Part shown: piece after piece, positions 1 to 64,000 of the stretch
Numbering within the stretch: position 1 is the first letter of the stretch
Layout of the letters: each line of letters starts with the position of its first letter
NCBI GenBank assembly: GCA_963840035.1
Contig: CAWIXE010000001.1
Location: forward strand, 1,152,001 to 1,216,000
Reading direction: 5' to 3'
Origin: a candidate division FCPU426 bacterium
Lineage (GTDB): Bacteria; Oederibacteriota; PGYV01; Palsa-1178
DNA: 64,000 bases
Notes under the pieces: model-generated
Seen by the model: the letters and a program-made list of their open reading frames with translations, nothing else
The model's database searches: none
What the model was told of the DNA's origin: nothing
Program-made: the position numbers and the translations under genes

Positions 1-2
1 GC

Positions 3-572
3 ATTACGATATTTGACTCAAGAGGGGAAACTGTAAGGGTGCTGCCGGATATGCGCAGCGATATTATTGCCGGCAGCCCGTATCTCTCGGCCAATCCTTT
101 CAGGGTAAATGGCACAAACCTGCTCCTTATATCGGCCCAGAATGGAAGCAATATAGGCACATGGGACGGCAAAAATCTCGGAGGGTTGCCGGTAAATTCA
201 GGGACATACTTTATAGAGATAAAGACAGTTGACGCGTCAGGGAATATATACACGGCAGAACTCACAGTGGATGTAATACTGGAAAATTCCTACGCGTATT
301 CAAATTTCAACGCCAGGTACGGAAGCGATTATATAAGGATAATGGTTAGTATCACAAATGCCTCCCGTGTGAGCGTGAAGATATACAACATGTCCGCGGA
401 ACTTATAAGGGGTTTTGACGGCGTAAATCCCGCGACCATAGATATTATTTGGAATAAAAAGACCACATCGGGCCAGCTGACAGCCCCCGGAGTTTATGTG
501 CTGGTATTCCAGATTAAGGACGCGAATACCGGCGCTGAAATCAGGCGGTTTGAAAAGGTGGTTGTAAGGTAG
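3..572 (+). CDS. 3' end of a secreted protein with two tandem FlgD-Ig / T9SS-CTD-like domains (5' partial)
   Basis: Frame is open from the window start (ITIFDSRGETVRVLPD). Motifs SANPF...WDGKN..G.PV.SGTY and VKIYNMSAELIR...W..G...APGVY...KVVVR. Confidence 0.7.
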   Translation: MTIFDSRGETVRVLPDMRSDIIAGSPYLSANPFRVNGTNLLLISAQNGSNIGTWDGKNLGGLPVNSGTYFIEIKTVDASGNIYTAELTVDVILENSYAYSNFNARYGSDYIRIMVSITNASRVSVKIYNMSAELIRGFDGVNPATIDIIWNKKTTSGQLTAPGVYVLVFQIKDANTGAEIRRFEKVVVR

Positions 573-576
573 GAAT

Positions 577-712
577 AATTTTAAATTTTCTATTTTCAAT
601 TTTCTATTAAGACCATGGATGCCTGAAAAATCAACCGGTTAAGACTTGAAAAATGCATTTTCTTTGGATTATCTGAACTAAATATAAAATTGAAAATATA
701 AAATTGAAAATT
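577..712. repeat. Inverted heptamer-repeat element, family A (TTTTCAA/TTGAAAA), copy 1
   Basis: Arms 577-601 and 688-712 are reverse complements at 23/25. Confidence 0.85.
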
Positions 713-856
713 CGTCATATTTCCGTTGACATTACCCCCGTTTTTTGGTATTTTTCTTTGATTTAGGCTGTTGATTTTAAACGGGTAAAAAAAGGGCGCT
801 GTCCGGCCTTTTACAACGGAGCGAGCAGGACTCGTCTCTATCACAGGAGGAATGAA

Positions 857-2719
857 ATGGCAAATCTGGAACTGTTAAAGAAAAAATGCGGGGACGCGCA
901 TTATAAACGTCTCGAGGCTTTAAACAACCCCACTCTTATGGATTTCGTGGCAAAATACGCTGAAGAATGCGAACCGGATTCTGTTTTTGTATGCACTGAC
1001 TCAAAGGAAGACGAAAAACTGATGAAAAAACTCGCCATAGATAAAGGCGAGGAAATCCCCCTTAATATTGAAGGCCATACCATACATTTTGACGGCATGA
1101 CAGACCAGGGCAGGGACGCGAAAAACACAAAGTTCCTTTATGAAAAAGGAAAAGAGCTCGAAGGCCTGCTCGGTATGGACAGGGAAGAAGGCGAAAAAGA
1201 GATACACGGCCTTTTAAAAGGCATGATGAAAGGCCGGCAGATGCTTGTGCTGTTCTTCTCTTTAGGCCCTGTGGACTCTCCTTTTTATATACCGGCTGTA
1301 CAGGTAACAGATTCGAATTACGTGGCACACTCCGAGATAATATTATATAGAAGGGGATACGAAGGGTTTAAGAAAGCAAAACCGTCCTCTTTCTTCAAAG
1401 TCGTCCATGCCACCGGAGAGACAGTAAACGCCGTAAGTAAAAATGTCGATAAGAGAAGGATCTATATAGATTTAAAGACCGAGACCGTTTACAGCACAAA
1501 CACGCAGTACGCAGGCAACACCGTGGGCTTTAAAAAACTCGCGCTCAGGCTGGCCATACAGAAAGCCTCGCGCGAAGGCTGGCTCGCCGAACATATGTTC
1601 CTGATGGGAGTAAAAGGCCCGCTCGGAAGGAAATCATATTTCTCGGGGGCTTATCCTTCCATGTGCGGGAAGACATCGACTGCCATGGTAGAGGGTGAAA
1701 GCATAGTGGGAGACGACCTGGCTTACCTAAGGAACGTAAACGGAATTGCCATGGCGGCAAACGTGGAAAAAGGAATATTCGGTATCGTTCAGGATATTAA
1801 TCCCAACGGCGACCCGCTTATCTGGAACGTTTTAAACACTCCTGGCGATGTAATATTCGGCAATGTCCTGAATGATAACGGAATACCGCGCTGGCTCGGG
1901 GACGGCCGTGAAAATCCGGCAAACGGGACAAATTTCTCCGGCGAGTGGACGCATGTGAAAAAGGATGAAAAAGGAAATCCGATTCCATACGCGCATAAGA
2001 ATGCCAGGTATTCCATAAGCCTGGAAGCTTTGAAGAATTGCGACCCAAAGCTTAACGACAAAAAAGGCGTTAAGCTCGACGGTATAGTTTTTGGCGGAAG
2101 GGATTCGGATACATGGGTGCCTGTCAGGGAGTCATTTGACTGGAACCACGGCGTCATCACCATGGGAGCGTCCATAGAGTCAGAGACAACGGCGGCTACC
2201 ATAGGCAGCGAAGGCGAGAGGGTGTTTAACATAATGTCAAACATGGAATTCCTTTCCATTCCCATACCTAAGTATATAGAAGACTACCTTCAGTTTGGAA
2301 AGGGCTTAAAGCACGCGCCTAAGATATTCGCGTGTAATTACTTCCTCCGCGACATGCAGACCGGCAAATGGCTCAACGGCGTGAAGGACAAGAGGGTATG
2401 GCTCAAATGGATGGAACTCAGGGCGCATAATAATGTCGAAGCGATAAAGTCCCCGGCCGGATTTATCCCGAAATACGCGGACTTACAGAGGCTCTTCAAG
2501 CAGGTAATGAAGAAAGATTTTACAATCGACGATTACAACAAGCAGTTTATGATTAGGATACCGCAGAACGTGGCAAAGATAGACAGGATTATCGAGATAT
2601 ATACGAACAAGATACACGGCACCCCGAAGATGTTAGTTGAGATATTAAAGCTTGAGAAGGAAAGGTTCCTCGCGCTGAAAGCGGCAAAGGGAGACTTCGT
2701 AACCCCGGATAAGCTGTAG
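857..2719 (+). CDS. pckG: Phosphoenolpyruvate carboxykinase (GTP)
   Basis: Motifs YAGNTVGFKK, WLAEHM, YPSMCGKTST, VGDD, HKNARY, FGGRD. RBS AGGAGG. Confidence 0.95.
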   Translation: MANLELLKKKCGDAHYKRLEALNNPTLMDFVAKYAEECEPDSVFVCTDSKEDEKLMKKLAIDKGEEIPLNIEGHTIHFDGMTDQGRDAKNTKFLYEKGKELEGLLGMDREEGEKEIHGLLKGMMKGRQMLVLFFSLGPVDSPFYIPAVQVTDSNYVAHSEIILYRRGYEGFKKAKPSSFFKVVHATGETVNAVSKNVDKRRIYIDLKTETVYSTNTQYAGNTVGFKKLALRLAIQKASREGWLAEHMFLMGVKGPLGRKSYFSGAYPSMCGKTSTAMVEGESIVGDDLAYLRNVNGIAMAANVEKGIFGIVQDINPNGDPLIWNVLNTPGDVIFGNVLNDNGIPRWLGDGRENPANGTNFSGEWTHVKKDEKGNPIPYAHKNARYSISLEALKNCDPKLNDKKGVKLDGIVFGGRDSDTWVPVRESFDWNHGVITMGASIESETTAATIGSEGERVFNIMSNMEFLSIPIPKYIEDYLQFGKGLKHAPKIFACNYFLRDMQTGKWLNGVKDKRVWLKWMELRAHNNVEAIKSPAGFIPKYADLQRLFKQVMKKDFTIDDYNKQFMIRIPQNVAKIDRIIEIYTNKIHGTPKMLVEILKLEKERFLALKAAKGDFVTPDKL

Positions 2720-2742
2720 CAATGTGTTATGTTTTAGGTTTC

Positions 2743-2767
2743 GTAGGGGCGAGCCGGTGGCTCGCCC
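2743..2767. repeat. GTAG-type REP-like hairpin
   Basis: GTAG-GGGCGAGCC-ggt-GGCTCGCCC. Confidence 0.6.
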
Positions 2768-2874
2768 GGATTTAGATTTAAGGTTTGGCAGCTTTGCCCG
2801 CCGGGCTTTAGCAGAGACGGATTAGGCTGTGCAAAGCAGTTGATTGAAGACCAAAAAAACAAGGATGGTGATTT

Positions 2875-3432
2875 ATGATCAGGACACTTACAGCACCGGT
2901 AAGCATGAGCAGGCAGACAGAAAGAATCATAATGATGGCTATATTTTCAATCCTTACATTCGCGGCGGCCATGATAAGGATCCAGACGCCGTTTACCCCG
3001 GTGCCTTTTACCCTCCAAACATTTGTGCTTTTTCTTTCGGTATATCATTTAAGCGCCAAAGAGAACGGCTTATCACAGGCGTCTTACATACTGGCGGGCA
3101 TGATAGGCGCACCGGTATTCGCGGCCGGATTAACGGGAGCGCTGGCTATTGCCGGGCCGACTGCCGGCTATCTCGCGGGGTTCATTGTGGCAGGCATGCT
3201 CATGTCATTTGCCGTTTCAAAGATAAAGACCCTCACATATTTAAAGGCTGTTGCGGTATTTTCCGCGGGAAGCATGATCATACTTACACTCGGCACAATG
3301 CACCTGGCTTTCGTGTACGGGCTTGGGATTGAAAAAGCATTCGCGGCAGGTTTCGTGCCGTTTATAGCGGCCGAAGCCATGAAAATAGCCGCGGCAGCAG
3401 CTTTTTCGCCACACGCGCCAGCAAATAATTAA
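2875..3432 (+). CDS. bioY: Biotin transporter BioY (ECF S-component)
   Basis: Motifs PFTPVPFTLQT, G.PVFA, GPTAGYLAGF, PFI..EAMK. Hydrophobic, 185 aa. Confidence 0.92.
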   Translation: MIRTLTAPVSMSRQTERIIMMAIFSILTFAAAMIRIQTPFTPVPFTLQTFVLFLSVYHLSAKENGLSQASYILAGMIGAPVFAAGLTGALAIAGPTAGYLAGFIVAGMLMSFAVSKIKTLTYLKAVAVFSAGSMIILTLGTMHLAFVYGLGIEKAFAAGFVPFIAAEAMKIAAAAAFSPHAPANN

Positions 3433-3440
3433 GGATAAAT

Positions 3441-3490
3441 AAAGTGCCGGTAAGACGGGAGTATTTCCGTTGAACCGGCACTTTTGTTTT
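3441..3490 (+). terminator. Probable intrinsic terminator after bioY
   Basis: AAAGTGCCGGT...ACCGGCACTTT followed by a T-rich tract. Confidence 0.6.
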
Positions 3491-3502
3491 TAGTAGATGG
3501 TT

Positions 3503-3609
3503 TGGTAGCCGCAACCTCCATGTCCGCCGAAGCTTCAGCGGAGACGGATTAGGTTGCGAAACGATGGACCAAAGGCCTGCCTTACGCAACCTAAAGGTTG
3601 CGGCTACCA
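3503..3609. repeat. Inverted pair of GTAG REP-like units with a nested 31-bp insert
   Basis: TGGTAGCCGCAACCT (3503-3517) and AGGTTGCGGCTACCA (3595-3609) form a perfect IR. Confidence 0.75.
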
Positions 3610-3667
3610 GCATTTGAAAATGCATCGACAAAAAGTCAGCTATGAATCAAAAAAACAACCTGCTTTG

Positions 3668-3676
3668 TGTTATAAT
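3668..3676 (+). promoter_or_regulatory. Extended -10 promoter of rpoN
   Basis: TGtTATAAT ~30 nt upstream of the ATG. Confidence 0.5.
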
Positions 3677-3705
3677 ATATGTAGAAAGGCGGGGACCGCG
3701 ACAAT

Positions 3706-5226
3706 ATGGACATATCAAACAAGATAAATTTAAACCAGAAACTTGAACTCGGCATCAGGCTCACCCCTGAGATGCGCCTCAAACTCAATATACTTCACGC
3801 CAATTACCAGGAACTCAAGGAAATATTAAAAGAAGAGGAAGAGGTAAATGAGGCCATAGACTCCATAGATGAGGATATCGAAGACGCGGGCGTAAAGCAG
3901 GAAAATGACGAGTCCAAGGAAAATGATTTTGAAGACGAGGAAGACGACATTTATTCCCCCGAGAAAACCGCCCAATCCGCGGAAGGCCCCGAAGACGACG
4001 AGGAAAAGCCCGCGGACTCCACTGAAGAAATAATAATTGACGACAAGGTCGGTCATTTTGACGAGAGTCCCGTGCCGGACACCGGCACCGATGACGATTA
4101 CTACGACAGGGGAGAAACAGAGTACGACCCGTCAGTCGGAAAATTTGAAAATTTCAAGCAGGCGAACATACACGTCGACGAAGAGACAGACTTAAAGACC
4201 GAACTAACAAGGCAGTTAAACCAGGTGGACCTTACTGATGAAATTTACCTTGAGATACAGACCCTTATAGACAACCTCGATGAAAAGGGGTTCCTTTCCA
4301 GGAGTGTTGCCGAGATCGCGGCAGAATCCGGGATTGCCCCTGAAAAACTTGCCGCGGCCCTCGAAATCCTCCACAAATTTGACCCCGTAGGCGTAGGCGC
4401 GCATGACATGCGTGAGTGCCTTTTAATCCAGCTGAAAAACATAAAAATGGAAGAAACCCTTGCCTATAAGATTGTGGACCTGCAGTTTGAATTAATGAAA
4501 AGGCAGAATTACACAAAGCTGGCATCCATATTTAAGGTCAAGGAATCAGACGTAAAAAAAGCCGAGAAAGTCATCGGAAGTCTGAAGCCTTATCCGGGTT
4601 CGGGATTCTCTGGGCTCCGGAACGAATACGTAAAACCGGATATTATAGTGGAAGAGGATGAAAACGGCAAATACAAAGCCGTGGTACCGTGGGATTTCCC
4701 CGAGATCAGGATGTCAAAGCAGTACAAGATCTATAAAAAATCCCCGGTAAAGGAACTCAGGGAATGGGCTGAGAAATATGAGAACAGGATAAAAGCCATC
4801 GCAACTGCCATGGCTGAGAGAAAGAATACTATTGAAAAGGTCGTACAGCAGATAATCGAAGTCCAGGAAGACTACCTGAAAAACGAGGGCGCGGCGTTAA
4901 AACCACTTGTGTACAGGGAAATAGCCCAAAAAACAGGATACGCCGAGTCCACGGTCAGCAGAATAGTATCAAATAAGTATGTTCAGCTGCCTTATGGAGT
5001 CTACCATTTAAAGACTTTTTTCACGCCCAAGGTGGGTGATGTTTCGGCTAATGAACTTATGATGCTTGTAAAACAGCTGATAGAGTCGGAAGATCCGAAA
5101 AACCCTTTAACAGACACTGAAATCGAGAAAAAAATGGCGGACATGGGCAAGCCGGCCGCAAGGCGCACTGTCACAAAATACAGGAAGAAACTTAATATTC
5201 CGCCTGTAAATAAAAGAAAAAGATAG
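3706..5226 (+). CDS. rpoN: RNA polymerase sigma-54 factor
   Basis: Region I Q/L-rich start, acidic region II, DPVGVGA, ESTVSR HTH, RpoN box ARRTVTKYR. Confidence 0.97.
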   Translation: MDISNKINLNQKLELGIRLTPEMRLKLNILHANYQELKEILKEEEEVNEAIDSIDEDIEDAGVKQENDESKENDFEDEEDDIYSPEKTAQSAEGPEDDEEKPADSTEEIIIDDKVGHFDESPVPDTGTDDDYYDRGETEYDPSVGKFENFKQANIHVDEETDLKTELTRQLNQVDLTDEIYLEIQTLIDNLDEKGFLSRSVAEIAAESGIAPEKLAAALEILHKFDPVGVGAHDMRECLLIQLKNIKMEETLAYKIVDLQFELMKRQNYTKLASIFKVKESDVKKAEKVIGSLKPYPGSGFSGLRNEYVKPDIIVEEDENGKYKAVVPWDFPEIRMSKQYKIYKKSPVKELREWAEKYENRIKAIATAMAERKNTIEKVVQQIIEVQEDYLKNEGAALKPLVYREIAQKTGYAESTVSRIVSNKYVQLPYGVYHLKTFFTPKVGDVSANELMMLVKQLIESEDPKNPLTDTEIEKKMADMGKPAARRTVTKYRKKLNIPPVNKRKR

Positions 5227-5251
5227 TGATACTTGTCAATGTCGGTTTTTT

Positions 5252-5276
5252 GTAGCGGGCGCATATCATGCGCCCG
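5252..5276. repeat. GTAG-type REP-like hairpin / possible rpoN terminator
   Basis: GTAG-CGGGCGCAT-atc-ATGCGCCCG. Confidence 0.55.
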
Positions 5277-5481
5277 TTCGCGTTAATGGTATGTAATTAC
5301 AAATGAAGAATGATTGAACTTTAACTAAGTTTAGTGTCAAAAACCACTACGCGGTTAGGTTTTAAAATGTGGAAAGACAGAAGAATAAATGTTGAAATAT
5401 AAAACATACGTTAATTACATAAAATAACCTAAGCATTAATAAAATAAGGGGTTTTATGTCGGAATGTCTTGAGTCACGACA

Positions 5482-5511
5482 CGGACCCGATATGTTCGGA
5501 CCCGATATGTT
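5482..5511. repeat. 15-bp tandem duplication at the left island junction
   Basis: CGGACCCGATATGTT x2. Confidence 0.9.
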
Positions 5512-5513
5512 AA

Positions 5514-5723
5514 AATTACTATCTAGCCCAAGCAAATAATCATGCTGTTAAAAACGGGCTTATTAGCTGGTCTAAATCATCAATTTACCGTGATTTGATT
5601 GCGAAAGCGGAGCTTGCGGGGAAAGCGTCAATAATTTGGATGCTGTCAAAACTAATTTGGGATGAAGGTGTTTGCATATCTCAAGAAATGAATTCATATC
5701 AATCAGGAGGTTGTAAACCGTGA
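5514..5723 (+). pseudogene. Start-less toxin C-terminal remnant (69 codons)
   Basis: Open frame NYYLAQANNH...VCISQEMNSYQSGGCKP*. Begins at the junction; its stop overlaps the GTG of the next gene. Confidence 0.6.
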
Positions 5724-6091
5724 AAAAGAGTATCTTAAATATTTTATCGCTGATAGTAATTGGAATATTATTTTGGTTTCTTTATATTCTATTAATAATT
5801 AAAAAAATTGACCCCAACTATATTGGAGTTGCAGTAATATTTATTGGTCAGTTTTTTGCTATTTACCTTTACGGAGACAAAATTAATTATTTAAAGGAAA
5901 AGAAAAGAAGAATAATATTTGCGTTTGCTAATTCCTCCATAGTAACTTTGCTTACCGTTTTGAATCATAAGTACAACTTTGTTTCAACATCAACGGTGGT
6001 TGAGCTTATCTGTGTGATAATATATTACATTTTCATTATGATGCTTATTACTTTTCTTGAACAATGGGAACATAAAAGAAAAAAACGTTAA
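5720..6091 (+). CDS. Membrane protein, putative orphan immunity protein
   Basis: About 4 TM segments, AT-rich, RBS AGGAGG, coupled to the toxin remnant. Confidence 0.6.
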   Translation: MKKSILNILSLIVIGILFWFLYILLIIKKIDPNYIGVAVIFIGQFFAIYLYGDKINYLKEKKRRIIFAFANSSIVTLLTVLNHKYNFVSTSTVVELICVIIYYIFIMMLITFLEQWEHKRKKR

Positions 6092-6152
6092 ATCTGAATT
6101 GTTGGCTGATAGAATTAGCTGGCAACACATATTTATTATTATCAACGATGGC

Positions 6153-7524
6153 TTGATAAACAATAACGCAGAGGGACGGCGTGGGGAACATAACACAAAA
6201 AAAGATAAACACAGGGGCGGTTTCGTATGTATACGACGACAAATACCGGCTGACGGGGTACACAAATACCAACGCAAGCCCTTCAAGCCAGTCTTTTACG
6301 TTTGACTACAGGGGAAACAGACTCTCACTCGCATCCACACCCGGCGGTGCGACGAGTTATACGGTTGGCGATAACAACATGGTAACAGCGGCTGGCGGTG
6401 AAAGCCTGCAATACGACGGTCGTGGTAATGTGACAGGCAGAGGGTCTACGCAGTTTGAGTGGGATTATAAGAACAGGCTGGTAAAGGCGGACAAGGAAGG
6501 CGTTCAGGAAGACCTTTACTACACATACAACAACGCGGACAGGATGCTATCCAGGACGAAGTGGAATAAGAAGGTAACGTATTATTATAACGGAAACCAG
6601 CTGTTGTGTGAGAAAGACGAGTTTGGGCGTCTGTCAAAAGTCTTCATAAACGACAGTGAAGGCCTTCTTGGCTTTACGATACTGAACTACAAGCCCAACG
6701 GAGAGTTCTCAAACTACGAGCCGGTGTACTACCTTTTTAATGACCAGGGAAGCGTAACGACCCTGACAAATGAGGTAGGAAGGCCGATAAAGCACTACCT
6801 CTACGACCCATACGGAAACCTGACAAACACAACGACAGACCCGAACAACAACTTTACATTCATAGGGCGGTACGGCGGGTACAAGGACTGGGACTCAGGG
6901 CTTATACAGTTCCAGCACAGGTGGTATGACAGTAATTTGGGGCGGTGGATGAGCAGGGATCCGATTGGGGTGCGGGGTGGGGTTAATGTTTACGAATATG
7001 TCGGAAACAGGCCAAATGTATTTACGGATGCTACCGGGTATTATGGAACTTCAGATTTCGTAATTAATTATTTTACAAATGCAGATCCTGTTAATTTGAA
7101 CGAAGTTGGTCTTATAGGAAAATTTAGAAATAATTCAAATGTGAAATCGTCAATCGTGGGTTTTAAAGATGAAGTAAATTATTCCTGTCAAGCAAGGGCA
7201 TCTATTGCTTGCGGGTCTAGTAAAGGGAGCGATAATTCATTGCATTATAGTAATTTTAACTATTCCTCAAATGATGTTACGGATGTTTCCTCTGATGTTC
7301 TGGGGTTATATGCTATTGGACATAGTACTTTTTACAGAAATGCAACCTGTTCGTTGAGCTATAATTGTGCGTTACGTAAGTTCAGCTATTCGTGTCAGGG
7401 AAGTTTTTCTATTAAAGATTGGTTCAGGGATCCTTTAGATGTGGGTGCGGAAATACCTGGCGGAAATCCATACCCGATAAATGCAAGTTGGTCTGAAAAT
7501 TTTTCAGGAGGAGGAAATTTTTAA
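6153..7524 (+). pseudogene. Rhs cassette 1: truncated Rhs core + toxin tip CT1
   Basis: YD repeats, YDPYG, RWMSRDPIG..GGVN.YEY..N.P..DATG. Homology to the other copies starts ~6153 with an 8-nt deletion; ORF from GTG 6181. Confidence 0.85.
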
Positions 7525-7526
7525 CT

Positions 7527-8012
7527 ATGAAAAATATAACTCAAATTAAGAACAACGGAAAGAAGGGAACTTTAGTGCAATTCTTAATGTTTGTCTCGAT
7601 AGTTTCTATTGTGATTGTTACGGGTGTGATTTTCACGACGGCGAGCAGTAGTGTGTTTGATCTTGGAAATAAATATAGCATGATTAAAACTTCTGGCCCT
7701 TTTTACGCGATATGCAAGGATCGAAAAGTTTTGATTGAGGGTAAAATTATTGAATACAATTTTTTGAATAAGATACTGATTGGCAAGTTGGTTTGCGATG
7801 ATGCTTTTGGAACAAGGAAAAAGTACTACCAACATTTTGATGATTGCGTAGCGGGGTATTTTATTATTAATACTAGTAATGGAATGACGAGTTTTGGAAT
7901 GTTAAAAAAGGAGTGCTTTGATGAGCTTGAAGTTAAATATAATATCGGTAAGCCTAAAATGTATGGGCCAAATGAAATAAATTTTGATAGAATTTTTGAT
8001 TTTAATAAGTAA
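7527..8012 (+). CDS. Putative immunity protein for CT1 (N-terminal TM, DUF3997-like)
   Basis: Immediately downstream of the toxin tip. Pattern FDLGNKY...I..KIIEYNF...YFIINT. Confidence 0.6.
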   Translation: MKNITQIKNNGKKGTLVQFLMFVSIVSIVIVTGVIFTTASSSVFDLGNKYSMIKTSGPFYAICKDRKVLIEGKIIEYNFLNKILIGKLVCDDAFGTRKKYYQHFDDCVAGYFIINTSNGMTSFGMLKKECFDELEVKYNIGKPKMYGPNEINFDRIFDFNK

Positions 8013-8042
8013 TCACAAATTTTTAAATCAATTCGAAAGATT

Positions 8043-9522
8043 GACGCTGATAGAAAACGAATACGACGCCGGGGGGAACCTTTTAAATGTGGCAATAGAT
8101 ACAAGAACAGTGGTAGAGTACGCGTATGACCCAACGAATTTTTTTCAGCAGAGTGTAACAGAAAGGATGACAGGAAGGAACAGGAGAATCGATTTTACGT
8201 ATGATGCTGTGGGACATAAAAAGTCCATAACGTACCCGAACAAAACGCGGATGAACTACGACTATGACACAGCGTACTGGATGACGAAGGCAGACGGCGT
8301 GTATGTAAAGAACGGCGTAGAACAGTTGATAAACAAAAACGTAATAACGCAGAGGGACAGCGTGGGGAACATAACACAAAAAGAGATAAACACAGGGGCG
8401 GTTTCGTATGTATACGACGACAAATACCGGCTGACGGGGTACACAAATACCAACGCAAGCCCTTCAAGCCAGTCTTTTACGTTTGACTACAGGGGAAACA
8501 GACTGTCGCTTGCCTCCACACCCGGCGGCACGACGGGTTATACGGTTGGCGATAACAACATGGTAACAGCGGCTGGCAGTGAAAGCCTGCAATACGACGG
8601 TCGCGGTAATGTGACAGGGCGAGGGTATACGCAGTACGAGTGGGATTATAAGAACAGGCTGGTTAAGGTGGATAAGGAAGGCGTGCAGGAAGACCTTTAC
8701 TACACATACAACAACGCGGACAGGATGCTTTCAAGGAAGAAGCGGAATAAAAAGGTTACGTATTTTTATAATGGAAACCAGTTGTTGTGTGAGAAGGACG
8801 AGTTTGGCCGCCTGTCAAAGGTTTTCATGAACGACAGCGAAGGTCTTCTTGGCTTTACAATACTGAACTACAAGCCCAACGGAGAGTTCTCAAACTACGA
8901 GCCGGTGTACTACCTGTTTAACGACCAGGGAAGCGTAACGACCTTAACAAACGACGTAGGAAGGCCGATAAAACACTACCTCTACGACCCATGCGGGAAC
9001 CTGACAAATACAACGACAGACCCGAACAACAACTTCACCTTCATAGGCCGGTACGGCGGTTACAAAGACTGGGACTCAGGGCTGATACAGTTCCAGCACA
9101 GGTGGTATGACAGCGCGCTGGGGAGGTGGATGAGCCGGGATCCGATGGGGGAGCAGGGCGGGGTTAATGAACATGCTAAGAGTGATAGAAAAGGAAGGGA
9201 AATAAATATCTATGAATATTCTTTGGACAACCCGATAAATAGAATGGACACAAATGGACTATGTTCAAAAAAAGGAATAAAAGAAGGTTTAAATTCGGTG
9301 TGTAATGATTGGGCTGGTTTTGGTGTTTGTATGGCGAGAATTCCATGGCCTTCGCCTGATGATCCTGGAGGACTAATTGATAAAGTGTGTGCGGCAACTT
9401 GTGTTGCGTGTAGGTTTGCGCCTATACCTCAAATAAAAATTCCGGCATGCCTTGGATGTGCGGCATGTCTTGCTTATTTGGCATCGGAGATTTATGAATG
9501 TTATGATCAGTACTGTCGATGA
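8043..9522 (+). pseudogene. Rhs cassette 2: truncated Rhs core + Cys-rich toxin tip CT2
   Basis: Near-identical core DNA to the other cassettes. DTNGLC cleavage-type motif. No convincing start or RBS. Confidence 0.85.
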
Positions 9523-9533
9523 GGAGGTGCGCT

Positions 9534-10004
9534 GTGAAAAAAATGTTGCGTAATTCAGTATTGTTTATTTGGATACAATATATTTTCTTTTACGAGGTTA
9601 TGGTGTATTATTTAAGATTTTTTAAAACTCTTAGAACACCTTATTCTGTGCGGCTTGAAGCGTATCTGGGGTTGATGTTGGCACTACTAATAATGTGTTT
9701 ATTTGTTTATAAGTTAGTAACGGAAAAAAAACCATTAGTTAAAATGCTGTTTATTTTTGGGATTTGTTATATGACAATATCTGTAGCTTCAATGGTGTAT
9801 TTTATTGTTAATTCCAAGTACTCTTTTATTCTTGAAACTGCTGGTATATCAACATATATAATGCTAATTATTCCAACTTTCTTTGCGGATAGAGAAATGT
9901 ATAAAGAGCTTAGGCTATACCATTCAATTTTAGTGCTGTTTGGTTTTGTTTTGTTGTGTTGGGTTGTGGTGTTCTTGATTAATGGTGTTATTTTTAATAG
10001 TTAA
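9534..10004 (+). CDS. Multi-TM putative immunity protein for CT2
   Basis: GAGGAGG RBS before GTG 9534; about 5 hydrophobic segments. Confidence 0.6.
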   Translation: MKKMLRNSVLFIWIQYIFFYEVMVYYLRFFKTLRTPYSVRLEAYLGLMLALLIMCLFVYKLVTEKKPLVKMLFIFGICYMTISVASMVYFIVNSKYSFILETAGISTYIMLIIPTFFADREMYKELRLYHSILVLFGFVLLCWVVVFLINGVIFNS

Positions 10005-10056
10005 TTGTTGTTTTAAGATTGAGCATTCGTGGGTGGGTAAGAATTATGAACTAGTT

Positions 10057-11754
10057 ATGGAAACCATGGCCTACGACGAGTCCTGCACCTCCTGCGGAGG
10101 GGCGTCAAATAAGCTGGCATCAGATGTCATAACCGGGTATGGTACGATAAACTACCAGTACACGGAAGAAGGCTGGCTCCAGAGCACGCAGTACGTTCCG
10201 GTAGGTTCTATCGCGACGCTGATAGAAAACGAATACGACGCCGGGGGGAATATCATAAACACGGCAATAGATACAAGAACTGTGGCTGAGTACGCGTATG
10301 ATTCAACGAATTTCTTTCAGCAAAGCATGACTGAAAGGATGACAGGGAAGAACAGGAGAATCGATTTTACGTACGACGCTGTGGGCCATAAAAAAAGTAT
10401 CTCATACCCGAACAAAACGCGGATGAACTACGACTATGGCACAGCGTACTGGATGACGAAGGCAGACGGCGTGTATGTAAAGAACGGCGTAGAACAGTTG
10501 ATAAACAAAAACGTAATAACGCAGAGGGACAGCGTGGGGAACATAACACAAAAAGAGATAAACACAGGGGCGGTTTCGTATGTATACGACGACAAATACC
10601 GTCTGACGGGGTACACGAATACAAACGCAAATCCGTCAAGCCAGTCGTTTACGTTTGACTACAGGGGAAACCGTTTAAGCGTGGTTGCCACACCCGGCGG
10701 CACGACGAGTTATACGGTTGGCGATAACAACATGGTAACAGCGGCGGGCGGTGAGAGCATATCGCACGACGGGCGGGGTAATGTGACTGGCAGAGGAAAT
10801 ACGCAGTACGAGTGGGATTATAAGAACAGGCTGGTAAAGGCGGACAAGGAAGGCGTGCAGGAAGACCTTTACTACACATACAACAACGCGGACAGGATGC
10901 TATCCAGGACGAAGTGGAATAAGAAGGTAACGTATTATTATAACGGAAATCAGCTGTTATGCGAGAAGGACGAAACAGGACGTCTGTCAAAAGTTTTTAT
11001 AAACGACAGCGAAGGCCTTCTTGGCTTTACAATACTGAACTACAAGCCAAACGGAGAGTTCTCAAACTACGAGCCGGTGTACTACCTGTTTAACGACCAG
11101 GGAAGCGTAACGACCCTGACAAACGAGGTAGGAAGGCCGATAAAGCACTACCTCTACGACCCATACGGGAACCTGACAAACACCACAACAGACCCGAACA
11201 ACAACTTCACCTTCATAGGGCGGTACGGCGGGTTTAAAGACTGGGACTCAGGGCTGATACAGTTCCAGCACAGGTGGTATGATAGTGCGCTGGGGCGGTG
11301 GATGAGCAGGGATCCGATTGGGGTTAGGGGAGGGGTGAATTTGTACGTATATGGCAATGATGACCCTGTTAATGTCATCGACCCATTAGGGTTGTGTAAT
11401 AAAAAACAAAAAGATGATCCGGAGAGTAAATATGTCAGATGGAATTACTGTGGAAAAGATTGGTCTGCGGGAATACATTGGACAAAAGAAATCCAAAATA
11501 TAGCAAGCTTTGCTGCGATTTATTCTAAGGATCCAATCAATGATTTGGATGACTGTTGCTATCAACATGATGTGTGTGCATATTTAGTTAGAATGAGTGG
11601 CTATGCGCACGGTTCAATTACGGATTGTAATGTGGCGTTAGTTCGTTGTGCGTCAACAAAAATAAAAAGTTACCCAATAGAAGCTAGTGTGATTTTAAAA
11701 GTATTTGAAAGCGACATTCACAAAGGAGATCCGATTTATGGTAAAGACAGATAA
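10057..11754 (+). pseudogene. Rhs cassette 3: longest truncated core + phospholipase A2-like toxin tip
   Basis: Core starts ~METMAYDESCTSCGG. DPLGLC junction. Tip has NYCG...DLDDCCYQHDVC...DCN.ALV.C. Confidence 0.85.
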
Positions 11755-12016
11755 GGCAGGCGGCCTTTTCAAGGTAATAACTCTTATTTTTCCGTTGTTG
11801 TATTACGTTTTTTATATAAATACTATAACAATGATAGATCCTTATTTTGCAAACACTATAATTTATGTAATCCCGATCCTATATTTCTTAGCAGTGTTAT
11901 TATTTTGTATTAAAGCCGGAATTAGAAACCGAATTTTTGAGTTGGTTATTACTTTTATAATATACTTGCCGATATTAATGTTTTTTTATTTTGGTTTAAA
12001 CTCAATCAGATTTTAG
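11738..12016 (+). CDS. Small 3-TM putative immunity protein for CT3
   Basis: AAGGAG RBS, overlaps the toxin stop, hydrophobic. Confidence 0.6.
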   Translation: MVKTDKAGGLFKVITLIFPLLYYVFYINTITMIDPYFANTIIYVIPILYFLAVLLFCIKAGIRNRIFELVITFIIYLPILMFFYFGLNSIRF

Positions 12017-12060
12017 TGTTAAATAATAAAATCTGTGGCGGGAAAGCATAGTTGTGATTG

Positions 12061-13440
12061 CAAAGCGTGACTGAAAGGATGACAGGGAAGAACAGGAGAA
12101 TCGATTTTACGTACGACGCTGTGGGCCATAAAAAAAGTATCTCATACCCGAACAAAACGCGGATGAACTACGACTATGGCACAGCGTACTGGATGACGAA
12201 GGCAGATGGCGTGTATGTAAAGAACGGCGTAGAACAGTTGATAAACAAAAACGTAATAACGCAGAGGGACGGCGTGGGGAACATAACACAAAAAGAGATA
12301 AACACAGGCGTGGTTTCGTATGTATACGACGACAAATACCGTCTGACAGGGTATACAAATACCAATGCAAGTCCTTCAAGTCAGTCTTTTACGTTTGATT
12401 ACAGGGGAAACAGGCTGTCGCTTGCCTCCACACCCGGCGGTACGACGGGTTATACGGTTGGCGATAACAACATGGTAACAGCGGCTGGCAGTGAAAGCCT
12501 GCAATACGACGGTCGCGGTAATGTGACAGGGCGAGGGTATACGCAGTACGAGTGGGATTATAAGAACAGGCTGGTTAAGGTGGATAAGGAAGGCGTGCAG
12601 GAAGACCTTTACTACACATACAACAACGCGGACAGGATGCTTTCAAGGAAGAAGCGGAATAAAAAGGTTACATATTTTTATAATGGAAACCAGCTGTTGT
12701 GTGAGAAGGACGAGTTTGGCCGCCTGTCAAAGGTTTTCATGAACGACAGCGAAGGTCTTCTTGGCTTTACAAAACTGAACTACAAGCCCAACGGAGAGTT
12801 CTCAAACTACGAGCCGGTGTATTACCTGTTTAACGACCAGGGAAGCGTAACGACCTTAACAAACGAGGTGGGAAGGCCGATAAAGCACTACCTCTACGAC
12901 CCATACGGGAACCTGACAAACACCACAACAGACCCGAACAACAACTTCACCTTCATAGGGCGGTACGGCGGGTATAAAGACTGGGACTCAGGGCTGATAC
13001 AGTTCCAGCATAGGTGGTATGATAGTGCGCTGGGGCGGTGGATGAGCAGGGATCCGATTGGGATATGTGGTGGGATAAATATTTTTGAGTATGTCGTGAA
13101 CAATGTTGTTAATAATGTTGATTTTAACGGGCTCGGCAAAAATGTAGATACTTTCATAAACTGTTTATCAAATTGCATCGTGGAATATGATCCGCTAAAT
13201 GCTGTAGGTAAAACGGTTTTGACTTTGGCTGGAGGGACGTTTTGGAAAAGTTGGATTGGCGCAAGTGGCACTTTGTTAGGAGGCAATCAACCGTTAACTA
13301 CGATACCTAGCGCAATTGGAGGATCTTCAGTAAGAGTTGTGGGAAGATTTTTTTCGGGCGTGTGGATTGCATATGGAAGTTATCTATTTGGATTAGAGGC
13401 ATATTGTTCCATAAAATGTTTCCTTGATATAAAGAACTAA
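12061..13440 (+). pseudogene. Rhs cassette 4: truncated Rhs core + Gly/hydrophobic toxin tip CT4
   Basis: Core homology from ~12061. DFNGLG junction. Tip has Gly-rich hydrophobic helices and CxxxC motifs at both ends. Confidence 0.85.
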
Positions 13441-13457
13441 AATTAAAGAGGGGAAAA

Positions 13458-13976
13458 ATGAAAAAAAATAATCGTAGAGATTTGACATTTTCAATAATTA
13501 TTATTGTTTTTATATTTAGCATTGGATTGCTTTTTGTAACAAGTTTCAATTATTGGTCGTGCCTTTGGATTGTGATGGATATATTTTTGTCTTATATCTT
13601 TGCAATTTGGCATATTAATTATCTTAAAGCAAAGATATTTAGTCGCAGACAGTCATTGAGCGATGATGATATTTATAACAAATTCTATTATGGAACAAAA
13701 CTACCAAAAAACAAAGTTTTATCGAAGTGGAAAATGGTTTCGAAAATATTGAAAATACCAGCGGACAAGTTGTTACCAACCGATAAATTTGGGGAAGAAC
13801 TAGGGCCCTATTGGTTTGTAGGTGATCCTCTGGACGAATTAGAAATTATTGCTAAAAGGAATTTTAAAGCAAACGGTATAGACGGGAGTAAAATAAGCAT
13901 TCGTAACCTTGATGAGTATATAAAAATGTCAATCCAATTAGATGAAAATAATCAAAAGAATTACTTGTCAAGATGA
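13458..13976 (+). CDS. Putative immunity protein for CT4 (2 TM + soluble domain)
   Basis: GAGGGG RBS, position directly after the toxin, AT-rich. Confidence 0.6.
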   Translation: MKKNNRRDLTFSIIIIVFIFSIGLLFVTSFNYWSCLWIVMDIFLSYIFAIWHINYLKAKIFSRRQSLSDDDIYNKFYYGTKLPKNKVLSKWKMVSKILKIPADKLLPTDKFGEELGPYWFVGDPLDELEIIAKRNFKANGIDGSKISIRNLDEYIKMSIQLDENNQKNYLSR

Positions 13977-14064
13977 ATAATACACGAAGTCTTTACCTAC
14001 TGCGCTGGCAAGACAAACAAGTTGGCAACGGAAAAGGATTGATGTTGTTGAATAAGGAGACATT

Positions 14065-14415
14065 GTGAAAACTGAAAAGAGTCAAAAAGAAAAAGTTCTG
14101 GAAGTGGCAACTATTATTGGATCAATCTTGGTGTCGGTGTTGTTGATTGTTCCGCCGATAATTTGGATTATGCTTGGGAAAAACGATAAGAATTACTTTT
14201 ATTTATCATTTGCTATTTTAGCGGTTGGAATGATACCAACAATTTCTGGAAGCTTGATTTTAACGGACTTAATTAGATTTAAAAAAACAAGATTTGTAGG
14301 ATCATTTTTTGTCTCGGCCCTAACGTACGTTTTATGGGTTAAATATGACGCTAAAGTAATAAATGAACTAATTCAAAACAATCAAATATTAAGTTTGGCA
14401 AATATTTTCGAATAA
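14065..14415 (+). CDS. Orphan 3-TM putative immunity protein
   Basis: AAGGAG RBS + GTG. Stop lies 3 nt before the right IR. Confidence 0.55.
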   Translation: MKTEKSQKEKVLEVATIIGSILVSVLLIVPPIIWIMLGKNDKNYFYLSFAILAVGMIPTISGSLILTDLIRFKKTRFVGSFFVSALTYVLWVKYDAKVINELIQNNQILSLANIFE

Positions 14416-14758
14416 CCAGGACCGTGTCGTGACTCATGACATTGCATGGGAAAAGTCTATATAAATATGGGCACCGTATTATTATTCCATAAATACAGGG
14501 ATTTTGCGATGGGTTGGGGTAAGAGACGGCGGAAAAGAAAGGCGAATGGGGCTTATCTGATATGGATAGCTCGGTTGATATGGTCGAAAGAAAATAGATG
14601 TCTATAATACGATATAAGGGTATTCCCAGCTTAAAAATCTTCGGGCTGTCAGATTTGACCTTATTTAATCGTTTCTTTTCCGGTTCTTATCAATTGACAG
14701 AGCACTTATTATGTGTTATTTTTATAAGGATGTTATACAGCTCAAGGAGGTATTACAC

Positions 14759-15307
14759 TTGGAGATCAATATTACAGGCAGGCATTTAACATTAACAAAA
14801 GGCATAAAGCAGTATGTCGAGAAAAAGTTCAAAAAAATAGAGGATTACTTCGATTTTAAGGAGCATGGCGAGTTACACGTTATAATAGAGGTACAGAAGT
14901 ACAGGCATATGGTGGAAGCGAATCTTTCCTCAAAATGGCACAAGTTCTCGGCTAAAGCGGAGACAAAAGACCTTTATTCCGCCATCGACATGATAGAGGA
15001 CAAACTCGTCGCCCAGATAAAAAAGCAGAAAGACAAGATGGACAGGGGCGATAAAAAGCAGAACAAAAGGATCAATATCCTGGCAAACCTCGGCTCAGTT
15101 ACGAACGTCAAGGGCGAGAAGTACAATGAGATAGTGGAAGAAGAGGACATCCAGGCATTAAAGCCCATGAACACGGAAGAGGCCATGGAAGAGCTCGAAA
15201 TGTCAAAAGAACAGATGATGATGTTCTACAACGTGGACTTCAATAAAGTCTGCCTCTTAAGGAAAAGAAAAGACAGCAAGTACGGCCTGACCATTTCCAA
15301 ATACTGA
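14759..15307 (+). CDS. hpf: Ribosome hibernation promoting factor (long HPF)
   Basis: INITGRH, DLYSAID, C-terminal KPM..EEA domain. TTG start after AAGGAGG. Confidence 0.93.
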   Translation: MEINITGRHLTLTKGIKQYVEKKFKKIEDYFDFKEHGELHVIIEVQKYRHMVEANLSSKWHKFSAKAETKDLYSAIDMIEDKLVAQIKKQKDKMDRGDKKQNKRINILANLGSVTNVKGEKYNEIVEEEDIQALKPMNTEEAMEELEMSKEQMMMFYNVDFNKVCLLRKRKDSKYGLTISKY

Positions 15308-15335
15308 TATAAATTCTAAACTGAGGTGATTTTTA

Positions 15336-15800
15336 ATGCGGATTTTGGATTTTTTGGACAAGGACAGCATAGAGCTGAACATTAAGGCTAAAAATAAAAA
15401 AGAAGTCATCGAGGAGCTCGTCGAAGTCCTCGCAAAAAAGAACGTCATACTTGATAAAAAAGTAACCATCGAATCGCTGATGGAAAGGGAAGAGCTCGGA
15501 AGCACCGGTGTGGGACAGGGCATCGCTATCCCGCACAGCAAGACAAAAGGCGTGAAAGAACTCGTCGCCGCGTTTGGAGTTTGTAAAACGGGTGTTGACT
15601 TTGACGCTCTTGACGGGGAAACGGTCCATATATTTTTCCTTCTGCTCGCGCCCGAAGGCGCTGCCGGACTCATGCTGAAAGCCCTCGCGAGGGTATCTAA
15701 TTTCCTCAAGAACAAGTACTACAGGCGGAAAATCCTCGAGGCAAAAGACAAAGCTGATGTCATAACGACTATTGAGGAAGAAGAAAAAACAAAACAATAG
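15336..15800 (+). CDS. ptsN: PTS EIIA (Ntr/fructose type)
   Basis: REELGSTGVGQGIAIPH, GVDFDALDG. Confidence 0.9.
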   Translation: MRILDFLDKDSIELNIKAKNKKEVIEELVEVLAKKNVILDKKVTIESLMEREELGSTGVGQGIAIPHSKTKGVKELVAAFGVCKTGVDFDALDGETVHIFFLLLAPEGAAGLMLKALARVSNFLKNKYYRRKILEAKDKADVITTIEEEEKTKQ

Positions 15801-15843
15801 TTCCCGGCGCGGATTTTGGTTCCGTTAAGGAGGAGCATCCGGC

Positions 15844-16809
15844 ATGAATTCCATCACCGTAAAAGAGTTTTATTCCGATAATAAGTCCAGGCTGAGCCTG
15901 CATGTTTTAGCCGGGGAAGAATTCCTTCCGCAAAAAAAAATAATTGTATCCGACATAAACAGGCCGGGGCTGGCCCTGTCCGGTTTTTTTGACTATTTCC
16001 CATATGAACGCATACAGGTTTTCGGCAAGACCGAACTCTCATACATCAAAAAACTCGGGGCGCAGAAGGCAAACGCCGTATTAAAAAGGATATTCTCAAA
16101 GAACGTATGCTGCGCAATTGTAACCAGGGATTTAAAGGCCCCGTTTAACTTTCTGAAAATCGCCAGGAAGCACAAAGTCCCCGTACTTACCACATCGCTT
16201 TTTACCACAAAAATAATCAGCGCTTCCATGATATACCTGGAAAAAAGGCTTGCGGCCAGGATGACCATGCACGGCACTTTTGTGGATGTTTACGGGATAG
16301 GCGTGCTCATAGTCGGGAAAAGCGGGATAGGCAAAAGCGAGATATCCCTTGAACTGGTAAAAAGGGGACACAGGCTCGTGGCGGACGACATCATAGAAGT
16401 TACCAAGGTCTCAGATGACCAGCTTGAGGGGAAAGGGTTGTCCATAATACACCACCATATGGAGATACGCGGCGTCGGGATAATAGACATAAGAAACCTT
16501 TTCGGCGTAGGAGCGGTGCGTGACGACCAGAAAATAGAACTCATGATGCATCTTGAGGAATGGGAAAAAGGCAAAGATTACGAGAGGCTCGGGATAGAGG
16601 AGCATAGCGAGGAAATACTCGGCGTAAAAGTATCAAAAATAATCCTCCCTGTAAAGCCGGGCAGGAACTTAAGCGTAATTATAGAAGTGGCGGCCATGAC
16701 TCAGCGGTTGAAAGCAGGCGGGTATAACCCGGCAAGGGAACTTAATAAGAACATTAACAAATGGATGACAAGGGAAAATAAAGGAATAGAGGGTGGTAAA
16801 ATTGAATAG
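15844..16809 (+). CDS. hprK: HPr(Ser) kinase/phosphorylase
   Basis: NRPGLAL, GKSGIGKSE, LVADD, EIRGVGII. Confidence 0.97.
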   Translation: MNSITVKEFYSDNKSRLSLHVLAGEEFLPQKKIIVSDINRPGLALSGFFDYFPYERIQVFGKTELSYIKKLGAQKANAVLKRIFSKNVCCAIVTRDLKAPFNFLKIARKHKVPVLTTSLFTTKIISASMIYLEKRLAARMTMHGTFVDVYGIGVLIVGKSGIGKSEISLELVKRGHRLVADDIIEVTKVSDDQLEGKGLSIIHHHMEIRGVGIIDIRNLFGVGAVRDDQKIELMMHLEEWEKGKDYERLGIEEHSEEILGVKVSKIILPVKPGRNLSVIIEVAAMTQRLKAGGYNPARELNKNINKWMTRENKGIEGGKIE

Positions 16810-18064
16810 ATGGTTTTATCCCGGCATTAAAATTAAAAGGTGGTTTTTTCTCGCGCTCCTGAGCCTGATTGTCCTGGTTGCCGGGTTTTCGGGCGTGCTG
16901 GGCGACCTGGTAAAAAATGTCAGGATACACAGCATTAACATAGACTCTTTTTTCTACAGGCTTCAGAGGCTTAAGGCTATCGACTATACCATGATACTGC
17001 TGGCCATAGGCGGCCTTATGCTTGCCTGGCGCAGGTCGTCTTTCGCCGTGCTGGCAATGATCGCGCCGAATAAGGAAAGGGAATTCATAAGCAGGGCCTA
17101 TAAAAAAGCCAAATTACAGAGGGGCCCGAAAATAGCCGCCATAGGCGGGGGCACGGGCATGCCAAATGTATTAAAGGGCATGAAGGATTACACGGAAAAC
17201 CTCTCGGCAATTGTCACTGTCGCCGATGACGGAGGCTCTTCCGGGCGCTTAAGAAAAGATTACAGGATACTCCCGCCGGGCGACATAAGGAACTGCATAG
17301 TGGCGCTGGCCGACGAGGAGACGCTTCTTGGAAAGCTTTTTCAGTACAGGTTCAAGGAAGGCAAGGAATTAAAAGGGCACAGTTTCGGCAATATTTTCCT
17401 TACGGCGTTAAGCCATGTCGTGGGCGATTTTCCCAAGGCGATAAATGAGTCATCAAAAGTCCTGGCCATTCACGGTCAGGTGCTCCCTGTATCGCTTGAG
17501 AACATACAGCTGCGGGCCAGGATGAAGGATGGAAGGCTGATAAAAGGCGAATCAAAAATACCCGAGGCAAAAGGCTCGATAGACAGGGTATATATAGTGC
17601 CTGAGGACGCCAAACCGTACCAGCCGGCAATAGACGCAATAAAAAACGCGGATGCCGTTATAATCGGGCCGGGCAGCTTATATACCAGCATCATACCGAA
17701 CCTGATGGTGCCGGGCATAAAGGAAGCCCTGCAAAATTCAAAATCAATCAAGATTTATATATGCAATATAATGACACAGCCGGGAGAAACCGACGGGCAT
17801 ACGGTATCGGACCATTTAAGGGCCATCTTCAAACATACCGGACACAGGGTTATTGACTATGTCATTGCCAACAACAGGCTGCCAAAGGATGATGTCTTAA
17901 AACGTTATGAAAAGGAAAAATCCTTTCCTGTAATGATAGACAAGGATGTAATAAGCGACCTTGGCGTGAAAGTGGCCGAAGGCAAGCTTTTTACCGAAGG
18001 CTCGTACGTGAGGCATTCGCCCCAGCAGCTGGCCAAGATGATAATGAAAATATTAATTGTGTGA
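16793..18064 (+). CDS. yvcK: YvcK/GlmR family gluconeogenesis factor with N-terminal TM extension
   Basis: GGGTG, VTVADDGGSSGRLR, PPGDIRN, GHSFGN, GPGSLYTS. Confidence 0.92.
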   Translation: MVKLNRWFYPGIKIKRWFFLALLSLIVLVAGFSGVLGDLVKNVRIHSINIDSFFYRLQRLKAIDYTMILLAIGGLMLAWRRSSFAVLAMIAPNKEREFISRAYKKAKLQRGPKIAAIGGGTGMPNVLKGMKDYTENLSAIVTVADDGGSSGRLRKDYRILPPGDIRNCIVALADEETLLGKLFQYRFKEGKELKGHSFGNIFLTALSHVVGDFPKAINESSKVLAIHGQVLPVSLENIQLRARMKDGRLIKGESKIPEAKGSIDRVYIVPEDAKPYQPAIDAIKNADAVIIGPGSLYTSIIPNLMVPGIKEALQNSKSIKIYICNIMTQPGETDGHTVSDHLRAIFKHTGHRVIDYVIANNRLPKDDVLKRYEKEKSFPVMIDKDVISDLGVKVAEGKLFTEGSYVRHSPQQLAKMIMKILIV

Positions 18065-18078
18065 CAAAGGAGAATAAT

Positions 18079-18483
18079 ATGGTAGGGATCCTGATAATTT
18101 CACATTCAACCCTGGCGGAATCTTTAAAGCAGACCGTTTCCCTCATAGTGGGGGAAAAGGAAAATGTGGGCACTCTTTCCCTGATGAAAAATGACAGGAT
18201 AGAGGATTTTTCCGACAGGCTGAAAAAGGCCGTAACAGAGATAGATAAAGGCGACGGGGTGCTGATACTGGCCGATATGTTCGGCGGGACACCGTGTAAT
18301 TCGGCGCTGGCACTGTATGGTTCCGATGAAAAAGTAAGGATCATAACGGGAGTTAACCTTCCGGTGGTAATAGAAGCCATAATGCACGCGGGCAGGACTG
18401 TTGATGAACTTTCCAGGACAATCATGGAAAGACGCGATAAATCCATAATCGACGCTAAAGCGATTTTTAAGAACAGGGGATAA
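18079..18483 (+). CDS. PTS mannose-family EIIA
   Basis: ISH, DMFGGTP, GVNLP. Confidence 0.9.
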   Translation: MVGILIISHSTLAESLKQTVSLIVGEKENVGTLSLMKNDRIEDFSDRLKKAVTEIDKGDGVLILADMFGGTPCNSALALYGSDEKVRIITGVNLPVVIEAIMHAGRTVDELSRTIMERRDKSIIDAKAIFKNRG

Positions 18484-18485
18484 AT

Positions 18486-19004
18486 ATGCCGGTACTGTTA
18501 ACAAGAATAGATGACAGGCTCATACACGGGCAGGTGGTAGTCGGATGGGCACAGGCCCTTAAGATAAACCACATAGTCGTGATAAATGACGAAATAACGG
18601 GCAATGACATGCAGAAATTTCTTTTCAGGATGGCCACGCCCACGGATATCAACCTTTCCATACTCACCGTGGATGAAGCGGCTGTCAAGATTGACAAAAG
18701 GGAATATGACGAGGACAATACCCTGCTGCTGGCGAAGACTCCGGCTGATATTTACAAGCTTATAAAGGCCGGAGGAAAAGTGCCCGAGGTAAATATCGGA
18801 GGCATGCATTTTGACAACAATAAAACGCAGCTTTTTGACGCCGTGTTTGTGGATGAAAATGACATAAAGATGTTCAGGGAACTTGACCGCATGGGCGTAC
18901 TGCTTGAAGTGCGCATGGTGCCTACGGATTCAAAGAAGAACATTGTAAAGGCCATTGATGAAAAATTCGGAAAGGAAAAACCTTCCGCGCAGGAGCAGGG
19001 CTAA
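18486..19004 (+). CDS. PTS mannose-family EIIB
   Basis: RIDDRLIHGQVV..W, VNIGGM. Confidence 0.93.
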   Translation: MPVLLTRIDDRLIHGQVVVGWAQALKINHIVVINDEITGNDMQKFLFRMATPTDINLSILTVDEAAVKIDKREYDEDNTLLLAKTPADIYKLIKAGGKVPEVNIGGMHFDNNKTQLFDAVFVDENDIKMFRELDRMGVLLEVRMVPTDSKKNIVKAIDEKFGKEKPSAQEQG

Positions 19005-19786
19005 TGACAACTTCCGGTATTATTTTCGCGGCCCTGGTCGCGGCGTTTCTGGAGCTTGACACGTATTTCATAGGTATGACGCTCTTTTCGCAGCCTATCA
19101 TTGCCGGCGGAATAGCGGGATTTATGTGCGGAGACCTGCGGACAGGCATAATCATAGGAAGCATTGTCCAGCTTATCTGGATATCGCCGCCTGTTGGCGC
19201 TTATGTGCCGCCTTCATCCACCGCCATTGCTTTTACCGCCACGGTTTTGAACGCTCAGAATATAGGGCTTCACGCTATCGCGGACAGGGAGCCGTTGATG
19301 ATGTTCTGCATCATAGCCGGCGCGGCTACCGGATATTTTGTGGGGCAGATGGATATATGGAACAGGAAGCTAAACACACAGATTGTGCACATGTTTGAGC
19401 CCGGGATACTCAAAGGGCGCAGGCTTTATATGTCAGGGGCGCAGGCCACGGCGCTGGGCGCTAAATTTATAAGGGATTTTATTCTGTACGCCGCGATGTT
19501 TTCATATGGCGCCCACTTAACCGGCAAGATATTTGCCACGCTGCCGGTGGATATATTTCAGGGGCTCACTATCGCCCTGTGGGCCGTGCCGGTTATCGGG
19601 CTTGCCGTTATTTTTGACCTGTACAGGTCAAAGCTCGGGGCGAATTTTCACGGCATAGTGTTCATATTATGTTACCTGGTGTTGTGGACCTATAAGTCCA
19701 TAAACCCCGTATTTTTCATGCTTGCCATACTGACAGTATGCGCTTTTGTGATTTATAATTTTGTCTGGAACAGGAAGGAAGCGTAA
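19004..19786 (+). CDS. PTS mannose-family EIIC
   Basis: QPII.G...GD..TG, PVGAYVPP, multi-TM. Confidence 0.88.
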   Translation: MTTSGIIFAALVAAFLELDTYFIGMTLFSQPIIAGGIAGFMCGDLRTGIIIGSIVQLIWISPPVGAYVPPSSTAIAFTATVLNAQNIGLHAIADREPLMMFCIIAGAATGYFVGQMDIWNRKLNTQIVHMFEPGILKGRRLYMSGAQATALGAKFIRDFILYAAMFSYGAHLTGKIFATLPVDIFQGLTIALWAVPVIGLAVIFDLYRSKLGANFHGIVFILCYLVLWTYKSINPVFFMLAILTVCAFVIYNFVWNRKEA

Positions 19787-20566
19787 ATGAGAAAAGTATC
19801 GATTCCGTCCCTTATCTGGAGCGGTATCAAGCTTAATTTTCTGCAGGCTTCATGGAACTTTGAGCGGCTGCAGAACGCCGGCTTTTTATTCTCAATAATA
19901 AACCTGCTGCGCGGCATATATAAGGACGACAGGGAAAAACTTACGGCGGCGATAAAGCGCCACATGGTTTTTTTTAATACGCACATATTTTTCTCGGCGG
20001 CCGTGCTTGGAGTTATGGCGAGGCTGGAGGAAGAACTGCCTGACGACGACCCTAAGAAAAAGGACGCGGAAATCGAAAGCTCAAAGATGGGGATGATGGG
20101 GCCTCTGGCGGCAATAGGTGATTCGCTTTTCTGGTCGGGCCTGAAACCGCTGGCGCTTTTGACAGGTACAGGCATAGTATGGCTTTACAGGTTCAGCGTG
20201 GAAGGATGGCTCATCGCGTGCGGGGTATCTTTGTTGATATATAACGGGCCCAGGGTGGTAATAAAGTATTACCTTCTTATGAAGTCGTATTTTCAGTATA
20301 AAGAGCTTTTTGTCCTCATACAGAGGGTTAAATTTCAGGAAATAATGAAGTCCATTAAGGTGGCAGGCATGGGCATACTCGGGGCGGTCACGGCCCTGTA
20401 TTTTGCGAGGAAGGAACTTACTATTATTGACAAGCGCTGGCTTGATTCGGCATTTCTCTTTGCGGCGTTCTGGCTGATAACAGTGGCCTTAAGAAGGAAG
20501 AAGTCGGTATCATACATATTTTCCATGGTGATTTTCATATCCGTGGTCCTGGCTTATATTATATAA
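19787..20566 (+). CDS. PTS mannose-family EIID
   Basis: QASWNFERLQ, RH..FFNT, MGPLAAIGDS.FW. Confidence 0.93.
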   Translation: MRKVSIPSLIWSGIKLNFLQASWNFERLQNAGFLFSIINLLRGIYKDDREKLTAAIKRHMVFFNTHIFFSAAVLGVMARLEEELPDDDPKKKDAEIESSKMGMMGPLAAIGDSLFWSGLKPLALLTGTGIVWLYRFSVEGWLIACGVSLLIYNGPRVVIKYYLLMKSYFQYKELFVLIQRVKFQEIMKSIKVAGMGILGAVTALYFARKELTIIDKRWLDSAFLFAAFWLITVALRRKKSVSYIFSMVIFISVVLAYII

Positions 20567-20582
20567 CTAAAGGGAGAATGTC

Positions 20583-20855
20583 ATGGAGTATAAAAGGAAA
20601 GTGCTGATAGTAAATAACGCGGGGTTCCACCTAAGGGCCGTTGCCGTATTTGTCAAGGAGGCCGAGAAGTTCAAGTCGGACATAAAGGTGAAAAACGGGG
20701 AAATTGAGGCAGAGGGAAAGTCCATCATGGGCTTAACCACGCTTGGCGCGGGGAAAGGCGTGGAAATTGAGATTAAAGCCAACGGGCCTGACGCTAAAGA
20801 GGCCATTACAAGGCTCGCTAAAATAATAAGCGATAAATTCGGGGAGAAAGAATAA
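20583..20855 (+). CDS. ptsH: Phosphocarrier HPr
   Basis: GFHLR (His15 equivalent), KSIMG (Ser46 equivalent). Confidence 0.92.
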   Translation: MEYKRKVLIVNNAGFHLRAVAVFVKEAEKFKSDIKVKNGEIEAEGKSIMGLTTLGAGKGVEIEIKANGPDAKEAITRLAKIISDKFGEKE

Positions 20856-22603
20856 TGTACAGGGGGATTGCTGCGTCGCCGGGCATCGTCATAGGGCCGG
20901 CATATGTGCTTACAAAAAGGTCGGCTGAGATAAAGAAGGAAAACATACCGGCGTCAAAGGTGGAGGCCGAGGTAATACGGCTGAAAAACGCCGTTGAAAA
21001 GACGCGCATGGAAATACTTGTCATAAAGGAAAAAGTCATTCATGACATAGGAAACGCCGAGGCGGAGATATTTAACGCGTATCTCATGCTGTTATCGGAC
21101 CCGACTTTCGCGGGAAAAGCCGAAGATATGGTGAAAAAGCACGTAATCAATTCCGAGTACGCCTTCCACAAGGTACTTGATGACTACGCGGAATTTTCAA
21201 ACAGGATAGCGGACAGCTATTTAAAGGAAAGAAGCAGGGACATTAATTCCCTGGTGGATAAGATAATAAGGAACCTGGAAGGCTCCTCCGGAAGGTCTGA
21301 AGATGAGCCTGAGGAGAAATACATAATAATCGCGCAGGACCTATCCCCGGCTGATACGGCCGACATGGACAAGGACAGGGTGCTGGGTTTTGTGACGGAA
21401 ATGGGCGGGGCCACTTCGCACACAGCCATAGTGGCGCGGTCGCTTGAAATCCCGGCCATTGTGGGCGTCAGGGACATAACAAAAACAGCCAAGACAGGCG
21501 ACCTTCTTATCATTGACGGTGAAAAAGGGATTGTTGTGGTAAACCCCAACCCGAAAATACTGGCCGCTTACAAGGAAGAAAGAAAAAAGCACCTGCTGAA
21601 ACTGAGGATGTTAAAAAGGCTTAAAAAACTTGACGCGATTACCGGGGACAGGCACAAGATAGACCTGTCGGCGAATATTGAGTTTCCTGAGGAAGTCGGT
21701 TCGGTGCTTGAAAATAACGGCGAGGCAGTCGGGCTTTTCAGGACGGAATTCATATACATAAACAAATCAAACCTCCCGACTGAAGAGGAGCAGTTTGAGG
21801 CGTATAAGGCAGTGGTCCAGAAAATGAACCCGCGGCCGGTATGCTTAAGGACACTGGATATAGGAGGGGATAAATTTCTTCCGTATTTTAAGATACCGCC
21901 TGAACAAAACCCGTTCCTTGGGCTCCGGGCAATCCGGCTCACGATGGCAAACATAAATATATTCAAGCTCCAGCTGCGCGCCATACTGCGCGCGTCGGCT
22001 TTCGGAAAAGTTAAACTGATGTTTCCCATGATTACAGTACCGGAAGAGATAGAAGAGGCAAAGAAGATATTGGAAGAGGTAAAGAACGACCTGAAAAGGA
22101 AAGAGGTAAAGTTTGACGCGAACATGAAAGTCGGCGTCATGATAGAAGTCCCGTCCGCGGCGCTAATGTCGGATGAGATAGCCAAAAAGGTGGATTTCTT
22201 TTCCATCGGGACCAATGACCTGATACAGTATACAACGGCAACAGACAGGGGAAATGAGGCGGTATCGTACCTGTACGACCCGCTTAATCCGGCTGTTTTA
22301 AGGCTGATAAAGATGATCGCGACAAACGCCCATAAAAACGGCATAAAGGTTTCCGTATGCGGCGAGATGGCGGGCGAACCGCATCTGGCGTTCCTGCTCA
22401 TTGGCCTCGGCATAGACGAACTTTCAGTCAGCCCGTCCTCAATCCTTTCGGTTAAAAAACTTATCAGGTCCATAGATTTTAAGGACGCGCTTGAGATCGC
22501 GGACGCGGTTTTAAAGGAAGACAGGGGTACGGCCATAAAGGAAATAATACTTTCAAAACTCAACAGCATATTATATTCCAAGGAAAAGGGGAAAAAAGAA
22601 TAA
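20855..22603 (+). CDS. ptsI: PTS enzyme I
   Basis: GGATSHTAI, GLFRTEF, RTLDIGGDK, SIGTNDL, CGEMAG. Confidence 0.97.
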   Translation: MYRGIAASPGIVIGPAYVLTKRSAEIKKENIPASKVEAEVIRLKNAVEKTRMEILVIKEKVIHDIGNAEAEIFNAYLMLLSDPTFAGKAEDMVKKHVINSEYAFHKVLDDYAEFSNRIADSYLKERSRDINSLVDKIIRNLEGSSGRSEDEPEEKYIIIAQDLSPADTADMDKDRVLGFVTEMGGATSHTAIVARSLEIPAIVGVRDITKTAKTGDLLIIDGEKGIVVVNPNPKILAAYKEERKKHLLKLRMLKRLKKLDAITGDRHKIDLSANIEFPEEVGSVLENNGEAVGLFRTEFIYINKSNLPTEEEQFEAYKAVVQKMNPRPVCLRTLDIGGDKFLPYFKIPPEQNPFLGLRAIRLTMANINIFKLQLRAILRASAFGKVKLMFPMITVPEEIEEAKKILEEVKNDLKRKEVKFDANMKVGVMIEVPSAALMSDEIAKKVDFFSIGTNDLIQYTTATDRGNEAVSYLYDPLNPAVLRLIKMIATNAHKNGIKVSVCGEMAGEPHLAFLLIGLGIDELSVSPSSILSVKKLIRSIDFKDALEIADAVLKEDRGTAIKEIILSKLNSILYSKEKGKKE

Positions 22604-23463
22604 TGAAGATAAAAAAAGCCGTAATACCCGTGGCGGGCCTTGGCACCAGGTTCCTGCCTTACACCAAAGCCATTCCCAAGGAAATGCTACCGATTATCGA
22701 CCTGCCGGCCATTCACTTCATAGTAAAAGAAGCCATAGACTCAGGGATAGAATCCATACTTTTTATAACTTCCAAGGAAAAATACAGCATAGAGGATTAT
22801 TTTGACAGGAATTTTTATCTGGAATATTTTCTCAACAAAAATAAAAATGCAAAGGGTCTTGAGGAAATAAAAAGGATACCTGAGAATGTGAATATATTTT
22901 CCGTGAGGCAAAAAGAGGCCATGGGGCTCGGACACGCCATACTTCACGCCGAGGATTTCATAGGCAACGAGGATTTTGCCGTGTTCCTTCCGGATGACCT
23001 GATATTTTCGGATAAGCCGGTTATGAAGGAGATGATATCCATCCATGAAAAACACGGCAAGGGCGTCATCGCCGTTGAGGCTGTGGCAAAGGAAAAGATA
23101 AGTTCTTACGGCATAATTAAACCCAAAACCATATCAAAAAGGATATTTGAAGTGCTGGACCTGGCGGAAAAGCCCCCGGTTAAAAAGGCTTTTTCAAACC
23201 TCGGCATAGTGGGCAGGTATGTAATGCCGGCATCCATATTCACCTATATCAAGAACACAAAACCCGGGGCCAAGGGCGAGATACAGCTGACTGACGCGTT
23301 AAAGACCTTAATGACTGTTGAGGGGCTTCTTGCGCATGAATTTGAAGGCACCAGGTGCGACACGGGCGATAAATTCGAGTACATAATGGCCATATTAAAA
23401 TACGCCAGCATGCAGAAAGAATACAGGGACAGGCTTAAAAAAGAGATAAAAAAGATATTTTAA
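22603..23463 (+). CDS. galU: UTP-glucose-1-phosphate uridylyltransferase
   Basis: PVAGLGTRFLP.TKA.PKEMLP, GLGHA, GEIQLTDA. Confidence 0.95.
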   Translation: MKIKKAVIPVAGLGTRFLPYTKAIPKEMLPIIDLPAIHFIVKEAIDSGIESILFITSKEKYSIEDYFDRNFYLEYFLNKNKNAKGLEEIKRIPENVNIFSVRQKEAMGLGHAILHAEDFIGNEDFAVFLPDDLIFSDKPVMKEMISIHEKHGKGVIAVEAVAKEKISSYGIIKPKTISKRIFEVLDLAEKPPVKKAFSNLGIVGRYVMPASIFTYIKNTKPGAKGEIQLTDALKTLMTVEGLLAHEFEGTRCDTGDKFEYIMAILKYASMQKEYRDRLKKEIKKIF

Positions 23464-23497
23464 TAAAGCGTTTTTTGCTTCAACATTCGTGTCTGTC

Positions 23498-23612
23498 TGT
23501 CATTGCGAGGAGGCGTTTTTAGCACTCTGCCGACGAAGCAATCCTGTTGTTTTAGAGGGCGGAGCGAGATTGCTTCGTCACCATGGGGCAGAAACGGTTC
23601 CTCGCAATGACA
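23498..23612. repeat. Nested palindromic element (GTCATTGCGAG...CTCGCAATGAC type)
   Basis: Outer 14-bp perfect IR 23498-23511/23599-23612; inner 12-bp IR 23532-23543/23568-23579. Confidence 0.85.
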
Positions 23613-23669
23613 ACCTGTGATTATGCGGGTTTTATGAAATAAATTAAAATCGTATCAGGGAGGAATTTT

Positions 23670-24179
23670 ATGGTAAAAATGTTCGTTAATCTTTTAAGCA
23701 TCCTGAATTCAAACACGAAGCCGGGTGAAATTGCCCTTGGCGCGGTGCTCGGTATGTTTGCGGCTTTTATGATGCCGGCGCCTGTGGCCTTTTGGGGAAT
23801 ATTTTTAATAGCCCTGCTGCTCAACTGCAACTACTCATTCTTCCTTTTAAGTATCCTTATATTTAAAGGCCTTGCTTTCGGCATAGACCACATAGGCGAC
23901 AAGATCGGTTATGCCGTGCTTACGGCGCCGTTCTTTGAACAGCTGGGGTCAAAACTCATGGCAATGCCGGTGGTGCCGTTTTCCAAGTTTAACTATACCG
24001 TCATCATGGGGGATTTTATTATCGCGATAGTATTAACCCCGTTTGTCTGGATAGCAATGGCGGGGTTCGTGCCTTTTTACAGGAAGAACATGCAGGCGGC
24101 CGTGGATAAGTTTAAAATTGTAAAAATGGTAAAGATGACAAATTTCTATAAAATTTATGAAAACTTCAAGGGGGAATAA
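23670..24179 (+). CDS. TIGR03546-like membrane protein
   Basis: LNSNT.PGEIALG, P.VPF.KFNYTV.MG. Paired with the next gene. Confidence 0.75.
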   Translation: MVKMFVNLLSILNSNTKPGEIALGAVLGMFAAFMMPAPVAFWGIFLIALLLNCNYSFFLLSILIFKGLAFGIDHIGDKIGYAVLTAPFFEQLGSKLMAMPVVPFSKFNYTVIMGDFIIAIVLTPFVWIAMAGFVPFYRKNMQAAVDKFKIVKMVKMTNFYKIYENFKGE

Positions 24180-24180
24180 T

Positions 24181-26037
24181 ATGTTCAGAAAAAAAGGGCT
24201 CATATACGCCGGGATTATCCTGGCAATCATTATTATATTTGACGTTTTCTTTTTAAACTCCCTCGTGAAGGCGGCCCTCATTTGGCAGGGCAAAAGCCTT
24301 TTCATGGCAAAGGTAAGCATTGCCTCGGTTAAGATCGACCTGCTGAAGTCTAAAACCACAATAAAAGGGCTGGTTGTGGCTGACAGGAATAAGGAATTTA
24401 AAAATCTTTTTGAGACCTCCGAGATTACCGCGGATTTCATGTTCCTGCCCCTGCTGGAAAAAAAGTTCATCATAGACAATGTTTCGGTGATAAACCTCGC
24501 GGTTGGCACGGACAGGAAAGACTCCGGGTTCCTCGCGCCCGCTGACGCGAAAAAGATAGAAAAAGAAAAGAAAGACGCGAAAAACAGCTTCGCGGCCAAG
24601 CTGCTTGATAAGGCCGCTGACAAGGCCTCAAAAGAGATACAGAAGATGCCTGTGGCGAAATTGTCGGACCTAAAGGACGTCAAGAACCTGGATTATAAAA
24701 AGTATATTAATAAGGAAACGCTTGAGTCATATAAAGCCGCGGATTACGCCGCTAAAAACGTTACGGCCGCCAAAACAGCCGCTGAAGCCTCGATTAAAGC
24801 CGTGGACGCTGACGCCAAGTTAAAGGCAGTCCAGGAATCCATAAAGAAGGTAAAGGAAACAAAGATAGCAGGAGTGCAGGACCTGGCAAAAGGCCAGCAG
24901 GCTTTGGCGGAACTTGATAATATCAAAAAGACTGCGGACGAACTGACTAATAGCGTAAATAAAGCCAAAGACGACGTAAAGGCAGTGGCTGATGTAACAA
25001 AAGCCTCTTATGACGCAATTAACGAAGGCAAGGAAAACGACATAAAAAAAGTGATGTCAGCGGTAAATATAAACATTCTTGACGCCAAATCAGTTGAAAA
25101 AGCCCTCATAGGCCCTGTGTGGTATGACAAGGTAACCAGGATACTGCAGTATATTGACATGGCGAATAAATACATTCCCGTGATGAAAAAGAAGGATAAG
25201 AAGGCCACGGTGGTTAAAAGGGGCGTGGGAAGGGAAGTAATTTTCTCATATGACGCCAGGTATCCGGGATTCTGGATAAAAAAGATGGTCCTCTCTGTTG
25301 ACGGGAAAAACAACACTGCTGGTTATTTCATGCGCGGCGAGATAGACGACATCGCCATAGAGCAGGGGATTACAGGAAAACCGCTTAAGGTGTCGCTGCA
25401 GCTTGACAATCCTTCGCAGACAATTTCCGTAAAAGCATCCATATACCACGTGGAGGAGCGCGATGATTCCATAGTTGTTGAAGTGGCCAACCTGCCGGCG
25501 TCGGCAGCCGGGCTTAATAAGGTGGATTTCGGCGGCATCACCATACCAAAGGCAAAAACCGCGTACATGATAAAAGTACGCTCGACAGACGCGGCGCTGA
25601 CGGTTAACGGCGAAATAAGGGAAAAGGACGTGGAGTTCGCTTCCGCGGATAAGAACAACCTGACATACCAGGTGCTAAGCAATATTGACGCTTTCCAGAT
25701 AGATATCATGATGAGGGGCGCGGAAAAGGATTCATCCATCAGCGTCACATCGGACATAGGCGAGAGGCTGAAAAAAGCCGTGGATAAGATATACGGAAAG
25801 AAAGTGGCCGAAGCAAAAGCCGCCGTGAACAAGGCCATAGAGCAGGCGATAAAGGACAAGATGAAAGAGGTAACAAAACTGGCTGACGGAGCAAAAGCCG
25901 AAGCGGACAAACAGATAAAAGGGATAACGGACAAGATATCCGCCAACAATAAGGACATAGACAAAGCCAAGTCCGACATAACTAAAAAGATAGCCGGCGG
26001 CGGGACGAATAACCTGCTGAAAGGTTTATTTAAGTAA
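24181..26037 (+). CDS. TIGR03545-like protein (N-terminal TM, AsmA-like start, coiled coil)
   Basis: AKVSI..V, NLFE, PLLEKKFII, YP.FWIK. Follows the TIGR03546-like gene. Confidence 0.72.
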   Translation: MFRKKGLIYAGIILAIIIIFDVFFLNSLVKAALIWQGKSLFMAKVSIASVKIDLLKSKTTIKGLVVADRNKEFKNLFETSEITADFMFLPLLEKKFIIDNVSVINLAVGTDRKDSGFLAPADAKKIEKEKKDAKNSFAAKLLDKAADKASKEIQKMPVAKLSDLKDVKNLDYKKYINKETLESYKAADYAAKNVTAAKTAAEASIKAVDADAKLKAVQESIKKVKETKIAGVQDLAKGQQALAELDNIKKTADELTNSVNKAKDDVKAVADVTKASYDAINEGKENDIKKVMSAVNINILDAKSVEKALIGPVWYDKVTRILQYIDMANKYIPVMKKKDKKATVVKRGVGREVIFSYDARYPGFWIKKMVLSVDGKNNTAGYFMRGEIDDIAIEQGITGKPLKVSLQLDNPSQTISVKASIYHVEERDDSIVVEVANLPASAAGLNKVDFGGITIPKAKTAYMIKVRSTDAALTVNGEIREKDVEFASADKNNLTYQVLSNIDAFQIDIMMRGAEKDSSISVTSDIGERLKKAVDKIYGKKVAEAKAAVNKAIEQAIKDKMKEVTKLADGAKAEADKQIKGITDKISANNKDIDKAKSDITKKIAGGGTNNLLKGLFK

Positions 26038-26039
26038 TT

Positions 26040-26170
26040 AATTTTGAATTTTCAATTTTATATTTTCAATTGGAGATAATACCCGGTTGCCTTTATTCGA
26101 TGTTATTAAACTAACAGCATGTTGGCTATTTTACTATTAATTGAAAATATAAAATTCAAAATTGAAAATT
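26040..26170. repeat. Inverted heptamer-repeat element, family A, copy 2
   Basis: Arms 26040-26071 and 26139-26170, 30/32 inverted match. Confidence 0.88.
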
Positions 26171-26177
26171 ATCCCTA

Positions 26178-26205
26178 TTGATAAAAATCCGTAAAAGTGT
26201 ATAAT
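26178..26205 (+). promoter_or_regulatory. Sigma70-type promoter of polC
   Basis: TTGATA-16-TATAAT. Confidence 0.55.
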
Positions 26206-26266
26206 TTTTTAGCGGTAAATCCAGAATTTAGAATCCGGAATATAGAATACATTTAAAGGATATTAT

Positions 26267-29200
26267 ATGGCTTTCAGCTATAACCTTAACATAAACGATG
26301 AAGAGACAAAAACCGCCATTAAAGACTTATATGGGGCGGAATCCACGGATGAGTTCTTCTCATCTGTTAAGTTCAATTCCCTTGAGTTCGCAGACAATGA
26401 AAGCGGCGAGATACTCGTAAAAATGGACGTTTTTAAGCCGTTTAACACAGCCCAGCTCGAGAAATTCGGGGCCTATATCCTCAAATCAGCCAATAAAACA
26501 CCTGTATTCCGTTTTAATTTCTCTAAAGATATGAAACCAGCGGCTATTATAAGCTCTTTCTGGCCCTTTTTTAAGGAACTGCCGGGCGTTGAAAAGACGT
26601 GGCTTGATTACGCTGTGGCTGAAGAAAAAGATGGCGCTGTAGTCGTTAAATGTTTTACGGACCTGGCTTACACAAAAATAACGGAAAAGAAAGCAATTCA
26701 GCAGTTAAAGAAGAAAATGGCGGAGTTTGGCGGCGGGCCCGTGGAAGTTGCCGTTGAAGTGGCTGAAAAGACCGAGGCCGATAAGAAGCCGGTAAATATT
26801 GTAAGGACCATGGAAGTCGCGAAACCCAAAGTCCCGCCCAGCAAGATACTTAAGGATGAGGAAATACCCGGAGAAAAAATAGCCCTTGAGAATATACTGG
26901 GTAAGGGCAAGTATGTCATAGAAGGCAGGGTCTTTGTCGCGGATGAAAAGAAGTACTGGCGTGACATGCAGGGCAGGGAAGGCAATAACGCGAAAATAAT
27001 ATTTTTTTATATGACAGATGAAAAGGAAACCATAAAACTTTCATGCTGGCTTGATGATGATGACGGATTATTTAACGCGATAAAGGACATAAAATATGCA
27101 AGGGTCCTTATTGAGGCGGATTATTACCCCAATGAGATGGAGATAACCGGCAGGGTCAAGAAAATGCAGCTGACAAAAGAGCCGGTTATGGCTGATACGG
27201 CACCGGAAAAAAGGGTGGAACTCCACGCCCACACGCAGATGAGCGCCATGGACGCGCTTATGAGCGTGAAGCAGTACTTAAGGACAGCCGCGGCCTGGGG
27301 GCACCCGGCAGCCGCCATAACAGACCATGGAGTCGTGCACTCATACCCGGAAGCGTATCAGATAGTAAACGACAGGAAATCACCCCTCGCGCTGAAGCTG
27401 ATACTCGGCATGGAAGGCTATCTTATGGAACAGAACATTAAGATAGACAGGGAGGATAAGGATGGGGAAAAATTCACGGAAAAACCTTTTCATATGGTAC
27501 TGCTGGTAAAAAACAGCGCGGGCCTGCGCAATCTCTACAGGCTGGTATCGCTTTCGCACCTGGAGCATTTTTATAAGAAACCTAACATTCCCCGTGAACT
27601 TCTGATGAATAACAGGGAAGGGCTGCTCGTCGGGTCCGCGTGTTATTTGGGAGAGGTTTACCAGGCTATACTTAACAGGAAAACCCCGGAGGAAATAAAA
27701 CAGATAGCTTCGTTCTATGATTACCTTGAGATACAGCCAAATGAAAATAATAAGTTCTTAATCAGGTCGGGCAGGGTGGATTCAGAGGACAGCTTAAACG
27801 CCATAAACATGCAGATATGCGCCCTCGGCGCCGAACTGGGCAAGCCTGTGGTCGCCACCGGCGATGTGCATTTTTTAAAACATGACGATAAGATCTACAG
27901 GGAAGTAATAATGTCGGGCCAGGGATATGATGATATCGGAGATACGGGTACCGCGGACTTATCCTTCAGGACCACGGATAACATGCTAAAAGAATTCATG
28001 TACCTTGGTTCGGAAAAGGCCCATGAGGTCGTGGTGAAGAACACCAGGTTAATCGCGGACATGATAGAGGCAAACATCAGGCCTGTGCCCAAGGATTTAA
28101 ACCCGCCAACCATAGATAACTCGGACGATGAGATAAGGGACGCTTCATGGAACAGGGCCGCTGAGATATACGGAATAAACCTTCCTGAGATAGTCAGGGA
28201 GCGGGTGGACAGGGAATTAAACGCCATCATAGGAAACAAGTATTCGGTACTTTACCTGATCGCTAAAAAAATGGTGGAAAAATCCAACAGCGACGGTTAC
28301 ATCGTAGGGTCCAGAGGCTCGGTTGGGTCTTCAATGGTGGCGTTCCTTTGCGGCATATCAGAAGTAAACCCCATGCAGGCGCACTATGTGTGCCCCAAGT
28401 GCCAGCACAGTGAGTTTGTCCATACCGACCTGGTAGGCGTGGATCTGCCGGAAAAGGCCTGCCCCGTGTGCGATGAAAAGACCGTTAGGGACGGTTTTAA
28501 CATTCCTTTTGAGACATTCATGGGGTTCAAAGGCGAAAAAGTGCCTGATATAGACCTTAACTTTTCCGGGGAATACCAGGAAAAGATACATAAATTCATA
28601 GTCGAGCTTTTCGGTTCGGACAAGGTCTTCCGCGCCGGCACAATAGGCACCATACAGGAAAAGACCATAAAAAAGGAATACATACCCAAGTATGAGGAAA
28701 AGACCAAAAGAAAGCTAAAGGAAGCGGACAAGGAACGCGTGGCCAAGGGGTGCGCCGGGGTAAAAAGGTCCACAGGCCAGCACGCGGGCGGCATGATGCT
28801 TGTGCCTAAGGCAAAGGACATATACGATTTTACGCCGGTCCAGAACCCGCCTAATGATTTTCAGACAATTACAACGCATTTTGATTATGAATACATACAC
28901 GACGCGCTGGTAAAAATTGACGCGCTCGGACATGACCTTCCGACAAGCTTAAAAAGGATATGTGAAGAGTTAAAAATTAACGTAAATGACATACCCTTAG
29001 ACGACAAGGACACCATGAAGCTCTTTTCCGGGGTGTCGGTGCTGAAGGTGGACCCGAAGAATTATACGCCGCCCATAGGCACGCTTGGAGTGCCTGAGTA
29101 CGGCACCAGGTTTACCAGGGAAATGCTCGCTATGACAAAGCCAAAAACATTCAGCGAGCTTGTATATGTGTCGGGGCTCTCCCACGGCACTGATGTGTGG

Positions 29201-29980
29201 CGCGGCAATGCCGAGGACCTCATAAAGAATAAGACCGCCACGTTAAAGGAAGTCATATCCGTCAGGGACGACATCATGACCTTTCTCATAGGAAAAGGCA
29301 TTGCCAAGGACGTCTCTTTCCAGATAACCGAGAGCGTCAGGAAGGGCAAAGGCCTGACCCCTGAATGGGAAGACATCATGAAAAAACACAAGGTGCCCGA
29401 GTGGTACATAGCGTCGTGCAAAAAAATACAGTACATGTTCCCGAAGGCGCACGCGGCCGCCTATGCCATAATGGCATTCAGGATAGCCTACATGAAAGTG
29501 CACCAGCCCCTCTATTTCTATTCTGATTATTTTAACAGGGACAAAGAGGGTTTTGAATATGATTTCGCCTTCATGGACATGAAAAAACTCGGCCACGCCA
29601 AGCGCGAGCTTGAGATGAAGATGCGCGAGAAAAAGGATAAAAGGCAGAACGCCAAAAAGGAAGAGGACCAGATAGGGGTGGTGGAGGTCATACTGGAAAT
29701 GAAGGAACGCGGTTTTGACTTCCTTAACGTGGATATTTATACGTCCGACCCGTTCTTGTTTACGGTTGACTCGGGTAAAATAAGGCTGCCGCTGACGATC
29801 ATCCCGTCGCTGGGCGGCGTGGTGGCTGAAGCCATAGCAAAAGAGCGGGTTAAGGATAAATTCAAGTCCATAGAGGATATTATCAAAAGGACGAGGATAA
29901 ATAAAAACGTTGCTGAATTCCTGAAGCTAAACGACATATCAGGATCGCTGCCGAACTCGGATCAGACAGAGCTTTTTTAA
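26267..29980 (+). CDS. polC: DNA polymerase III alpha, PolC type, lacking the exonuclease insert
   Basis: N-terminal + OB region, PHP ELHAHTQMS, GSRGSVGSS, Zn finger CPKC..CPVC, IPFETF.GF.G.KVPDIDLNFSGEYQ, YMFPKAHAAAY, C-terminal Q.ELF. Confidence 0.95.
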   Translation: MAFSYNLNINDEETKTAIKDLYGAESTDEFFSSVKFNSLEFADNESGEILVKMDVFKPFNTAQLEKFGAYILKSANKTPVFRFNFSKDMKPAAIISSFWPFFKELPGVEKTWLDYAVAEEKDGAVVVKCFTDLAYTKITEKKAIQQLKKKMAEFGGGPVEVAVEVAEKTEADKKPVNIVRTMEVAKPKVPPSKILKDEEIPGEKIALENILGKGKYVIEGRVFVADEKKYWRDMQGREGNNAKIIFFYMTDEKETIKLSCWLDDDDGLFNAIKDIKYARVLIEADYYPNEMEITGRVKKMQLTKEPVMADTAPEKRVELHAHTQMSAMDALMSVKQYLRTAAAWGHPAAAITDHGVVHSYPEAYQIVNDRKSPLALKLILGMEGYLMEQNIKIDREDKDGEKFTEKPFHMVLLVKNSAGLRNLYRLVSLSHLEHFYKKPNIPRELLMNNREGLLVGSACYLGEVYQAILNRKTPEEIKQIASFYDYLEIQPNENNKFLIRSGRVDSEDSLNAINMQICALGAELGKPVVATGDVHFLKHDDKIYREVIMSGQGYDDIGDTGTADLSFRTTDNMLKEFMYLGSEKAHEVVVKNTRLIADMIEANIRPVPKDLNPPTIDNSDDEIRDASWNRAAEIYGINLPEIVRERVDRELNAIIGNKYSVLYLIAKKMVEKSNSDGYIVGSRGSVGSSMVAFLCGISEVNPMQAHYVCPKCQHSEFVHTDLVGVDLPEKACPVCDEKTVRDGFNIPFETFMGFKGEKVPDIDLNFSGEYQEKIHKFIVELFGSDKVFRAGTIGTIQEKTIKKEYIPKYEEKTKRKLKEADKERVAKGCAGVKRSTGQHAGGMMLVPKAKDIYDFTPVQNPPNDFQTITTHFDYEYIHDALVKIDALGHDLPTSLKRICEELKINVNDIPLDDKDTMKLFSGVSVLKVDPKNYTPPIGTLGVPEYGTRFTREMLAMTKPKTFSELVYVSGLSHGTDVWRGNAEDLIKNKTATLKEVISVRDDIMTFLIGKGIAKDVSFQITESVRKGKGLTPEWEDIMKKHKVPEWYIASCKKIQYMFPKAHAAAYAIMAFRIAYMKVHQPLYFYSDYFNRDKEGFEYDFAFMDMKKLGHAKRELEMKMREKKDKRQNAKKEEDQIGVVEVILEMKERGFDFLNVDIYTSDPFLFTVDSGKIRLPLTIIPSLGGVVAEAIAKERVKDKFKSIEDIIKRTRINKNVAEFLKLNDISGSLPNSDQTELF

Positions 29981-29992
29981 GGGCAATTAATT

Positions 29993-30115
29993 AAGGCAAT
30001 TACTAATTACCAATTACTAAGTTACCAATAAAGGTGCGTGATCGCGTTTTATTATAATAATGCGTGAAAACACTCCTTGATTCGTAATTAGTCATTATAA
30101 ATTAGTAATTGCCTT
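29993..30115. repeat. Inverted heptamer-repeat element, family B (AATTACT/AGTAATT)
   Basis: AAGGCAATTACTAATT / AATTAGTAATTGCCTT is a perfect 16-bp IR with 7-bp periodic arms. Confidence 0.8.
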
Positions 30116-30184
30116 TTATATTTTAATCACTATAATAATAACGGGATAAAATACGCGGGGATACCGCGATAAACGCAGGCGGAA

Positions 30185-32128
30185 ATGACAAAAATATCAA
30201 AAACTGTACTGGCTTTTATACTGCTGGGGCTGATTTTATTGGCCTCACTTGACGCCATATTCAGGGAAGTGATTTCTTATAAGCTGATAATTGTATATCT
30301 GATTCTTTTATGCCTGGCGCCTTATGCCGTGAATGACGCTAAGGTTGAAAAAAAGGATGTTTTACCGTCGTTATTCCTGGTTTTTTCCCTTATAGCGGTT
30401 TCCGCCGGGCAGTATATTATGTCTTTCCATTCCTTTATATGGCTCTGGCTCGGGATAACTTTCATGGCTGCCGGCCTGGTTTTCGCGGCATTTAGGCCTG
30501 AGGCAGGGGAGGCAACAGGCGGGGAAGTAAAATTAAGCAGGGCAGCCGAGTTTATGATTTTTTCAGGGATTATGCTGCTGGCTTTCGGCTTAAGGTTCTA
30601 TGACCTGGCAGGCCTGCCGGCTGGAGTCTGGTATGACGAGGCGCAGAACGGAAATGAAGCCTTAAATATAATTGAAGGCAGGCTTCCCGGGATATGGATA
30701 GCAAGGCTCACCGACATGCCGGCCATGTTTTTCTACATGGCGGCCGCCTTTATGAAGGCTTTTGGCGAGGACGCTGTTTCCATGAGGTATATTTCCGCCT
30801 TAACCGGGTCTTTAAGCGTGGCCGCGTTTTACTTCCTTCTCCGGGCGTTTTTGAAGGATAAACCCCTGGCCTTGGCCGGAGCGCTTTTGCTGTGCCTAAC
30901 GCGCTGGCACATAACATTTTCCAGGGTGGCTTTCCTGGGCATGCCCACGCTCATGCTGGAGGTACTGACATTATATTTTTATGTAAAGATAAAAGACGGC
31001 AGGAAACCGTTTTACGCAATCGCGGCCGGGGCAGTAATGGGGCTGAATTTTTACTCCTTCAGCGCGGCATATTTTGTCCCTTTAATTATAGCTGTTCATG
31101 CCCTGATAATATCGCTCACAGGATCCGATAAAAAGGAAAAGATTCCGCTTATCCGTATTTTCTGCCTTTTTGCAACAGCGTTAGCGGTATCTCTGCCGCT
31201 GCTGGCTTTCGCCGCGGTCAACCCGGCAATCTTTACCAAGAGGATAAATGACATAAATATCCTTAAAGACATTAAGAACGCGGGCGGACTTGAACCGCTT
31301 TATAAAGCCATAAGCACGCACCTGCTGATGTTTAATTTTGAAGGGGATTATAACGGCAGGCATAACCTTTACAAAAAACCCATGCTTGACGCGGTTTCCG
31401 GGGCGCTTTTTGCCTTTGGACTGTTCTCCGGAATGTTCAGGAGAAGGAATATTCTGTTAACAATTTGGTTATTTGTTACTCTTGCGGCGGGGATGTCCGC
31501 CATAAGCGTGGAAGCGCCTCAGGCATACAGGATACTGGGGCTTGTCCCGGCGGTATGCGCGTTCATGGTAATAGGGTTAAGGGAAATACGCGCCGTACTT
31601 GTCATGTTCAATAAAAAACAGGCATATTTTTTCCTGCTGGCCGGTGTAATAATAATCTCGGCGGGTTTTATTAATGTTAAGCAGTATTTTATTGAATATC
31701 CAAAGGAAGCTTCCACATTTTCCTCGTTCTCCCCGGAGGCAAACGCGATTGCTGAAGTTTTGATAAAAAAAAGCCCTGAATATTACGGCTTAATATCAGT
31801 GGCAAAAGAAATCTACGGGTTTTATCCCTGGGAACAGAAAGTGGTATGCGAATTTTTAACGAGGAAAAAGGCGTCATTTGGATACATTAACGGTGAAGTA
31901 AAGGTTTTTAATGGCCAGCTTGAAGGGCGCAAAGGGGTAATGCTGATAGTCAGGCCATCCGACGTAAGCGAGATAAAACGGATAGAAGCGCTGTACCCGC
32001 GTGCGGTTAAGGAAGCGCACCCGAATCCGCATGCTGACGAAAATATGTTTATATGTTATTATGTGAATAAGGAAGATATAAAAGGGTACAAGGTACAAGG
32101 TTCAGGGCCCATACAGGTTTTACCCTGA
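30185..32128 (+). CDS. GT-C membrane glycosyltransferase (ArnT/PMT-like)
   Basis: LRFYDL..LP.G.WYDEA, WHITFSR, many TM segments. Confidence 0.8.
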   Translation: MTKISKTVLAFILLGLILLASLDAIFREVISYKLIIVYLILLCLAPYAVNDAKVEKKDVLPSLFLVFSLIAVSAGQYIMSFHSFIWLWLGITFMAAGLVFAAFRPEAGEATGGEVKLSRAAEFMIFSGIMLLAFGLRFYDLAGLPAGVWYDEAQNGNEALNIIEGRLPGIWIARLTDMPAMFFYMAAAFMKAFGEDAVSMRYISALTGSLSVAAFYFLLRAFLKDKPLALAGALLLCLTRWHITFSRVAFLGMPTLMLEVLTLYFYVKIKDGRKPFYAIAAGAVMGLNFYSFSAAYFVPLIIAVHALIISLTGSDKKEKIPLIRIFCLFATALAVSLPLLAFAAVNPAIFTKRINDINILKDIKNAGGLEPLYKAISTHLLMFNFEGDYNGRHNLYKKPMLDAVSGALFAFGLFSGMFRRRNILLTIWLFVTLAAGMSAISVEAPQAYRILGLVPAVCAFMVIGLREIRAVLVMFNKKQAYFFLLAGVIIISAGFINVKQYFIEYPKEASTFSSFSPEANAIAEVLIKKSPEYYGLISVAKEIYGFYPWEQKVVCEFLTRKKASFGYINGEVKVFNGQLEGRKGVMLIVRPSDVSEIKRIEALYPRAVKEAHPNPHADENMFICYYVNKEDIKGYKVQGSGPIQVLP

Positions 32129-32165
32129 AACAATAACTTTGCACCCGGAACCCTAAAGGAGCCCT

Positions 32166-33128
32166 ATGCCACAGATTTTTGATTATGAGATGGAGAGCAA
32201 CTATATAGCTGTGCCTGAGACAACCACTGCCGGCGAAACAATAAAGCTGCTGCGCGAGGCTGCCAGCGAGGACATGATATTCTACACATATGTGGTTAAT
32301 GAATTTAAGATACTGAAAGGCGTCCTGCCGCTGCGCAAACTGCTCATGGCGCCGCCTGAAAAGGCCGTAAGCGCGATTATGAACACGGCCTTAACAGTTG
32401 TGAACGCAAAAATGACGCAGGAAGAGGTAAATGAGCTCTTCAGGAAGACAAAATACCTCGCCATCCCGGTAGTGGATGACGCGGAGCGTATAATGGGGAC
32501 GGTGACCCTTAAAAAGGCCGTGGATGACATGGCCATGGAAAACGCGGATGAGGTGCTGAAAATTCAGGGCGCTGACATCAATGTCTTTGACGCCTCATTT
32601 TTTACCAGGCTGAAGGTCAAATTGCCGTGGCTTATTACGACCGTCATATCGGGCCTTACATGCGGATTCATAATGCATTATTTTGAAAAAACGGCGCTCT
32701 CTAAGGTGCTGGCACTGGCGTTTTTCATACCGCTGATTACGGCCATGGGCGAAAGCGTCGGAGGGCAGTCTTCCGCGATTATCATAGAGGGGCTGATCCT
32801 GGGAAAATTAAAAGGCCAAAAGGTCATTAATATATTATTCAATCAGCTGCTTGAAGGCCTGGTCATGGCCCTGATAATCGGCGGGCTGGTGGCGGCAATC
32901 ACCATACCGTGGCTTAACAGCCCCATGATAGCGGTATTGACGGGGTTAACGATATTTACCACGGTGCTTATAGCCACACTCAACGGAACGCTCGTTCCGC
33001 TTGTCTTAAAAAATATGGGCATTAATCCGGTAGTATCCACGAACCCGCTGGTTTTCGCCATTACCGACATAATGGTTCTGATATTTTACTTCCTTCTGGC
33101 CATCATGCTCATGAGGCACATGTCCTAG
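32166..33128 (+). CDS. mgtE: Magnesium transporter MgtE (CBS pair + TM domain, no N-domain)
   Basis: YTYVV..L.G...LR.LL, IPVVD, LPWL, FIPLI.AMG, P...AITD. Confidence 0.85.
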   Translation: MPQIFDYEMESNYIAVPETTTAGETIKLLREAASEDMIFYTYVVNEFKILKGVLPLRKLLMAPPEKAVSAIMNTALTVVNAKMTQEEVNELFRKTKYLAIPVVDDAERIMGTVTLKKAVDDMAMENADEVLKIQGADINVFDASFFTRLKVKLPWLITTVISGLTCGFIMHYFEKTALSKVLALAFFIPLITAMGESVGGQSSAIIIEGLILGKLKGQKVINILFNQLLEGLVMALIIGGLVAAITIPWLNSPMIAVLTGLTIFTTVLIATLNGTLVPLVLKNMGINPVVSTNPLVFAITDIMVLIFYFLLAIMLMRHMS

Positions 33129-34171
33129 TGAAAAAATACCTTGCGGCCCTGGCAATGTTGCTTGTGTGTTCCGCTGTTTTTGCGGCTGATGAACAGGCGC
33201 TTACGGCGCATAAGTTCAGGATATATTACCTTGTAAAAGGCGAGATGGCGAAAAAACCGGCCATGCCTGATTTCGGGTATATGATACAAAAAACATTTCC
33301 GCTGCGGGCGAAAGAATTCCTGCTGCCGGCCAGGTACTCTGAATTTTCAAAGCCTGTAATATCAAAGACAGCCGCAGCCATCCTTGAAACCCTGCCTGAA
33401 CACAGGCGCAAAAACGCTGTTTACGCGTCTGAAGCCGTATTTAATTATGTAAAGGCGTCAATTACCGCAAAGGCTGAGCCGGAAGGGGTATTTTCAAATC
33501 CGCATGAAGCGTATTCATCGGGCGCCGAGGCCATCGGCAATGGCAGCGGAAACAACCTTGAAAAATGCAGGGCAGCCACAGCCCTTTTGCGCTCAATTTC
33601 AATTCCGGCGAGGATATCATACTGGAGCGGGCATTATGTCGTGGAATATTATATTAAGCCCCTTGAAAAGGGGAAATATGACCCTGACTGGCACATAATG
33701 GATTTTACTGGCGCATATGATGCCGCGGAGGGAAGAGTTGAGCCGATATCCTGGAATCCCGTGGATTATAAGGAACATGTAAACGAGGAATGGTCCGGCA
33801 ATTCCATGAATGTAAGGGTTGTATCGGTTAAAAATACGCACATGGAACTAAATGAAGCCGAGTCAATGGCCCTGTTTTCAAACATTGTTTCCGGAGCTGA
33901 GCCGGATGTGAAGGGAAATACAACCTTGAATAAATTCTTCCTTTTAAAGGAAGTTGATTATGAACTTACCCTTCCGGATGGTATTACCGCGGCCATGGCG
34001 GAATTCACCATGCCTTTTAATGAAACCCGTTATTTTAAGACTTTCAAGTTTTATGTCAGGCCCCTTGACCCCGGGCTGAAAGTCTCCCAGAAAAGGACCC
34101 ACACCTACATAAATCCGTATGTCAAAGGAATGATATATACACTGCCCGTGGAGTTCAGTATTTCCAAATAA
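33128..34171 (+). CDS. Secreted transglutaminase-like domain protein
   Basis: Signal peptide; ALLRS..IPAR...GH.V.EYY...W...D. Confidence 0.6.
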   Translation: MKKYLAALAMLLVCSAVFAADEQALTAHKFRIYYLVKGEMAKKPAMPDFGYMIQKTFPLRAKEFLLPARYSEFSKPVISKTAAAILETLPEHRRKNAVYASEAVFNYVKASITAKAEPEGVFSNPHEAYSSGAEAIGNGSGNNLEKCRAATALLRSISIPARISYWSGHYVVEYYIKPLEKGKYDPDWHIMDFTGAYDAAEGRVEPISWNPVDYKEHVNEEWSGNSMNVRVVSVKNTHMELNEAESMALFSNIVSGAEPDVKGNTTLNKFFLLKEVDYELTLPDGITAAMAEFTMPFNETRYFKTFKFYVRPLDPGLKVSQKRTHTYINPYVKGMIYTLPVEFSISK

Positions 34172-34265
34172 AGCGGATAACCCGCGTGTAAAGGCTGAAT
34201 TTTACCCTTGAAAAAAACGTGTGATTCTAATATCATATAGTAACCAATTAAACGGAGGTGTTTAC

Positions 34266-34685
34266 ATGAAAAAAGCTGTTGTTGCTTCTATCATCGTAAT
34301 ATTTATGCTGTTATTTTCAGGCTGCGGCCAGGAACTTAAAATCACGGTTTATAACGCTACCGGCTATTCAACAGCGTCAAGCGGCTGGGTGGCGATTAAC
34401 GCGCATTCCGAGTCGTTTGACCAGTGGATACTGCCCACGACTTATGCCGTAAGCGACGCTTATTGCGACGCCAATAACAGCTATACATTTACAGCAAAGG
34501 AAAATGATACCATTGAGATCGGCGGAAACGGCGCGGAGTATACGTTTGACAGTACGGGAAACGTGATAGGGCAAAATCCGTTCACGCTGCCGAACGGGAC
34601 CAAAACCATTTATGGGGATTTTTTAAGCACCCCGACATGGTATGCGGCTGTTAATATGGAATCAATTATCTTCTATAAAAAGTAA
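34266..34685 (+). CDS. Lipoprotein of unknown function
   Basis: GGAGG RBS; MKK + hydrophobic stretch + lipobox FSGC. Confidence 0.75.
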   Translation: MKKAVVASIIVIFMLLFSGCGQELKITVYNATGYSTASSGWVAINAHSESFDQWILPTTYAVSDAYCDANNSYTFTAKENDTIEIGGNGAEYTFDSTGNVIGQNPFTLPNGTKTIYGDFLSTPTWYAAVNMESIIFYKK

Positions 34686-35485
34686 TGAAAAAGCTGCTTG
34701 AAAGCATATTTAAGGATGCCCGCCGCTCTATCTTAAAGGGCCTGCCTGCGGGTAAGACAGGGATAAATAACAAGGGTGACATAACAAAATATTTTGATGC
34801 CTACACTGAGAAAAAAATAATTTCCGCGCTTAAAAAACATTCCGGCATAAAAGCCTCAATAATTTCCGAAGAACTGCGTGTTCCCATGGTTATAAACAGC
34901 CGCTTAAAAACGCCCATGCGTTATGTCATTGTTGACCCCGTGGACGGCTCGGATAATTATCTAAGCGGCGTGCCTTTTGTGTGCCTTGGCATAGCGGTGT
35001 TTGATGAAGACATGGAGCCGTTATATTCGCTGGCGGGGAACTACTACACAGGTGATTATTTTTACGCGGACAGAAAAAATCTTCTATTAAACGGCCGGAA
35101 ATTTGACGCTTCAAAGCATTCCAAGGCGCCATGCGACATATTGTACTTTGCCTTTACCGATACTGCCGTGGAAACAGGCGGGGAATTCAGGAAGGTGTTC
35201 CTGCACTCGGGAAAAGTCAGGTCCCTGGGAGCCACCATAGGGGAGCTGATGCTGGTCATAAAAGGCGGGGCAAAAACATTTGTGGATGTACGCGGAAAAC
35301 TCACCCCGGAAAACTTCGCCCCGTTCTTTCTTATAACAAAACATACAAAAGCGAAATTCACGGACGAATACGGCAGGGATTTTGTGTTAAGGAGCAAATT
35401 GCTTACGGATGAGTATAATGTGGTTTTTTCCAACAATGAAATGGAACACAAGAGGACGATCCAAAAATTGAAAAAATTCCTGTAA
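34685..35485 (+). CDS. Inositol monophosphatase / FBPase family protein
   Basis: ISEE, VDPVDGSDNY, VRSLGA. Confidence 0.8.
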   Translation: MKKLLESIFKDARRSILKGLPAGKTGINNKGDITKYFDAYTEKKIISALKKHSGIKASIISEELRVPMVINSRLKTPMRYVIVDPVDGSDNYLSGVPFVCLGIAVFDEDMEPLYSLAGNYYTGDYFYADRKNLLLNGRKFDASKHSKAPCDILYFAFTDTAVETGGEFRKVFLHSGKVRSLGATIGELMLVIKGGAKTFVDVRGKLTPENFAPFFLITKHTKAKFTDEYGRDFVLRSKLLTDEYNVVFSNNEMEHKRTIQKLKKFL

Positions 35486-35531
35486 ATCCCGGCGTATAAA
35501 AGCGTGGATGCCAAATATCCATAAAACACAA

Positions 35532-36008
35532 TTATTTGAAGATCTTTTTAACCAGTCCGTACATATTAACCGTATTTTTATCAAAAAGCACCAGGCTTCC
35601 GGACATGCCCAGCAGCACCAGGTCCCTTATTATTGCCGGCCAGCCCACTTTCAGCTCCATCCACTCAATCAGGTCAAAGCACCCGCATTCTATCTGCATG
35701 CCCCGCGCGAAAGCCTGTGCTATGGCTACGGTGTAGACTAAAAGAAGCCCTGAAATAATGACTGCCGAGCTCTGGACAAAAATATCAAGCAGAAGGAACA
35801 GCCCTGCAATGACCTGCAGCCACGGGATGACAAGGGCCATGGGGGAGACAAACATGTGCGGGACCATCTTATACGCTTCGATTGAATCCATCATTTTCGC
35901 GGGATTTGTTATCTTTGTAATGCTGGAAAAAAGAAAAAGCACCCCGAGGGCCACCTTAAAAAAGGCAAGCGTCCCGGGGTGTGATAATACTTTTATGACT
36001 GTTTTCAT
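35532..36008 (-). CDS. DoxX/MauE family membrane protein
   Basis: K...P, Y, PW.Q..AG, RG..IECGCF, IIRD. Confidence 0.85.
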   Translation of the reverse strand: MKTVIKVLSHPGTLAFFKVALGVLFLFSSITKITNPAKMMDSIEAYKMVPHMFVSPMALVIPWLQVIAGLFLLLDIFVQSSAVIISGLLLVYTVAIAQAFARGMQIECGCFDLIEWMELKVGWPAIIRDLVLLGMSGSLVLFDKNTVNMYGLVKKIFK

Positions 36009-36850
36009 TATTTCTGCGGGGCGGGTGAAAGCTGTGCCGCAGGCGCTGCAACTGCCGGCGCCGCAGCAGCGGGAGCCGCCGCCCTGACTGTTATGGGATA
36101 TTTATGTTCGTTCCATTTGGGCCAGCCGCCGAAGAAAATAGCGACCTTCCTGAATCCGTTGTCATATAATAAGTACGCTGTCTTGTCTGAAAGGTGGCAT
36201 CCGACGCCGTGGCAGTATGTCACTGCTACTTTATTGCCGATCTGTTTCCTGAACTTTTCCACCAGTTCAACAGGGCTTCCGGCAGGGATGTTTATGGAGC
36301 CTTTAATGTGTGATTCTTCATATTCGTTCGCGCCGCGGGCGTCAACAAATATCGCTTTGCCGCTGTCGTAGAGATACTCCGCGTCCTCTATGTCTATGCG
36401 GTGTATTTTGTCCTTTGAATCAAGGGGCTTAAAATATACTTTGCACCTTAACGGGATGTTTGAAGAAGTTGGGACCGGCCCGGGGGCTGAAGCAGCGGCG
36501 GCTGCCTGATTTGAAGTACTGGCAGAAGCAGGGCTGACAGGTACGGTTACTATTTTTCCGGTCTTGGGGTCTTTAATCTGGATGCTTGTGGTCGCGGGCA
36601 CCGGCGTGGGAACCGAAGCGGTAGCTGTAGCAGCGGCGTTTGCCGCGTCTTTAGCGAGCTTGGCTGTCCTCATGTTGGAATAAACAATTCCAAGGACAAT
36701 GGCCGCTATGAAGATGACAGAAGCAACAATGATTGGCTGAAGGATACTAGAGCCGGTTTTTGCTTTTACAGCTTCAGTTACAGGGACGGAATGTTTTACC
36801 GATCTTTTGACTGCTTTCTTTACTGCTTTTTTAACTGCTTTTTTTGCCAT
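36008..36850 (-). CDS. Membrane-anchored rhodanese-domain protein
   Basis: FVDAR...Y...HIKGSINIP, YCHGVGCHLS, GGW..W. Likely start MAKK at 36850. Confidence 0.82.
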   Translation of the reverse strand: MAKKAVKKAVKKAVKRSVKHSVPVTEAVKAKTGSSILQPIIVASVIFIAAIVLGIVYSNMRTAKLAKDAANAAATATASVPTPVPATTSIQIKDPKTGKIVTVPVSPASASTSNQAAAAASAPGPVPTSSNIPLRCKVYFKPLDSKDKIHRIDIEDAEYLYDSGKAIFVDARGANEYEESHIKGSINIPAGSPVELVEKFRKQIGNKVAVTYCHGVGCHLSDKTAYLLYDNGFRKVAIFFGGWPKWNEHKYPITVRAAAPAAAAPAVAAPAAQLSPAPQK

Positions 36851-37138
36851 ATTAACACCGCCTTCATAATGTATGTCAAATTGTCCGCGGTCACGAATAG
36901 CGCAGATATAAGTCCGCGGTTTGCTGACTGAATTATGATATTTCATTTTTTGCCTGTTGTCAAGTGGGTTTTATATCATTTTGCAGGCAAGCTTGATGAA
37001 ACTTACAATTCAACGAAAAACCTTATTTTAAAGGCAGTTATCATTACAAGTGCCGAAATAGCGGCAATTATTAATATATTTTATAAAACCGGTTCAATTA
37101 TAACGCCACTTTAATCGTGTAAATTGCAATCAGGGTAA

Positions 37139-37177
37139 TTGACAAAATATATTACATTTGATATACTAATATTAGTA
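37139..37177 (+). promoter_or_regulatory. Sigma70 promoter with an overlapping 14-bp palindrome
   Basis: TTGACA-17-TATACT; TACTAATATTAGTA at 37164-37177. Confidence 0.65.
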
Positions 37178-37218
37178 ACTGGAAATCTCCAAAATACAAA
37201 CTCGAAAGAGGGGAAATT

Positions 37219-38091
37219 ATGAAAGAAAAACTAGTCGGGATAGGCGCAACAGCAAAATTATGCGGATTATCAGAAAGAACCCTGCGTTATTGGGAAAGCC
37301 TCGGGCTGATCAAACCGGTAAGGCTGCCTTCAGGCCACAGGAAATTTTCAAAAACCATGATCAAGAAAATAATCGCGATCAGGGATATCCTGGAAAAATA
37401 CAATCTCAGAATCAATGACCTTATCACATCCTCGAAATTCCTTCAGGATGACCTTTTAAAGGATAAAGTCGAATCGCCGGATGTATTTGACCTTAATATC
37501 ACCCTTGATTCGGAAGTTTATGAATTCGCGAAAAAGAACGGCCGGATAAACCCGCTTTCCGGACTGCCTGACGCGCTTTTTGTGCAGCAGGAAATGAACC
37601 GCAGGATGGATGACGACGCGAAGCTTGCGGTGTGCTACATAGATATGAAGGATTTCAAATATTATAACAAACGTTACGGTTATGAAAAAGGCGACGCAGT
37701 CTTAAAATTCCTATCGGCCGTCATCTATGACGTTGTCAAGGAAAACGGGGAAAAGCAGGATATCGCCGGACACTGCGGCGGGGATAATTTTGTGGTCATA
37801 ACCACCCACGACCGTTACGCCAAGATATGCTCGGAGCTTATCAAGTCCTTTGACCTGCTTATCGAACAGCATTATGAGAAACCCGACAGGGAAAAAGGCT
37901 ATATAGTGACAAACTCAAGGCGCGGCGAGGAAATGAGGACCCCGCTTATGACCCTGTCCGTGAGCATAGTCTGGAACGTAAAAAGGAAGCTTTCGCATTT
38001 CGCGCAGGCCGCGGACATAGCCTCCGAGCTCAAACAGTACGCGCAGAAATTCCCTAAGTCGGAGTATGTTGTGGACAGAAGGACCAACTAA
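37219..38091 (+). CDS. MerR-HTH / GGDEF-domain fusion protein
   Basis: IG..AK.CG.S.RTLRYWE..GLI.P.R...G.R.F; NPLSGLP, D...FK.YN..YG...GD, GGDNF. Confidence 0.85.
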   Translation: MKEKLVGIGATAKLCGLSERTLRYWESLGLIKPVRLPSGHRKFSKTMIKKIIAIRDILEKYNLRINDLITSSKFLQDDLLKDKVESPDVFDLNITLDSEVYEFAKKNGRINPLSGLPDALFVQQEMNRRMDDDAKLAVCYIDMKDFKYYNKRYGYEKGDAVLKFLSAVIYDVVKENGEKQDIAGHCGGDNFVVITTHDRYAKICSELIKSFDLLIEQHYEKPDREKGYIVTNSRRGEEMRTPLMTLSVSIVWNVKRKLSHFAQAADIASELKQYAQKFPKSEYVVDRRTN

Positions 38092-38095
38092 AACA

Positions 38096-38128
38096 GCAAT
38101 TACTAATTAATAATTACGAATTACCAAT
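38096..38128. repeat. Single arm of heptamer family B
   Basis: GCAATTACTAATTAATAATTACGAATTACCAAT, just after the stop codon. Confidence 0.7.
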
Positions 38129-38133
38129 ATATG

Positions 38134-38159
38134 AAGGCGGGCTGATGCCCGCCTTTTTT
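38134..38159. terminator. Terminator between convergent genes
   Basis: AAGGCGGGC-tgat-GCCCGCCTTTTTT. Confidence 0.75.
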
Positions 38160-40236
38160 ATTTATTATTATTTATTCCGAGGGTGTCGAGTTTTTCTATG
38201 AAGGCTATATAGGGGTCCACGTCGGAGCGCGACGGGTTTAACTCCTTTATTTTCTTAAAGCAGCGCAGCGCTTCGGCATAATCCTTACGGCCGTAGCTTG
38301 TAACCGCAAGGTTGTACCAGCCGTTCTCATAATCCGGTTTTATGCGCACGCTCTCCCTGTACATTTCCGCGGCTTTCTCCATATTCCCCGTGTTGTAGTA
38401 GCCGTTGCCCATGTTATAAATGTATTCGTGGTCTTCGGGGGCGAAGTAATGCGCCAGGGTAAAATAGTAAAGGGATCTGTCGTTTAAACCGGCATCTTCA
38501 AAAAAAGTGCCGGTTGAATTAAGTGAAACGGAGTAGTCATGCACAAAAAGATCCAGGGTCTTTTTGTCGACTGTTTTCCCGCGCTTGTCAAAGATGCCGC
38601 GTAAATTGTAAAACTTCCAGATGCTGTCAAGGGCCGCGGCGTAATTATATGTGGGTACAGCCTGGTCAACGCGGAGCACCTTAAAAATAATGCCTTTGGG
38701 CATGAGCATAAGGCCGTCCTTCATGGCGTTTTCCTCGGGTTTGTTATATGAATAGTAAAGGGGGAAAGAGGAATAGTTCATCTTTATAATGGCGTTAATA
38801 ATTAAACCCGTGGACTCGGTGCCGATTTGTTTCGTGGTGATGGCCGGCACGCGCACAGCGGGGTTCTGTTTTTTAATATTGTCCCTGACCCACTGCATTG
38901 GCAATACTGCCGAACCTACCAGCGTCACATCGGGCCTGTAATGTTTCACGTATTTAAAATACCAGCCCGGGAAAACTACGCCGTCACCGGTGGTAAAGGC
39001 GATGGAGTTATAATCCAGAGAATCCAGAAGGTTTTTATTATAGTCATACGTGTAAAAGTAGGAACTCTTATCCAGCCGCGGATAAAACAGGAGGAGCTGC
39101 GCCGCTAACAGAGAGCATCCGAGGGCCGCGGCAATACCCCGCCGCCATTTTTTATGCGCCGGCTTGAGCAATGAATACAGGAAAATTACGCCAAAAGCGG
39201 CGAAAATTGAAAACGGGAAGTAAACCGGGGAGATATACGTCTCCATTATATAAAGCCTGTCTTTCTGCAGGTTAAGGTAAAGGGAGGTGATAAAAAGCAG
39301 CGTGGCGGGTATGGCTGTCAAAAATATGAAAAGGTTCCTGTCCCTGCGGAACATCATGAACATGCCCGCTATTACCAGCGCCGCGCCGGCGTAAGCGTAA
39401 GCGTAGGCTGACGAACTCAGGAACTTTAAAGCCTGGCGCAGGGAACCTTCAAGCGAACGGGTGCCCTCGCTTCTGACATACTGCCAGCGTGTGATTACTT
39501 CCATGAAATTTTCCGGGGTTGAAGGGGAGCCCCAGTTTAAGATAGCCGATTCCGCGCGTATGGGCAGGTAAAGGTAGGCGGTTAGCCCCAGCAGGAACAG
39601 GGCGGCGGCCGGAAGGTATTGTTTTAATCCTGATTCCCGGAATACTTTTGATTTAAATGCCATGAAGAAATAAGCGGGAACCATTATCAGCTGCGTCATG
39701 TGGTGGTGGCACAGGGACAGCCCGAAGATAAAAAAGAAAAGGTAAAAATACTTTTTGCTGTTATGGCTTTTTGAGTACGTTTCTATAAGCAGCCATGAAA
39801 GAATGAGTATAAAAAGGATGTTCAGCATGTAAACCCCGCCCTTTGCTATGGTGGACTGCTCCCACACCGTGAAGGAAAGGGAAAAGAAAAGAGGGGCCAA
39901 GACTCGTATAAAAGGCCCGGCTGACAGGGACATAAGCGGCAGTATCCTGGAGAATATGAGGTACACCATGAAAAAGCATGCCATGGAAATCAGCGCGGAA
40001 AAAACATATATTCTGTAACTCGTGTCGCCCAAGGGGATGTGTGTAAAGATGGCGCCGAGCATGGTATGGAGCGGGTAACCGGGCGGATGCTGGATTCCCA
40101 GGGTCTTTAAGCAGGTGATGGTCTCGCCGTCATCGCCCATGTAAACGGATGCGGGGACAGTGGAAAGATAAAAAAAGAAGACAAAAAGCGCGGCAGCCGC
40201 AGGGATAAGGATTGAAGAGTGTTTTTTAAGGTCCAT
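38158..40236 (-). CDS. DUF2723 (TMEM260-like) GT-C glycosyltransferase with C-terminal TPRs
   Basis: GDDGE, LGIQHPPGYPL, W.QS, GL..CHH, YLYLPIRA, NWG.P, TPR repeats. Confidence 0.87.
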   Translation of the reverse strand: MDLKKHSSILIPAAAALFVFFFYLSTVPASVYMGDDGETITCLKTLGIQHPPGYPLHTMLGAIFTHIPLGDTSYRIYVFSALISMACFFMVYLIFSRILPLMSLSAGPFIRVLAPLFFSLSFTVWEQSTIAKGGVYMLNILFILILSWLLIETYSKSHNSKKYFYLFFFIFGLSLCHHHMTQLIMVPAYFFMAFKSKVFRESGLKQYLPAAALFLLGLTAYLYLPIRAESAILNWGSPSTPENFMEVITRWQYVRSEGTRSLEGSLRQALKFLSSSAYAYAYAGAALVIAGMFMMFRRDRNLFIFLTAIPATLLFITSLYLNLQKDRLYIMETYISPVYFPFSIFAAFGVIFLYSLLKPAHKKWRRGIAAALGCSLLAAQLLLFYPRLDKSSYFYTYDYNKNLLDSLDYNSIAFTTGDGVVFPGWYFKYVKHYRPDVTLVGSAVLPMQWVRDNIKKQNPAVRVPAITTKQIGTESTGLIINAIIKMNYSSFPLYYSYNKPEENAMKDGLMLMPKGIIFKVLRVDQAVPTYNYAAALDSIWKFYNLRGIFDKRGKTVDKKTLDLFVHDYSVSLNSTGTFFEDAGLNDRSLYYFTLAHYFAPEDHEYIYNMGNGYYNTGNMEKAAEMYRESVRIKPDYENGWYNLAVTSYGRKDYAEALRCFKKIKELNPSRSDVDPYIAFIEKLDTLGINNNK

Positions 40237-40243
40237 CGATAAA

Positions 40244-40618
40244 TCAGCTGAAATGCTCGACCAGCCTCTCGATGTCGTCCTGGTTTGCCTTGTCTATGTG
40301 GAGGCCGCAGGCATAGCGCCCGAAAATCTTATAGGCGTTTCTTTTTGTCCAGGCTATGCGCCCGGTAAAAGAGAGTTTCTTGCCGGAAAAAGATTTGTCA
40401 TTAACGACTATCTTAAGGGTTGTGCGCTCGGGCAGGAGGTAGTCGCAGTTAATGAGCATGCCGGTCTCGCTTACGTTTATGGTGGTGGCCCTGAAATTGC
40501 CGCCAACTTTTAATTTGGCTTTTTCGCCGGTTAAATCGTCGGGAAAGCGGTCAACTTCGCAGTCCATCTGAATAATCTTTGTATAACGTGGGTGTTTCCT
40601 GGCTTCTTTGCTTTTCAT
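40244..40618 (-). CDS. PilZ domain protein
   Basis: RKHPR and NVSETG motifs. Confidence 0.85.
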   Translation of the reverse strand: MKSKEARKHPRYTKIIQMDCEVDRFPDDLTGEKAKLKVGGNFRATTINVSETGMLINCDYLLPERTTLKIVVNDKSFSGKKLSFTGRIAWTKRNAYKIFGRYACGLHIDKANQDDIERLVEHFS

Positions 40619-40758
40619 TTGATCACCCTTTTGTTTTTTTTGTAAGGCGCCGCTTTCAAGACTTTCGAAAATCGATAATCGAAAATTGACCGAATCGGCT
40701 TCTATACTGTATATATAATGATGCCGATTCTAGACCATATTTTGCCTTCGGCAAAATA

Positions 40759-40844
40759 TGGTGCCGGAGGTCGGACTCGAACCGACATGCCGTTGCCGGC
40801 GGAGGATTTTGAGTCCTCTGTGTCTGCCATTTCACCACTCCGGC
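40759..40844 (-). tRNA. tRNA-Leu(CAA)
   Basis: 86-nt cloverleaf: acceptor GCCGGAG/CTCCGGC, anticodon loop CTCAAAA, long variable arm, TTCGAGT, encoded CCA. Confidence 0.97.
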
Positions 40845-40865
40845 GCATGTCCGGCCGTGTAAGAT

Positions 40866-40893
40866 ATTATAATAGAATACGGAATATTGTCAA
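40866..40893 (-). promoter_or_regulatory. tRNA promoter
   Basis: TTGACA-16-TATAAT on the minus strand. Confidence 0.7.
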
Positions 40894-40981
40894 TAATCAA
40901 AAATAAAGGGTTATTGTATATAATCGTGTGTAAATTCATATTTGCTTATATTAAACGTGTTAATTTTCTTCTACCACTGCT

Positions 40982-41068
40982 CCCCCTCTCCTCTTAGGAG
41001 AGGGGCTGGGGTGAGGTGAAACCAATTGTCTTATTCCCCTCACCCTACCCTCTCCCAAGGGGAGAGGG
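40982..41068. repeat. Inverted pair of CCCTCACCC..CCCTCTCC..GGAGAGGG palindromic units
   Basis: Two hairpin units at 40982-41016 and 41036-41068 in opposite orientation. Confidence 0.8.
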
Positions 41069-41121
41069 AAAAAATAACAAAACAATTTACACACAATTCT
41101 TGACAATATCAAATAAAGGCG

Positions 41122-41220
41122 GATTCTGAATTCTGGATTTTAGATTCTGGATTAATGGCGTTTTAGGGGAGTTTAGCAAATAACCAGTGTTGTTGGGTTT
41201 TTAATCCGGAATTCAGAATC
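41122..41220. repeat. Inverted heptamer-repeat element, family C (ATTCTGG/CCAGAAT)
   Basis: GATTCTGAATTCTGGATT... / ...AATCCGGAATTCAGAATC. A lone arm also sits at 26219-26248. Confidence 0.75.
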
Positions 41221-41294
41221 TATATAACATATTTCTTCTTGCTATTTAAAATCTAAAGTTTATAATTTAATATATTACAAATTCAGGAGGAATC

Positions 41295-42959
41295 ATGAAA
41301 AAAACCATTATTTTAACGCTTTTTACCGTGTTGTGGCTGTCATCATTATTTGCCGCGCAGGAGGCTGTAAAGCTGAATCCTGCCGTATCCAACGTTACTG
41401 TTTACCAGGGACGCGCGCTTGTGGAGCGGTTTGCTTCTGCGGACATCGCTGCGGGGGAAACTTTGTTTACCGTTACGGGGCTGCCTTACGATATGTACCA
41501 GAATACTTTGCTGGTTTACAAGAGCGATAAGGACGCGCCTTTCCTTATTAAGGAATTTGATTTTAAGGATGTAGAGGCTAACGTAATTCTCAGCGCCGAG
41601 GAAAAGAGGCTCAAGGCAAAACTTGAAAACCTCAATGAACTCTTTAAGTCAAAGCAGGACAGGATAGAGGTATTGAAGAACAAGATGAAGTTTTACGCAG
41701 ATATGTCAGCCAAGACATCCGGACAGTCAGGGGAGGCCATGGGCGTAAAGCCGGTTGACGTGAAAAATGCCGGGGATGTGCTCTCATTTATAAGCGCCGG
41801 CATAGAAGCCGCGCTTAAGGAAAAGCGTTCATGCGAGAACCAGATGATAAAGATACAGGACGACATAAACATAACGCAGTCGGAACTTTCAGAACTCTAC
41901 ACGCGCAATACAGGCACCGCAAAAGTGCTCTACATCAGGCTCGCGTCAAACAGCCAGGTTAAGGCGGGCATAAAGCTGAAATATATTGTGCCGAACGCGG
42001 GATGGTTTCCTTCATACGAGTGCAATTATGATTCTGCGGCGGGCGTCATAGAAGCCAAGTATTACGCGAATATACAGCAGTCCACCACTGAAAAATGGAG
42101 CAATACAAAACTTTCAATTGCCACGGGTTCTCCATTATATGATGTGACCCTGCCCATAGCCCGGCCGTGGGTGTTATCAGAACAGCAGCAATACCGCGCA
42201 AACGGAAACGCGGGCATGATGATGAAGGCGGCGGCAGCCCCTATGGCCCTGAGTGAGGAAGCCTCCGCTGATTCGGCTGTAATGGAAAAAAGAAAATACG
42301 AAGCCGCACCGGAGGCAGTGGAAAACTACCAATACGACGAACTGGGCATAAAGGCAAACCTGACAGGCAGGTTTGATGTCTTAAATACCGGCGAAGTGAA
42401 AAAAGCCGCGCTCAAAGAAATGAAGCTAAAACGCAAGGAGACATTCTACACGGCGATACCGTCGCAGAATGACTCGGCTTATCTTACGGTTGAGTTTGAA
42501 AATAACGACGATATGATAATGCTTCCCGGCGAGACCACTCTTTACATTGACGGCAACTACTCCGGAAAAGCCTCCATCGGCGAGAACATCCGCAAAGGAC
42601 AGACCGTAAAGTTCGCCTTCGGCATTGACGAGAACTTAAAGATTAAAAAGGAAAAACTGCAGGAGAAAAAAGGCGAGAGCGGAATTTTCGGGTCCGAGAG
42701 GAAGGTTGACTTCGGCTACAGGCTTACAGCCGAAAACTACAAGGCAAAAGAGGCTGTCATATATATAAAGGAACCGCTTCCGTTTTCAGAGGATGACAGG
42801 ATAAAAGTCGAGCTTTATGAGACGAGCGATAAGGTTACGTCCGAAGAGGACCGCGGGGTGAAAGTGTGGAAGATTACGTTAAAACCCGGCGACAAAAAGG
42901 AAATAACCTACCGGTTCAGGGTGACCTGCCCTAAGGATATGGCTGTAAACGGGCTTTAA
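41295..42959 (+). CDS. DUF4140/DUF4139 (MuiA-like) secreted protein
   Basis: Signal peptide, VTVY..RA.V.R, Y.V.NAGW.P.Y, Q.T.E.W, FGID. Confidence 0.87.
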   Translation: MKKTIILTLFTVLWLSSLFAAQEAVKLNPAVSNVTVYQGRALVERFASADIAAGETLFTVTGLPYDMYQNTLLVYKSDKDAPFLIKEFDFKDVEANVILSAEEKRLKAKLENLNELFKSKQDRIEVLKNKMKFYADMSAKTSGQSGEAMGVKPVDVKNAGDVLSFISAGIEAALKEKRSCENQMIKIQDDINITQSELSELYTRNTGTAKVLYIRLASNSQVKAGIKLKYIVPNAGWFPSYECNYDSAAGVIEAKYYANIQQSTTEKWSNTKLSIATGSPLYDVTLPIARPWVLSEQQQYRANGNAGMMMKAAAAPMALSEEASADSAVMEKRKYEAAPEAVENYQYDELGIKANLTGRFDVLNTGEVKKAALKEMKLKRKETFYTAIPSQNDSAYLTVEFENNDDMIMLPGETTLYIDGNYSGKASIGENIRKGQTVKFAFGIDENLKIKKEKLQEKKGESGIFGSERKVDFGYRLTAENYKAKEAVIYIKEPLPFSEDDRIKVELYETSDKVTSEEDRGVKVWKITLKPGDKKEITYRFRVTCPKDMAVNGL

Positions 42960-42962
42960 TGC

Positions 42963-43060
42963 GAATTTTAAATTTTATATTTTCAATTTTCAATTAACGG
43001 CAGAGTACGGGGAGTTTTTTGGTTTTTAATTGAAAATTGAAAATATAGAATTGAAAATTC
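42963..43060. repeat. Inverted heptamer-repeat element, family A, copy 3
   Basis: Arms 42963-42997 and 43026-43060, 33/35 inverted match. Confidence 0.88.
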
Positions 43061-43151
43061 ATAGACTAATCCCCACAAAAATGATATATTATTGATTAAT
43101 TTGTGCGGGAAAATACTGCGTGGAAACGCGCTTAAATCATTGGAGGGTCAT

Positions 43152-44522
43152 ATGTTTATCAAACAGAATCACAAAAAGTACCTGCTCACTGAAAAGGACA
43201 TGCCTTCGGCCTGGTATAATATAATGGCTGACATGAAGAATCCCGTGGAACCGCCGCTTCATCCGGGAACGGGAAAACCTGCCGGGCCGGATGATCTGGC
43301 GCCGATATTCCCCATGGAGTTAATCGAGCAGGAAATGACCATGAAAAAGCACGTGGACATACCCGGCGAAGTCATAGATATTTTAAGGCTCTGGAGGCCG
43401 TCGCCGCTGTACCGCGCTTATGCCCTTGAAAAAGCCCTGGATACACCGGCTAAGATCTATTATAAATACGAAGGCGTATCTCCCGCCGGAAGCCACAAGC
43501 CGAACACGGCCATAGCGCAGGCATATTACAATAAGAAAGCGGGCATTACAAAACTTACAACAGAAACCGGAGCGGGGCAGTGGGGATCGTCAATATCATT
43601 AGCCTGCGCGCTTATGGGGCTTGAAGTGGAAGTATACATGGTTAAAGTGTCATACGAACAGAAACCATACAGAAAAATGATGATGAATACATGGGGAGCG
43701 CAGGTATTTGCCTCGCCTTCAAACAGGACAGAAGCCGGAAAAAAAGTGCTGGCAGAGGACCCGAATTCACCGGGCTCGCTTGGCATAGCCATTTCAGAAG
43801 CGGTGGAAGCGGCGGTAAAGGGAAAGAATTCCAGGTACTCACTGGGTTCGGTATTAAACCACGTAATGCTGCACCAGACGATAATAGGCATAGAAGCGCA
43901 GAAGCAGATGAAGATGGCGGGAGATTATCCTGATGTGGTCATAGGCTCCTGCGGCGGCGGCTCGAACTTCGCAGGATTATCTTTTCCGTTCCTCCAGGAC
44001 AAGCTTACCGGGAAAAAACCGAAGCTCCGCGCCGTGGCAGTGGAACCAACAGCCTGCCCTACACTCACTAAAGGCGAATTCGCGTATGATTTTGGCGATG
44101 AGGCAGGAATGACGCCGCTTCTTAAGATGTACACGCTCGGGCATAAATTCATGCCAAGCGCCATACACGCGGGCGGATTAAGGTATCACGGAATGTCCCC
44201 GATAGTTTCCAGGCTTTACGCGGATAAGATTATCGAGGCAGTGGCCGTGGATCAGATACCGGTATTTGAGGCGGCGATACTTTTCTCCAAAACAGAGGGG
44301 ATTATCCCGGCGCCGGAATCGGGCCACGCGATAAGGACGGCCATAGACGAAGCGCTTGACGCGAAGAAAAAAGGCGAGAAGAGGACGATACTCTTTAACT
44401 TAAGCGGACACGGGAACTTTGACCTTGGCGCTTATGACGCGTATCTCAGCAAAAAATTAAAAGACGTGCCCCTTTCGCAGGAAGCCATAAATGAAGGGTT
44501 AAAGAGCATACCGAAAAGATAG
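43152..44522 (+). CDS. trpB2: Tryptophan synthase beta chain 2 (stand-alone TrpB2)
   Basis: [47 protein letters not shown]. Confidence 0.95.
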
Positions 44523-44524
44523 AA

Positions 44525-44629
44525 AATTTTAAATTTTATATTTGAAATTTTAGATTGGAATGCAGGACAGGGACTGTCTGATTGTCTTCCCTTCCTTAAT
44601 TGAAAATCTAAAATTGAAAATCTAAAATT
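44525..44629. repeat. Inverted heptamer-repeat element, family A, copy 4
   Basis: Arms 44525-44556 and 44598-44629. Confidence 0.8.
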
Positions 44630-44643
44630 GATCCGGGGTGGTT

Positions 44644-45870
44644 ATGAAAAGAATATTAATGCTTGTTATTGCCGTATTTACGGCGTTTTCAGCTGTTTTT
44701 GCGGCTTTGGGCGGCGTACCTTTTGATGTGCTGCATAAGACGCTCGGCGCTCGCAATTTAGCCATGGGCGAGGCCGCGGTGGCAAATTGCGGCGGGCCAT
44801 CCACTATCCTGTGGAATCCGGCAGCCCTGGACTCGGTCAATAAAAATACGGTATACGCGGGCGCTGAGATGCTTTTTGAGGGAGCGCACATGGAATACAT
44901 TTCTTACTACATGCCCGTGGGAAAATACGGCGGGCTCGCGTTCCTCGCGGGGTTTCAGGGTTACGGCGGATATGAGGCTGCCGACGGCGGCGGTATAGAA
45001 GGGGTTTTAACCGACGACATAAAAGATATTTTTATTTCAGCCGGTTACGGCAAGTCATTAATAGCCGGGGTGCAGGCGGGCCTTACGGCCAAGGTTCTTT
45101 TAAAATCCCTTCCTGACGGGACATATCCCGCTTTTAATTCGGACATAAGTTTTTTCAAGTCGTTTGACATGATAGACATCGGGCTCGCGTTTAAGAACAT
45201 AATCCCGATGGCTGTCGCGTACTCTTCCCAGGATGAGAAATTTGTTTCCACCATGAGGCTGGGATTCGCCTTAAAACTGCTGGACAACAACCTGAAAATC
45301 GCGGCTGACATGGAAAAATATTTCATAAAAGAGAATCCGGTATTTTTTGCCGGCGCGGAATACAGGATAATAAACGCGCTGTGCGTGCGCGCAGGTTATA
45401 ATACGCTCTCAGAAATAAGCGGAGGGATCGGGTTAAACTATGAGAATATCGGCGTGGACTATGCCGTCGTGTATAATGAGCTTGGCTTAAGCCATAAAGC
45501 CGGCATCTCATATGCCTTCGGCGGTTACGGCCTGGAATTAAAGGCTGAGCCTTCGACATTCTCGCCAATGGGGGCGTATAAAAAGACTTATATAAGGGTT
45601 TTAGCGTCGTCAAAATATGAGATGTATAAGTGGTCCATAGACCTTAAAAACAGCTCCAGCGAGCTCATACGGAACTGGTCAGGGGCAGGCAAGCCTGACG
45701 ATGAGGTTATCTGGGACGGATTACGCACGGACGGAATGCCATATCCTGACGGCATGTATAACGCGGTCTTAACCACGGTGGATGAAAATGATGTGACCTC
45801 AAAATCAGATGTAATAACAATACAGCTCGGGGGGAACGAGTCGAAGTCGCTTCCGCTGTTTGGGGAGTAG
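44644..45870 (+). CDS. PorV/PorQ-like outer-membrane beta-barrel fused to an FlgD-Ig domain
   Basis: Signal peptide, GAR.LAMG.A.VA....WNPAAL, GAEY...RAGY, DYA, then FSP...WDG...PDG.Y. Confidence 0.75.
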   Translation: MKRILMLVIAVFTAFSAVFAALGGVPFDVLHKTLGARNLAMGEAAVANCGGPSTILWNPAALDSVNKNTVYAGAEMLFEGAHMEYISYYMPVGKYGGLAFLAGFQGYGGYEAADGGGIEGVLTDDIKDIFISAGYGKSLIAGVQAGLTAKVLLKSLPDGTYPAFNSDISFFKSFDMIDIGLAFKNIIPMAVAYSSQDEKFVSTMRLGFALKLLDNNLKIAADMEKYFIKENPVFFAGAEYRIINALCVRAGYNTLSEISGGIGLNYENIGVDYAVVYNELGLSHKAGISYAFGGYGLELKAEPSTFSPMGAYKKTYIRVLASSKYEMYKWSIDLKNSSSELIRNWSGAGKPDDEVIWDGLRTDGMPYPDGMYNAVLTTVDENDVTSKSDVITIQLGGNESKSLPLFGE

Positions 45871-45874
45871 AACG

Positions 45875-45975
45875 AATTTTCAATTCTAAATTTTCAATTT
45901 TCAATTAAAAAAGGCCGGTTAATATAACCGGCCTTTTGTTTTTTATTGTTAATTGAAAATTTAAAATTGAAAATT
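45875..45975. repeat. Inverted heptamer-repeat element, family A, copy 5, enclosing a bidirectional terminator
   Basis: Arms 45875-45908 and 45949-45975; inner AAAAGGCCGGTTA-a-TATAACCGGCCTTTT hairpin. Confidence 0.85.
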
Positions 45976-45979
45976 ATGT

Positions 45980-46303
45980 TTAAATCTGTTTCTTCCTTCT
46001 GTCCGCCGTGACTGTTTTTCTTTCTTTCCTTCTGTCCTTGGCGTAGAGCACAAAGTTAGCGCCTGTCTTCCTGTAGAGCTGGCGTGTGTGTTTGTCAAAG
46101 TATAGGGTTCCCTGAACCAGCAGGAAATTCTTTGAGAATTTATCCTCGGCGCGTTTTCCCTCTTCCACGGATTTTTGTTTTGTGCGCCTGTCGTGGCGCA
46201 TGAATACAAACCGGTTGCCCAGGTTCTGTACTATGACTTTGTCCTTATTGTCGTAATAGATGTTTCCTTTTAAATGCGTGTAGCGCGGGTCTGATGCGGC
46301 CAT
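45980..46303 (-). CDS. Small basic protein with internal duplication and DRR motifs
   Basis: AAAGGAG RBS; two G..Y.D....G..FV....DRR halves. Confidence 0.75.
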   Translation of the reverse strand: MAASDPRYTHLKGNIYYDNKDKVIVQNLGNRFVFMRHDRRTKQKSVEEGKRAEDKFSKNFLLVQGTLYFDKHTRQLYRKTGANFVLYAKDRRKERKTVTADRRKKQI

Positions 46304-46317
46304 AGTAAGTCTCCTTT

Positions 46318-46410
46318 AATTTTATATTTTCAATTTTAAATTTTCAATTAAACCCTTTAAAACAGCCTGTTTTGTATTTAATTGAAAATTTAAAATTCAG
46401 AATTGAAAAT
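46318..46410. repeat. Inverted heptamer-repeat element, family A, copy 6
   Basis: Arms 46318-46352 and 46377-46410 fill the gap between the PilZ stop and the next RBS. Confidence 0.85.
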
Positions 46411-46848
46411 CTATTTATCAAACTTCATCTCCGTTATATGGTTCTCTATTCTTTTTAAATCGGATTTGCTTACCGAGAGTATCTTTACCCCGGATTTATA
46501 TGAGGCCGCGCCTTTAACCACGGTTTCCACGTTCCTTACCTCTGCAAGCAGCTTGACCGGCTTGGCGATGCGGGGCAGGAATAAATCTATCACAACCAGC
46601 TGTTTTAAGGCAAGCGGTTTGTCGGTAATTATCGACATGCCGCCTTTGCTTATGTCGTCTGTCATGGCGTTAAGGTAGGAATTTCTGGACCTTGTGGCCG
46701 TCAGTTTTTCTATGGTGGTATCCTTATAGTCGTCAGTGGCTGTGGCCTGGTCTGCCGAGCCTTCAATCGGATAAAAAGATATTTTCAGGACATCCTGGAC
46801 GCGTTCAAACTGGCGCTGTTTTTCCAGCCAACCTTTTTCCATGGTCAT
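46411..46848 (-). CDS. PilZ domain protein
   Basis: RQFER and DISKGG motifs. Confidence 0.85.
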   Translation of the reverse strand: MTMEKGWLEKQRQFERVQDVLKISFYPIEGSADQATATDDYKDTTIEKLTATRSRNSYLNAMTDDISKGGMSIITDKPLALKQLVVIDLFLPRIAKPVKLLAEVRNVETVVKGAASYKSGVKILSVSKSDLKRIENHITEMKFDK

Positions 46849-47486
46849 TTTATAGCCTTCTTTAATTTATAGTTTTTAGGGTGTATGACCCCGAGGGAAA
46901 TAACGGTTTTTAAACCTTCCTCAATGGACATATCAAGGTATATTATGTTTCTTTTGGGAACTAAAAGCACAAAACCCGAAGTCGGGTTTGGCGGAATGGG
47001 TACAAGAACGTGAAGCAGATCATCGGTTTTTTTCCCCATTTTTGCCCTGACAACCTCGGCGGATGTGAGGAAACCAATGGTGTAGAAGTCATAAACAGGG
47101 TTGTGGGCAAGGACAACCTGCTTAAAAGAGGTGCCTTTCTCCGACAGCAGGTTTGAACTTAAGTCCTTAAGGCCCCCAAAAATGGAGTTTAATATGGGGA
47201 TTTTAGCTATTATTGACTCGTAAAGCTGGACAAACTTTTTTCCAAAAAAGTTTGTTGTAAGCAAACCAACCAGCCAGACGGCAAGGAAAAGGATGATTAC
47301 CCCCAGGCCCTTTATGTAATACCGGTCAAGGTATGTCTTTAAAAGGTCTCCAAGGATGGAATCCAGTTTCTGAAAAAGGAAGATTATTATCATAATACTC
47401 AATGAAAGCGGGAGGATAACGATAAGTCCGGCAAAGAATTGTGACCGTATCTTCACGCCAAAACTGGAAAACATTTTCTTTGCCAT
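46845..47486 (-). CDS. DUF502 family membrane protein
   Basis: F.AGL..ILPL, IP....I, F.QVVL, P.PPNPTSGF, SIEEG.K..IS.G. Confidence 0.9.
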   Translation of the reverse strand: MAKKMFSSFGVKIRSQFFAGLIVILPLSLSIMIIIFLFQKLDSILGDLLKTYLDRYYIKGLGVIILFLAVWLVGLLTTNFFGKKFVQLYESIIAKIPILNSIFGGLKDLSSNLLSEKGTSFKQVVLAHNPVYDFYTIGFLTSAEVVRAKMGKKTDDLLHVLVPIPPNPTSGFVLLVPKRNIIYLDMSIEEGLKTVISLGVIHPKNYKLKKAIK

Positions 47487-47629
47487 AAGGCCTCCTTATA
47501 TAATAGCGACCAAACATCAAATATATTGACTAAAAACATGTAATAAGGTGCGGCTTTTAAAAGACTACAACCGTAATTATATATTAAAAACATGCATAAA
47601 ACAAGTTTTTTTTATGTAAAGAATTAAGT

Positions 47630-47658
47630 TTGACAAAAATACCTCTTTGAAGTATAAT
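47630..47658 (+). promoter_or_regulatory. Consensus sigma70 promoter of the surface-protein cluster
   Basis: TTGACA-17-TATAAT. Confidence 0.8.
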
Positions 47659-47777
47659 TATAAATGGAAAAGTCATGTGTAATAGAATAGAACATATCAT
47701 AAGGGACAGTAAGGTAAAATAATAAGGTAAGAAAAAGTATAGAGATATTTTTTCAGAGCATTGATTGAGGTGGTATT

Positions 47778-50700
47778 GTGTTTTTGTATATTGAACCTTA
47801 CAAAAAACCTGCTATCTCAAAAAGGAGTTTCGTACCCTTGGCAAGAATTTCAATTTTAAAAGGCCAAAGAGAGGGTAACTTAAAAAAACTCATAGGGATA
47901 TTTCTGTCCCTGTTGATTCCTTTCTGCCTATACGCTTTTACTGATGACGGAAGCGCAACAGTATCACCGTCTGTAATCGCAACTGATTCAACGGGTAATG
48001 TTGTAACCATAGAATACACCGCGGCCACTACTGTATGGGCAAGCGGCGGTCAGTTGAAGGTCACGGTGCCAGCCGGTTGGCCAACGCCCACAAACAGCAC
48101 AACAAATTCCCAGGGATACTACACGGTAGCGGTTTCAGGAGGCACTAAACTTGTTGATTATGTTTCTGCAAGTGATATTGTTGTGGTCATGTCATCGCTT
48201 AATTCCGCAGGCAAGATTACAATTACTTATGGAAGCAAATCAGGAGGAGGACCGGGCATAACTGCTCCGTCCGTTGCAGAGACCGCGGGTTTCGCTGTTT
48301 CAAGCCAGCCAAATCCGGCAACAGACCTTTTACAGCCGCTGACAGGGGGAAGCCCGTTCCAGATAGATGTTAAGGCTCCGACTCCCACGGCCACGCCGAC
48401 TATCACCGCAACGTTCTCATTTTCTCCAACGGAAACCCCTTCATATACAATAACTGAGACCCAGACGATATCGCCGACATTTACAGTAACATTGACCCAC
48501 TCGCAGACTTATACAGTGACGCCGACCAATACGCCTGTACGCGGCGAGGGAAGCGCGGTTGTATCACCGGCAAATGTCATAACCGGCGCAACCGGAAACA
48601 CCATGATTATTACTTATACCGCGGGGGCGTCCTCATGGGCGGCTGATCCCGGTTACGGCACAATAAAAATAACAATACCATCAGGATGGTCCGCGCCCAG
48701 CAATACACCTAACGCGCCGGGATACTATACTGTTGATGTAAAAGGCGGGACGGAAAACAGCAGGTCGGTATCAGGCCAGATTATTACTTTGAAAGTATAC
48801 GGGCTGCCTGCGGATTCCGGGGAAATAATCGTAACATACGGGGATAAAACATTCGGAAGCCCGGGCGCGACTGCGCAGGGCGCGGCGGGAACTGCCGCGT
48901 TTAATATCAGCACTACGACGAGCGGCGATACAGTGTTTCCCATTAACGAGCAGCCTTCTGTAAACGTAAACGCGCCGACGCCGACTTACACTCCGTCATA
49001 TACCGTGACTGTTACGGATACAATGACGGTAACCGGCACCCCGACCATTACCCCTACAGACACTGCCACCCAAACCATAACCGAGACCTATACGTATACA
49101 GAAACACTGACTTCAACTTTTACCATGACATATACGCCTACGTCCACTGTCACGCCGTCATTTACTCCAACATTAACCGCCACTGCCACAAATACGCCGG
49201 TACGCGGCGAGGGAAGCGCCGTAATTTCTCCGCTTTCGGCGGCGGCTGGAGTCCCGGGAAATACCATGGTAATTACTTTTACCAACGGCGCTGTACCATG
49301 GGCAAGCGGCGCCAATAACGGCATCATAAGATTTGTCATACCCGCAGGATGGTCAGCCCCGAGTTATTCCGCGGCAAACCCCGGATATTTTACTGTCGAC
49401 ATTACGGGAGGGACGGAAGTCGGCAGGGCGTTAAGCGGACAGACCATAAAAATATCCATAGACGGTTTAGCCGCCGGCGGCCAGGTTGTACTGACATATG
49501 GCGCGAGTGCCGGCGCGGTTTCACAGGGTACCACGGGTACCGCTTTATTTGGAGTTGAAACGAGTTCTGATAATTCCATAAATGAACTGACGTACCCGAT
49601 AAACGCAAGCCCGCTCAGCGTCGGCGTGCTGGACGCGACGGCCACGGCAACTGTTACACCTACGGATACGCCTACTTTTACCTCAACTATAACCAGGACT
49701 GTTACGCAGACTTACACCGCAACCGAAACATTTACCCCGACACACACGCAGACAAATACCCCTACATTTACGGTTACACAGACGGCAACTCAGTCTGTCA
49801 CGCCGACAAATACCCCGACATTTACCGTGACACAGACAGACACCCCGACATTTACTGTGACGCAGACTGTAACGCAGACTGCAACACAAACTGTCACACC
49901 GACTTATACGGTCACGGGAACATTCACGGCCACGCCTACAGTTACTTGCACGTCCACATTCACGGTAACCCAGACCATAACGCCGACAAATACCCCGATA
50001 ATAGGTGAAGGTTCGGCAACAATAAACCCGGTTACGGCAGTTGCAGGTTCGCCGGGAAATACTTTGGATATAAATTATCTGCCGGGCGCCACAGCGTGGA
50101 GCAATGGACAGCTGGAAGTAACAATACCTTCGGGATGGAGCGTCCCAAATAAAACAATAACCACCGCCGACGGGTATTATACGGTTAACATAACTAACGG
50201 AACGCTGATTACAGACTATGTTATAGGCAACAGGATAGTTATTATTTTAAGCACCCTGCAGACAAACGGCAGTGTGCAAATAGTATACGGCAGCAAAACC
50301 GGCGGCGGGAACGGGGCCACGGCCCAGGGCGCGGCAGGAACGGCCGTGTTCGTGATAAAAACTGACCCGCTTGGTTCAAGCGTGCATGAGATTATGGGAA
50401 GCCCTTCGGTTGACGTAATAGAGCCGACGCCTACAAGCACAATAACTCAGACAGGGACACCTACAATTACACAGACGGCAACCGAGACTGTTACGGAAAC
50501 AGTTACACAGACAATGACGGAGACGGCAACAGAGACTGCGACACAGACAGCTACGCAGACCGGGACACAGACGGTGACGCAGACAGTTACTCAAACAGCA
50601 ACTGAAACGGCAACTGAAACAGCCACGCAGACAGTTACACAGACAGCGACAGAGACTGTCACAACGACTGTGACAGAGACAGCGACTCAGACAGCCACTG

Positions 50701-53700
50701 AAACTCAGACAGAGACAGTGACTGAAACGGCCACGGAAACCTGCACGCAGACAAATACACAAACTGTTACCACGACATATACCGCTACGCAGACAATAAC
50801 TGAAACCGTGACTCAAACAGCCACGGAGACTATTACGCAGACAGCCACGGAGACTGTTACACAGACAGTGACGGAGACTGTAACGCAGACAGCCACGGAG
50901 ACTGTAACGCAGACAGCCACGGAGACTGTAACGCAGACAGCCACGGAGACTGTAACGCAGACAGCCACGGAGACTGTAACGCAGACAGCCACGGAGACTG
51001 TGACGCAGACAGCCACAGAGACTGTAACGCAGACAGCCACGGAGACTGTAACGCAGACAGCCACAGAGACTGTAACGCAGACAGCCACGGAGACTGTAAC
51101 GCAGACAGCCACGGAGACTGTGACGCAGACAGCCACGGAGACTGTAACGCAGACAGTGACTGAGACCGCCACACAGACAGTTACGGAAACTGAAACACAG
51201 ACGGTGACACAGACATCGAGCCAGACTGCGACTGAAACCGCGACCCAGACTGCGACTGAAACTGTGACCCGGACAATAACACAGACCGGAACGCAAACGA
51301 TTACGGAAACCGGAACCCAGACAGCGACCGAAACCATGACACAAACAGCCACTGAAACCGCAACGCAGACAATCACTAAAACTTCTACGGAAACGGCAAC
51401 AGAGACTGCCACGCAGACTAACACGGAATTTGCATCACCGACATATACTCAGACCGCGACTGAAACAGTTACACAGACCGCCACGCAGACAGTCACTGAA
51501 ACCGCAACGCAGACAATAACAGAGACAGCGACACAGACCGTGACTGAAACCGCAACACAGACCGCGACTGAAACCTCCACGAAAACTCTCACGCAGACAC
51601 AGACTCAGACAGTAACGCAGACCAGCACTGCAACACAGACAATGACTGAAACGGCGACACAGACTGTTACTGAAACCGCAACCCTGACAATAACTGAAAC
51701 GCATACACAGACCGTTACCGAGACAGAAACCCGGACAATAACGGAAACAGTGACTCAGACAATAACGGAAACAGCCACTCAAACTATAACTGAAACACAG
51801 ACACAGACCATAACTGAAACACAGACACAGACCATAACTGAAACACAGACACAGACCATCACGGAAACAGCAACTCAGACCATAACTGAAACACAGACAC
51901 ATACCATCACCGAAACGCAGACACAGACCATAACGGAAACAGCGACACGGATCATAACGGAAACAGCCACTCAGACAATAACTGAAACAGCAACACAGAC
52001 CATAACGGAAACAGCCACTCAGACAGCAACTGAAACAGCAACACAGACCATCACGGAAACAGCCACTCAGACAGCAACTGAAACAGAAACACAGACCATC
52101 ACGGAAACAGCCACTCAGACAGCAACTGAAACAGCAACACAGACCATCACGGAAACAGCCACTCAGACAGCAACTGAAACAGCAACACGGACCATCACGG
52201 AAACAGCCACTCAGACAGCAACTGAAACGGCAACACAGACCATCACGGAAACAGCCACTCAGACAGCAACTGAAACGGCAACACAGACCATCACGGAAAC
52301 AGCCACTCAGACAGCAACTGAAACGGCAACACAGACCATCACGGAAACAGCCACTCAGACAGCAACTGAAACGGCAACACAGACCATCACGGAAACAGCC
52401 ACTCAGACAGCAACTGAAACAGCAACCCAGACTGTTACGGAAACAGCAACCCGGACTATAACCGAAACTGTAACACAGACCATCACGGAAACGGAGACAC
52501 AGACTATAACTGAAACTGTAACACAGACCATAACTGAAACACAGACCCGGACTGTAACTGAGACCCAGACACAGACTGTAACGGAAACTGAGACCCAGAC
52601 TGTAACACAGACGCATACACAGACTGCAACGGAAACAGTGACGCACACAATAACTGAAACACAGACGCAGACAGTGACTGAAACACAGACTCAGACAATA
52701 ACTGAAACGGTTACGCGGACAATAACTGAAACCGTGACACAGACAGTAACAGAGTCCGAAACACAGACAGCCACGGAAACAGCGACACAGACAATTACCG
52801 AGACGGCATCCCCTTCACTTACCGCAACTTATACCCCGACAGCCACAATGACTTCCACACCCATATGCGGGGAAGGTTCGGCAAGCATCAGCCCGCTGCA
52901 GGCTGTTGAAGGCTCGGCAGGGAATACATTTATCATAACTTATACCAACGGAGCCACTTTATGGGAAAGCGGCGCGGACCACGGGACACTCAGGATAACA
53001 GTGCCTTCAGCATGGTCTACCCCGGATCCTACGGATTCAAACGCACCCGGATATTTTTCAGTAGCCGTGACAAGCGGAAGCGGTACGGTTTTTGCCGCAA
53101 ATAAGGGAAGCGGGCAGGTAATTGAAATATGGGTCAAAGGTTTCAGCGCAGGCGCGCAGCTAGAGATAACCTACGGGGACACAAGTTACACCAGCCCGGG
53201 GGTATTAATACCGTCCGGAACGGGATCCAGAACTTTTACCGTCGAATCAGACCCTGATTCTTCAGACGCCGGAGGGGTGAATCCGTGCCCGATTACAGCA
53301 AACCCGGCGGTTGATATTATAGCGCCCACTGAAACTGTCACTCCGACTGATACGCAGACAGCAACCAGGACTGTAACGCAAACTTCAACACAAACACAGA
53401 CACAGACGATAACTGAGACGGAAACTGAGACAATAACGCAAACAATAACAGAGACCGCGACGGAAACTGCCACGCAGACTGCAACAGAAACGGCTACGCA
53501 GACATCAACTCAGACAATAACTGAAACAATGACGCAGACAATAACGGAAACCGTGACGCAGACTGTGACGCACACCGTTACGGAAACTTTCACACAAACT
53601 GCGTCAGAAACAGTAACTCAGACAATAACTGAGACCGCCACTCGGACAATAACCGAGACATCCACACAGTCAATAACACAGACAAACACGCAAACAGCGA

Positions 53701-56700
53701 CAGAAACAGCAACACAGACCGTTACGGAAACGGCAACACAGACCATAACTGAAACTGTGACGCAGACCATAACGGAAACAATGACGGAAACAATAACACA
53801 GACCATTACACATACGTCAACCCAGACCGCGACTGAGACTGCGACACAGACGGTTACCCCGACATATACCGCCACAGAGACATCGACAGACACCCCTCAG
53901 GACACGGCGACCGCAACGCAGACAATAACTGAAACAGCCACGCAGACCGTAACGCAGACAATAACGCAGAGTGTAACTGAAACCGCGACACAGACAATAA
54001 CTGAAACAGCAACCCAGACGATAACGCAGACCGTGACTGAAACAGCCACGCAGACAATAACTGAAACAGCCACGCGGACCGTAACGCAGACAATAACGCA
54101 GACTGTAACTGAAACCGCGACACAGACAATAACTGAAACAGCAACCCAGACGATAACGCAGACCGTGACTGAAACAGCCACGCAGACAATAACTGAAACA
54201 GCCACGCAGACCGTAACGCAGACAATAACGCAGACTGCAACTGAAACCGCGACACAGACAATAACACAGTCTGTAACTGAAACCGCGACACAGACAATAA
54301 CTGAAACAGCAACCCAGACGATAACGCAGACCGTGACTGAAACAGCCACGCAGACAATAACTGAAACAGCCACGCAGACCGTAACGCAGACAATAACGCA
54401 GACAATTACACTGACTGTCACCCCCACATATACGGTAACTGAGACTTCTACGGACACGCCGGTTGACACGGCCACAGTTACACAGACCATTACAGAAACA
54501 ATTACACAGACTGTAACCCGGACAGCAACGGAAACGATTACGGGAACGGTAACGCAGACATCCACTCAGACTGTAACAGAAACATATACTGTCACGCAGA
54601 CAATAACGGAAACTTCCACACAAACGTTTACTGAAACAATAACGCAGACATCAACCCAGACTATTACGCAAACCGCCACGCAGACTATAACCGAGACGGC
54701 AACTCAGAGCGTGACGCAGACTGTTACCCAGACCGCCACGCAGACTTCAACCCAGACTGTTACAGAGACCGCAACCCCGACATACACGATAACGGGGACC
54801 GTTACGCAGACGGTAACAGGGACATCCACACAGACAATAACTGAAACTATTACAGAAACGGCGACTCAAACCGTATCACAGACCATTACGCAGACCGCGA
54901 CTCAGACAATTACGCAGACCCACACATTTACCCCGACCCCGACGGATACCCCGACCTCAACTGCTACACCTACATTTACAAATTCGCCTAATGATACTGC
55001 GACACATACTCCGACATTTACGATGACACCGACATATACTGTTACCCAGACAAATACACCGACATTTACAATAACAAGCACCGGGACACCCACATCAACG
55101 GACACTAAAACCATTACGCCGACATTTACTGCAACGGTTTCGTTTACGCCGACATATACGGTGACCCCGACATTTACTAAGGCGGTAGGCGAGGGTTTAT
55201 GTGTGGTCTCGCCGCTTGATTTCATAGCAGGGAATCCGGGATATGTTTTGAAAATCACATATACTGCGGGAGTTCATTCATGGGACGGCGCGCCGGGCAA
55301 CGGCACGCTTAAAGTGACAATACCGTCAGGATGGACCGTACCGGACGCCTTTACACCTGGCGCAGACGGGTACTTCTCAGTTACAACGACTGGGGGCGCT
55401 GAGCTAGTATCAGTGGGAACTGACGGCGGTATGGCAATGATAATAGAAGTAACCGGACTTACTGCAAATACAGGCGAAATAATAATTACTTATGGCGCGG
55501 GTTCAGGCGTAGTACCGGCGGGCCCTGCGGGCAGCCAGGAATTTAAGACGGAGATGGCCTTCAGCGGCGGGGTTGTTGAAGGGATACAGGTACAGCCTGC
55601 CGTTAATGTAGTCGCGCCGACACCTACGATTACGCCGACTAACACCCCTGTAATCGCAGAAGGCAGCATAACAATAGCGCCGGGAACAGTGGCGGCGGGA
55701 ATAAACGGATATGAAATGACATTTGCCTATACTGCAGGGGCAACACCCTGGGGATCAGGGGCGTATTATGGAACGCTTGACATAACAATACCCGCGGGAT
55801 GGACGGTACCAAGCACTAACGGAGCGGATCCCGGATATTACTCGGTCACTTATACTTCAGGAACGCTCTTTACAAAAGGGTTTGTCGCGGGCGACCCGAT
55901 GACCTTAAGAATCAGGCTTCGCGGACTGCTGCCGGGAGGGACCATTACGGTCAAATATGGCCTTGCCATAAATGGAGGAACAACACCGCAGTCTTCAGCG
56001 GGGAATGTAACATTCATTACAAAATGCGACGTGACAAGCCAGGATGGCAACACGACATATCCGCTTATGGTTCAGCCAACAGTGCTTGTTGTAATACCCA
56101 CAGCTACTGTTACTCCGACCATAACGGAAACATCTACGTCAACGCCGACCTTCACAGTTACTGTTACGTTTACTCAGACACAGACAGTCACACAGACAGT
56201 GACGGAAACTATTACCGAGACATATACTATCTCTGAAACCCCGACAATATCGCCCACAGGGACCATAACTGAAACTCCGTCAGGAACGCCGACAATAACG
56301 GAAACTGAAACTTCCACCGACACACCTACGGATACAGCCACTCAGACCATAACTGAAACAGCCACACAGACGGTTACGCAGACAATGACCCAAACAGCCA
56401 CGGAAACCGCGACGGAGTCCGTGACAGAAACAGTTACGCAGACTGTAACGGAAACTGACACACAGACTGTGACACAGACAGCGACACAGACAGCGACAGA
56501 AACCGTAACGCAGACAATAACGCAGACCGGTACGCAGACAATAACACAAACTGTGACACAAACGGACACGCAGACTGTGACAGAAACAGCGACGGAAACA
56601 ATGACACAGACAATTACTCAGACAGACACGGAGACAATAACACAGACAATCACACAGACTGACACTCAGACAGTAACCCAGACAGTGACGCAGACGGCCA

Positions 56701-59141
56701 CGCAGACAGCGACGGAAACAGTCACGGAAACGATAACCCAAACAATAACGCAGACAGTTACTGAGACAGTAACGCAGACTGTTACTCAGACAGACACGCA
56801 GACAGTAACCGAAACCATAACCCAAACAGTAACGCAGACTGTTACGGAGACTGTAACGCAGACAGTAACACAGACAGACACACAGACCACGACTGAGACT
56901 ATCACGCAGACTATTACGCAGACGGATACACAAACTGTTACACAGACTATTACAAAGACAGCCACACAGACCATAACTGAAACTGCTACAGAAACAATAA
57001 CTCAGACCGTAACACAGACAGCTACTGAAACCATTACTCAGACGGCAACGCAGACTATAACCCAAACAGTGACGCAGACCATAACGCAGACAGATACTCC
57101 GACGTCCACGGCTACTCCTACGGACACCCCGATAATAGGAGAAGGAACCGCGATTATTATACCTGTGCAGGCATCTTCAGGCACTTCAGGAAATACCCTG
57201 CAGATAATATATACTTCCGGGCTGACAACCTGGTCTGCCGGCGGAGGGACATTACGGATTACTGTCCCGGCCGGATGGACAGCGCCGAGCACGGATTCCG
57301 CTAATGACGGATTCTTCTCCGCCACTTGTTCAGGCGGATCCATAGACGGGACAAGCGCAGCAGGTATGAATATGTTTATAACAGTCTCAAGCCTGCCGGG
57401 CAGCTATATCGGAACTATAACGGTAACATACGGGGATAAGTCAGGCGGCGGAAATGGAGCTGTTTCCCAGATGGGAACAGGTACGGCAGTATTTGAAGTT
57501 TGGATGGCCACAAGCGGGACAGATGTACATGCAATCCTTTCGCATCCGACAATCAACATGGTAACGCCGACCTCCACGTCCACATCAACGCCGACATCCA
57601 CTCCTACATTTACTGTAACGCTTACGTCAACTCCTATTATAGGCCAGGGTACTGCCATGGTGAGCCCGGGAACTGTTACAGCGGCAAGCGTTGGAAATAA
57701 AATGGCCATAGAATTTACCAACGGCCCAAATCCGTGGGCTTCATTCCCGGACTATGGCGCGCTTAAAATACACATCCCGGCCGGGTGGTCAGCGCCGAAT
57801 GCCGTGGACAGCAACGCAGACGGATACTTTACAGTATCAGCTGACAGCGGTTCTAATATGATGGCAATAGCGGCAGGACAGGTAATAATAATTACATCAG
57901 AAGGACTTGCCGCGGGCGGAAAGATTACAATAACCTATGGAGACTCGGTACAGGGCGCAGTGGCGCAGGGGTCGCCAGCCACTGTAGATTTCATAGTTGA
58001 ATCTTCGCTTAATGGGGACACCACTTATCCTATCATGTTGATGCCGCAGGTTGTAGTGCTTGCCCCGACGGAAACAGTAACATCAACAAACACACCTACA
58101 GCTACAGAGACATTTACAATAACGCCGACGGACACGATAACCGAGACTGTAACGGAAACATCGACGCAGACCATTACTATGACGGTTACACCTACGATTA
58201 CGATGACATTTACTCCTGCTGCTTCTCCTGTAAAGCCGGCGGGTTTATCAGTCGCTCAAAACGGCCTGAACACTACCCTGCAGTGGGGCACTGACCCGAA
58301 TGTGAATTCATATAATATTTATGCAGCGACCGGGGCGCTTGGCAAATTTAACACCTTCCCCGGAGGATGGTCCATTATCGCAACTGTGCTGCCTACACCG
58401 GTCACTTCAAGCTATACATACGCTGACGCGGTTACGAATACATTCTGCTTCTATTACGTGACAGGAACGAACGCGGCCGGCGAAGGCGCGGCTTCGGTAA
58501 TGGGGGCAAAGACCACCTTCAGATTCAAGTATAACGCCGGTGGCAAAAACGCGTATATTATTTCCCTGCCATACAGCTCGAAATTCGCGAAAGCAAGCAA
58601 CATAATAACGGATATAGAAGGAAGCCTGCTGACAGCGCCGGTGAAAGTGGACCTCATATCAGTTTGGTATCCGGGCATGCAGTCCTTTATAGCGTACAGG
58701 TACATAGCCCCTTCATGGAGGGTGCCAAACTGGAACGTGGACGCAGGCACGCTTTCATCAAATGCCATTTACTTAAATGTAATCTCTGATTTTGACTGGA
58801 CAGTCGCTGGTGTTGATACCGAAACGCAATTATTCTTTAAATACAACTCGGCAGGCCAGAGCGTGAACCAGAGGATGCTGCCGTATACTTCAAAATATAA
58901 GAAAGCTTCGGATATTGTAAAGGAAATTGAAGGCGGGACAGGGATAGGGACAAATACAAAAATAAGCGTTGTCGCAAAGTGGTATCCTGAGTACCAGTAC
59001 TTCGTAGGGTACCTGTATAATGGAAACAGGTGGGTGACGGATTTTGACATAAAACCGGGTGACGCGGTAAGCCTGTACATGAGCGGCAATACAGCCGAGT
59101 TTAACTGGCTGCCCGGGCTTGTTCCTACGCCTGTACCATAA
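47778..59141 (+). CDS. Giant secreted surface protein: 9 repeated beta-rich domains, (Thr-X)n tracts, FN3-like domain, duplicated C-terminal domain
   Basis: Signal-like [18 protein letters not shown]; repeats GEGSA..SP...GNT..I.YT.G...W...TIP.GW..P. Start uncertain (GTG 47778 or TTG 47838). Confidence 0.85.
50889..51152 (+). repeat. Coding tandem repeat, 11 x 24 nt (TATETVTQ)
   Basis: ACAGCCACGGAGACTGTAACGCAG units, near-identical. Confidence 0.9.
51996..52427 (+). repeat. Coding tandem repeat, 9 x 48 nt ([16 protein letters not shown])
   Basis: CAGACCATCACGGAAACAGCCACTCAGACAGCAACTGAAAC.GCAACA units. Confidence 0.88.
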
Positions 59142-59163
59142 AATCTTTAGAGGAGAAATAAAA

Positions 59164-60420
59164 GTGAAAAAAGCCATCATTCTATTGACTGTGTTGTTTG
59201 CCGCTGCCGGACATACTTACGGCAGCGCCGGCGATTTCCTATACGGCGAGGTATACGCGGCTGACGGTTCGTCAGGCACGGCATCCACAGAAAACAGCTA
59301 CGGAGGATTGATAGCATACAGGATAGGCGTATCCGGGGAAATCGCCACTGAGCACGCTGACTGGGCTTCGCACCCTGAATTAACCCCGGGGCAGATTTAC
59401 CTGGCAAATTCGGATTCCGGAACTGATTACCCGGCGTCTTTTAACACAAGTGTGAACGCGGACTGGACCGTTCCGGTATCGGCAGGGCAGGAAGTTGTCG
59501 CAATTATTCAGACATACAGCGGACAGTTCGGCTGGGGCGGGGATTCATATTGCGCGGCGGCAAAAGGGGTAATTGCGGCAAGCACGCCCATTACCATTTT
59601 TCATGATATGCAGCTCGGAAAAATACCGCGGCCCCAGGCGGAAACCATTTCATCCACTTCGGTGGCGTTGACCTGGACAGGTATGTCAAATGACCCGGAT
59701 AATCTGATAATGGGCTACACAGTTTACAGATCTTTAAGTCCTGACGGGACATATGAACCCTCAACAACAATAGCCCCCCATACAGCGGGAGGAACTGTAA
59801 CATTTTCTGATAACGCTGTTACAATGGGCGCGAGTTATTATTATAAAATAGCGGTCAATTATGAATGGGATGGTGTTGGAAATACAGTGCCGGCTTATGT
59901 GACCCTGGCAAAATCAGAGCACAGCGATGAAGTGGCGATACCGGGAGCGACAAAAACTTTCACCCCGACAAATACTGTCTCACATACTGCTACCGCTACG
60001 CAGACAATTACACAGACAGCGACGACAACAGCTTCGCCAACATTTACGGCAACCGTGACAATAACTTCCACGGTTACGGTGTCTCCGACAAAAACTGCCA
60101 CTTTGCAGCCCACGGCCACGGCGACTAAGACGGCGGTTCCTGCGCATTCCGTCATAATAAAGGAAAAAGTAATTGTGTTCAATAACCCGGTGAAAAACAG
60201 CGTTATTAAAGTCGGGTTTATGGCGGAAAATGACGGCGAAGCCATATTTGAATTTTTTGGCATTAGCGGGGAGCTTATCCGGAAGGAAAGAGTCAACGCT
60301 GTAAAAGGCGCGAATATTTTTGAAAGAAAATTCGAAAAAATGGCCCCGGGCGTATATATAGTAAAGATCCGTGTGGACGGCAGGTTCCTGCCGGACAGAA
60401 AAATCGGTTTTATAAAATAA
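59164..60420 (+). CDS. Secreted FN3-like + Thr-rich protein with a T9SS type-A-like C-terminal domain
   Basis: AGGAG + GTG, signal peptide, LTW...GYTVYRS...YYYKI, FNNPV...GELIR...APGVYIVKI...K.GFIK. Confidence 0.8.
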   Translation: MKKAIILLTVLFAAAGHTYGSAGDFLYGEVYAADGSSGTASTENSYGGLIAYRIGVSGEIATEHADWASHPELTPGQIYLANSDSGTDYPASFNTSVNADWTVPVSAGQEVVAIIQTYSGQFGWGGDSYCAAAKGVIAASTPITIFHDMQLGKIPRPQAETISSTSVALTWTGMSNDPDNLIMGYTVYRSLSPDGTYEPSTTIAPHTAGGTVTFSDNAVTMGASYYYKIAVNYEWDGVGNTVPAYVTLAKSEHSDEVAIPGATKTFTPTNTVSHTATATQTITQTATTTASPTFTATVTITSTVTVSPTKTATLQPTATATKTAVPAHSVIIKEKVIVFNNPVKNSVIKVGFMAENDGEAIFEFFGISGELIRKERVNAVKGANIFERKFEKMAPGVYIVKIRVDGRFLPDRKIGFIK

Positions 60421-60445
60421 TTAATACATCAAAAGGAGAAAAGAA

Positions 60446-63400
60446 TTGAAGGGAAAATTCTTCGGGCACATGAGGCCGGCTGCTTTTGTCGCTGCGTTTA
60501 TTATTGCCTTTGCCTTTGTCCTGCAGGCCGACATTATAAACCTTAACGCGACAGGCGAAATGTCGGGAAAAATACAGGGCTGGTATGATTCTGTGAGCAT
60601 CGCGGCATATGATTCGGACAGCGCTTATACGTCGGTCAGCGGTACAAGCCTATATACTGAATTTGACAACTCAACATACCTCGGGCCCGTGAACACGGTC
60701 ACGCTTCATATATTTCACAGCGCCACAGGCAGCACTGCGGGAGATACTCTTGAATATAATCTGAGCAATGACGGCGGCACAAACTGGTTTTCCGCGGTGG
60801 ATACTTTTGATGCTTTTTCAGAGGCGCTTATTCTTGACGCTCCGGTTATGACTGATGCTGAAACAGAATACACGCTTGAGATTTCGCCGATATACAGCGC
60901 GTGGGACTGGAATAAAGTAAATAATCTGGGTATGGTAATCAGGGCTATGGGAACAACTTTTACCCAGGCGAAGATAAACTATGTTTACCTTGCTGTGGAT
61001 TATACTGCCGAGTCGCCGACGATAACACCGACATTTACAGATACGCCGACGGAAACCCCCACCTGGACAAGTTCACCGGATTATTCCGCGACTGATACGC
61101 CGTCTATTACAGATACTCCTACGGGCACTCCTACCCCGACCGGATCTGCAACTGTCACAGTTACGGGAACAGATACTCCAAGCATTACAGCGACAGATTC
61201 CGGAACCCCGACAGATACGTTCACGGCAACATACACTGCTACGGACACTTCGACACCTTCAGCAACATGTACCGGAACCGGGACAGACACCAATTCAGCA
61301 ACACCTACTGGTACAACCACAATATCACCAACACCAACGGATACAGGCACTGTCACGGCGACTCCGACGGATTCGCCGGTTTCCTCGGCAACAGACACGC
61401 CGTCTGTTACGGGGACATTTACTGCGACAGGAACATCAACCGCGACATTCACCGGTACTGTTACGCCCACTTCCACGGATACCGGAACGCAAACCATGAC
61501 AGATACGAAAACATTTACGCCCACGGCAACTCAGACTGTTACCCGGACAAACACAAACTCTCCGGTAAATACAAATACTTTTACACAGACTTCTACACCG
61601 ACAAATACCGCGACGCCATCCAGGACTGTAAGCGATACGCCGACTGCTACAGGGACAGGAACAATAACTCAGACAAATACAATAACGCCAACATTTACCG
61701 ACAGCCCGGTTGCAACAAATACGCCTTTCGGCGAAGGCAGCGCGATTATCAATCCGGGTTTTGCCGCGGCAGGGACATCAGGAAATACCATGACCATAGT
61801 ATATACGGCCGGGGCAACCACGTGGGTTAATGGGGTTTTAAAGGTCATAATACCATCAGGCTGGTCAGCGCCGAGCGCAAATACTGTTGATCCCGGATAC
61901 TTCAGGGTTACTGTTTCAGGAGGCTCATCTTCAGGATCTTCAAAAAGCGGACAGACAATAACTGTTAATATTAATTCACTTACCGCATTTTCAGGGACAA
62001 TAACTGTTGTCTATGGAAGCAAAGCCTCAGGCGGGCCGGGCGCAACATGCCAGCCATTGCCGGGAACACCCGTATTTACAGTTGAAAGCAATCCAACAGG
62101 GGCGGTCACATATCCGATTACAATATTGCCGCAGGTTACAGTTACTAATCCAACGGCAACAGCTACATATACATATTCAAATACATTCACCAGCACTATC
62201 ACTCAGACGCACACCGTATCACCGACATATACAGCGTCGCCGACCCCGATAACAGGGGAAGGCAGCGCGGCGATAATACCGGCAGGAGCAGTAGCCTGGT
62301 CGACAGGGAATACTTTTTCAATTGAATACACCGCGGGCCCATCAAACTGGGCGGCGTCTCCGGGATTTGGTTCAATGAAAATATCAATCCCCGCAGGCTG
62401 GCCGGCGCCGGTGACAACGTCATCAGCACAGGGTTATTATACGGTAGTATTAACCGGAGGAACTCTTGCCGGGAAAAGTTCCTCGGGGCAGGATATCAGG
62501 GTGTCGGCAAGCGATGTCTTAGCGGGCCAGAAAATAATTGTGACATACGGGAACAGGGCTGGCGGCGGACCGGGAATTACAGCGCCTGCAGGCGGCACGC
62601 ATATTTTCCGCGTGGAAGCAGCCACAAGCGGATTAACGACGCACCCGATAGCGGTTTTTCCTGTGGTGAACCTTTCAACCCCTACATCGACTCCGACCGC
62701 TTCTGTTACGATGACATATACCAGCACTCCAAATTCAACTCCGGTACCACCCCCGGCTTTTGCATCACAGCAAAGCGGCGGGAATACAACTTTAAGCTGG
62801 ACAAGCGGTGCCAATATTGATTATTACAAAATATACCTTGCGACAGGCCCTTCAGGAAGGCTTTATTCTTTCCCGACAGGATGGACGCTTGTTGCGACAG
62901 TGGTCCCGACCCCGGGGACAAGTTCATACAGTGACGCTTCAAATCCTCAAACATACTGTTTTTACCGTGTTTCCGCTGTAAATGGAGCGGGAGAAAGCCA
63001 GCCGGCAGCGATGGCCTCAAGAATAAAATATGTTTTTAATTATAATGCCGGCAGCCAGAATTCCTACAGGATAGGGCTTCCTTTTAATTCGCCATACGGC
63101 ACTGCGTCCGCTATAGTCACAAGTATTGAGGGAAATCCTGTAACCGCTTCAAGAATAAATAATATCGCTTTCTGGGATCCTTCACAGCAGTCGTACATCG
63201 CGCGCAGTTATATAAACGGATCGTGGAGGGCGCCTGACTGGACAGTGGATGCGGGTACTCTTTCGTCGAACGCTATATTTGTTAATGTGGTTTCGGCTTT
63301 TACCTGGAATGTGACAGGCACGGATAAATCAGCGCCGCTTTTCTTCAAATATTATCCCGGCAAACAAAACATGCAGGAGAGGATGATTCCGTACGCTTCG

Positions 63401-63649
63401 GCTTATCAGAAGGCGTCGGATATAGTAAGAGATATAGAAGGAAATACCGCGACCGCGAACAGGATAAACCTGATAGCTGTCTTTAATCCGGCGATGCAAT
63501 CATACACAGCATACGTCCATAATGGAACCATATGGCCGGCTCCTTCGAATTTTAATGTAGTGCCCGGGGATATCATACAAATACGCTTAAGCGGGACTAC
63601 TTCTGAGTTTACATGGACACCGAAAATGGCTGGAACTCCTATACCGTAA
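60446..63649 (+). CDS. Secreted Thr-rich surface protein, paralog of the giant protein
   Basis: AAGGAG + TTG; two GEGSA domains, FN3-like domain, same duplicated C-terminal module ending TPIP. Confidence 0.85.
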   Translation: MKGKFFGHMRPAAFVAAFIIAFAFVLQADIINLNATGEMSGKIQGWYDSVSIAAYDSDSAYTSVSGTSLYTEFDNSTYLGPVNTVTLHIFHSATGSTAGDTLEYNLSNDGGTNWFSAVDTFDAFSEALILDAPVMTDAETEYTLEISPIYSAWDWNKVNNLGMVIRAMGTTFTQAKINYVYLAVDYTAESPTITPTFTDTPTETPTWTSSPDYSATDTPSITDTPTGTPTPTGSATVTVTGTDTPSITATDSGTPTDTFTATYTATDTSTPSATCTGTGTDTNSATPTGTTTISPTPTDTGTVTATPTDSPVSSATDTPSVTGTFTATGTSTATFTGTVTPTSTDTGTQTMTDTKTFTPTATQTVTRTNTNSPVNTNTFTQTSTPTNTATPSRTVSDTPTATGTGTITQTNTITPTFTDSPVATNTPFGEGSAIINPGFAAAGTSGNTMTIVYTAGATTWVNGVLKVIIPSGWSAPSANTVDPGYFRVTVSGGSSSGSSKSGQTITVNINSLTAFSGTITVVYGSKASGGPGATCQPLPGTPVFTVESNPTGAVTYPITILPQVTVTNPTATATYTYSNTFTSTITQTHTVSPTYTASPTPITGEGSAAIIPAGAVAWSTGNTFSIEYTAGPSNWAASPGFGSMKISIPAGWPAPVTTSSAQGYYTVVLTGGTLAGKSSSGQDIRVSASDVLAGQKIIVTYGNRAGGGPGITAPAGGTHIFRVEAATSGLTTHPIAVFPVVNLSTPTSTPTASVTMTYTSTPNSTPVPPPAFASQQSGGNTTLSWTSGANIDYYKIYLATGPSGRLYSFPTGWTLVATVVPTPGTSSYSDASNPQTYCFYRVSAVNGAGESQPAAMASRIKYVFNYNAGSQNSYRIGLPFNSPYGTASAIVTSIEGNPVTASRINNIAFWDPSQQSYIARSYINGSWRAPDWTVDAGTLSSNAIFVNVVSAFTWNVTGTDKSAPLFFKYYPGKQNMQERMIPYASAYQKASDIVRDIEGNTATANRINLIAVFNPAMQSYTAYVHNGTIWPAPSNFNVVPGDIIQIRLSGTTSEFTWTPKMAGTPIP

Positions 63650-63941
63650 AGTAATTGTGGTTTTAGAAATTTTTCCGGTGAAAAACACGAAAAATTTTGA
63701 AAATGTTTATAAGTCGGAAAAAAATGGCAAGAATATGAATTTTTGGGTTATGTGTTGTGGATATGTGTATAAACTGAATTACCTAATCAAAAACAATAAT
63801 AAAAAAATATTTGACTTATAAACAAGGAGAAAAAGCAAAAAATGAAAATATTTTCGTTTTTAAAAAAGTTCCAAAATAGGCGTAAAATAAGGCTTTCCAG
63901 CACCTTTTTTAGCCATATTTCATTGGGAAAACAAATTTCGT

Positions 63942-63970
63942 TTGACAAAAAAACTACAATATTGTATAAT
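63942..63970 (+). promoter_or_regulatory. Consensus sigma70 promoter for a gene beyond the window
   Basis: TTGACA-17-TATAAT. Confidence 0.75.
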
Positions 63971-64000
63971 TTACCCGTGGGTCGAGGTGTAAATATTTAT

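Follow-up and report, generated by a model that had tools for sequence, protein, structure and literature searches.

Inverted heptamer-repeat elements at gene ends of a candidate division FCPU426 bacterium and their probable relation to a cassette enclosing TIGR02436 genes

The six family A elements of the window

The window is a 64-kb stretch of the genome of a candidate division FCPU426 bacterium, in which an earlier note had placed six copies of an inverted heptamer-repeat element (family A). All six were found at the coordinates given there, and all six rank among the longest inverted repeats of the window. The arms are AT-rich tandem heptamers. Alignment of the 12 arms showed a length of 33 nt, made up of four full 7-mers and a fifth ATT core, with 18 invariant columns, and the loop between the 33-nt arms measured 28-70 nt. 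The three to five units described earlier are therefore a fixed four units plus a fifth core, except in element 5, whose right arm contains three good units.

The refined limits, to which no strand is assigned, place each element at a gene end. Element 1 (577-712; left arm 577-609, 70-nt loop, right arm 680-712) lies after the stop of an ORF with a FlgD-like domain, which ends at 572, and a PEP carboxykinase gene starts downstream at 857. Element 2 (26040-26170; left arm 26040-26072, 65-nt loop, right arm 26138-26170) follows a stop at 26037 and precedes the DNA polymerase III alpha gene, which starts at 26267. Element 3 (42964-43059; left arm 42964-42996, 30-nt loop, right arm 43027-43059) follows the DUF4139 gene, which ends at 42959, and its right arm stops 2 nt short of the -35 box of a promoter-like site of the sigma-70 type (43062-43090, plus strand) that belongs to a trpB-like PLP enzyme gene; a similar sequence is kept in relatives that are free of the element. 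One 546-nt contig, from four DNA runs that cover little of the stretch, has flanks about 92-94% identical to those of element 3 and 105 other letters in its place, and was not recovered in a second alignment. Element 4 (44525-44629; left arm 44525-44557, 39-nt loop, right arm 44597-44629) occupies the whole gap from the trpB-like stop (44522) to the next ribosome-binding site; its left arm contains the words of a sister sub-family and scores best with the profile of that sub-family. Element 5 (45875-45975) fills a convergent gap, and its loop holds a terminator-like hairpin (45909-45937, plus strand), which bears out the claim that one copy wraps a terminator. The right arm of element 6 (46318-46411; left arm 46318-46350, 28-nt loop, right arm 46379-46411) overlaps the stop of a minus-strand PilZ gene, and the next start is 14 nt away. 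The distance from stop codon to outer arm end in elements 1 to 6 was 4, 2, 4, 2, 4 (also 4 on the opposite side) and -1 nt, as expected from the earlier statement that one arm always lies within about 5 nt of a stop.

All six elements are flanked by protein-coding genes and none lies inside an rRNA gene; the sole Rfam match in the window was one tRNA. Arms of sister families, which the earlier note had overlooked, were detected at 26218, 29998-30110, 38098, 40661 and 41123-41273, likewise with no strand assigned. The pair at 29998-30110 (profile group 2) lies after the DNA polymerase gene and has an AT-rich palindromic centre, a single right arm of group 9 (26218-26248) directly precedes the ribosome-binding site of the polymerase gene, and the pair at 41123-41273 combines a left arm of group 9 with a weak right arm upstream of the DUF4139 gene.

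Arm geometry, placement and occurrence in relatives

The whole genome, which is 98% complete, was searched with profiles of the arms. Family A arms above 18 bits numbered 254, while two window-shuffled genomes gave no family A arm above 12 bits. About 1,200 arms (1206 in the polarity count) in 20 profile groups were found, and they occupy 665 of the 1965 intergenic gaps of at least 30 nt; genes were called with a codon-score caller, which gave 2848 genes and overlooked some, among them an IS30 gene and the four-helix-bundle gene at C1:780744. Of 194 family A arms, 177 had exactly five ATT cores at 7-nt intervals, and a set of 193 arms comprised 145 distinct sequences. The conserved span was 29-37 nt in 20 of 22 profiles, and the geometry was nearly the same in all groups, whatever their base composition. 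Inverted pairs joined arms of the same family in 334 cases versus 35 mixed pairs, where the chance of the same family is about 0.055.

The enrichment after stop codons proposed from the window holds genome-wide. Among 69 stop-side pairs, 64 lay within 15 nt of a stop (null mean 37.9, maximum 47 in 2000 placements), although this null treats promoters as available space and the enrichment is therefore overstated. The offsets from the stop had two peaks, -2 and +4, and 87 of 103 fell between -2 and +5. Polarity was fixed: the outer end was at the stop in 459 of the 1206 arms and the inner end in 35, so that the left arm follows a stop and the right arm precedes a ribosome-binding site, a promoter or an opposing stop. 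In convergent gaps with arms at both stops, one family was present on both sides in 17 of 18. Creation of the stop codon by the arms was also considered and was rejected; the C-terminal tails equalled those of the orthologue in 75 of 105 arm-bearing genes, which was no different from 284 genes without an arm.

Element presence is lineage-specific. Of 119 orthologous junctions that are armed here, 6 carry such arrays in relatives and 113 are without arrays in G003 or G007. Element 4 is absent from the same junction in six family-level relatives that keep the junction. The family A pattern had no match in 7 genomes of the same family; of 23 genomes at a greater distance, 3 gave 1-4 loose matches. 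Presence and absence at orthologous sites, a comparison that the earlier note had called for, thus revealed many missing elements; however, the compared relatives belong to other genera, so the absence is not strain-level polymorphism. Close relatives were sought in metagenomes with the protein encoded at 44644, and none was confirmed among 141 candidate stretches. Orthologous junctions that are bare have a median length of only 41 nt, and 31 of 119 measure at most 25 nt. Loop and ancestral gap were compared at 55 junctions (rho 0.27, p 0.047; mean similarity z 0.84 versus 0.36 in controls), which lends weak support to the idea that loops may derive from ancestral gap sequence.

Association with TIGR02436 four-helix-bundle genes

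The earlier note had likened the elements to 7-mer arrays around four-helix-bundle genes of the TIGR02436 type, and this link was right. At 11 GTDB loci, family A arms are separated by about 400-450 nt; of these loci, 8 enclose a TIGR02436 gene above the cut-off (7 full length and 1 truncated), 2 enclose RNase P RNA (in two Tidjanibacter genomes) and 1 is without a long ORF. An associated gene family therefore exists, and loaded copies with the family A heptamer occur in other phyla. In the genome studied here, 3 of 8 TIGR02436 matches lie between inverted arms of dispersed families, with the same polarity as in the empty copies, and the other 5 have no inverted arms of these groups; a loaded copy is present in only 3 of about 20 groups. 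G003 lacks the loaded copy of C1:786298 at the corresponding junction. The family A pairs of this 98%-complete genome included no loaded copy and no enclosed gene, and remnants of four-helix-bundle genes were found in no loop, those of the six elements included, so that loss of a gene from every copy is at most a possibility. Copies with an ORF in the spacer, which the earlier note had suggested looking for, occur here with a four-helix-bundle gene in three sister families. Inverted arms of four 7-mers and a fifth core, in one polarity, are common to loaded and empty copies.

The relation between protein and core was analyzed in a 40-protein tree. All 10 proteins with ATT-core arms, 7 of which had been picked by DNA pattern, fell in one clade of 12 rows (100/100), and in the other 28 rows none of 13 upstream arrays had ATT. 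A search by protein alone, with a single protein as query, gave 24 loci, of which 23 had an upstream 7-mer array; the core was ATT in 15 (six of one near-identical lineage, and one the query itself) and AAT in 7, and the other four letters varied. Since protein and arms travel together, co-inheritance alone could yield this link between clade and core. Array density was correlated with the number of four-helix-bundle genes in 12 genomes (rho 0.77), which are partial samples of related genomes; G025, with 9 such genes, showed only 5 arrays in a sample of 80 kb. The solved homologues 2gsc and 2rld have five chains in each entry, and excerpts of one report term the Xanthomonas protein a homopentamer (PMC4990558).

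Other candidate partners were rejected. The genome has no match to GxxExxY genes, and PF00078 (reverse transcriptase) likewise gave none; for RAYT, the 1.5 kb on either side of each of the eight Y1_Tnp matches contained no family A arm. Family A was tied to no transposase, reverse transcriptase or target duplication. A literature search, confined to main texts and with thin coverage of subscription papers, found no paper that links this protein family to heptamer arms. We consider it rather probable that the elements are gene-less members of a cassette enclosing a TIGR02436/PF05635 gene, and that each arm is likely a five-site binding track for the predicted five-subunit ring of that protein.

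Folding, spread and significance of the arms

Stable folding was predicted for five of the six elements (z -4.7 to -10), while element 1 gave only z -1.96, and the terminal inverted repeats are predicted to form a stem of about 28-30 bp. The complementarity of family A arms was 26.3 (of 31) within an element and 26.6 between different elements; in comparison with permuted pairs, same-element complementarity was lower in 4 of 9 families and higher in 1. Sense-strand G-U wobble was favoured in only 2 of 9 families tested, and paired arms showed no covariation, so selection does not act on a perfect long stem. This bears on the reading, which we regard as fairly unlikely, that the arm pairs are host RNA-processing stems (of the RNase III type) or aids to stability or termination selected on mRNA, with the four-helix-bundle gene a mere passenger. 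Consistent with it, the arms coincide exactly with the borders of untranslated gaps, and in 308 pairs terminator-like hairpins were mostly in the loop (18, versus 6 that separate the stop from the arm and 2 that follow the element). Other loop contents fit as well, namely IS30 in two loops here and the RNase P RNA in Tidjanibacter; an RNase III gene is present in the genome, and the Coxiella intervening sequence is described, in excerpts of PMC4990558, as cut by RNase III in its 28-bp stem. Yet such stems need neither a period of 7 nor five cores, complementarity within an element does not exceed that between elements, most family A mismatches (174 of 226) are not G-U, 107 arms have no scored partner (some because a short partner was missed), and relatives manage without arrays.

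A non-autonomous element of the REPIN or MITE kind, whose full length is copied by a transposase from another locus (one of the eight Y1/RAYT genes, for example), would account for hundreds of dispersed inverted doublets after stop codons, and two sub-family copies 4.4 kb apart do share a near-identical 46-nt loop in opposite orientation, while a central palindrome is common to 10 of 356 loops genome-wide, including the pair at 29998-30110. We regard this origin as very unlikely for family A: several of the Y1 genes, which stand apart from its arms, have their own flanking GC-rich repeats, target-site duplications of 2-8 nt were no more frequent in 55 pairs than with permuted flanks, BLAST matched only 8 of 128 loops to another loop, and the arms themselves are mostly distinct. 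Because the loops are nearly all unique and target-site duplication is lacking, the non-autonomous mobile element inferred in the earlier note, if it means plain copy-paste, is unsupported for family A. Neutral slippage repeats filtered by selection into the sole free space are hardly credible and this reading is largely refuted: the short bare junctions place any insertion near a stop, some arms have expanded into long perfect arrays and the placement null overstates the enrichment, but slippage expects a variable unit number instead of five cores, does not yield same-family inverted pairs, one polarity or a tie to one protein family, and does not fit the two offset peaks.

If the elements are gene-less members of a TIGR02436 cassette, each subunit of a pentamer may read one core, while the four intervening letters would drift and be shuffled. 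Family A could be served in trans by the ATT-clade protein encoded at G000:C1:780744. Once transcribed, the two arms would form a 31-bp stem with regular mismatches, which could loop out the intervening content (gene, terminator, REP or IS30), as in the 23S rRNA intervening sequence. The spread of the arms is the least certain step; most likely it would involve protein-assisted recombination or conversion between arms, which would place an arm pair at both edges of an untranslated gap. More broadly, and only tentatively, four-helix-bundle pentamers may specifically recognize five 3-nt cores at a 7-nt spacing, the core being determined by the protein clade, and may drive an undescribed kind of dispersal, free of transposase and reverse transcriptase, in which freshly shuffled arm pairs are written at gap edges so as to enclose the host sequence already there, and older arms are replaced. 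Such a system would resemble the REP/RAYT partnership, with a ring that is not catalytic, and would possibly be a common cause of the intergenic 7-mer excess of bacteria.

To our knowledge, no catalytic activity is known for the four-helix-bundle protein linked to the arms. Avd of diversity-generating retroelements has the same pentameric four-helix-bundle fold and binds nucleic acid, but no reverse transcriptase was found here. Cyanobacterial STRR also have a 7-nt period and are described as tandem runs without fixed five-core arms. Unlike MITEs, the elements have no target-site duplication, and their interiors are not near-identical except for the loops with the shared centre. The 23S rRNA intervening sequence of Coxiella burnetii, according to excerpts of PMC4990558, has an S23p (PF05635/TIGR02436) ORF within terminal inverted repeats that form a 28-bp stem, and tandem heptamers upstream of its start codon. 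It resembles the loaded form, and the stem predicted here is of similar length, whereas the six elements are intergenic, between protein-coding genes, ORF-free and of a kind present in hundreds of copies. Like REP, REPIN or BIME with RAYT (in the parts of PMC2817692 and PMC12306157 that were available), they are lineage-specific intergenic inverted doublets close behind stops, tied to a small trans-acting protein family, and REPs within 15 nt of a stop are reported there to stall ribosomes; however, the arms are AT-rich tandem heptamers and not self-folding GC-rich palindromes, and the RAYT genes of this genome lie apart from family A.

Intergenic heptamer repeats of four units have so far been explained case by case, by quadruplexes or translational regulators. 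G-rich heptamers of Xanthomonas and Nostoc were attributed to G-quadruplex formation (Rehm et al. 2015, PMC4692102), and the term helix bundle does not occur in the text of that paper. Family A has the same unit count without G-tracts, about 20 groups coexist here and their geometry does not depend on base composition, so quadruplex formation is ruled out as the general cause. In Beggiatoaceae, intergenic 7-mers are abundant, come in two to six units with a polarity towards start codons, and were proposed as sites of an RNA-binding regulator, with S1, Csp and CsrA as candidates (MacGregor 2015, PMC4679880); in the available part of that report they are almost only direct repeats (one inverted set) and no four-helix-bundle candidate is named, whereas family A consists of inverted pairs. 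The genome studied here, with its many arms and groups of near-uniform geometry, is an unusually clean test set, and the analysis names one protein, one core and one spacing as the target of a binding assay. If the interpretation is true, the PF05635/TIGR02436 proteins, which are widespread, pentameric in solved structures and function-less so far, would be joined with intergenic heptamer repeats, and recognition of the repeats by the protein would likely explain a long-puzzling class of bacterial DNA repeats.

Six inverted heptamer elements in the window

All six family A elements described in the earlier note, in which 7-mers with a 3-nt ATT core form a left arm and an inverted right arm around a loop, were present in the window (577-712, 26040-26170, 42964-43059, 44525-44629, 45875-45975 and 46318-46411), and each began no more than 4 nt from a stop codon, close to the ~5 nt given there. 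The 12 arms aligned to one common design of 33 nt, made up of four 7-mers and an additional fifth ATT core; 18 alignment columns were invariant. In predicted folding, five of the six performed far better than shuffled sequences, while element 1 was marginal. The loop of element 5 holds a terminator-like hairpin, and one arm of element 3 ended 2 nt ahead of a promoter-like -35 box.

Right arms of family A (43030-43058, 44600-44628 and 46382-46410) and mirror arms resembled an outward-pointing sigma-70 promoter, matching the consensus at as many as 10 of 12 letters with 17-nt spacing, and 7 of the 10 promoter-like matches in window 42900-46500 began in arms. This likeness is a by-product of the 7-nt period and is impossible for the GC-rich sister families, which use other arm words; genes downstream of the promoter-like family A arms could be driven from them. 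The window also contained a REP-type GC-rich inverted repeat (23517-23594), a tRNA (40762-40844) and, after it, a 25-nt inverted repeat (40912-41108) in a region also matched by contigs of other organisms, and a plus-strand ORF of 3787 codons (47778-59141).

Arm families across the genome and its relatives

The genome holding the window (G000; 3.46 Mb, contigs C1-C3) contained 254 non-overlapping family A arms scoring above 18 bits with the arm profile, and two shuffled genomes gave none above 12 bits. Left-right pairs no more than 300 nt apart numbered 74, with a median loop of 37.5 nt, and 107 arms were without a scored partner, partly because the partner is short. Exactly five contiguous cores were counted in 177 of 194 arms (four in 5, six in 3, a broken core in 9). 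Enrichment after stop codons extended genome-wide: 64 of the 69 stop-side pairs lay within 15 nt of a stop (null mean 37.9, maximum 47 in 2000), although this null treats promoters as available space, so that the enrichment near stops is overstated. Of the strong arms, 103 began no more than 40 nt from a stop, and 87 of these started at -2 to +5; the distance from the other arm end to the start codon fell in a cluster at 7-19 nt or in a broad range beginning near 40 nt. Genes were called with our own gene caller. Arms as makers of the stop codons were considered and rejected. The ATP synthase delta subunit gene (C2:58919-59585) was split over two overlapping reading frames, owing either to a frameshift or to an error in the assembly.

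A motif-free scan found 1014 intergenic period-7 arrays versus 11 in shuffled intergenic DNA; period 6 gave 130 versus 31, period 5 was at chance level, and periods 8, 9, 10 and 11 gave 7, 31, 3 and 2 arrays. Data-derived profiles placed 1206 arms, 51 of them overlapping called genes, in 20 groups, with one match in the shuffle; not all groups were clean, some including run-away tandem arrays and one combining two families. Adjacent left-right arms belonged to the same family in 334 cases and were mixed in 35, and same-family right-left neighbours numbered 44. Outer arm ends abutted stops 459 times and preceded starts 216 times, versus 35 and 39 for inner ends. Of 22 profiles, 20 had a conserved span of 29-37 nt. 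Slippage does occur where neighbouring units are identical, as is shown by long run-away arrays of a single 7-mer (C1:245189-245530, C1:792528 and C2:1359230), some of which had grown out of an arm.

The 193 family A arms comprised 145 distinct sequences assembled from a limited vocabulary of 7-letter words. Several of these words were 2-3 times commoner than independent positions predict and occurred in different slots; this word excess and these slot changes suggest that units were shuffled at fixed length. Arms matched at 26.3 of 31 within a family A element and 26.6 between elements. The within-element match was lower than permuted in 4 of 9 families and higher in 1, and only 1 of 199 arm pairs was perfect. 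Mismatches were mostly non-G-U, with G-U on the sense strand favoured in 2 of 9 families. The cores, rather than a perfect stem, are conserved. Perfect palindromes can be lost during replication, which could contribute to the imperfect matching.

The family A pattern was not found in the seven same-family genomes searched. In 1.0 Mb of sampled sequence from two relatives, G003 and G007, 333 orthologous junctions were compared: 119 had arms in G000, the relative carried a period-7 array at only 6 of these, and its gap was shorter (median 41 versus 109 nt). Because genes of some relatives overlap at these sites, the arms were likely gained in the G000 lineage rather than lost from relatives. Array density followed the count of four-helix-bundle genes in 12 related genomes (rho 0.77; 53-800 kb samples), with G025 as an exception.

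Four-helix-bundle genes between the arms

G000 had eight TIGR02436 matches, and PF05635 marked the same places. The suggested link to these genes held: three of the eight lay between inverted arms of dispersed families with the polarity of the empty pairs (C1:780744, a family A variant; C1:786298; C2:519718). The C1:786298 cassette was missing at the same junction in G003. No gene-enclosing copy of family A proper was found in G000, nor a gene remnant in any loop. The same heptamer does enclose the gene elsewhere: when GTDB was scanned for paired family A arms at a distance of about 400-450 nt, 11 loci were obtained. Of these, 8 enclosed TIGR02436 over the cut-off (Patescibacteria-group, Bdellovibrionales and Bacteroidetes records), two RNase P RNA and one no long ORF. 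The two RNase P RNA genes, tightly bracketed by the arms, were in Tidjanibacter genomes (L050:701-1188 and L055:701-1190). In one four-helix-bundle gene clade (G000 C2:73399, C2:1127095 and C3:492520; loci L015, L019, L021 and L030) there was no downstream arm, the repeat element preceding the gene instead of enclosing it.

All 10 ATT-armed proteins of a 40-protein tree, seven of which had been selected through the DNA pattern, fell in one 12-row clade, and the remaining 28 rows had 13 upstream arrays, none with ATT. Searching with one clade protein, a selection free of the DNA pattern, gave 24 metagenome loci (six rows from one lineage, one being the query); 23 had upstream arrays (ATT in 15, AAT in 7) and 19 an inverted partner arm. 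Both solved homologues contained five chains per entry.

Loops, mechanism and comparison with known repeats

Only 8 of 128 loops had a BLAST match to another loop. Of 308 pairs, 18 had a terminator-like hairpin in the loop, 6 had one separating the stop from the arm, and 2 had one beyond the element. Arms occurred at both stops of 18 of 144 convergent gaps, with one family on both sides in 17 of the 18. Two group-2 loops held a transposase gene judged IS30-like from sequence rather than by family search (C2:827247-828436 and C3:228238-229400). A central AT-rich palindrome, like a two-way -10 box, was common to 10 of 356 loops under arms of three groups (window 29998-30110; C1:775829, C1:780258, C3:38659 and C3:39173; also L108 near 11190-11300). 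Part of it was present at the orthologous G003 junction under arms of a fourth group, so arms can differ around a retained centre. Loops in general might perhaps represent the ancestral gap.

The arms have fixed geometry, polarity, pairing, gene-loaded kin and lineage specificity. We infer that the five cores likely correspond to the five subunits of the protein's predicted ring, which putatively binds one core per subunit. Paired arms would likely loop the untranslated gap out of the transcript; RNase III is present in G000. For the placement of pairs, protein-assisted recombination between arms is favoured; insertion followed by gene loss would be an alternative within the same model. No target-site duplication was found at arm pairs and no reverse transcriptase in G000, and its RAYT genes lie away from family A arms.

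The Beggiatoaceae heptamers are direct repeats with a polarity towards start codons (PMC4679880), and ribosome stalling is possible at REPs near stops (PMC12306157). Xanthomonas repeats have four units and form inverted pairs near stop codons, explained by quadruplexes (PMC4692102), which family A cannot form. The Coxiella intervening sequence has the four-helix-bundle ORF, a stem and heptamers, but is located in rRNA (PMC4990558). No published link between the four-helix-bundle family and dispersed heptamer pairs was found in the mostly non-subscription literature searched. The six elements are real, their occurrence is not random, and they are linked to a protein family that is uncharacterised. 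They represent a variant of two kinds, intervening sequences and intergenic heptamers, and do not belong to the REP, MITE or quadruplex repeats.

What the first reader, a model, noticed from the sequence alone, without database searches (positions are those of the whole stretch)
26267..29980. PolC replicase without its proofreading exonuclease, in an apparently diderm genome
Seen: clear PolC signatures, but GMEGYL is joined to KPFHMVLLVKN by only ~22 residues (27407-27500), and the protein is 1237 aa. Known: canonical PolC (~1,400+ aa; Firmicutes, Tenericutes, Fusobacteria, Thermotogae) has a DEDDh 3'-5' exonuclease inserted in the PHP domain at this point. PHP metal ligands look retained (HAH, DH, E, H, C, DVH). 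Inference: proofreading is done by the PHP domain or by a separate DnaQ. This may be an ancestral-like or derived PolC subtype outside its usual range.
Basis: partly seen in the sequence, partly recalled or inferred. Interest (0 to 1): 0.7.

Follow-up and report, generated by a model that had tools for sequence, protein, structure and literature searches.

The report
Proofreader-less PolC fixed across Goldbacteria
This gene encodes an intact PolC-type DNA-copying enzyme that naturally lacks its usual built-in proofreading module and likely proofreads with its older metal-binding PHP domain; this form was described in 2014 in Clostridia, and what is new is that it is the only form found across an uncultured double-membrane lineage (Goldbacteria and FCPU426).

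Summary
Window 26267-29980 encodes a 1237-aa PolC with no DEDDh exonuclease. Only 25 residues lie between PHP ligands E383 and H409, against about 210 in canonical PolC. A contig from a public run bridges the junction with no differences, so this is not an assembly deletion.

The host groups with Ca. Goldbacteria and has BamA and LpxC. PolC is present in 79 of 99 genomes of its phylum, and all 79 lack the insert. The nine PHP ligands are intact in 48 of 48 checked. No DEDDh protein was found in 31 of the 79, which argues against a separate DnaQ. PHP proofreading is likely (about 0.65) but unassayed.

Exo-less PolCs are not one clade (AU p 7e-75), so repeated loss fits better than an ancestral form. 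The architecture is already published (6% of PolCs, Clostridia/Negativicutes). This scan found it before on other DNA, including a Goldbacteria-like genome. The host range and lineage-wide fixation are what is new. Side result: about 90% of genes here lie on the leading strand, but PolC-lacking relatives are strongly biased too.

The parts
26267..29980 (+). polC gene, 1237 aa, intact single ORF, on the leading strand
   Evidence: origin at dnaA C1:401651-402967
26267..26761 (+). N-terminal domain (residues ~1-165), two alpha/beta subdomains like PolC NI/NII; likely contacts the clamp loader
   Evidence: AlphaFold model from a 106-row alignment, mean pLDDT 89.8; ESM Atlas hits to PolC NI/NII/OB clusters, score 0.93-0.94; no Pfam hit
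26906..27172 (+). OB fold (residues ~214-302), N-terminal to PHP as in PolC
   Evidence: beta-barrel in the model; Atlas PF01336 clusters; aligns with 3F2B from residue 264
27212..27976 (+). PHP domain (~316-570) with nine metal ligands H320 H322 D329 H354 E383 H409 C459 D533 H535
   Evidence: D533 is Asn in 3F2B and 9QPC
27416..27490 (+). 25-residue loop at the site where canonical PolC carries its ~210-residue DEDDh insert
   Evidence: low-confidence loop in the model; bridged by a contig of run X1
28391..28471 (+). CPKC...CPVC zinc-finger motif (709-735)
   Evidence: weak Pfam Zn_ribbon_8, E 0.098; its being typical of PolC is recalled
28544..28921 (+). polymerase catalytic motifs PDIDLN (D761, D763) and KIDALG (D885)
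29714..29929 (+). tandem helix-hairpin-helix (1150-1221)
   Evidence: Pfam HHH_6
29963..29977 (+). C-terminal QTELF, likely sliding-clamp binding motif (DQxxLF in relatives)
   Evidence: sequence and alignment tails; the consensus clamp motif is recalled

Best explanation
This is the chromosomal PolC of a Goldbacteria-lineage diderm bacterium; it lacks the DEDDh exonuclease insert, likely through secondary loss, and likely proofreads with its intact PHP metal site while working beside a DnaE1-type partner. Shown: PolC identity and domain order, absence of the insert, all nine PHP ligands, a dnaE gene whose PHP ligands are also intact, conserved gene neighbourhood across Goldbacteria, and the same exo-less state in 79 of 79 PolC-bearing genomes of the phylum. 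Inferred mechanism: PolC is held on the sliding clamp by its C-terminal motif and does bulk synthesis. After a mis-insertion the primer 3' end would move into the trinuclear PHP site, passing the loop that now replaces the insert, and be trimmed there as in M. tuberculosis DnaE1. DnaE1 would extend RNA primers and proofread with its own PHP. Inferred history: an ancestor carried both PHP and DEDDh proofreaders, as most Clostridia do, and the redundant DEDDh was lost.
For: PHP motif HHDHEHCDH is intact in 48 of 48 phylum PolCs checked. It meets the 'active' definition in PMC12926913 (section 14). Across 371 scored PolCs the ligands are intact in 178 of 182 exo-less, 14 of 14 with a decayed insert, and 115 of 175 with an intact DEDDh. 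PF00929 is undetected in 31 of 79 PolC-bearing genomes, including 12 that are >=96% complete with <=2% contamination. [quoted passage not shown] PMC5636811 (passages) says the PolC insert sits in the loop that lines the primer path in Mtb DnaE1. It also says G. kaustophilus PolC, with one ligand changed, has no PHP exonuclease activity; that ligand is intact here (D533). One clade for all exo-less PolCs is rejected, p-AU 7e-75. At least 27 state changes are needed on the 372-row FastTree.
Against: I found no report of PHP exonuclease activity assayed in a purified PolC. The C. thermocellum phenotype could come from destabilisation, and that enzyme also has a DEDDh domain. The link between exonuclease loss and PHP retention fails a phylogenetically independent test: of 21 pairs about 3 went the expected way, 2 the other way and 16 did not differ, median p = 1. 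Four exo-less PolCs (plus one gapped row) have altered PHP ligands. Intact ligands are also common where DEDDh is present (115 of 175). Counts of changes cannot tell gain from loss, and the deep PolC tree is unresolved.
Confidence: 0.62

Rival explanations
1. The PolC PHP metal site is structural or has another role. This PolC does not proofread, and its errors are removed in trans by the PHP of DnaE1 or by mismatch repair.
For: The genome's DnaE has all nine PHP ligands. Proofreading in trans between the two replicases is reported for B. subtilis, in the other direction (PMC12926913 passages). The independent-pairs test is not significant, and 4 of 182 exo-less PolCs have altered PHP.
Against: The ligands are invariant across divergent classes of the phylum (48 of 48). 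The mutator phenotype of a PolC PHP-ligand mutant appeared despite DnaE1 being present. Mismatch-repair genes were not checked here.
Confidence: 0.22
2. A standalone DEDDh protein acts as an epsilon-like proofreading subunit for PolC.
For: The genome has two PF00929 proteins (C1:1025743 and C2:946459). All 7 other genomes of the family have at least one.
Against: Both best match PRK06195 below its cut-off (256 and 168 bits against 373) and fall below the TIGR00573 dnaQ cut-off; one also weakly matches DNA ligase LigA models at its C-terminus, which I read as a BRCT tail. Neither lies near polC or dnaE. 31 of 79 PolC genomes have no hit, including all of families f18 (0/11), f15 (0/4) and f3 (0/3). 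The f23 hit is oligoribonuclease by NCBIfam, and the one f17 hit inspected looks the same by sequence.
Confidence: 0.1
3. This is a primitively exo-less PolC that branched before the DEDDh domain was inserted.
For: Goldbacteria and FCPU426 PolCs fall outside the Bacillota group (89/97) in an unresolved deep region. The loop length resembles DnaE1 of T. aquaticus.
Against: Thermotogota, Fusobacteriota-labelled, Halanaerobiales and most Bacilli rows carry the insert at the same site. Losses are shown between close relatives (L072 exo+ and L090 exo-, 100/100). Two PolCs with decayed inserts group with FCPU426 rows at 94/98 in the 44-row tree, though this grouping is open in the 47-row tree.
Confidence: 0.08
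4. The gap is an assembly deletion or a pseudogene.
For: This assembly is indel-prone: 4 of 41 orthologue-like genes show a frame change.
Against: A contig from a public run matches across the junction exactly. 79 of 79 PolC-bearing genomes lack the insert. The ORF is intact.
Confidence: 0.01

Closest known systems
Naturally exo-less PolC of Clostridia and Negativicutes (PMC3919608; 6% of PolCs, 16% of PolC+DnaE1 systems)
   Same: NTD-OB-PHP-Pol3-(HhH)2 order without the insert; intact PHP; paired with a DnaE that has an intact PHP.
   Different: The host is a non-Bacillota diderm lineage. The state is fixed in 79 of 79 PolC genomes rather than patchy. Holding Goldbacteria together with five exo-less Bacillota rows is rejected (p-AU 0.005), but those five are not one clade themselves, so a single donor among them is not excluded.
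Canonical PolC (G. kaustophilus 3F2B, E. faecium 9QPC)
   Same: Same fold and motifs; best Foldseek hits 3F2B (E 2.5e-35) and 9QPC. The natural protein resembles the engineered exonuclease-deleted 3F2B construct.
   Different: No DEDDh domain; Asp rather than Asn at the eighth PHP ligand.
PHP-proofreading DnaE1 (M. tuberculosis, Thermus)
   Same: Nine-ligand PHP site and a loop of similar length at the same place (29 aa in Mtb, 18 in Taq, PMC5636811).
   Different: PolC-type architecture (N-terminal OB and NTD); activity not shown.

Membership tests
PolC (C-family) | Scores above curated PolC model cut-offs | tested here: met
   NF001688 1284 vs 873; TIGR01405 1181 vs 1043
PolC (C-family) | NTD and OB fold N-terminal to PHP; no DnaE-type C-terminal OB/CTD | tested here: met
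PolC (C-family) | Three catalytic aspartates | tested here: met
   D761, D763, D885
Canonical B. subtilis-type PolC | DEDDh exonuclease inserted in PHP | tested here: not met
   not filed under this type
Exo-less PolC variant (PMC3919608) | PolC with no insert in PHP | tested here: met
   25-residue loop; 16-33 residues in 48 phylum members
Exo-less PolC variant (PMC3919608) | Paired with DnaE1 rather than DnaE3 | tested here: inconclusive
   One dnaE with nine intact PHP ligands, which fits DnaE1; no DnaE tree was built; the gene has one frameshift in this assembly
PHP-exonuclease replicases (Mtb/Thermus DnaE1 type) | Nine ligands HHDHEH[C/H]DH | tested here: met
PHP-exonuclease replicases (Mtb/Thermus DnaE1 type) | Primer-guiding loop and beta-hairpin | tested here: inconclusive
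PHP-exonuclease replicases (Mtb/Thermus DnaE1 type) | Metal-dependent 3'-5' exonuclease activity | not testable with these tools
   needs a biochemical assay

The most novel reading that the evidence does not exclude
Goldbacteria and FCPU426 run a two-polymerase PolC+DnaE1 replisome with no DEDDh proofreader at all, relying only on PHP sites. Their PolC is an old, vertically kept lineage related to Fusobacteriota PolC rather than a Bacillota import (97 SH-aLRT in the quick tree; unresolved in the careful tree). That would push PolC back toward the last bacterial common ancestor. It would make the PolC-lacking sister lineages, still about 80% or more leading-strand biased, a natural test of the PolC-strand-bias idea.
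Probability: 0.3. Interest if true: 0.7.

Novelty: new member of a known kind. Interest (0 to 1): 0.4.

Why it matters
Surveys place PolC in four phyla (PMC3919608, PMC4070872, PMC11237797), and exo-less PolC almost only in Clostridia and Negativicutes. This adds a diderm lineage in which the exo-less form is universal and many genomes have no detectable DEDDh protein. Its PolC is a clean natural substrate for the open question of whether a PolC PHP domain proofreads, with no engineered deletion needed. The phylum also mixes PolC-bearing and PolC-lacking classes, which bears on PolC's origin and on its proposed link to gene strand bias.

Tried and rejected
Single-sequence AlphaFold gave an unusable model (pLDDT 33); it was redone with an alignment for residues 1-634. 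No RNA holder was listed, so expression is untested. The sequencing runs hold only small shares of the gene and say nothing about habitat.

An RpoB species tree (24 rows, quick tree only) left the order of the classes open. Gain versus loss of PolC within the phylum is therefore undecided. One clade for Goldbacteria plus FCPU426 PolC is neither shown nor rejected (p-AU 0.197). Both careful PolC trees used LG+G4 without a mixture model and their bootstraps had not settled. Negativicutes were not represented by labelled rows.

A search from the Hydrogenedentota-labelled PolC P0223 found no close relatives (best 44%), so its label is unconfirmed. The idea that strand bias tracks PolC within the phylum was rejected. 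DnaD-like PF07261 and RNase J TIGR00649 were not found in this 98%-complete genome. An Atlas look-up for P0293 did not complete, so its taxon stays unknown. No complex prediction was run.

Searches for prior print on PolC in this lineage found nothing relevant: 11 papers listed, one opened; 0 papers. The supplement of PMC12926913 had 0 hits for Goldbacteria, FCPU426 or Firestonebacteria, but the file was cut when stored. Subscription papers were not searched.

Full report
OBSERVATION. Window 26267-29980 is one 1237-aa ORF. It passes both curated PolC models. Pfam finds PHP, polymerase core, finger and HhH, but no DEDDh domain. It aligns without a break to the exonuclease-deleted 3F2B construct and in two pieces to full-length 9QPC. 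PMC12592400 (passages) confirms that the domain was removed from the G. kaustophilus protein. Between ligands E383 and H409 lie 25 residues, against about 205-240 in most insert-bearing PolCs. A contig of run X1 covers 27369-27519 with no differences; it is one low-depth contig. An alignment-based model of residues 1-634 (pLDDT 89.8) shows two N-terminal subdomains, an OB barrel and an unbroken PHP. Its best structural matches are 3F2B and 9QPC.

HOST. A close homologue (P0018, 60% identity over the searched region) is labelled Ca. Goldbacteria. It has the same length (1219 aa) as the PolC of a same-order genome (L012). Other families of the phylum carry NCBI labels FCPU426 (PolC present) and Firestonebacteria or Coatesbacteria (DnaE only) (6 of 10 look-ups gave a taxon). 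PMC7031533 (passages) places Goldbacteria next to Firestonebacteria and Elusimicrobia. The genome (98% complete, 3 contigs) has BamA next to lpxC. The polC neighbourhood (ptsI/galU upstream; glycosyltransferase, mgtE downstream) recurs in relatives, which fits vertical inheritance.

DISTRIBUTION. PolC was found in 79 of 99 genomes of the phylum, including 24 of 24 in the order. All 79 matches cross the junction without an insert. The 20 without PolC are 19 genomes of six families and one 66%-complete genome. The PolC model stayed below cut-off in 5 of 5 of them retested, one a single-contig genome. In 48 PolCs extracted from the phylum, the loop is 16-33 residues and the PHP motif is intact in all 48.

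PARTNERS. The only other C-family gene is dnaE on C2, with nine intact PHP ligands. It has a one-base frameshift. A ~91%-identical contig of run X2 lacks that base, relatives have open frames of about 1140-1210 aa, and 4 of 41 control genes in this assembly also change frame. An assembly error is therefore likely. Two standalone DEDDh proteins exist, but they are PRK06195-like and below the dnaQ cut-off. PF00929 is undetected in 31 of 79 PolC genomes.

MECHANISM. PMC12926913 (sections 14 and 23, passages) calls a PHP 'active' if it has HHDHEH[C/H]DH; this one does. PMC5636811 (passages) reports nine ligands and a primer-guiding loop in Mtb DnaE1, the loop into which PolC's DEDDh is inserted. 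It also reports inactivity of G. kaustophilus PolC, which has one ligand changed. A PHP Cys mutation in C. thermocellum PolC is a 30- to 178-fold mutator (bioRxiv 10.1101/2021.07.30.454558, passages). I aligned 381 distinct PolCs, dropped 9 fragments and left one gapped row unscored. Among the remaining 371, PHP was intact in 178 of 182 exo-less, 14 of 14 decayed-insert and 115 of 175 intact-insert proteins. Among the 138 cluster representatives alone the counts were 24 of 28, 14 of 14 and 56 of 96. Against this reading, the independent-pairs test was not significant, four exo-less proteins have altered ligands, and no assay exists. I put PHP proofreading at about 0.65.

HISTORY. With the loop columns excluded, one clade for all 22 exo-less rows of 44 is rejected, and 27 changes are needed on the large FastTree. 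Goldbacteria PolCs form a 100/100 clade outside a Bacillota group of 82/98 or 89/97. A quick tree joined Goldbacteria, FCPU426 and a Fusobacteriota-labelled PolC at 97; the careful tree left this open. Within the phylum, the groupings (f15,f18) and (f16,(f17,f23)) appear in both the PolC and RpoB trees. Secondary loss is likely because the insert sits at the same site in Thermotogota, Fusobacteriota-labelled and Bacillota rows, but the root was not inferred.

PRIOR KNOWLEDGE. PMC3919608 (passages, section 13, first part of section 23) reports that 6% of PolCs lack the insert, all in Clostridia and Negativicutes except one extra Thermotogae copy. It confines PolC to Firmicutes, Fusobacteria, Tenericutes and Thermotogae. 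PMC4070872 (abstract, section 11) and PMC11237797 (passages) list the same four phyla. My searches found no paper on PolC in this lineage. Earlier notes of this scan reached the same reading on other genomes; I looked at them only after my own tests.

STRAND BIAS. GC and AT skew and gene orientation switch at dnaA. With a crude ORF caller, 2491 of 2757 genes (90%) lie on the leading strand; contig C3 was oriented by its own skew. That exceeds the 85-87% quoted as the Bacillota maximum (PMC11237797, PMC3814617, passages). It does not track PolC. PolC-lacking G027 gives 253 of 318 (80%) from 20 evenly spaced 20-kb samples. Majority-strand shares were 0.93, 0.96, 1.0, 0.86 and 0.70 in five other PolC-lacking genomes, sampled on contigs chosen for housekeeping genes. 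They were 0.98, 0.92, 0.85 and 0.74 in four PolC-bearing genomes. The samples are small.

VERDICT. A real and intact exo-less PolC of a known kind, in a host lineage where I found no report of PolC. Interest 0.4.

Noticed in passing
G000 whole genome; origin near C1:401651-402967, terminus near C2:775000: About 90% of genes (2491 of 2757, crude caller) lie on the leading strand, with both G and A enriched there. PolC-lacking relatives are also strongly biased (G027 80%), so PolC does not appear to be required for the bias.
   Followed up: partly
L113:3758 (G000 C2, dnaE): One-base frameshift splits dnaE into 518- and 644-aa frames. It is absent in a related contig, and 4 of 41 control genes also show frame changes, so it is likely an assembly error.
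   Followed up: yes
window 26039-26171 and 29993-30115: polC is flanked on both sides by AT-rich inverted repeats (33-nt arms 94% complementary; 28-nt arms 86%), each with 67 nt between the arms. They give 185 and 35 blastn hits in the genome, so they are dispersed repeats.
   Followed up: partly
P0154, P0163, P0164, P0167, P0171, P0173, P0191, P0204, P0215, P0226, P0231, P0240, P0265, P0283: Fourteen PolCs keep a 142-291-aa insert that has lost DEDDh motifs. All have intact PHP ligands and may be intermediates of exonuclease loss.
   Followed up: partly
P0217, P0221, P0260, P0264, P0273: Exo-less PolCs whose PHP ligands are also altered, apparently with neither proofreader; it is unknown whether they are second copies.
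   Followed up: no
P0223: An insert-bearing PolC labelled Ca. Hydrogenedentota, another phylum without reported PolC. It is a singleton on a 16-kb contig and could be mis-binned.
   Followed up: partly
L138, L139, L140: PolC-lacking families f12 and f19 encode standalone DEDDh proteins; the two scanned (L138, L140) score high on the exonuclease part of PolC models (L140: E 5e-57). They may be ordinary DnaQ-like proteins or relics.
   Followed up: no
G000 genome: RNase J (TIGR00649) and DnaD-like PF07261, which accompany PolC in B. subtilis, were not found.
   Followed up: partly
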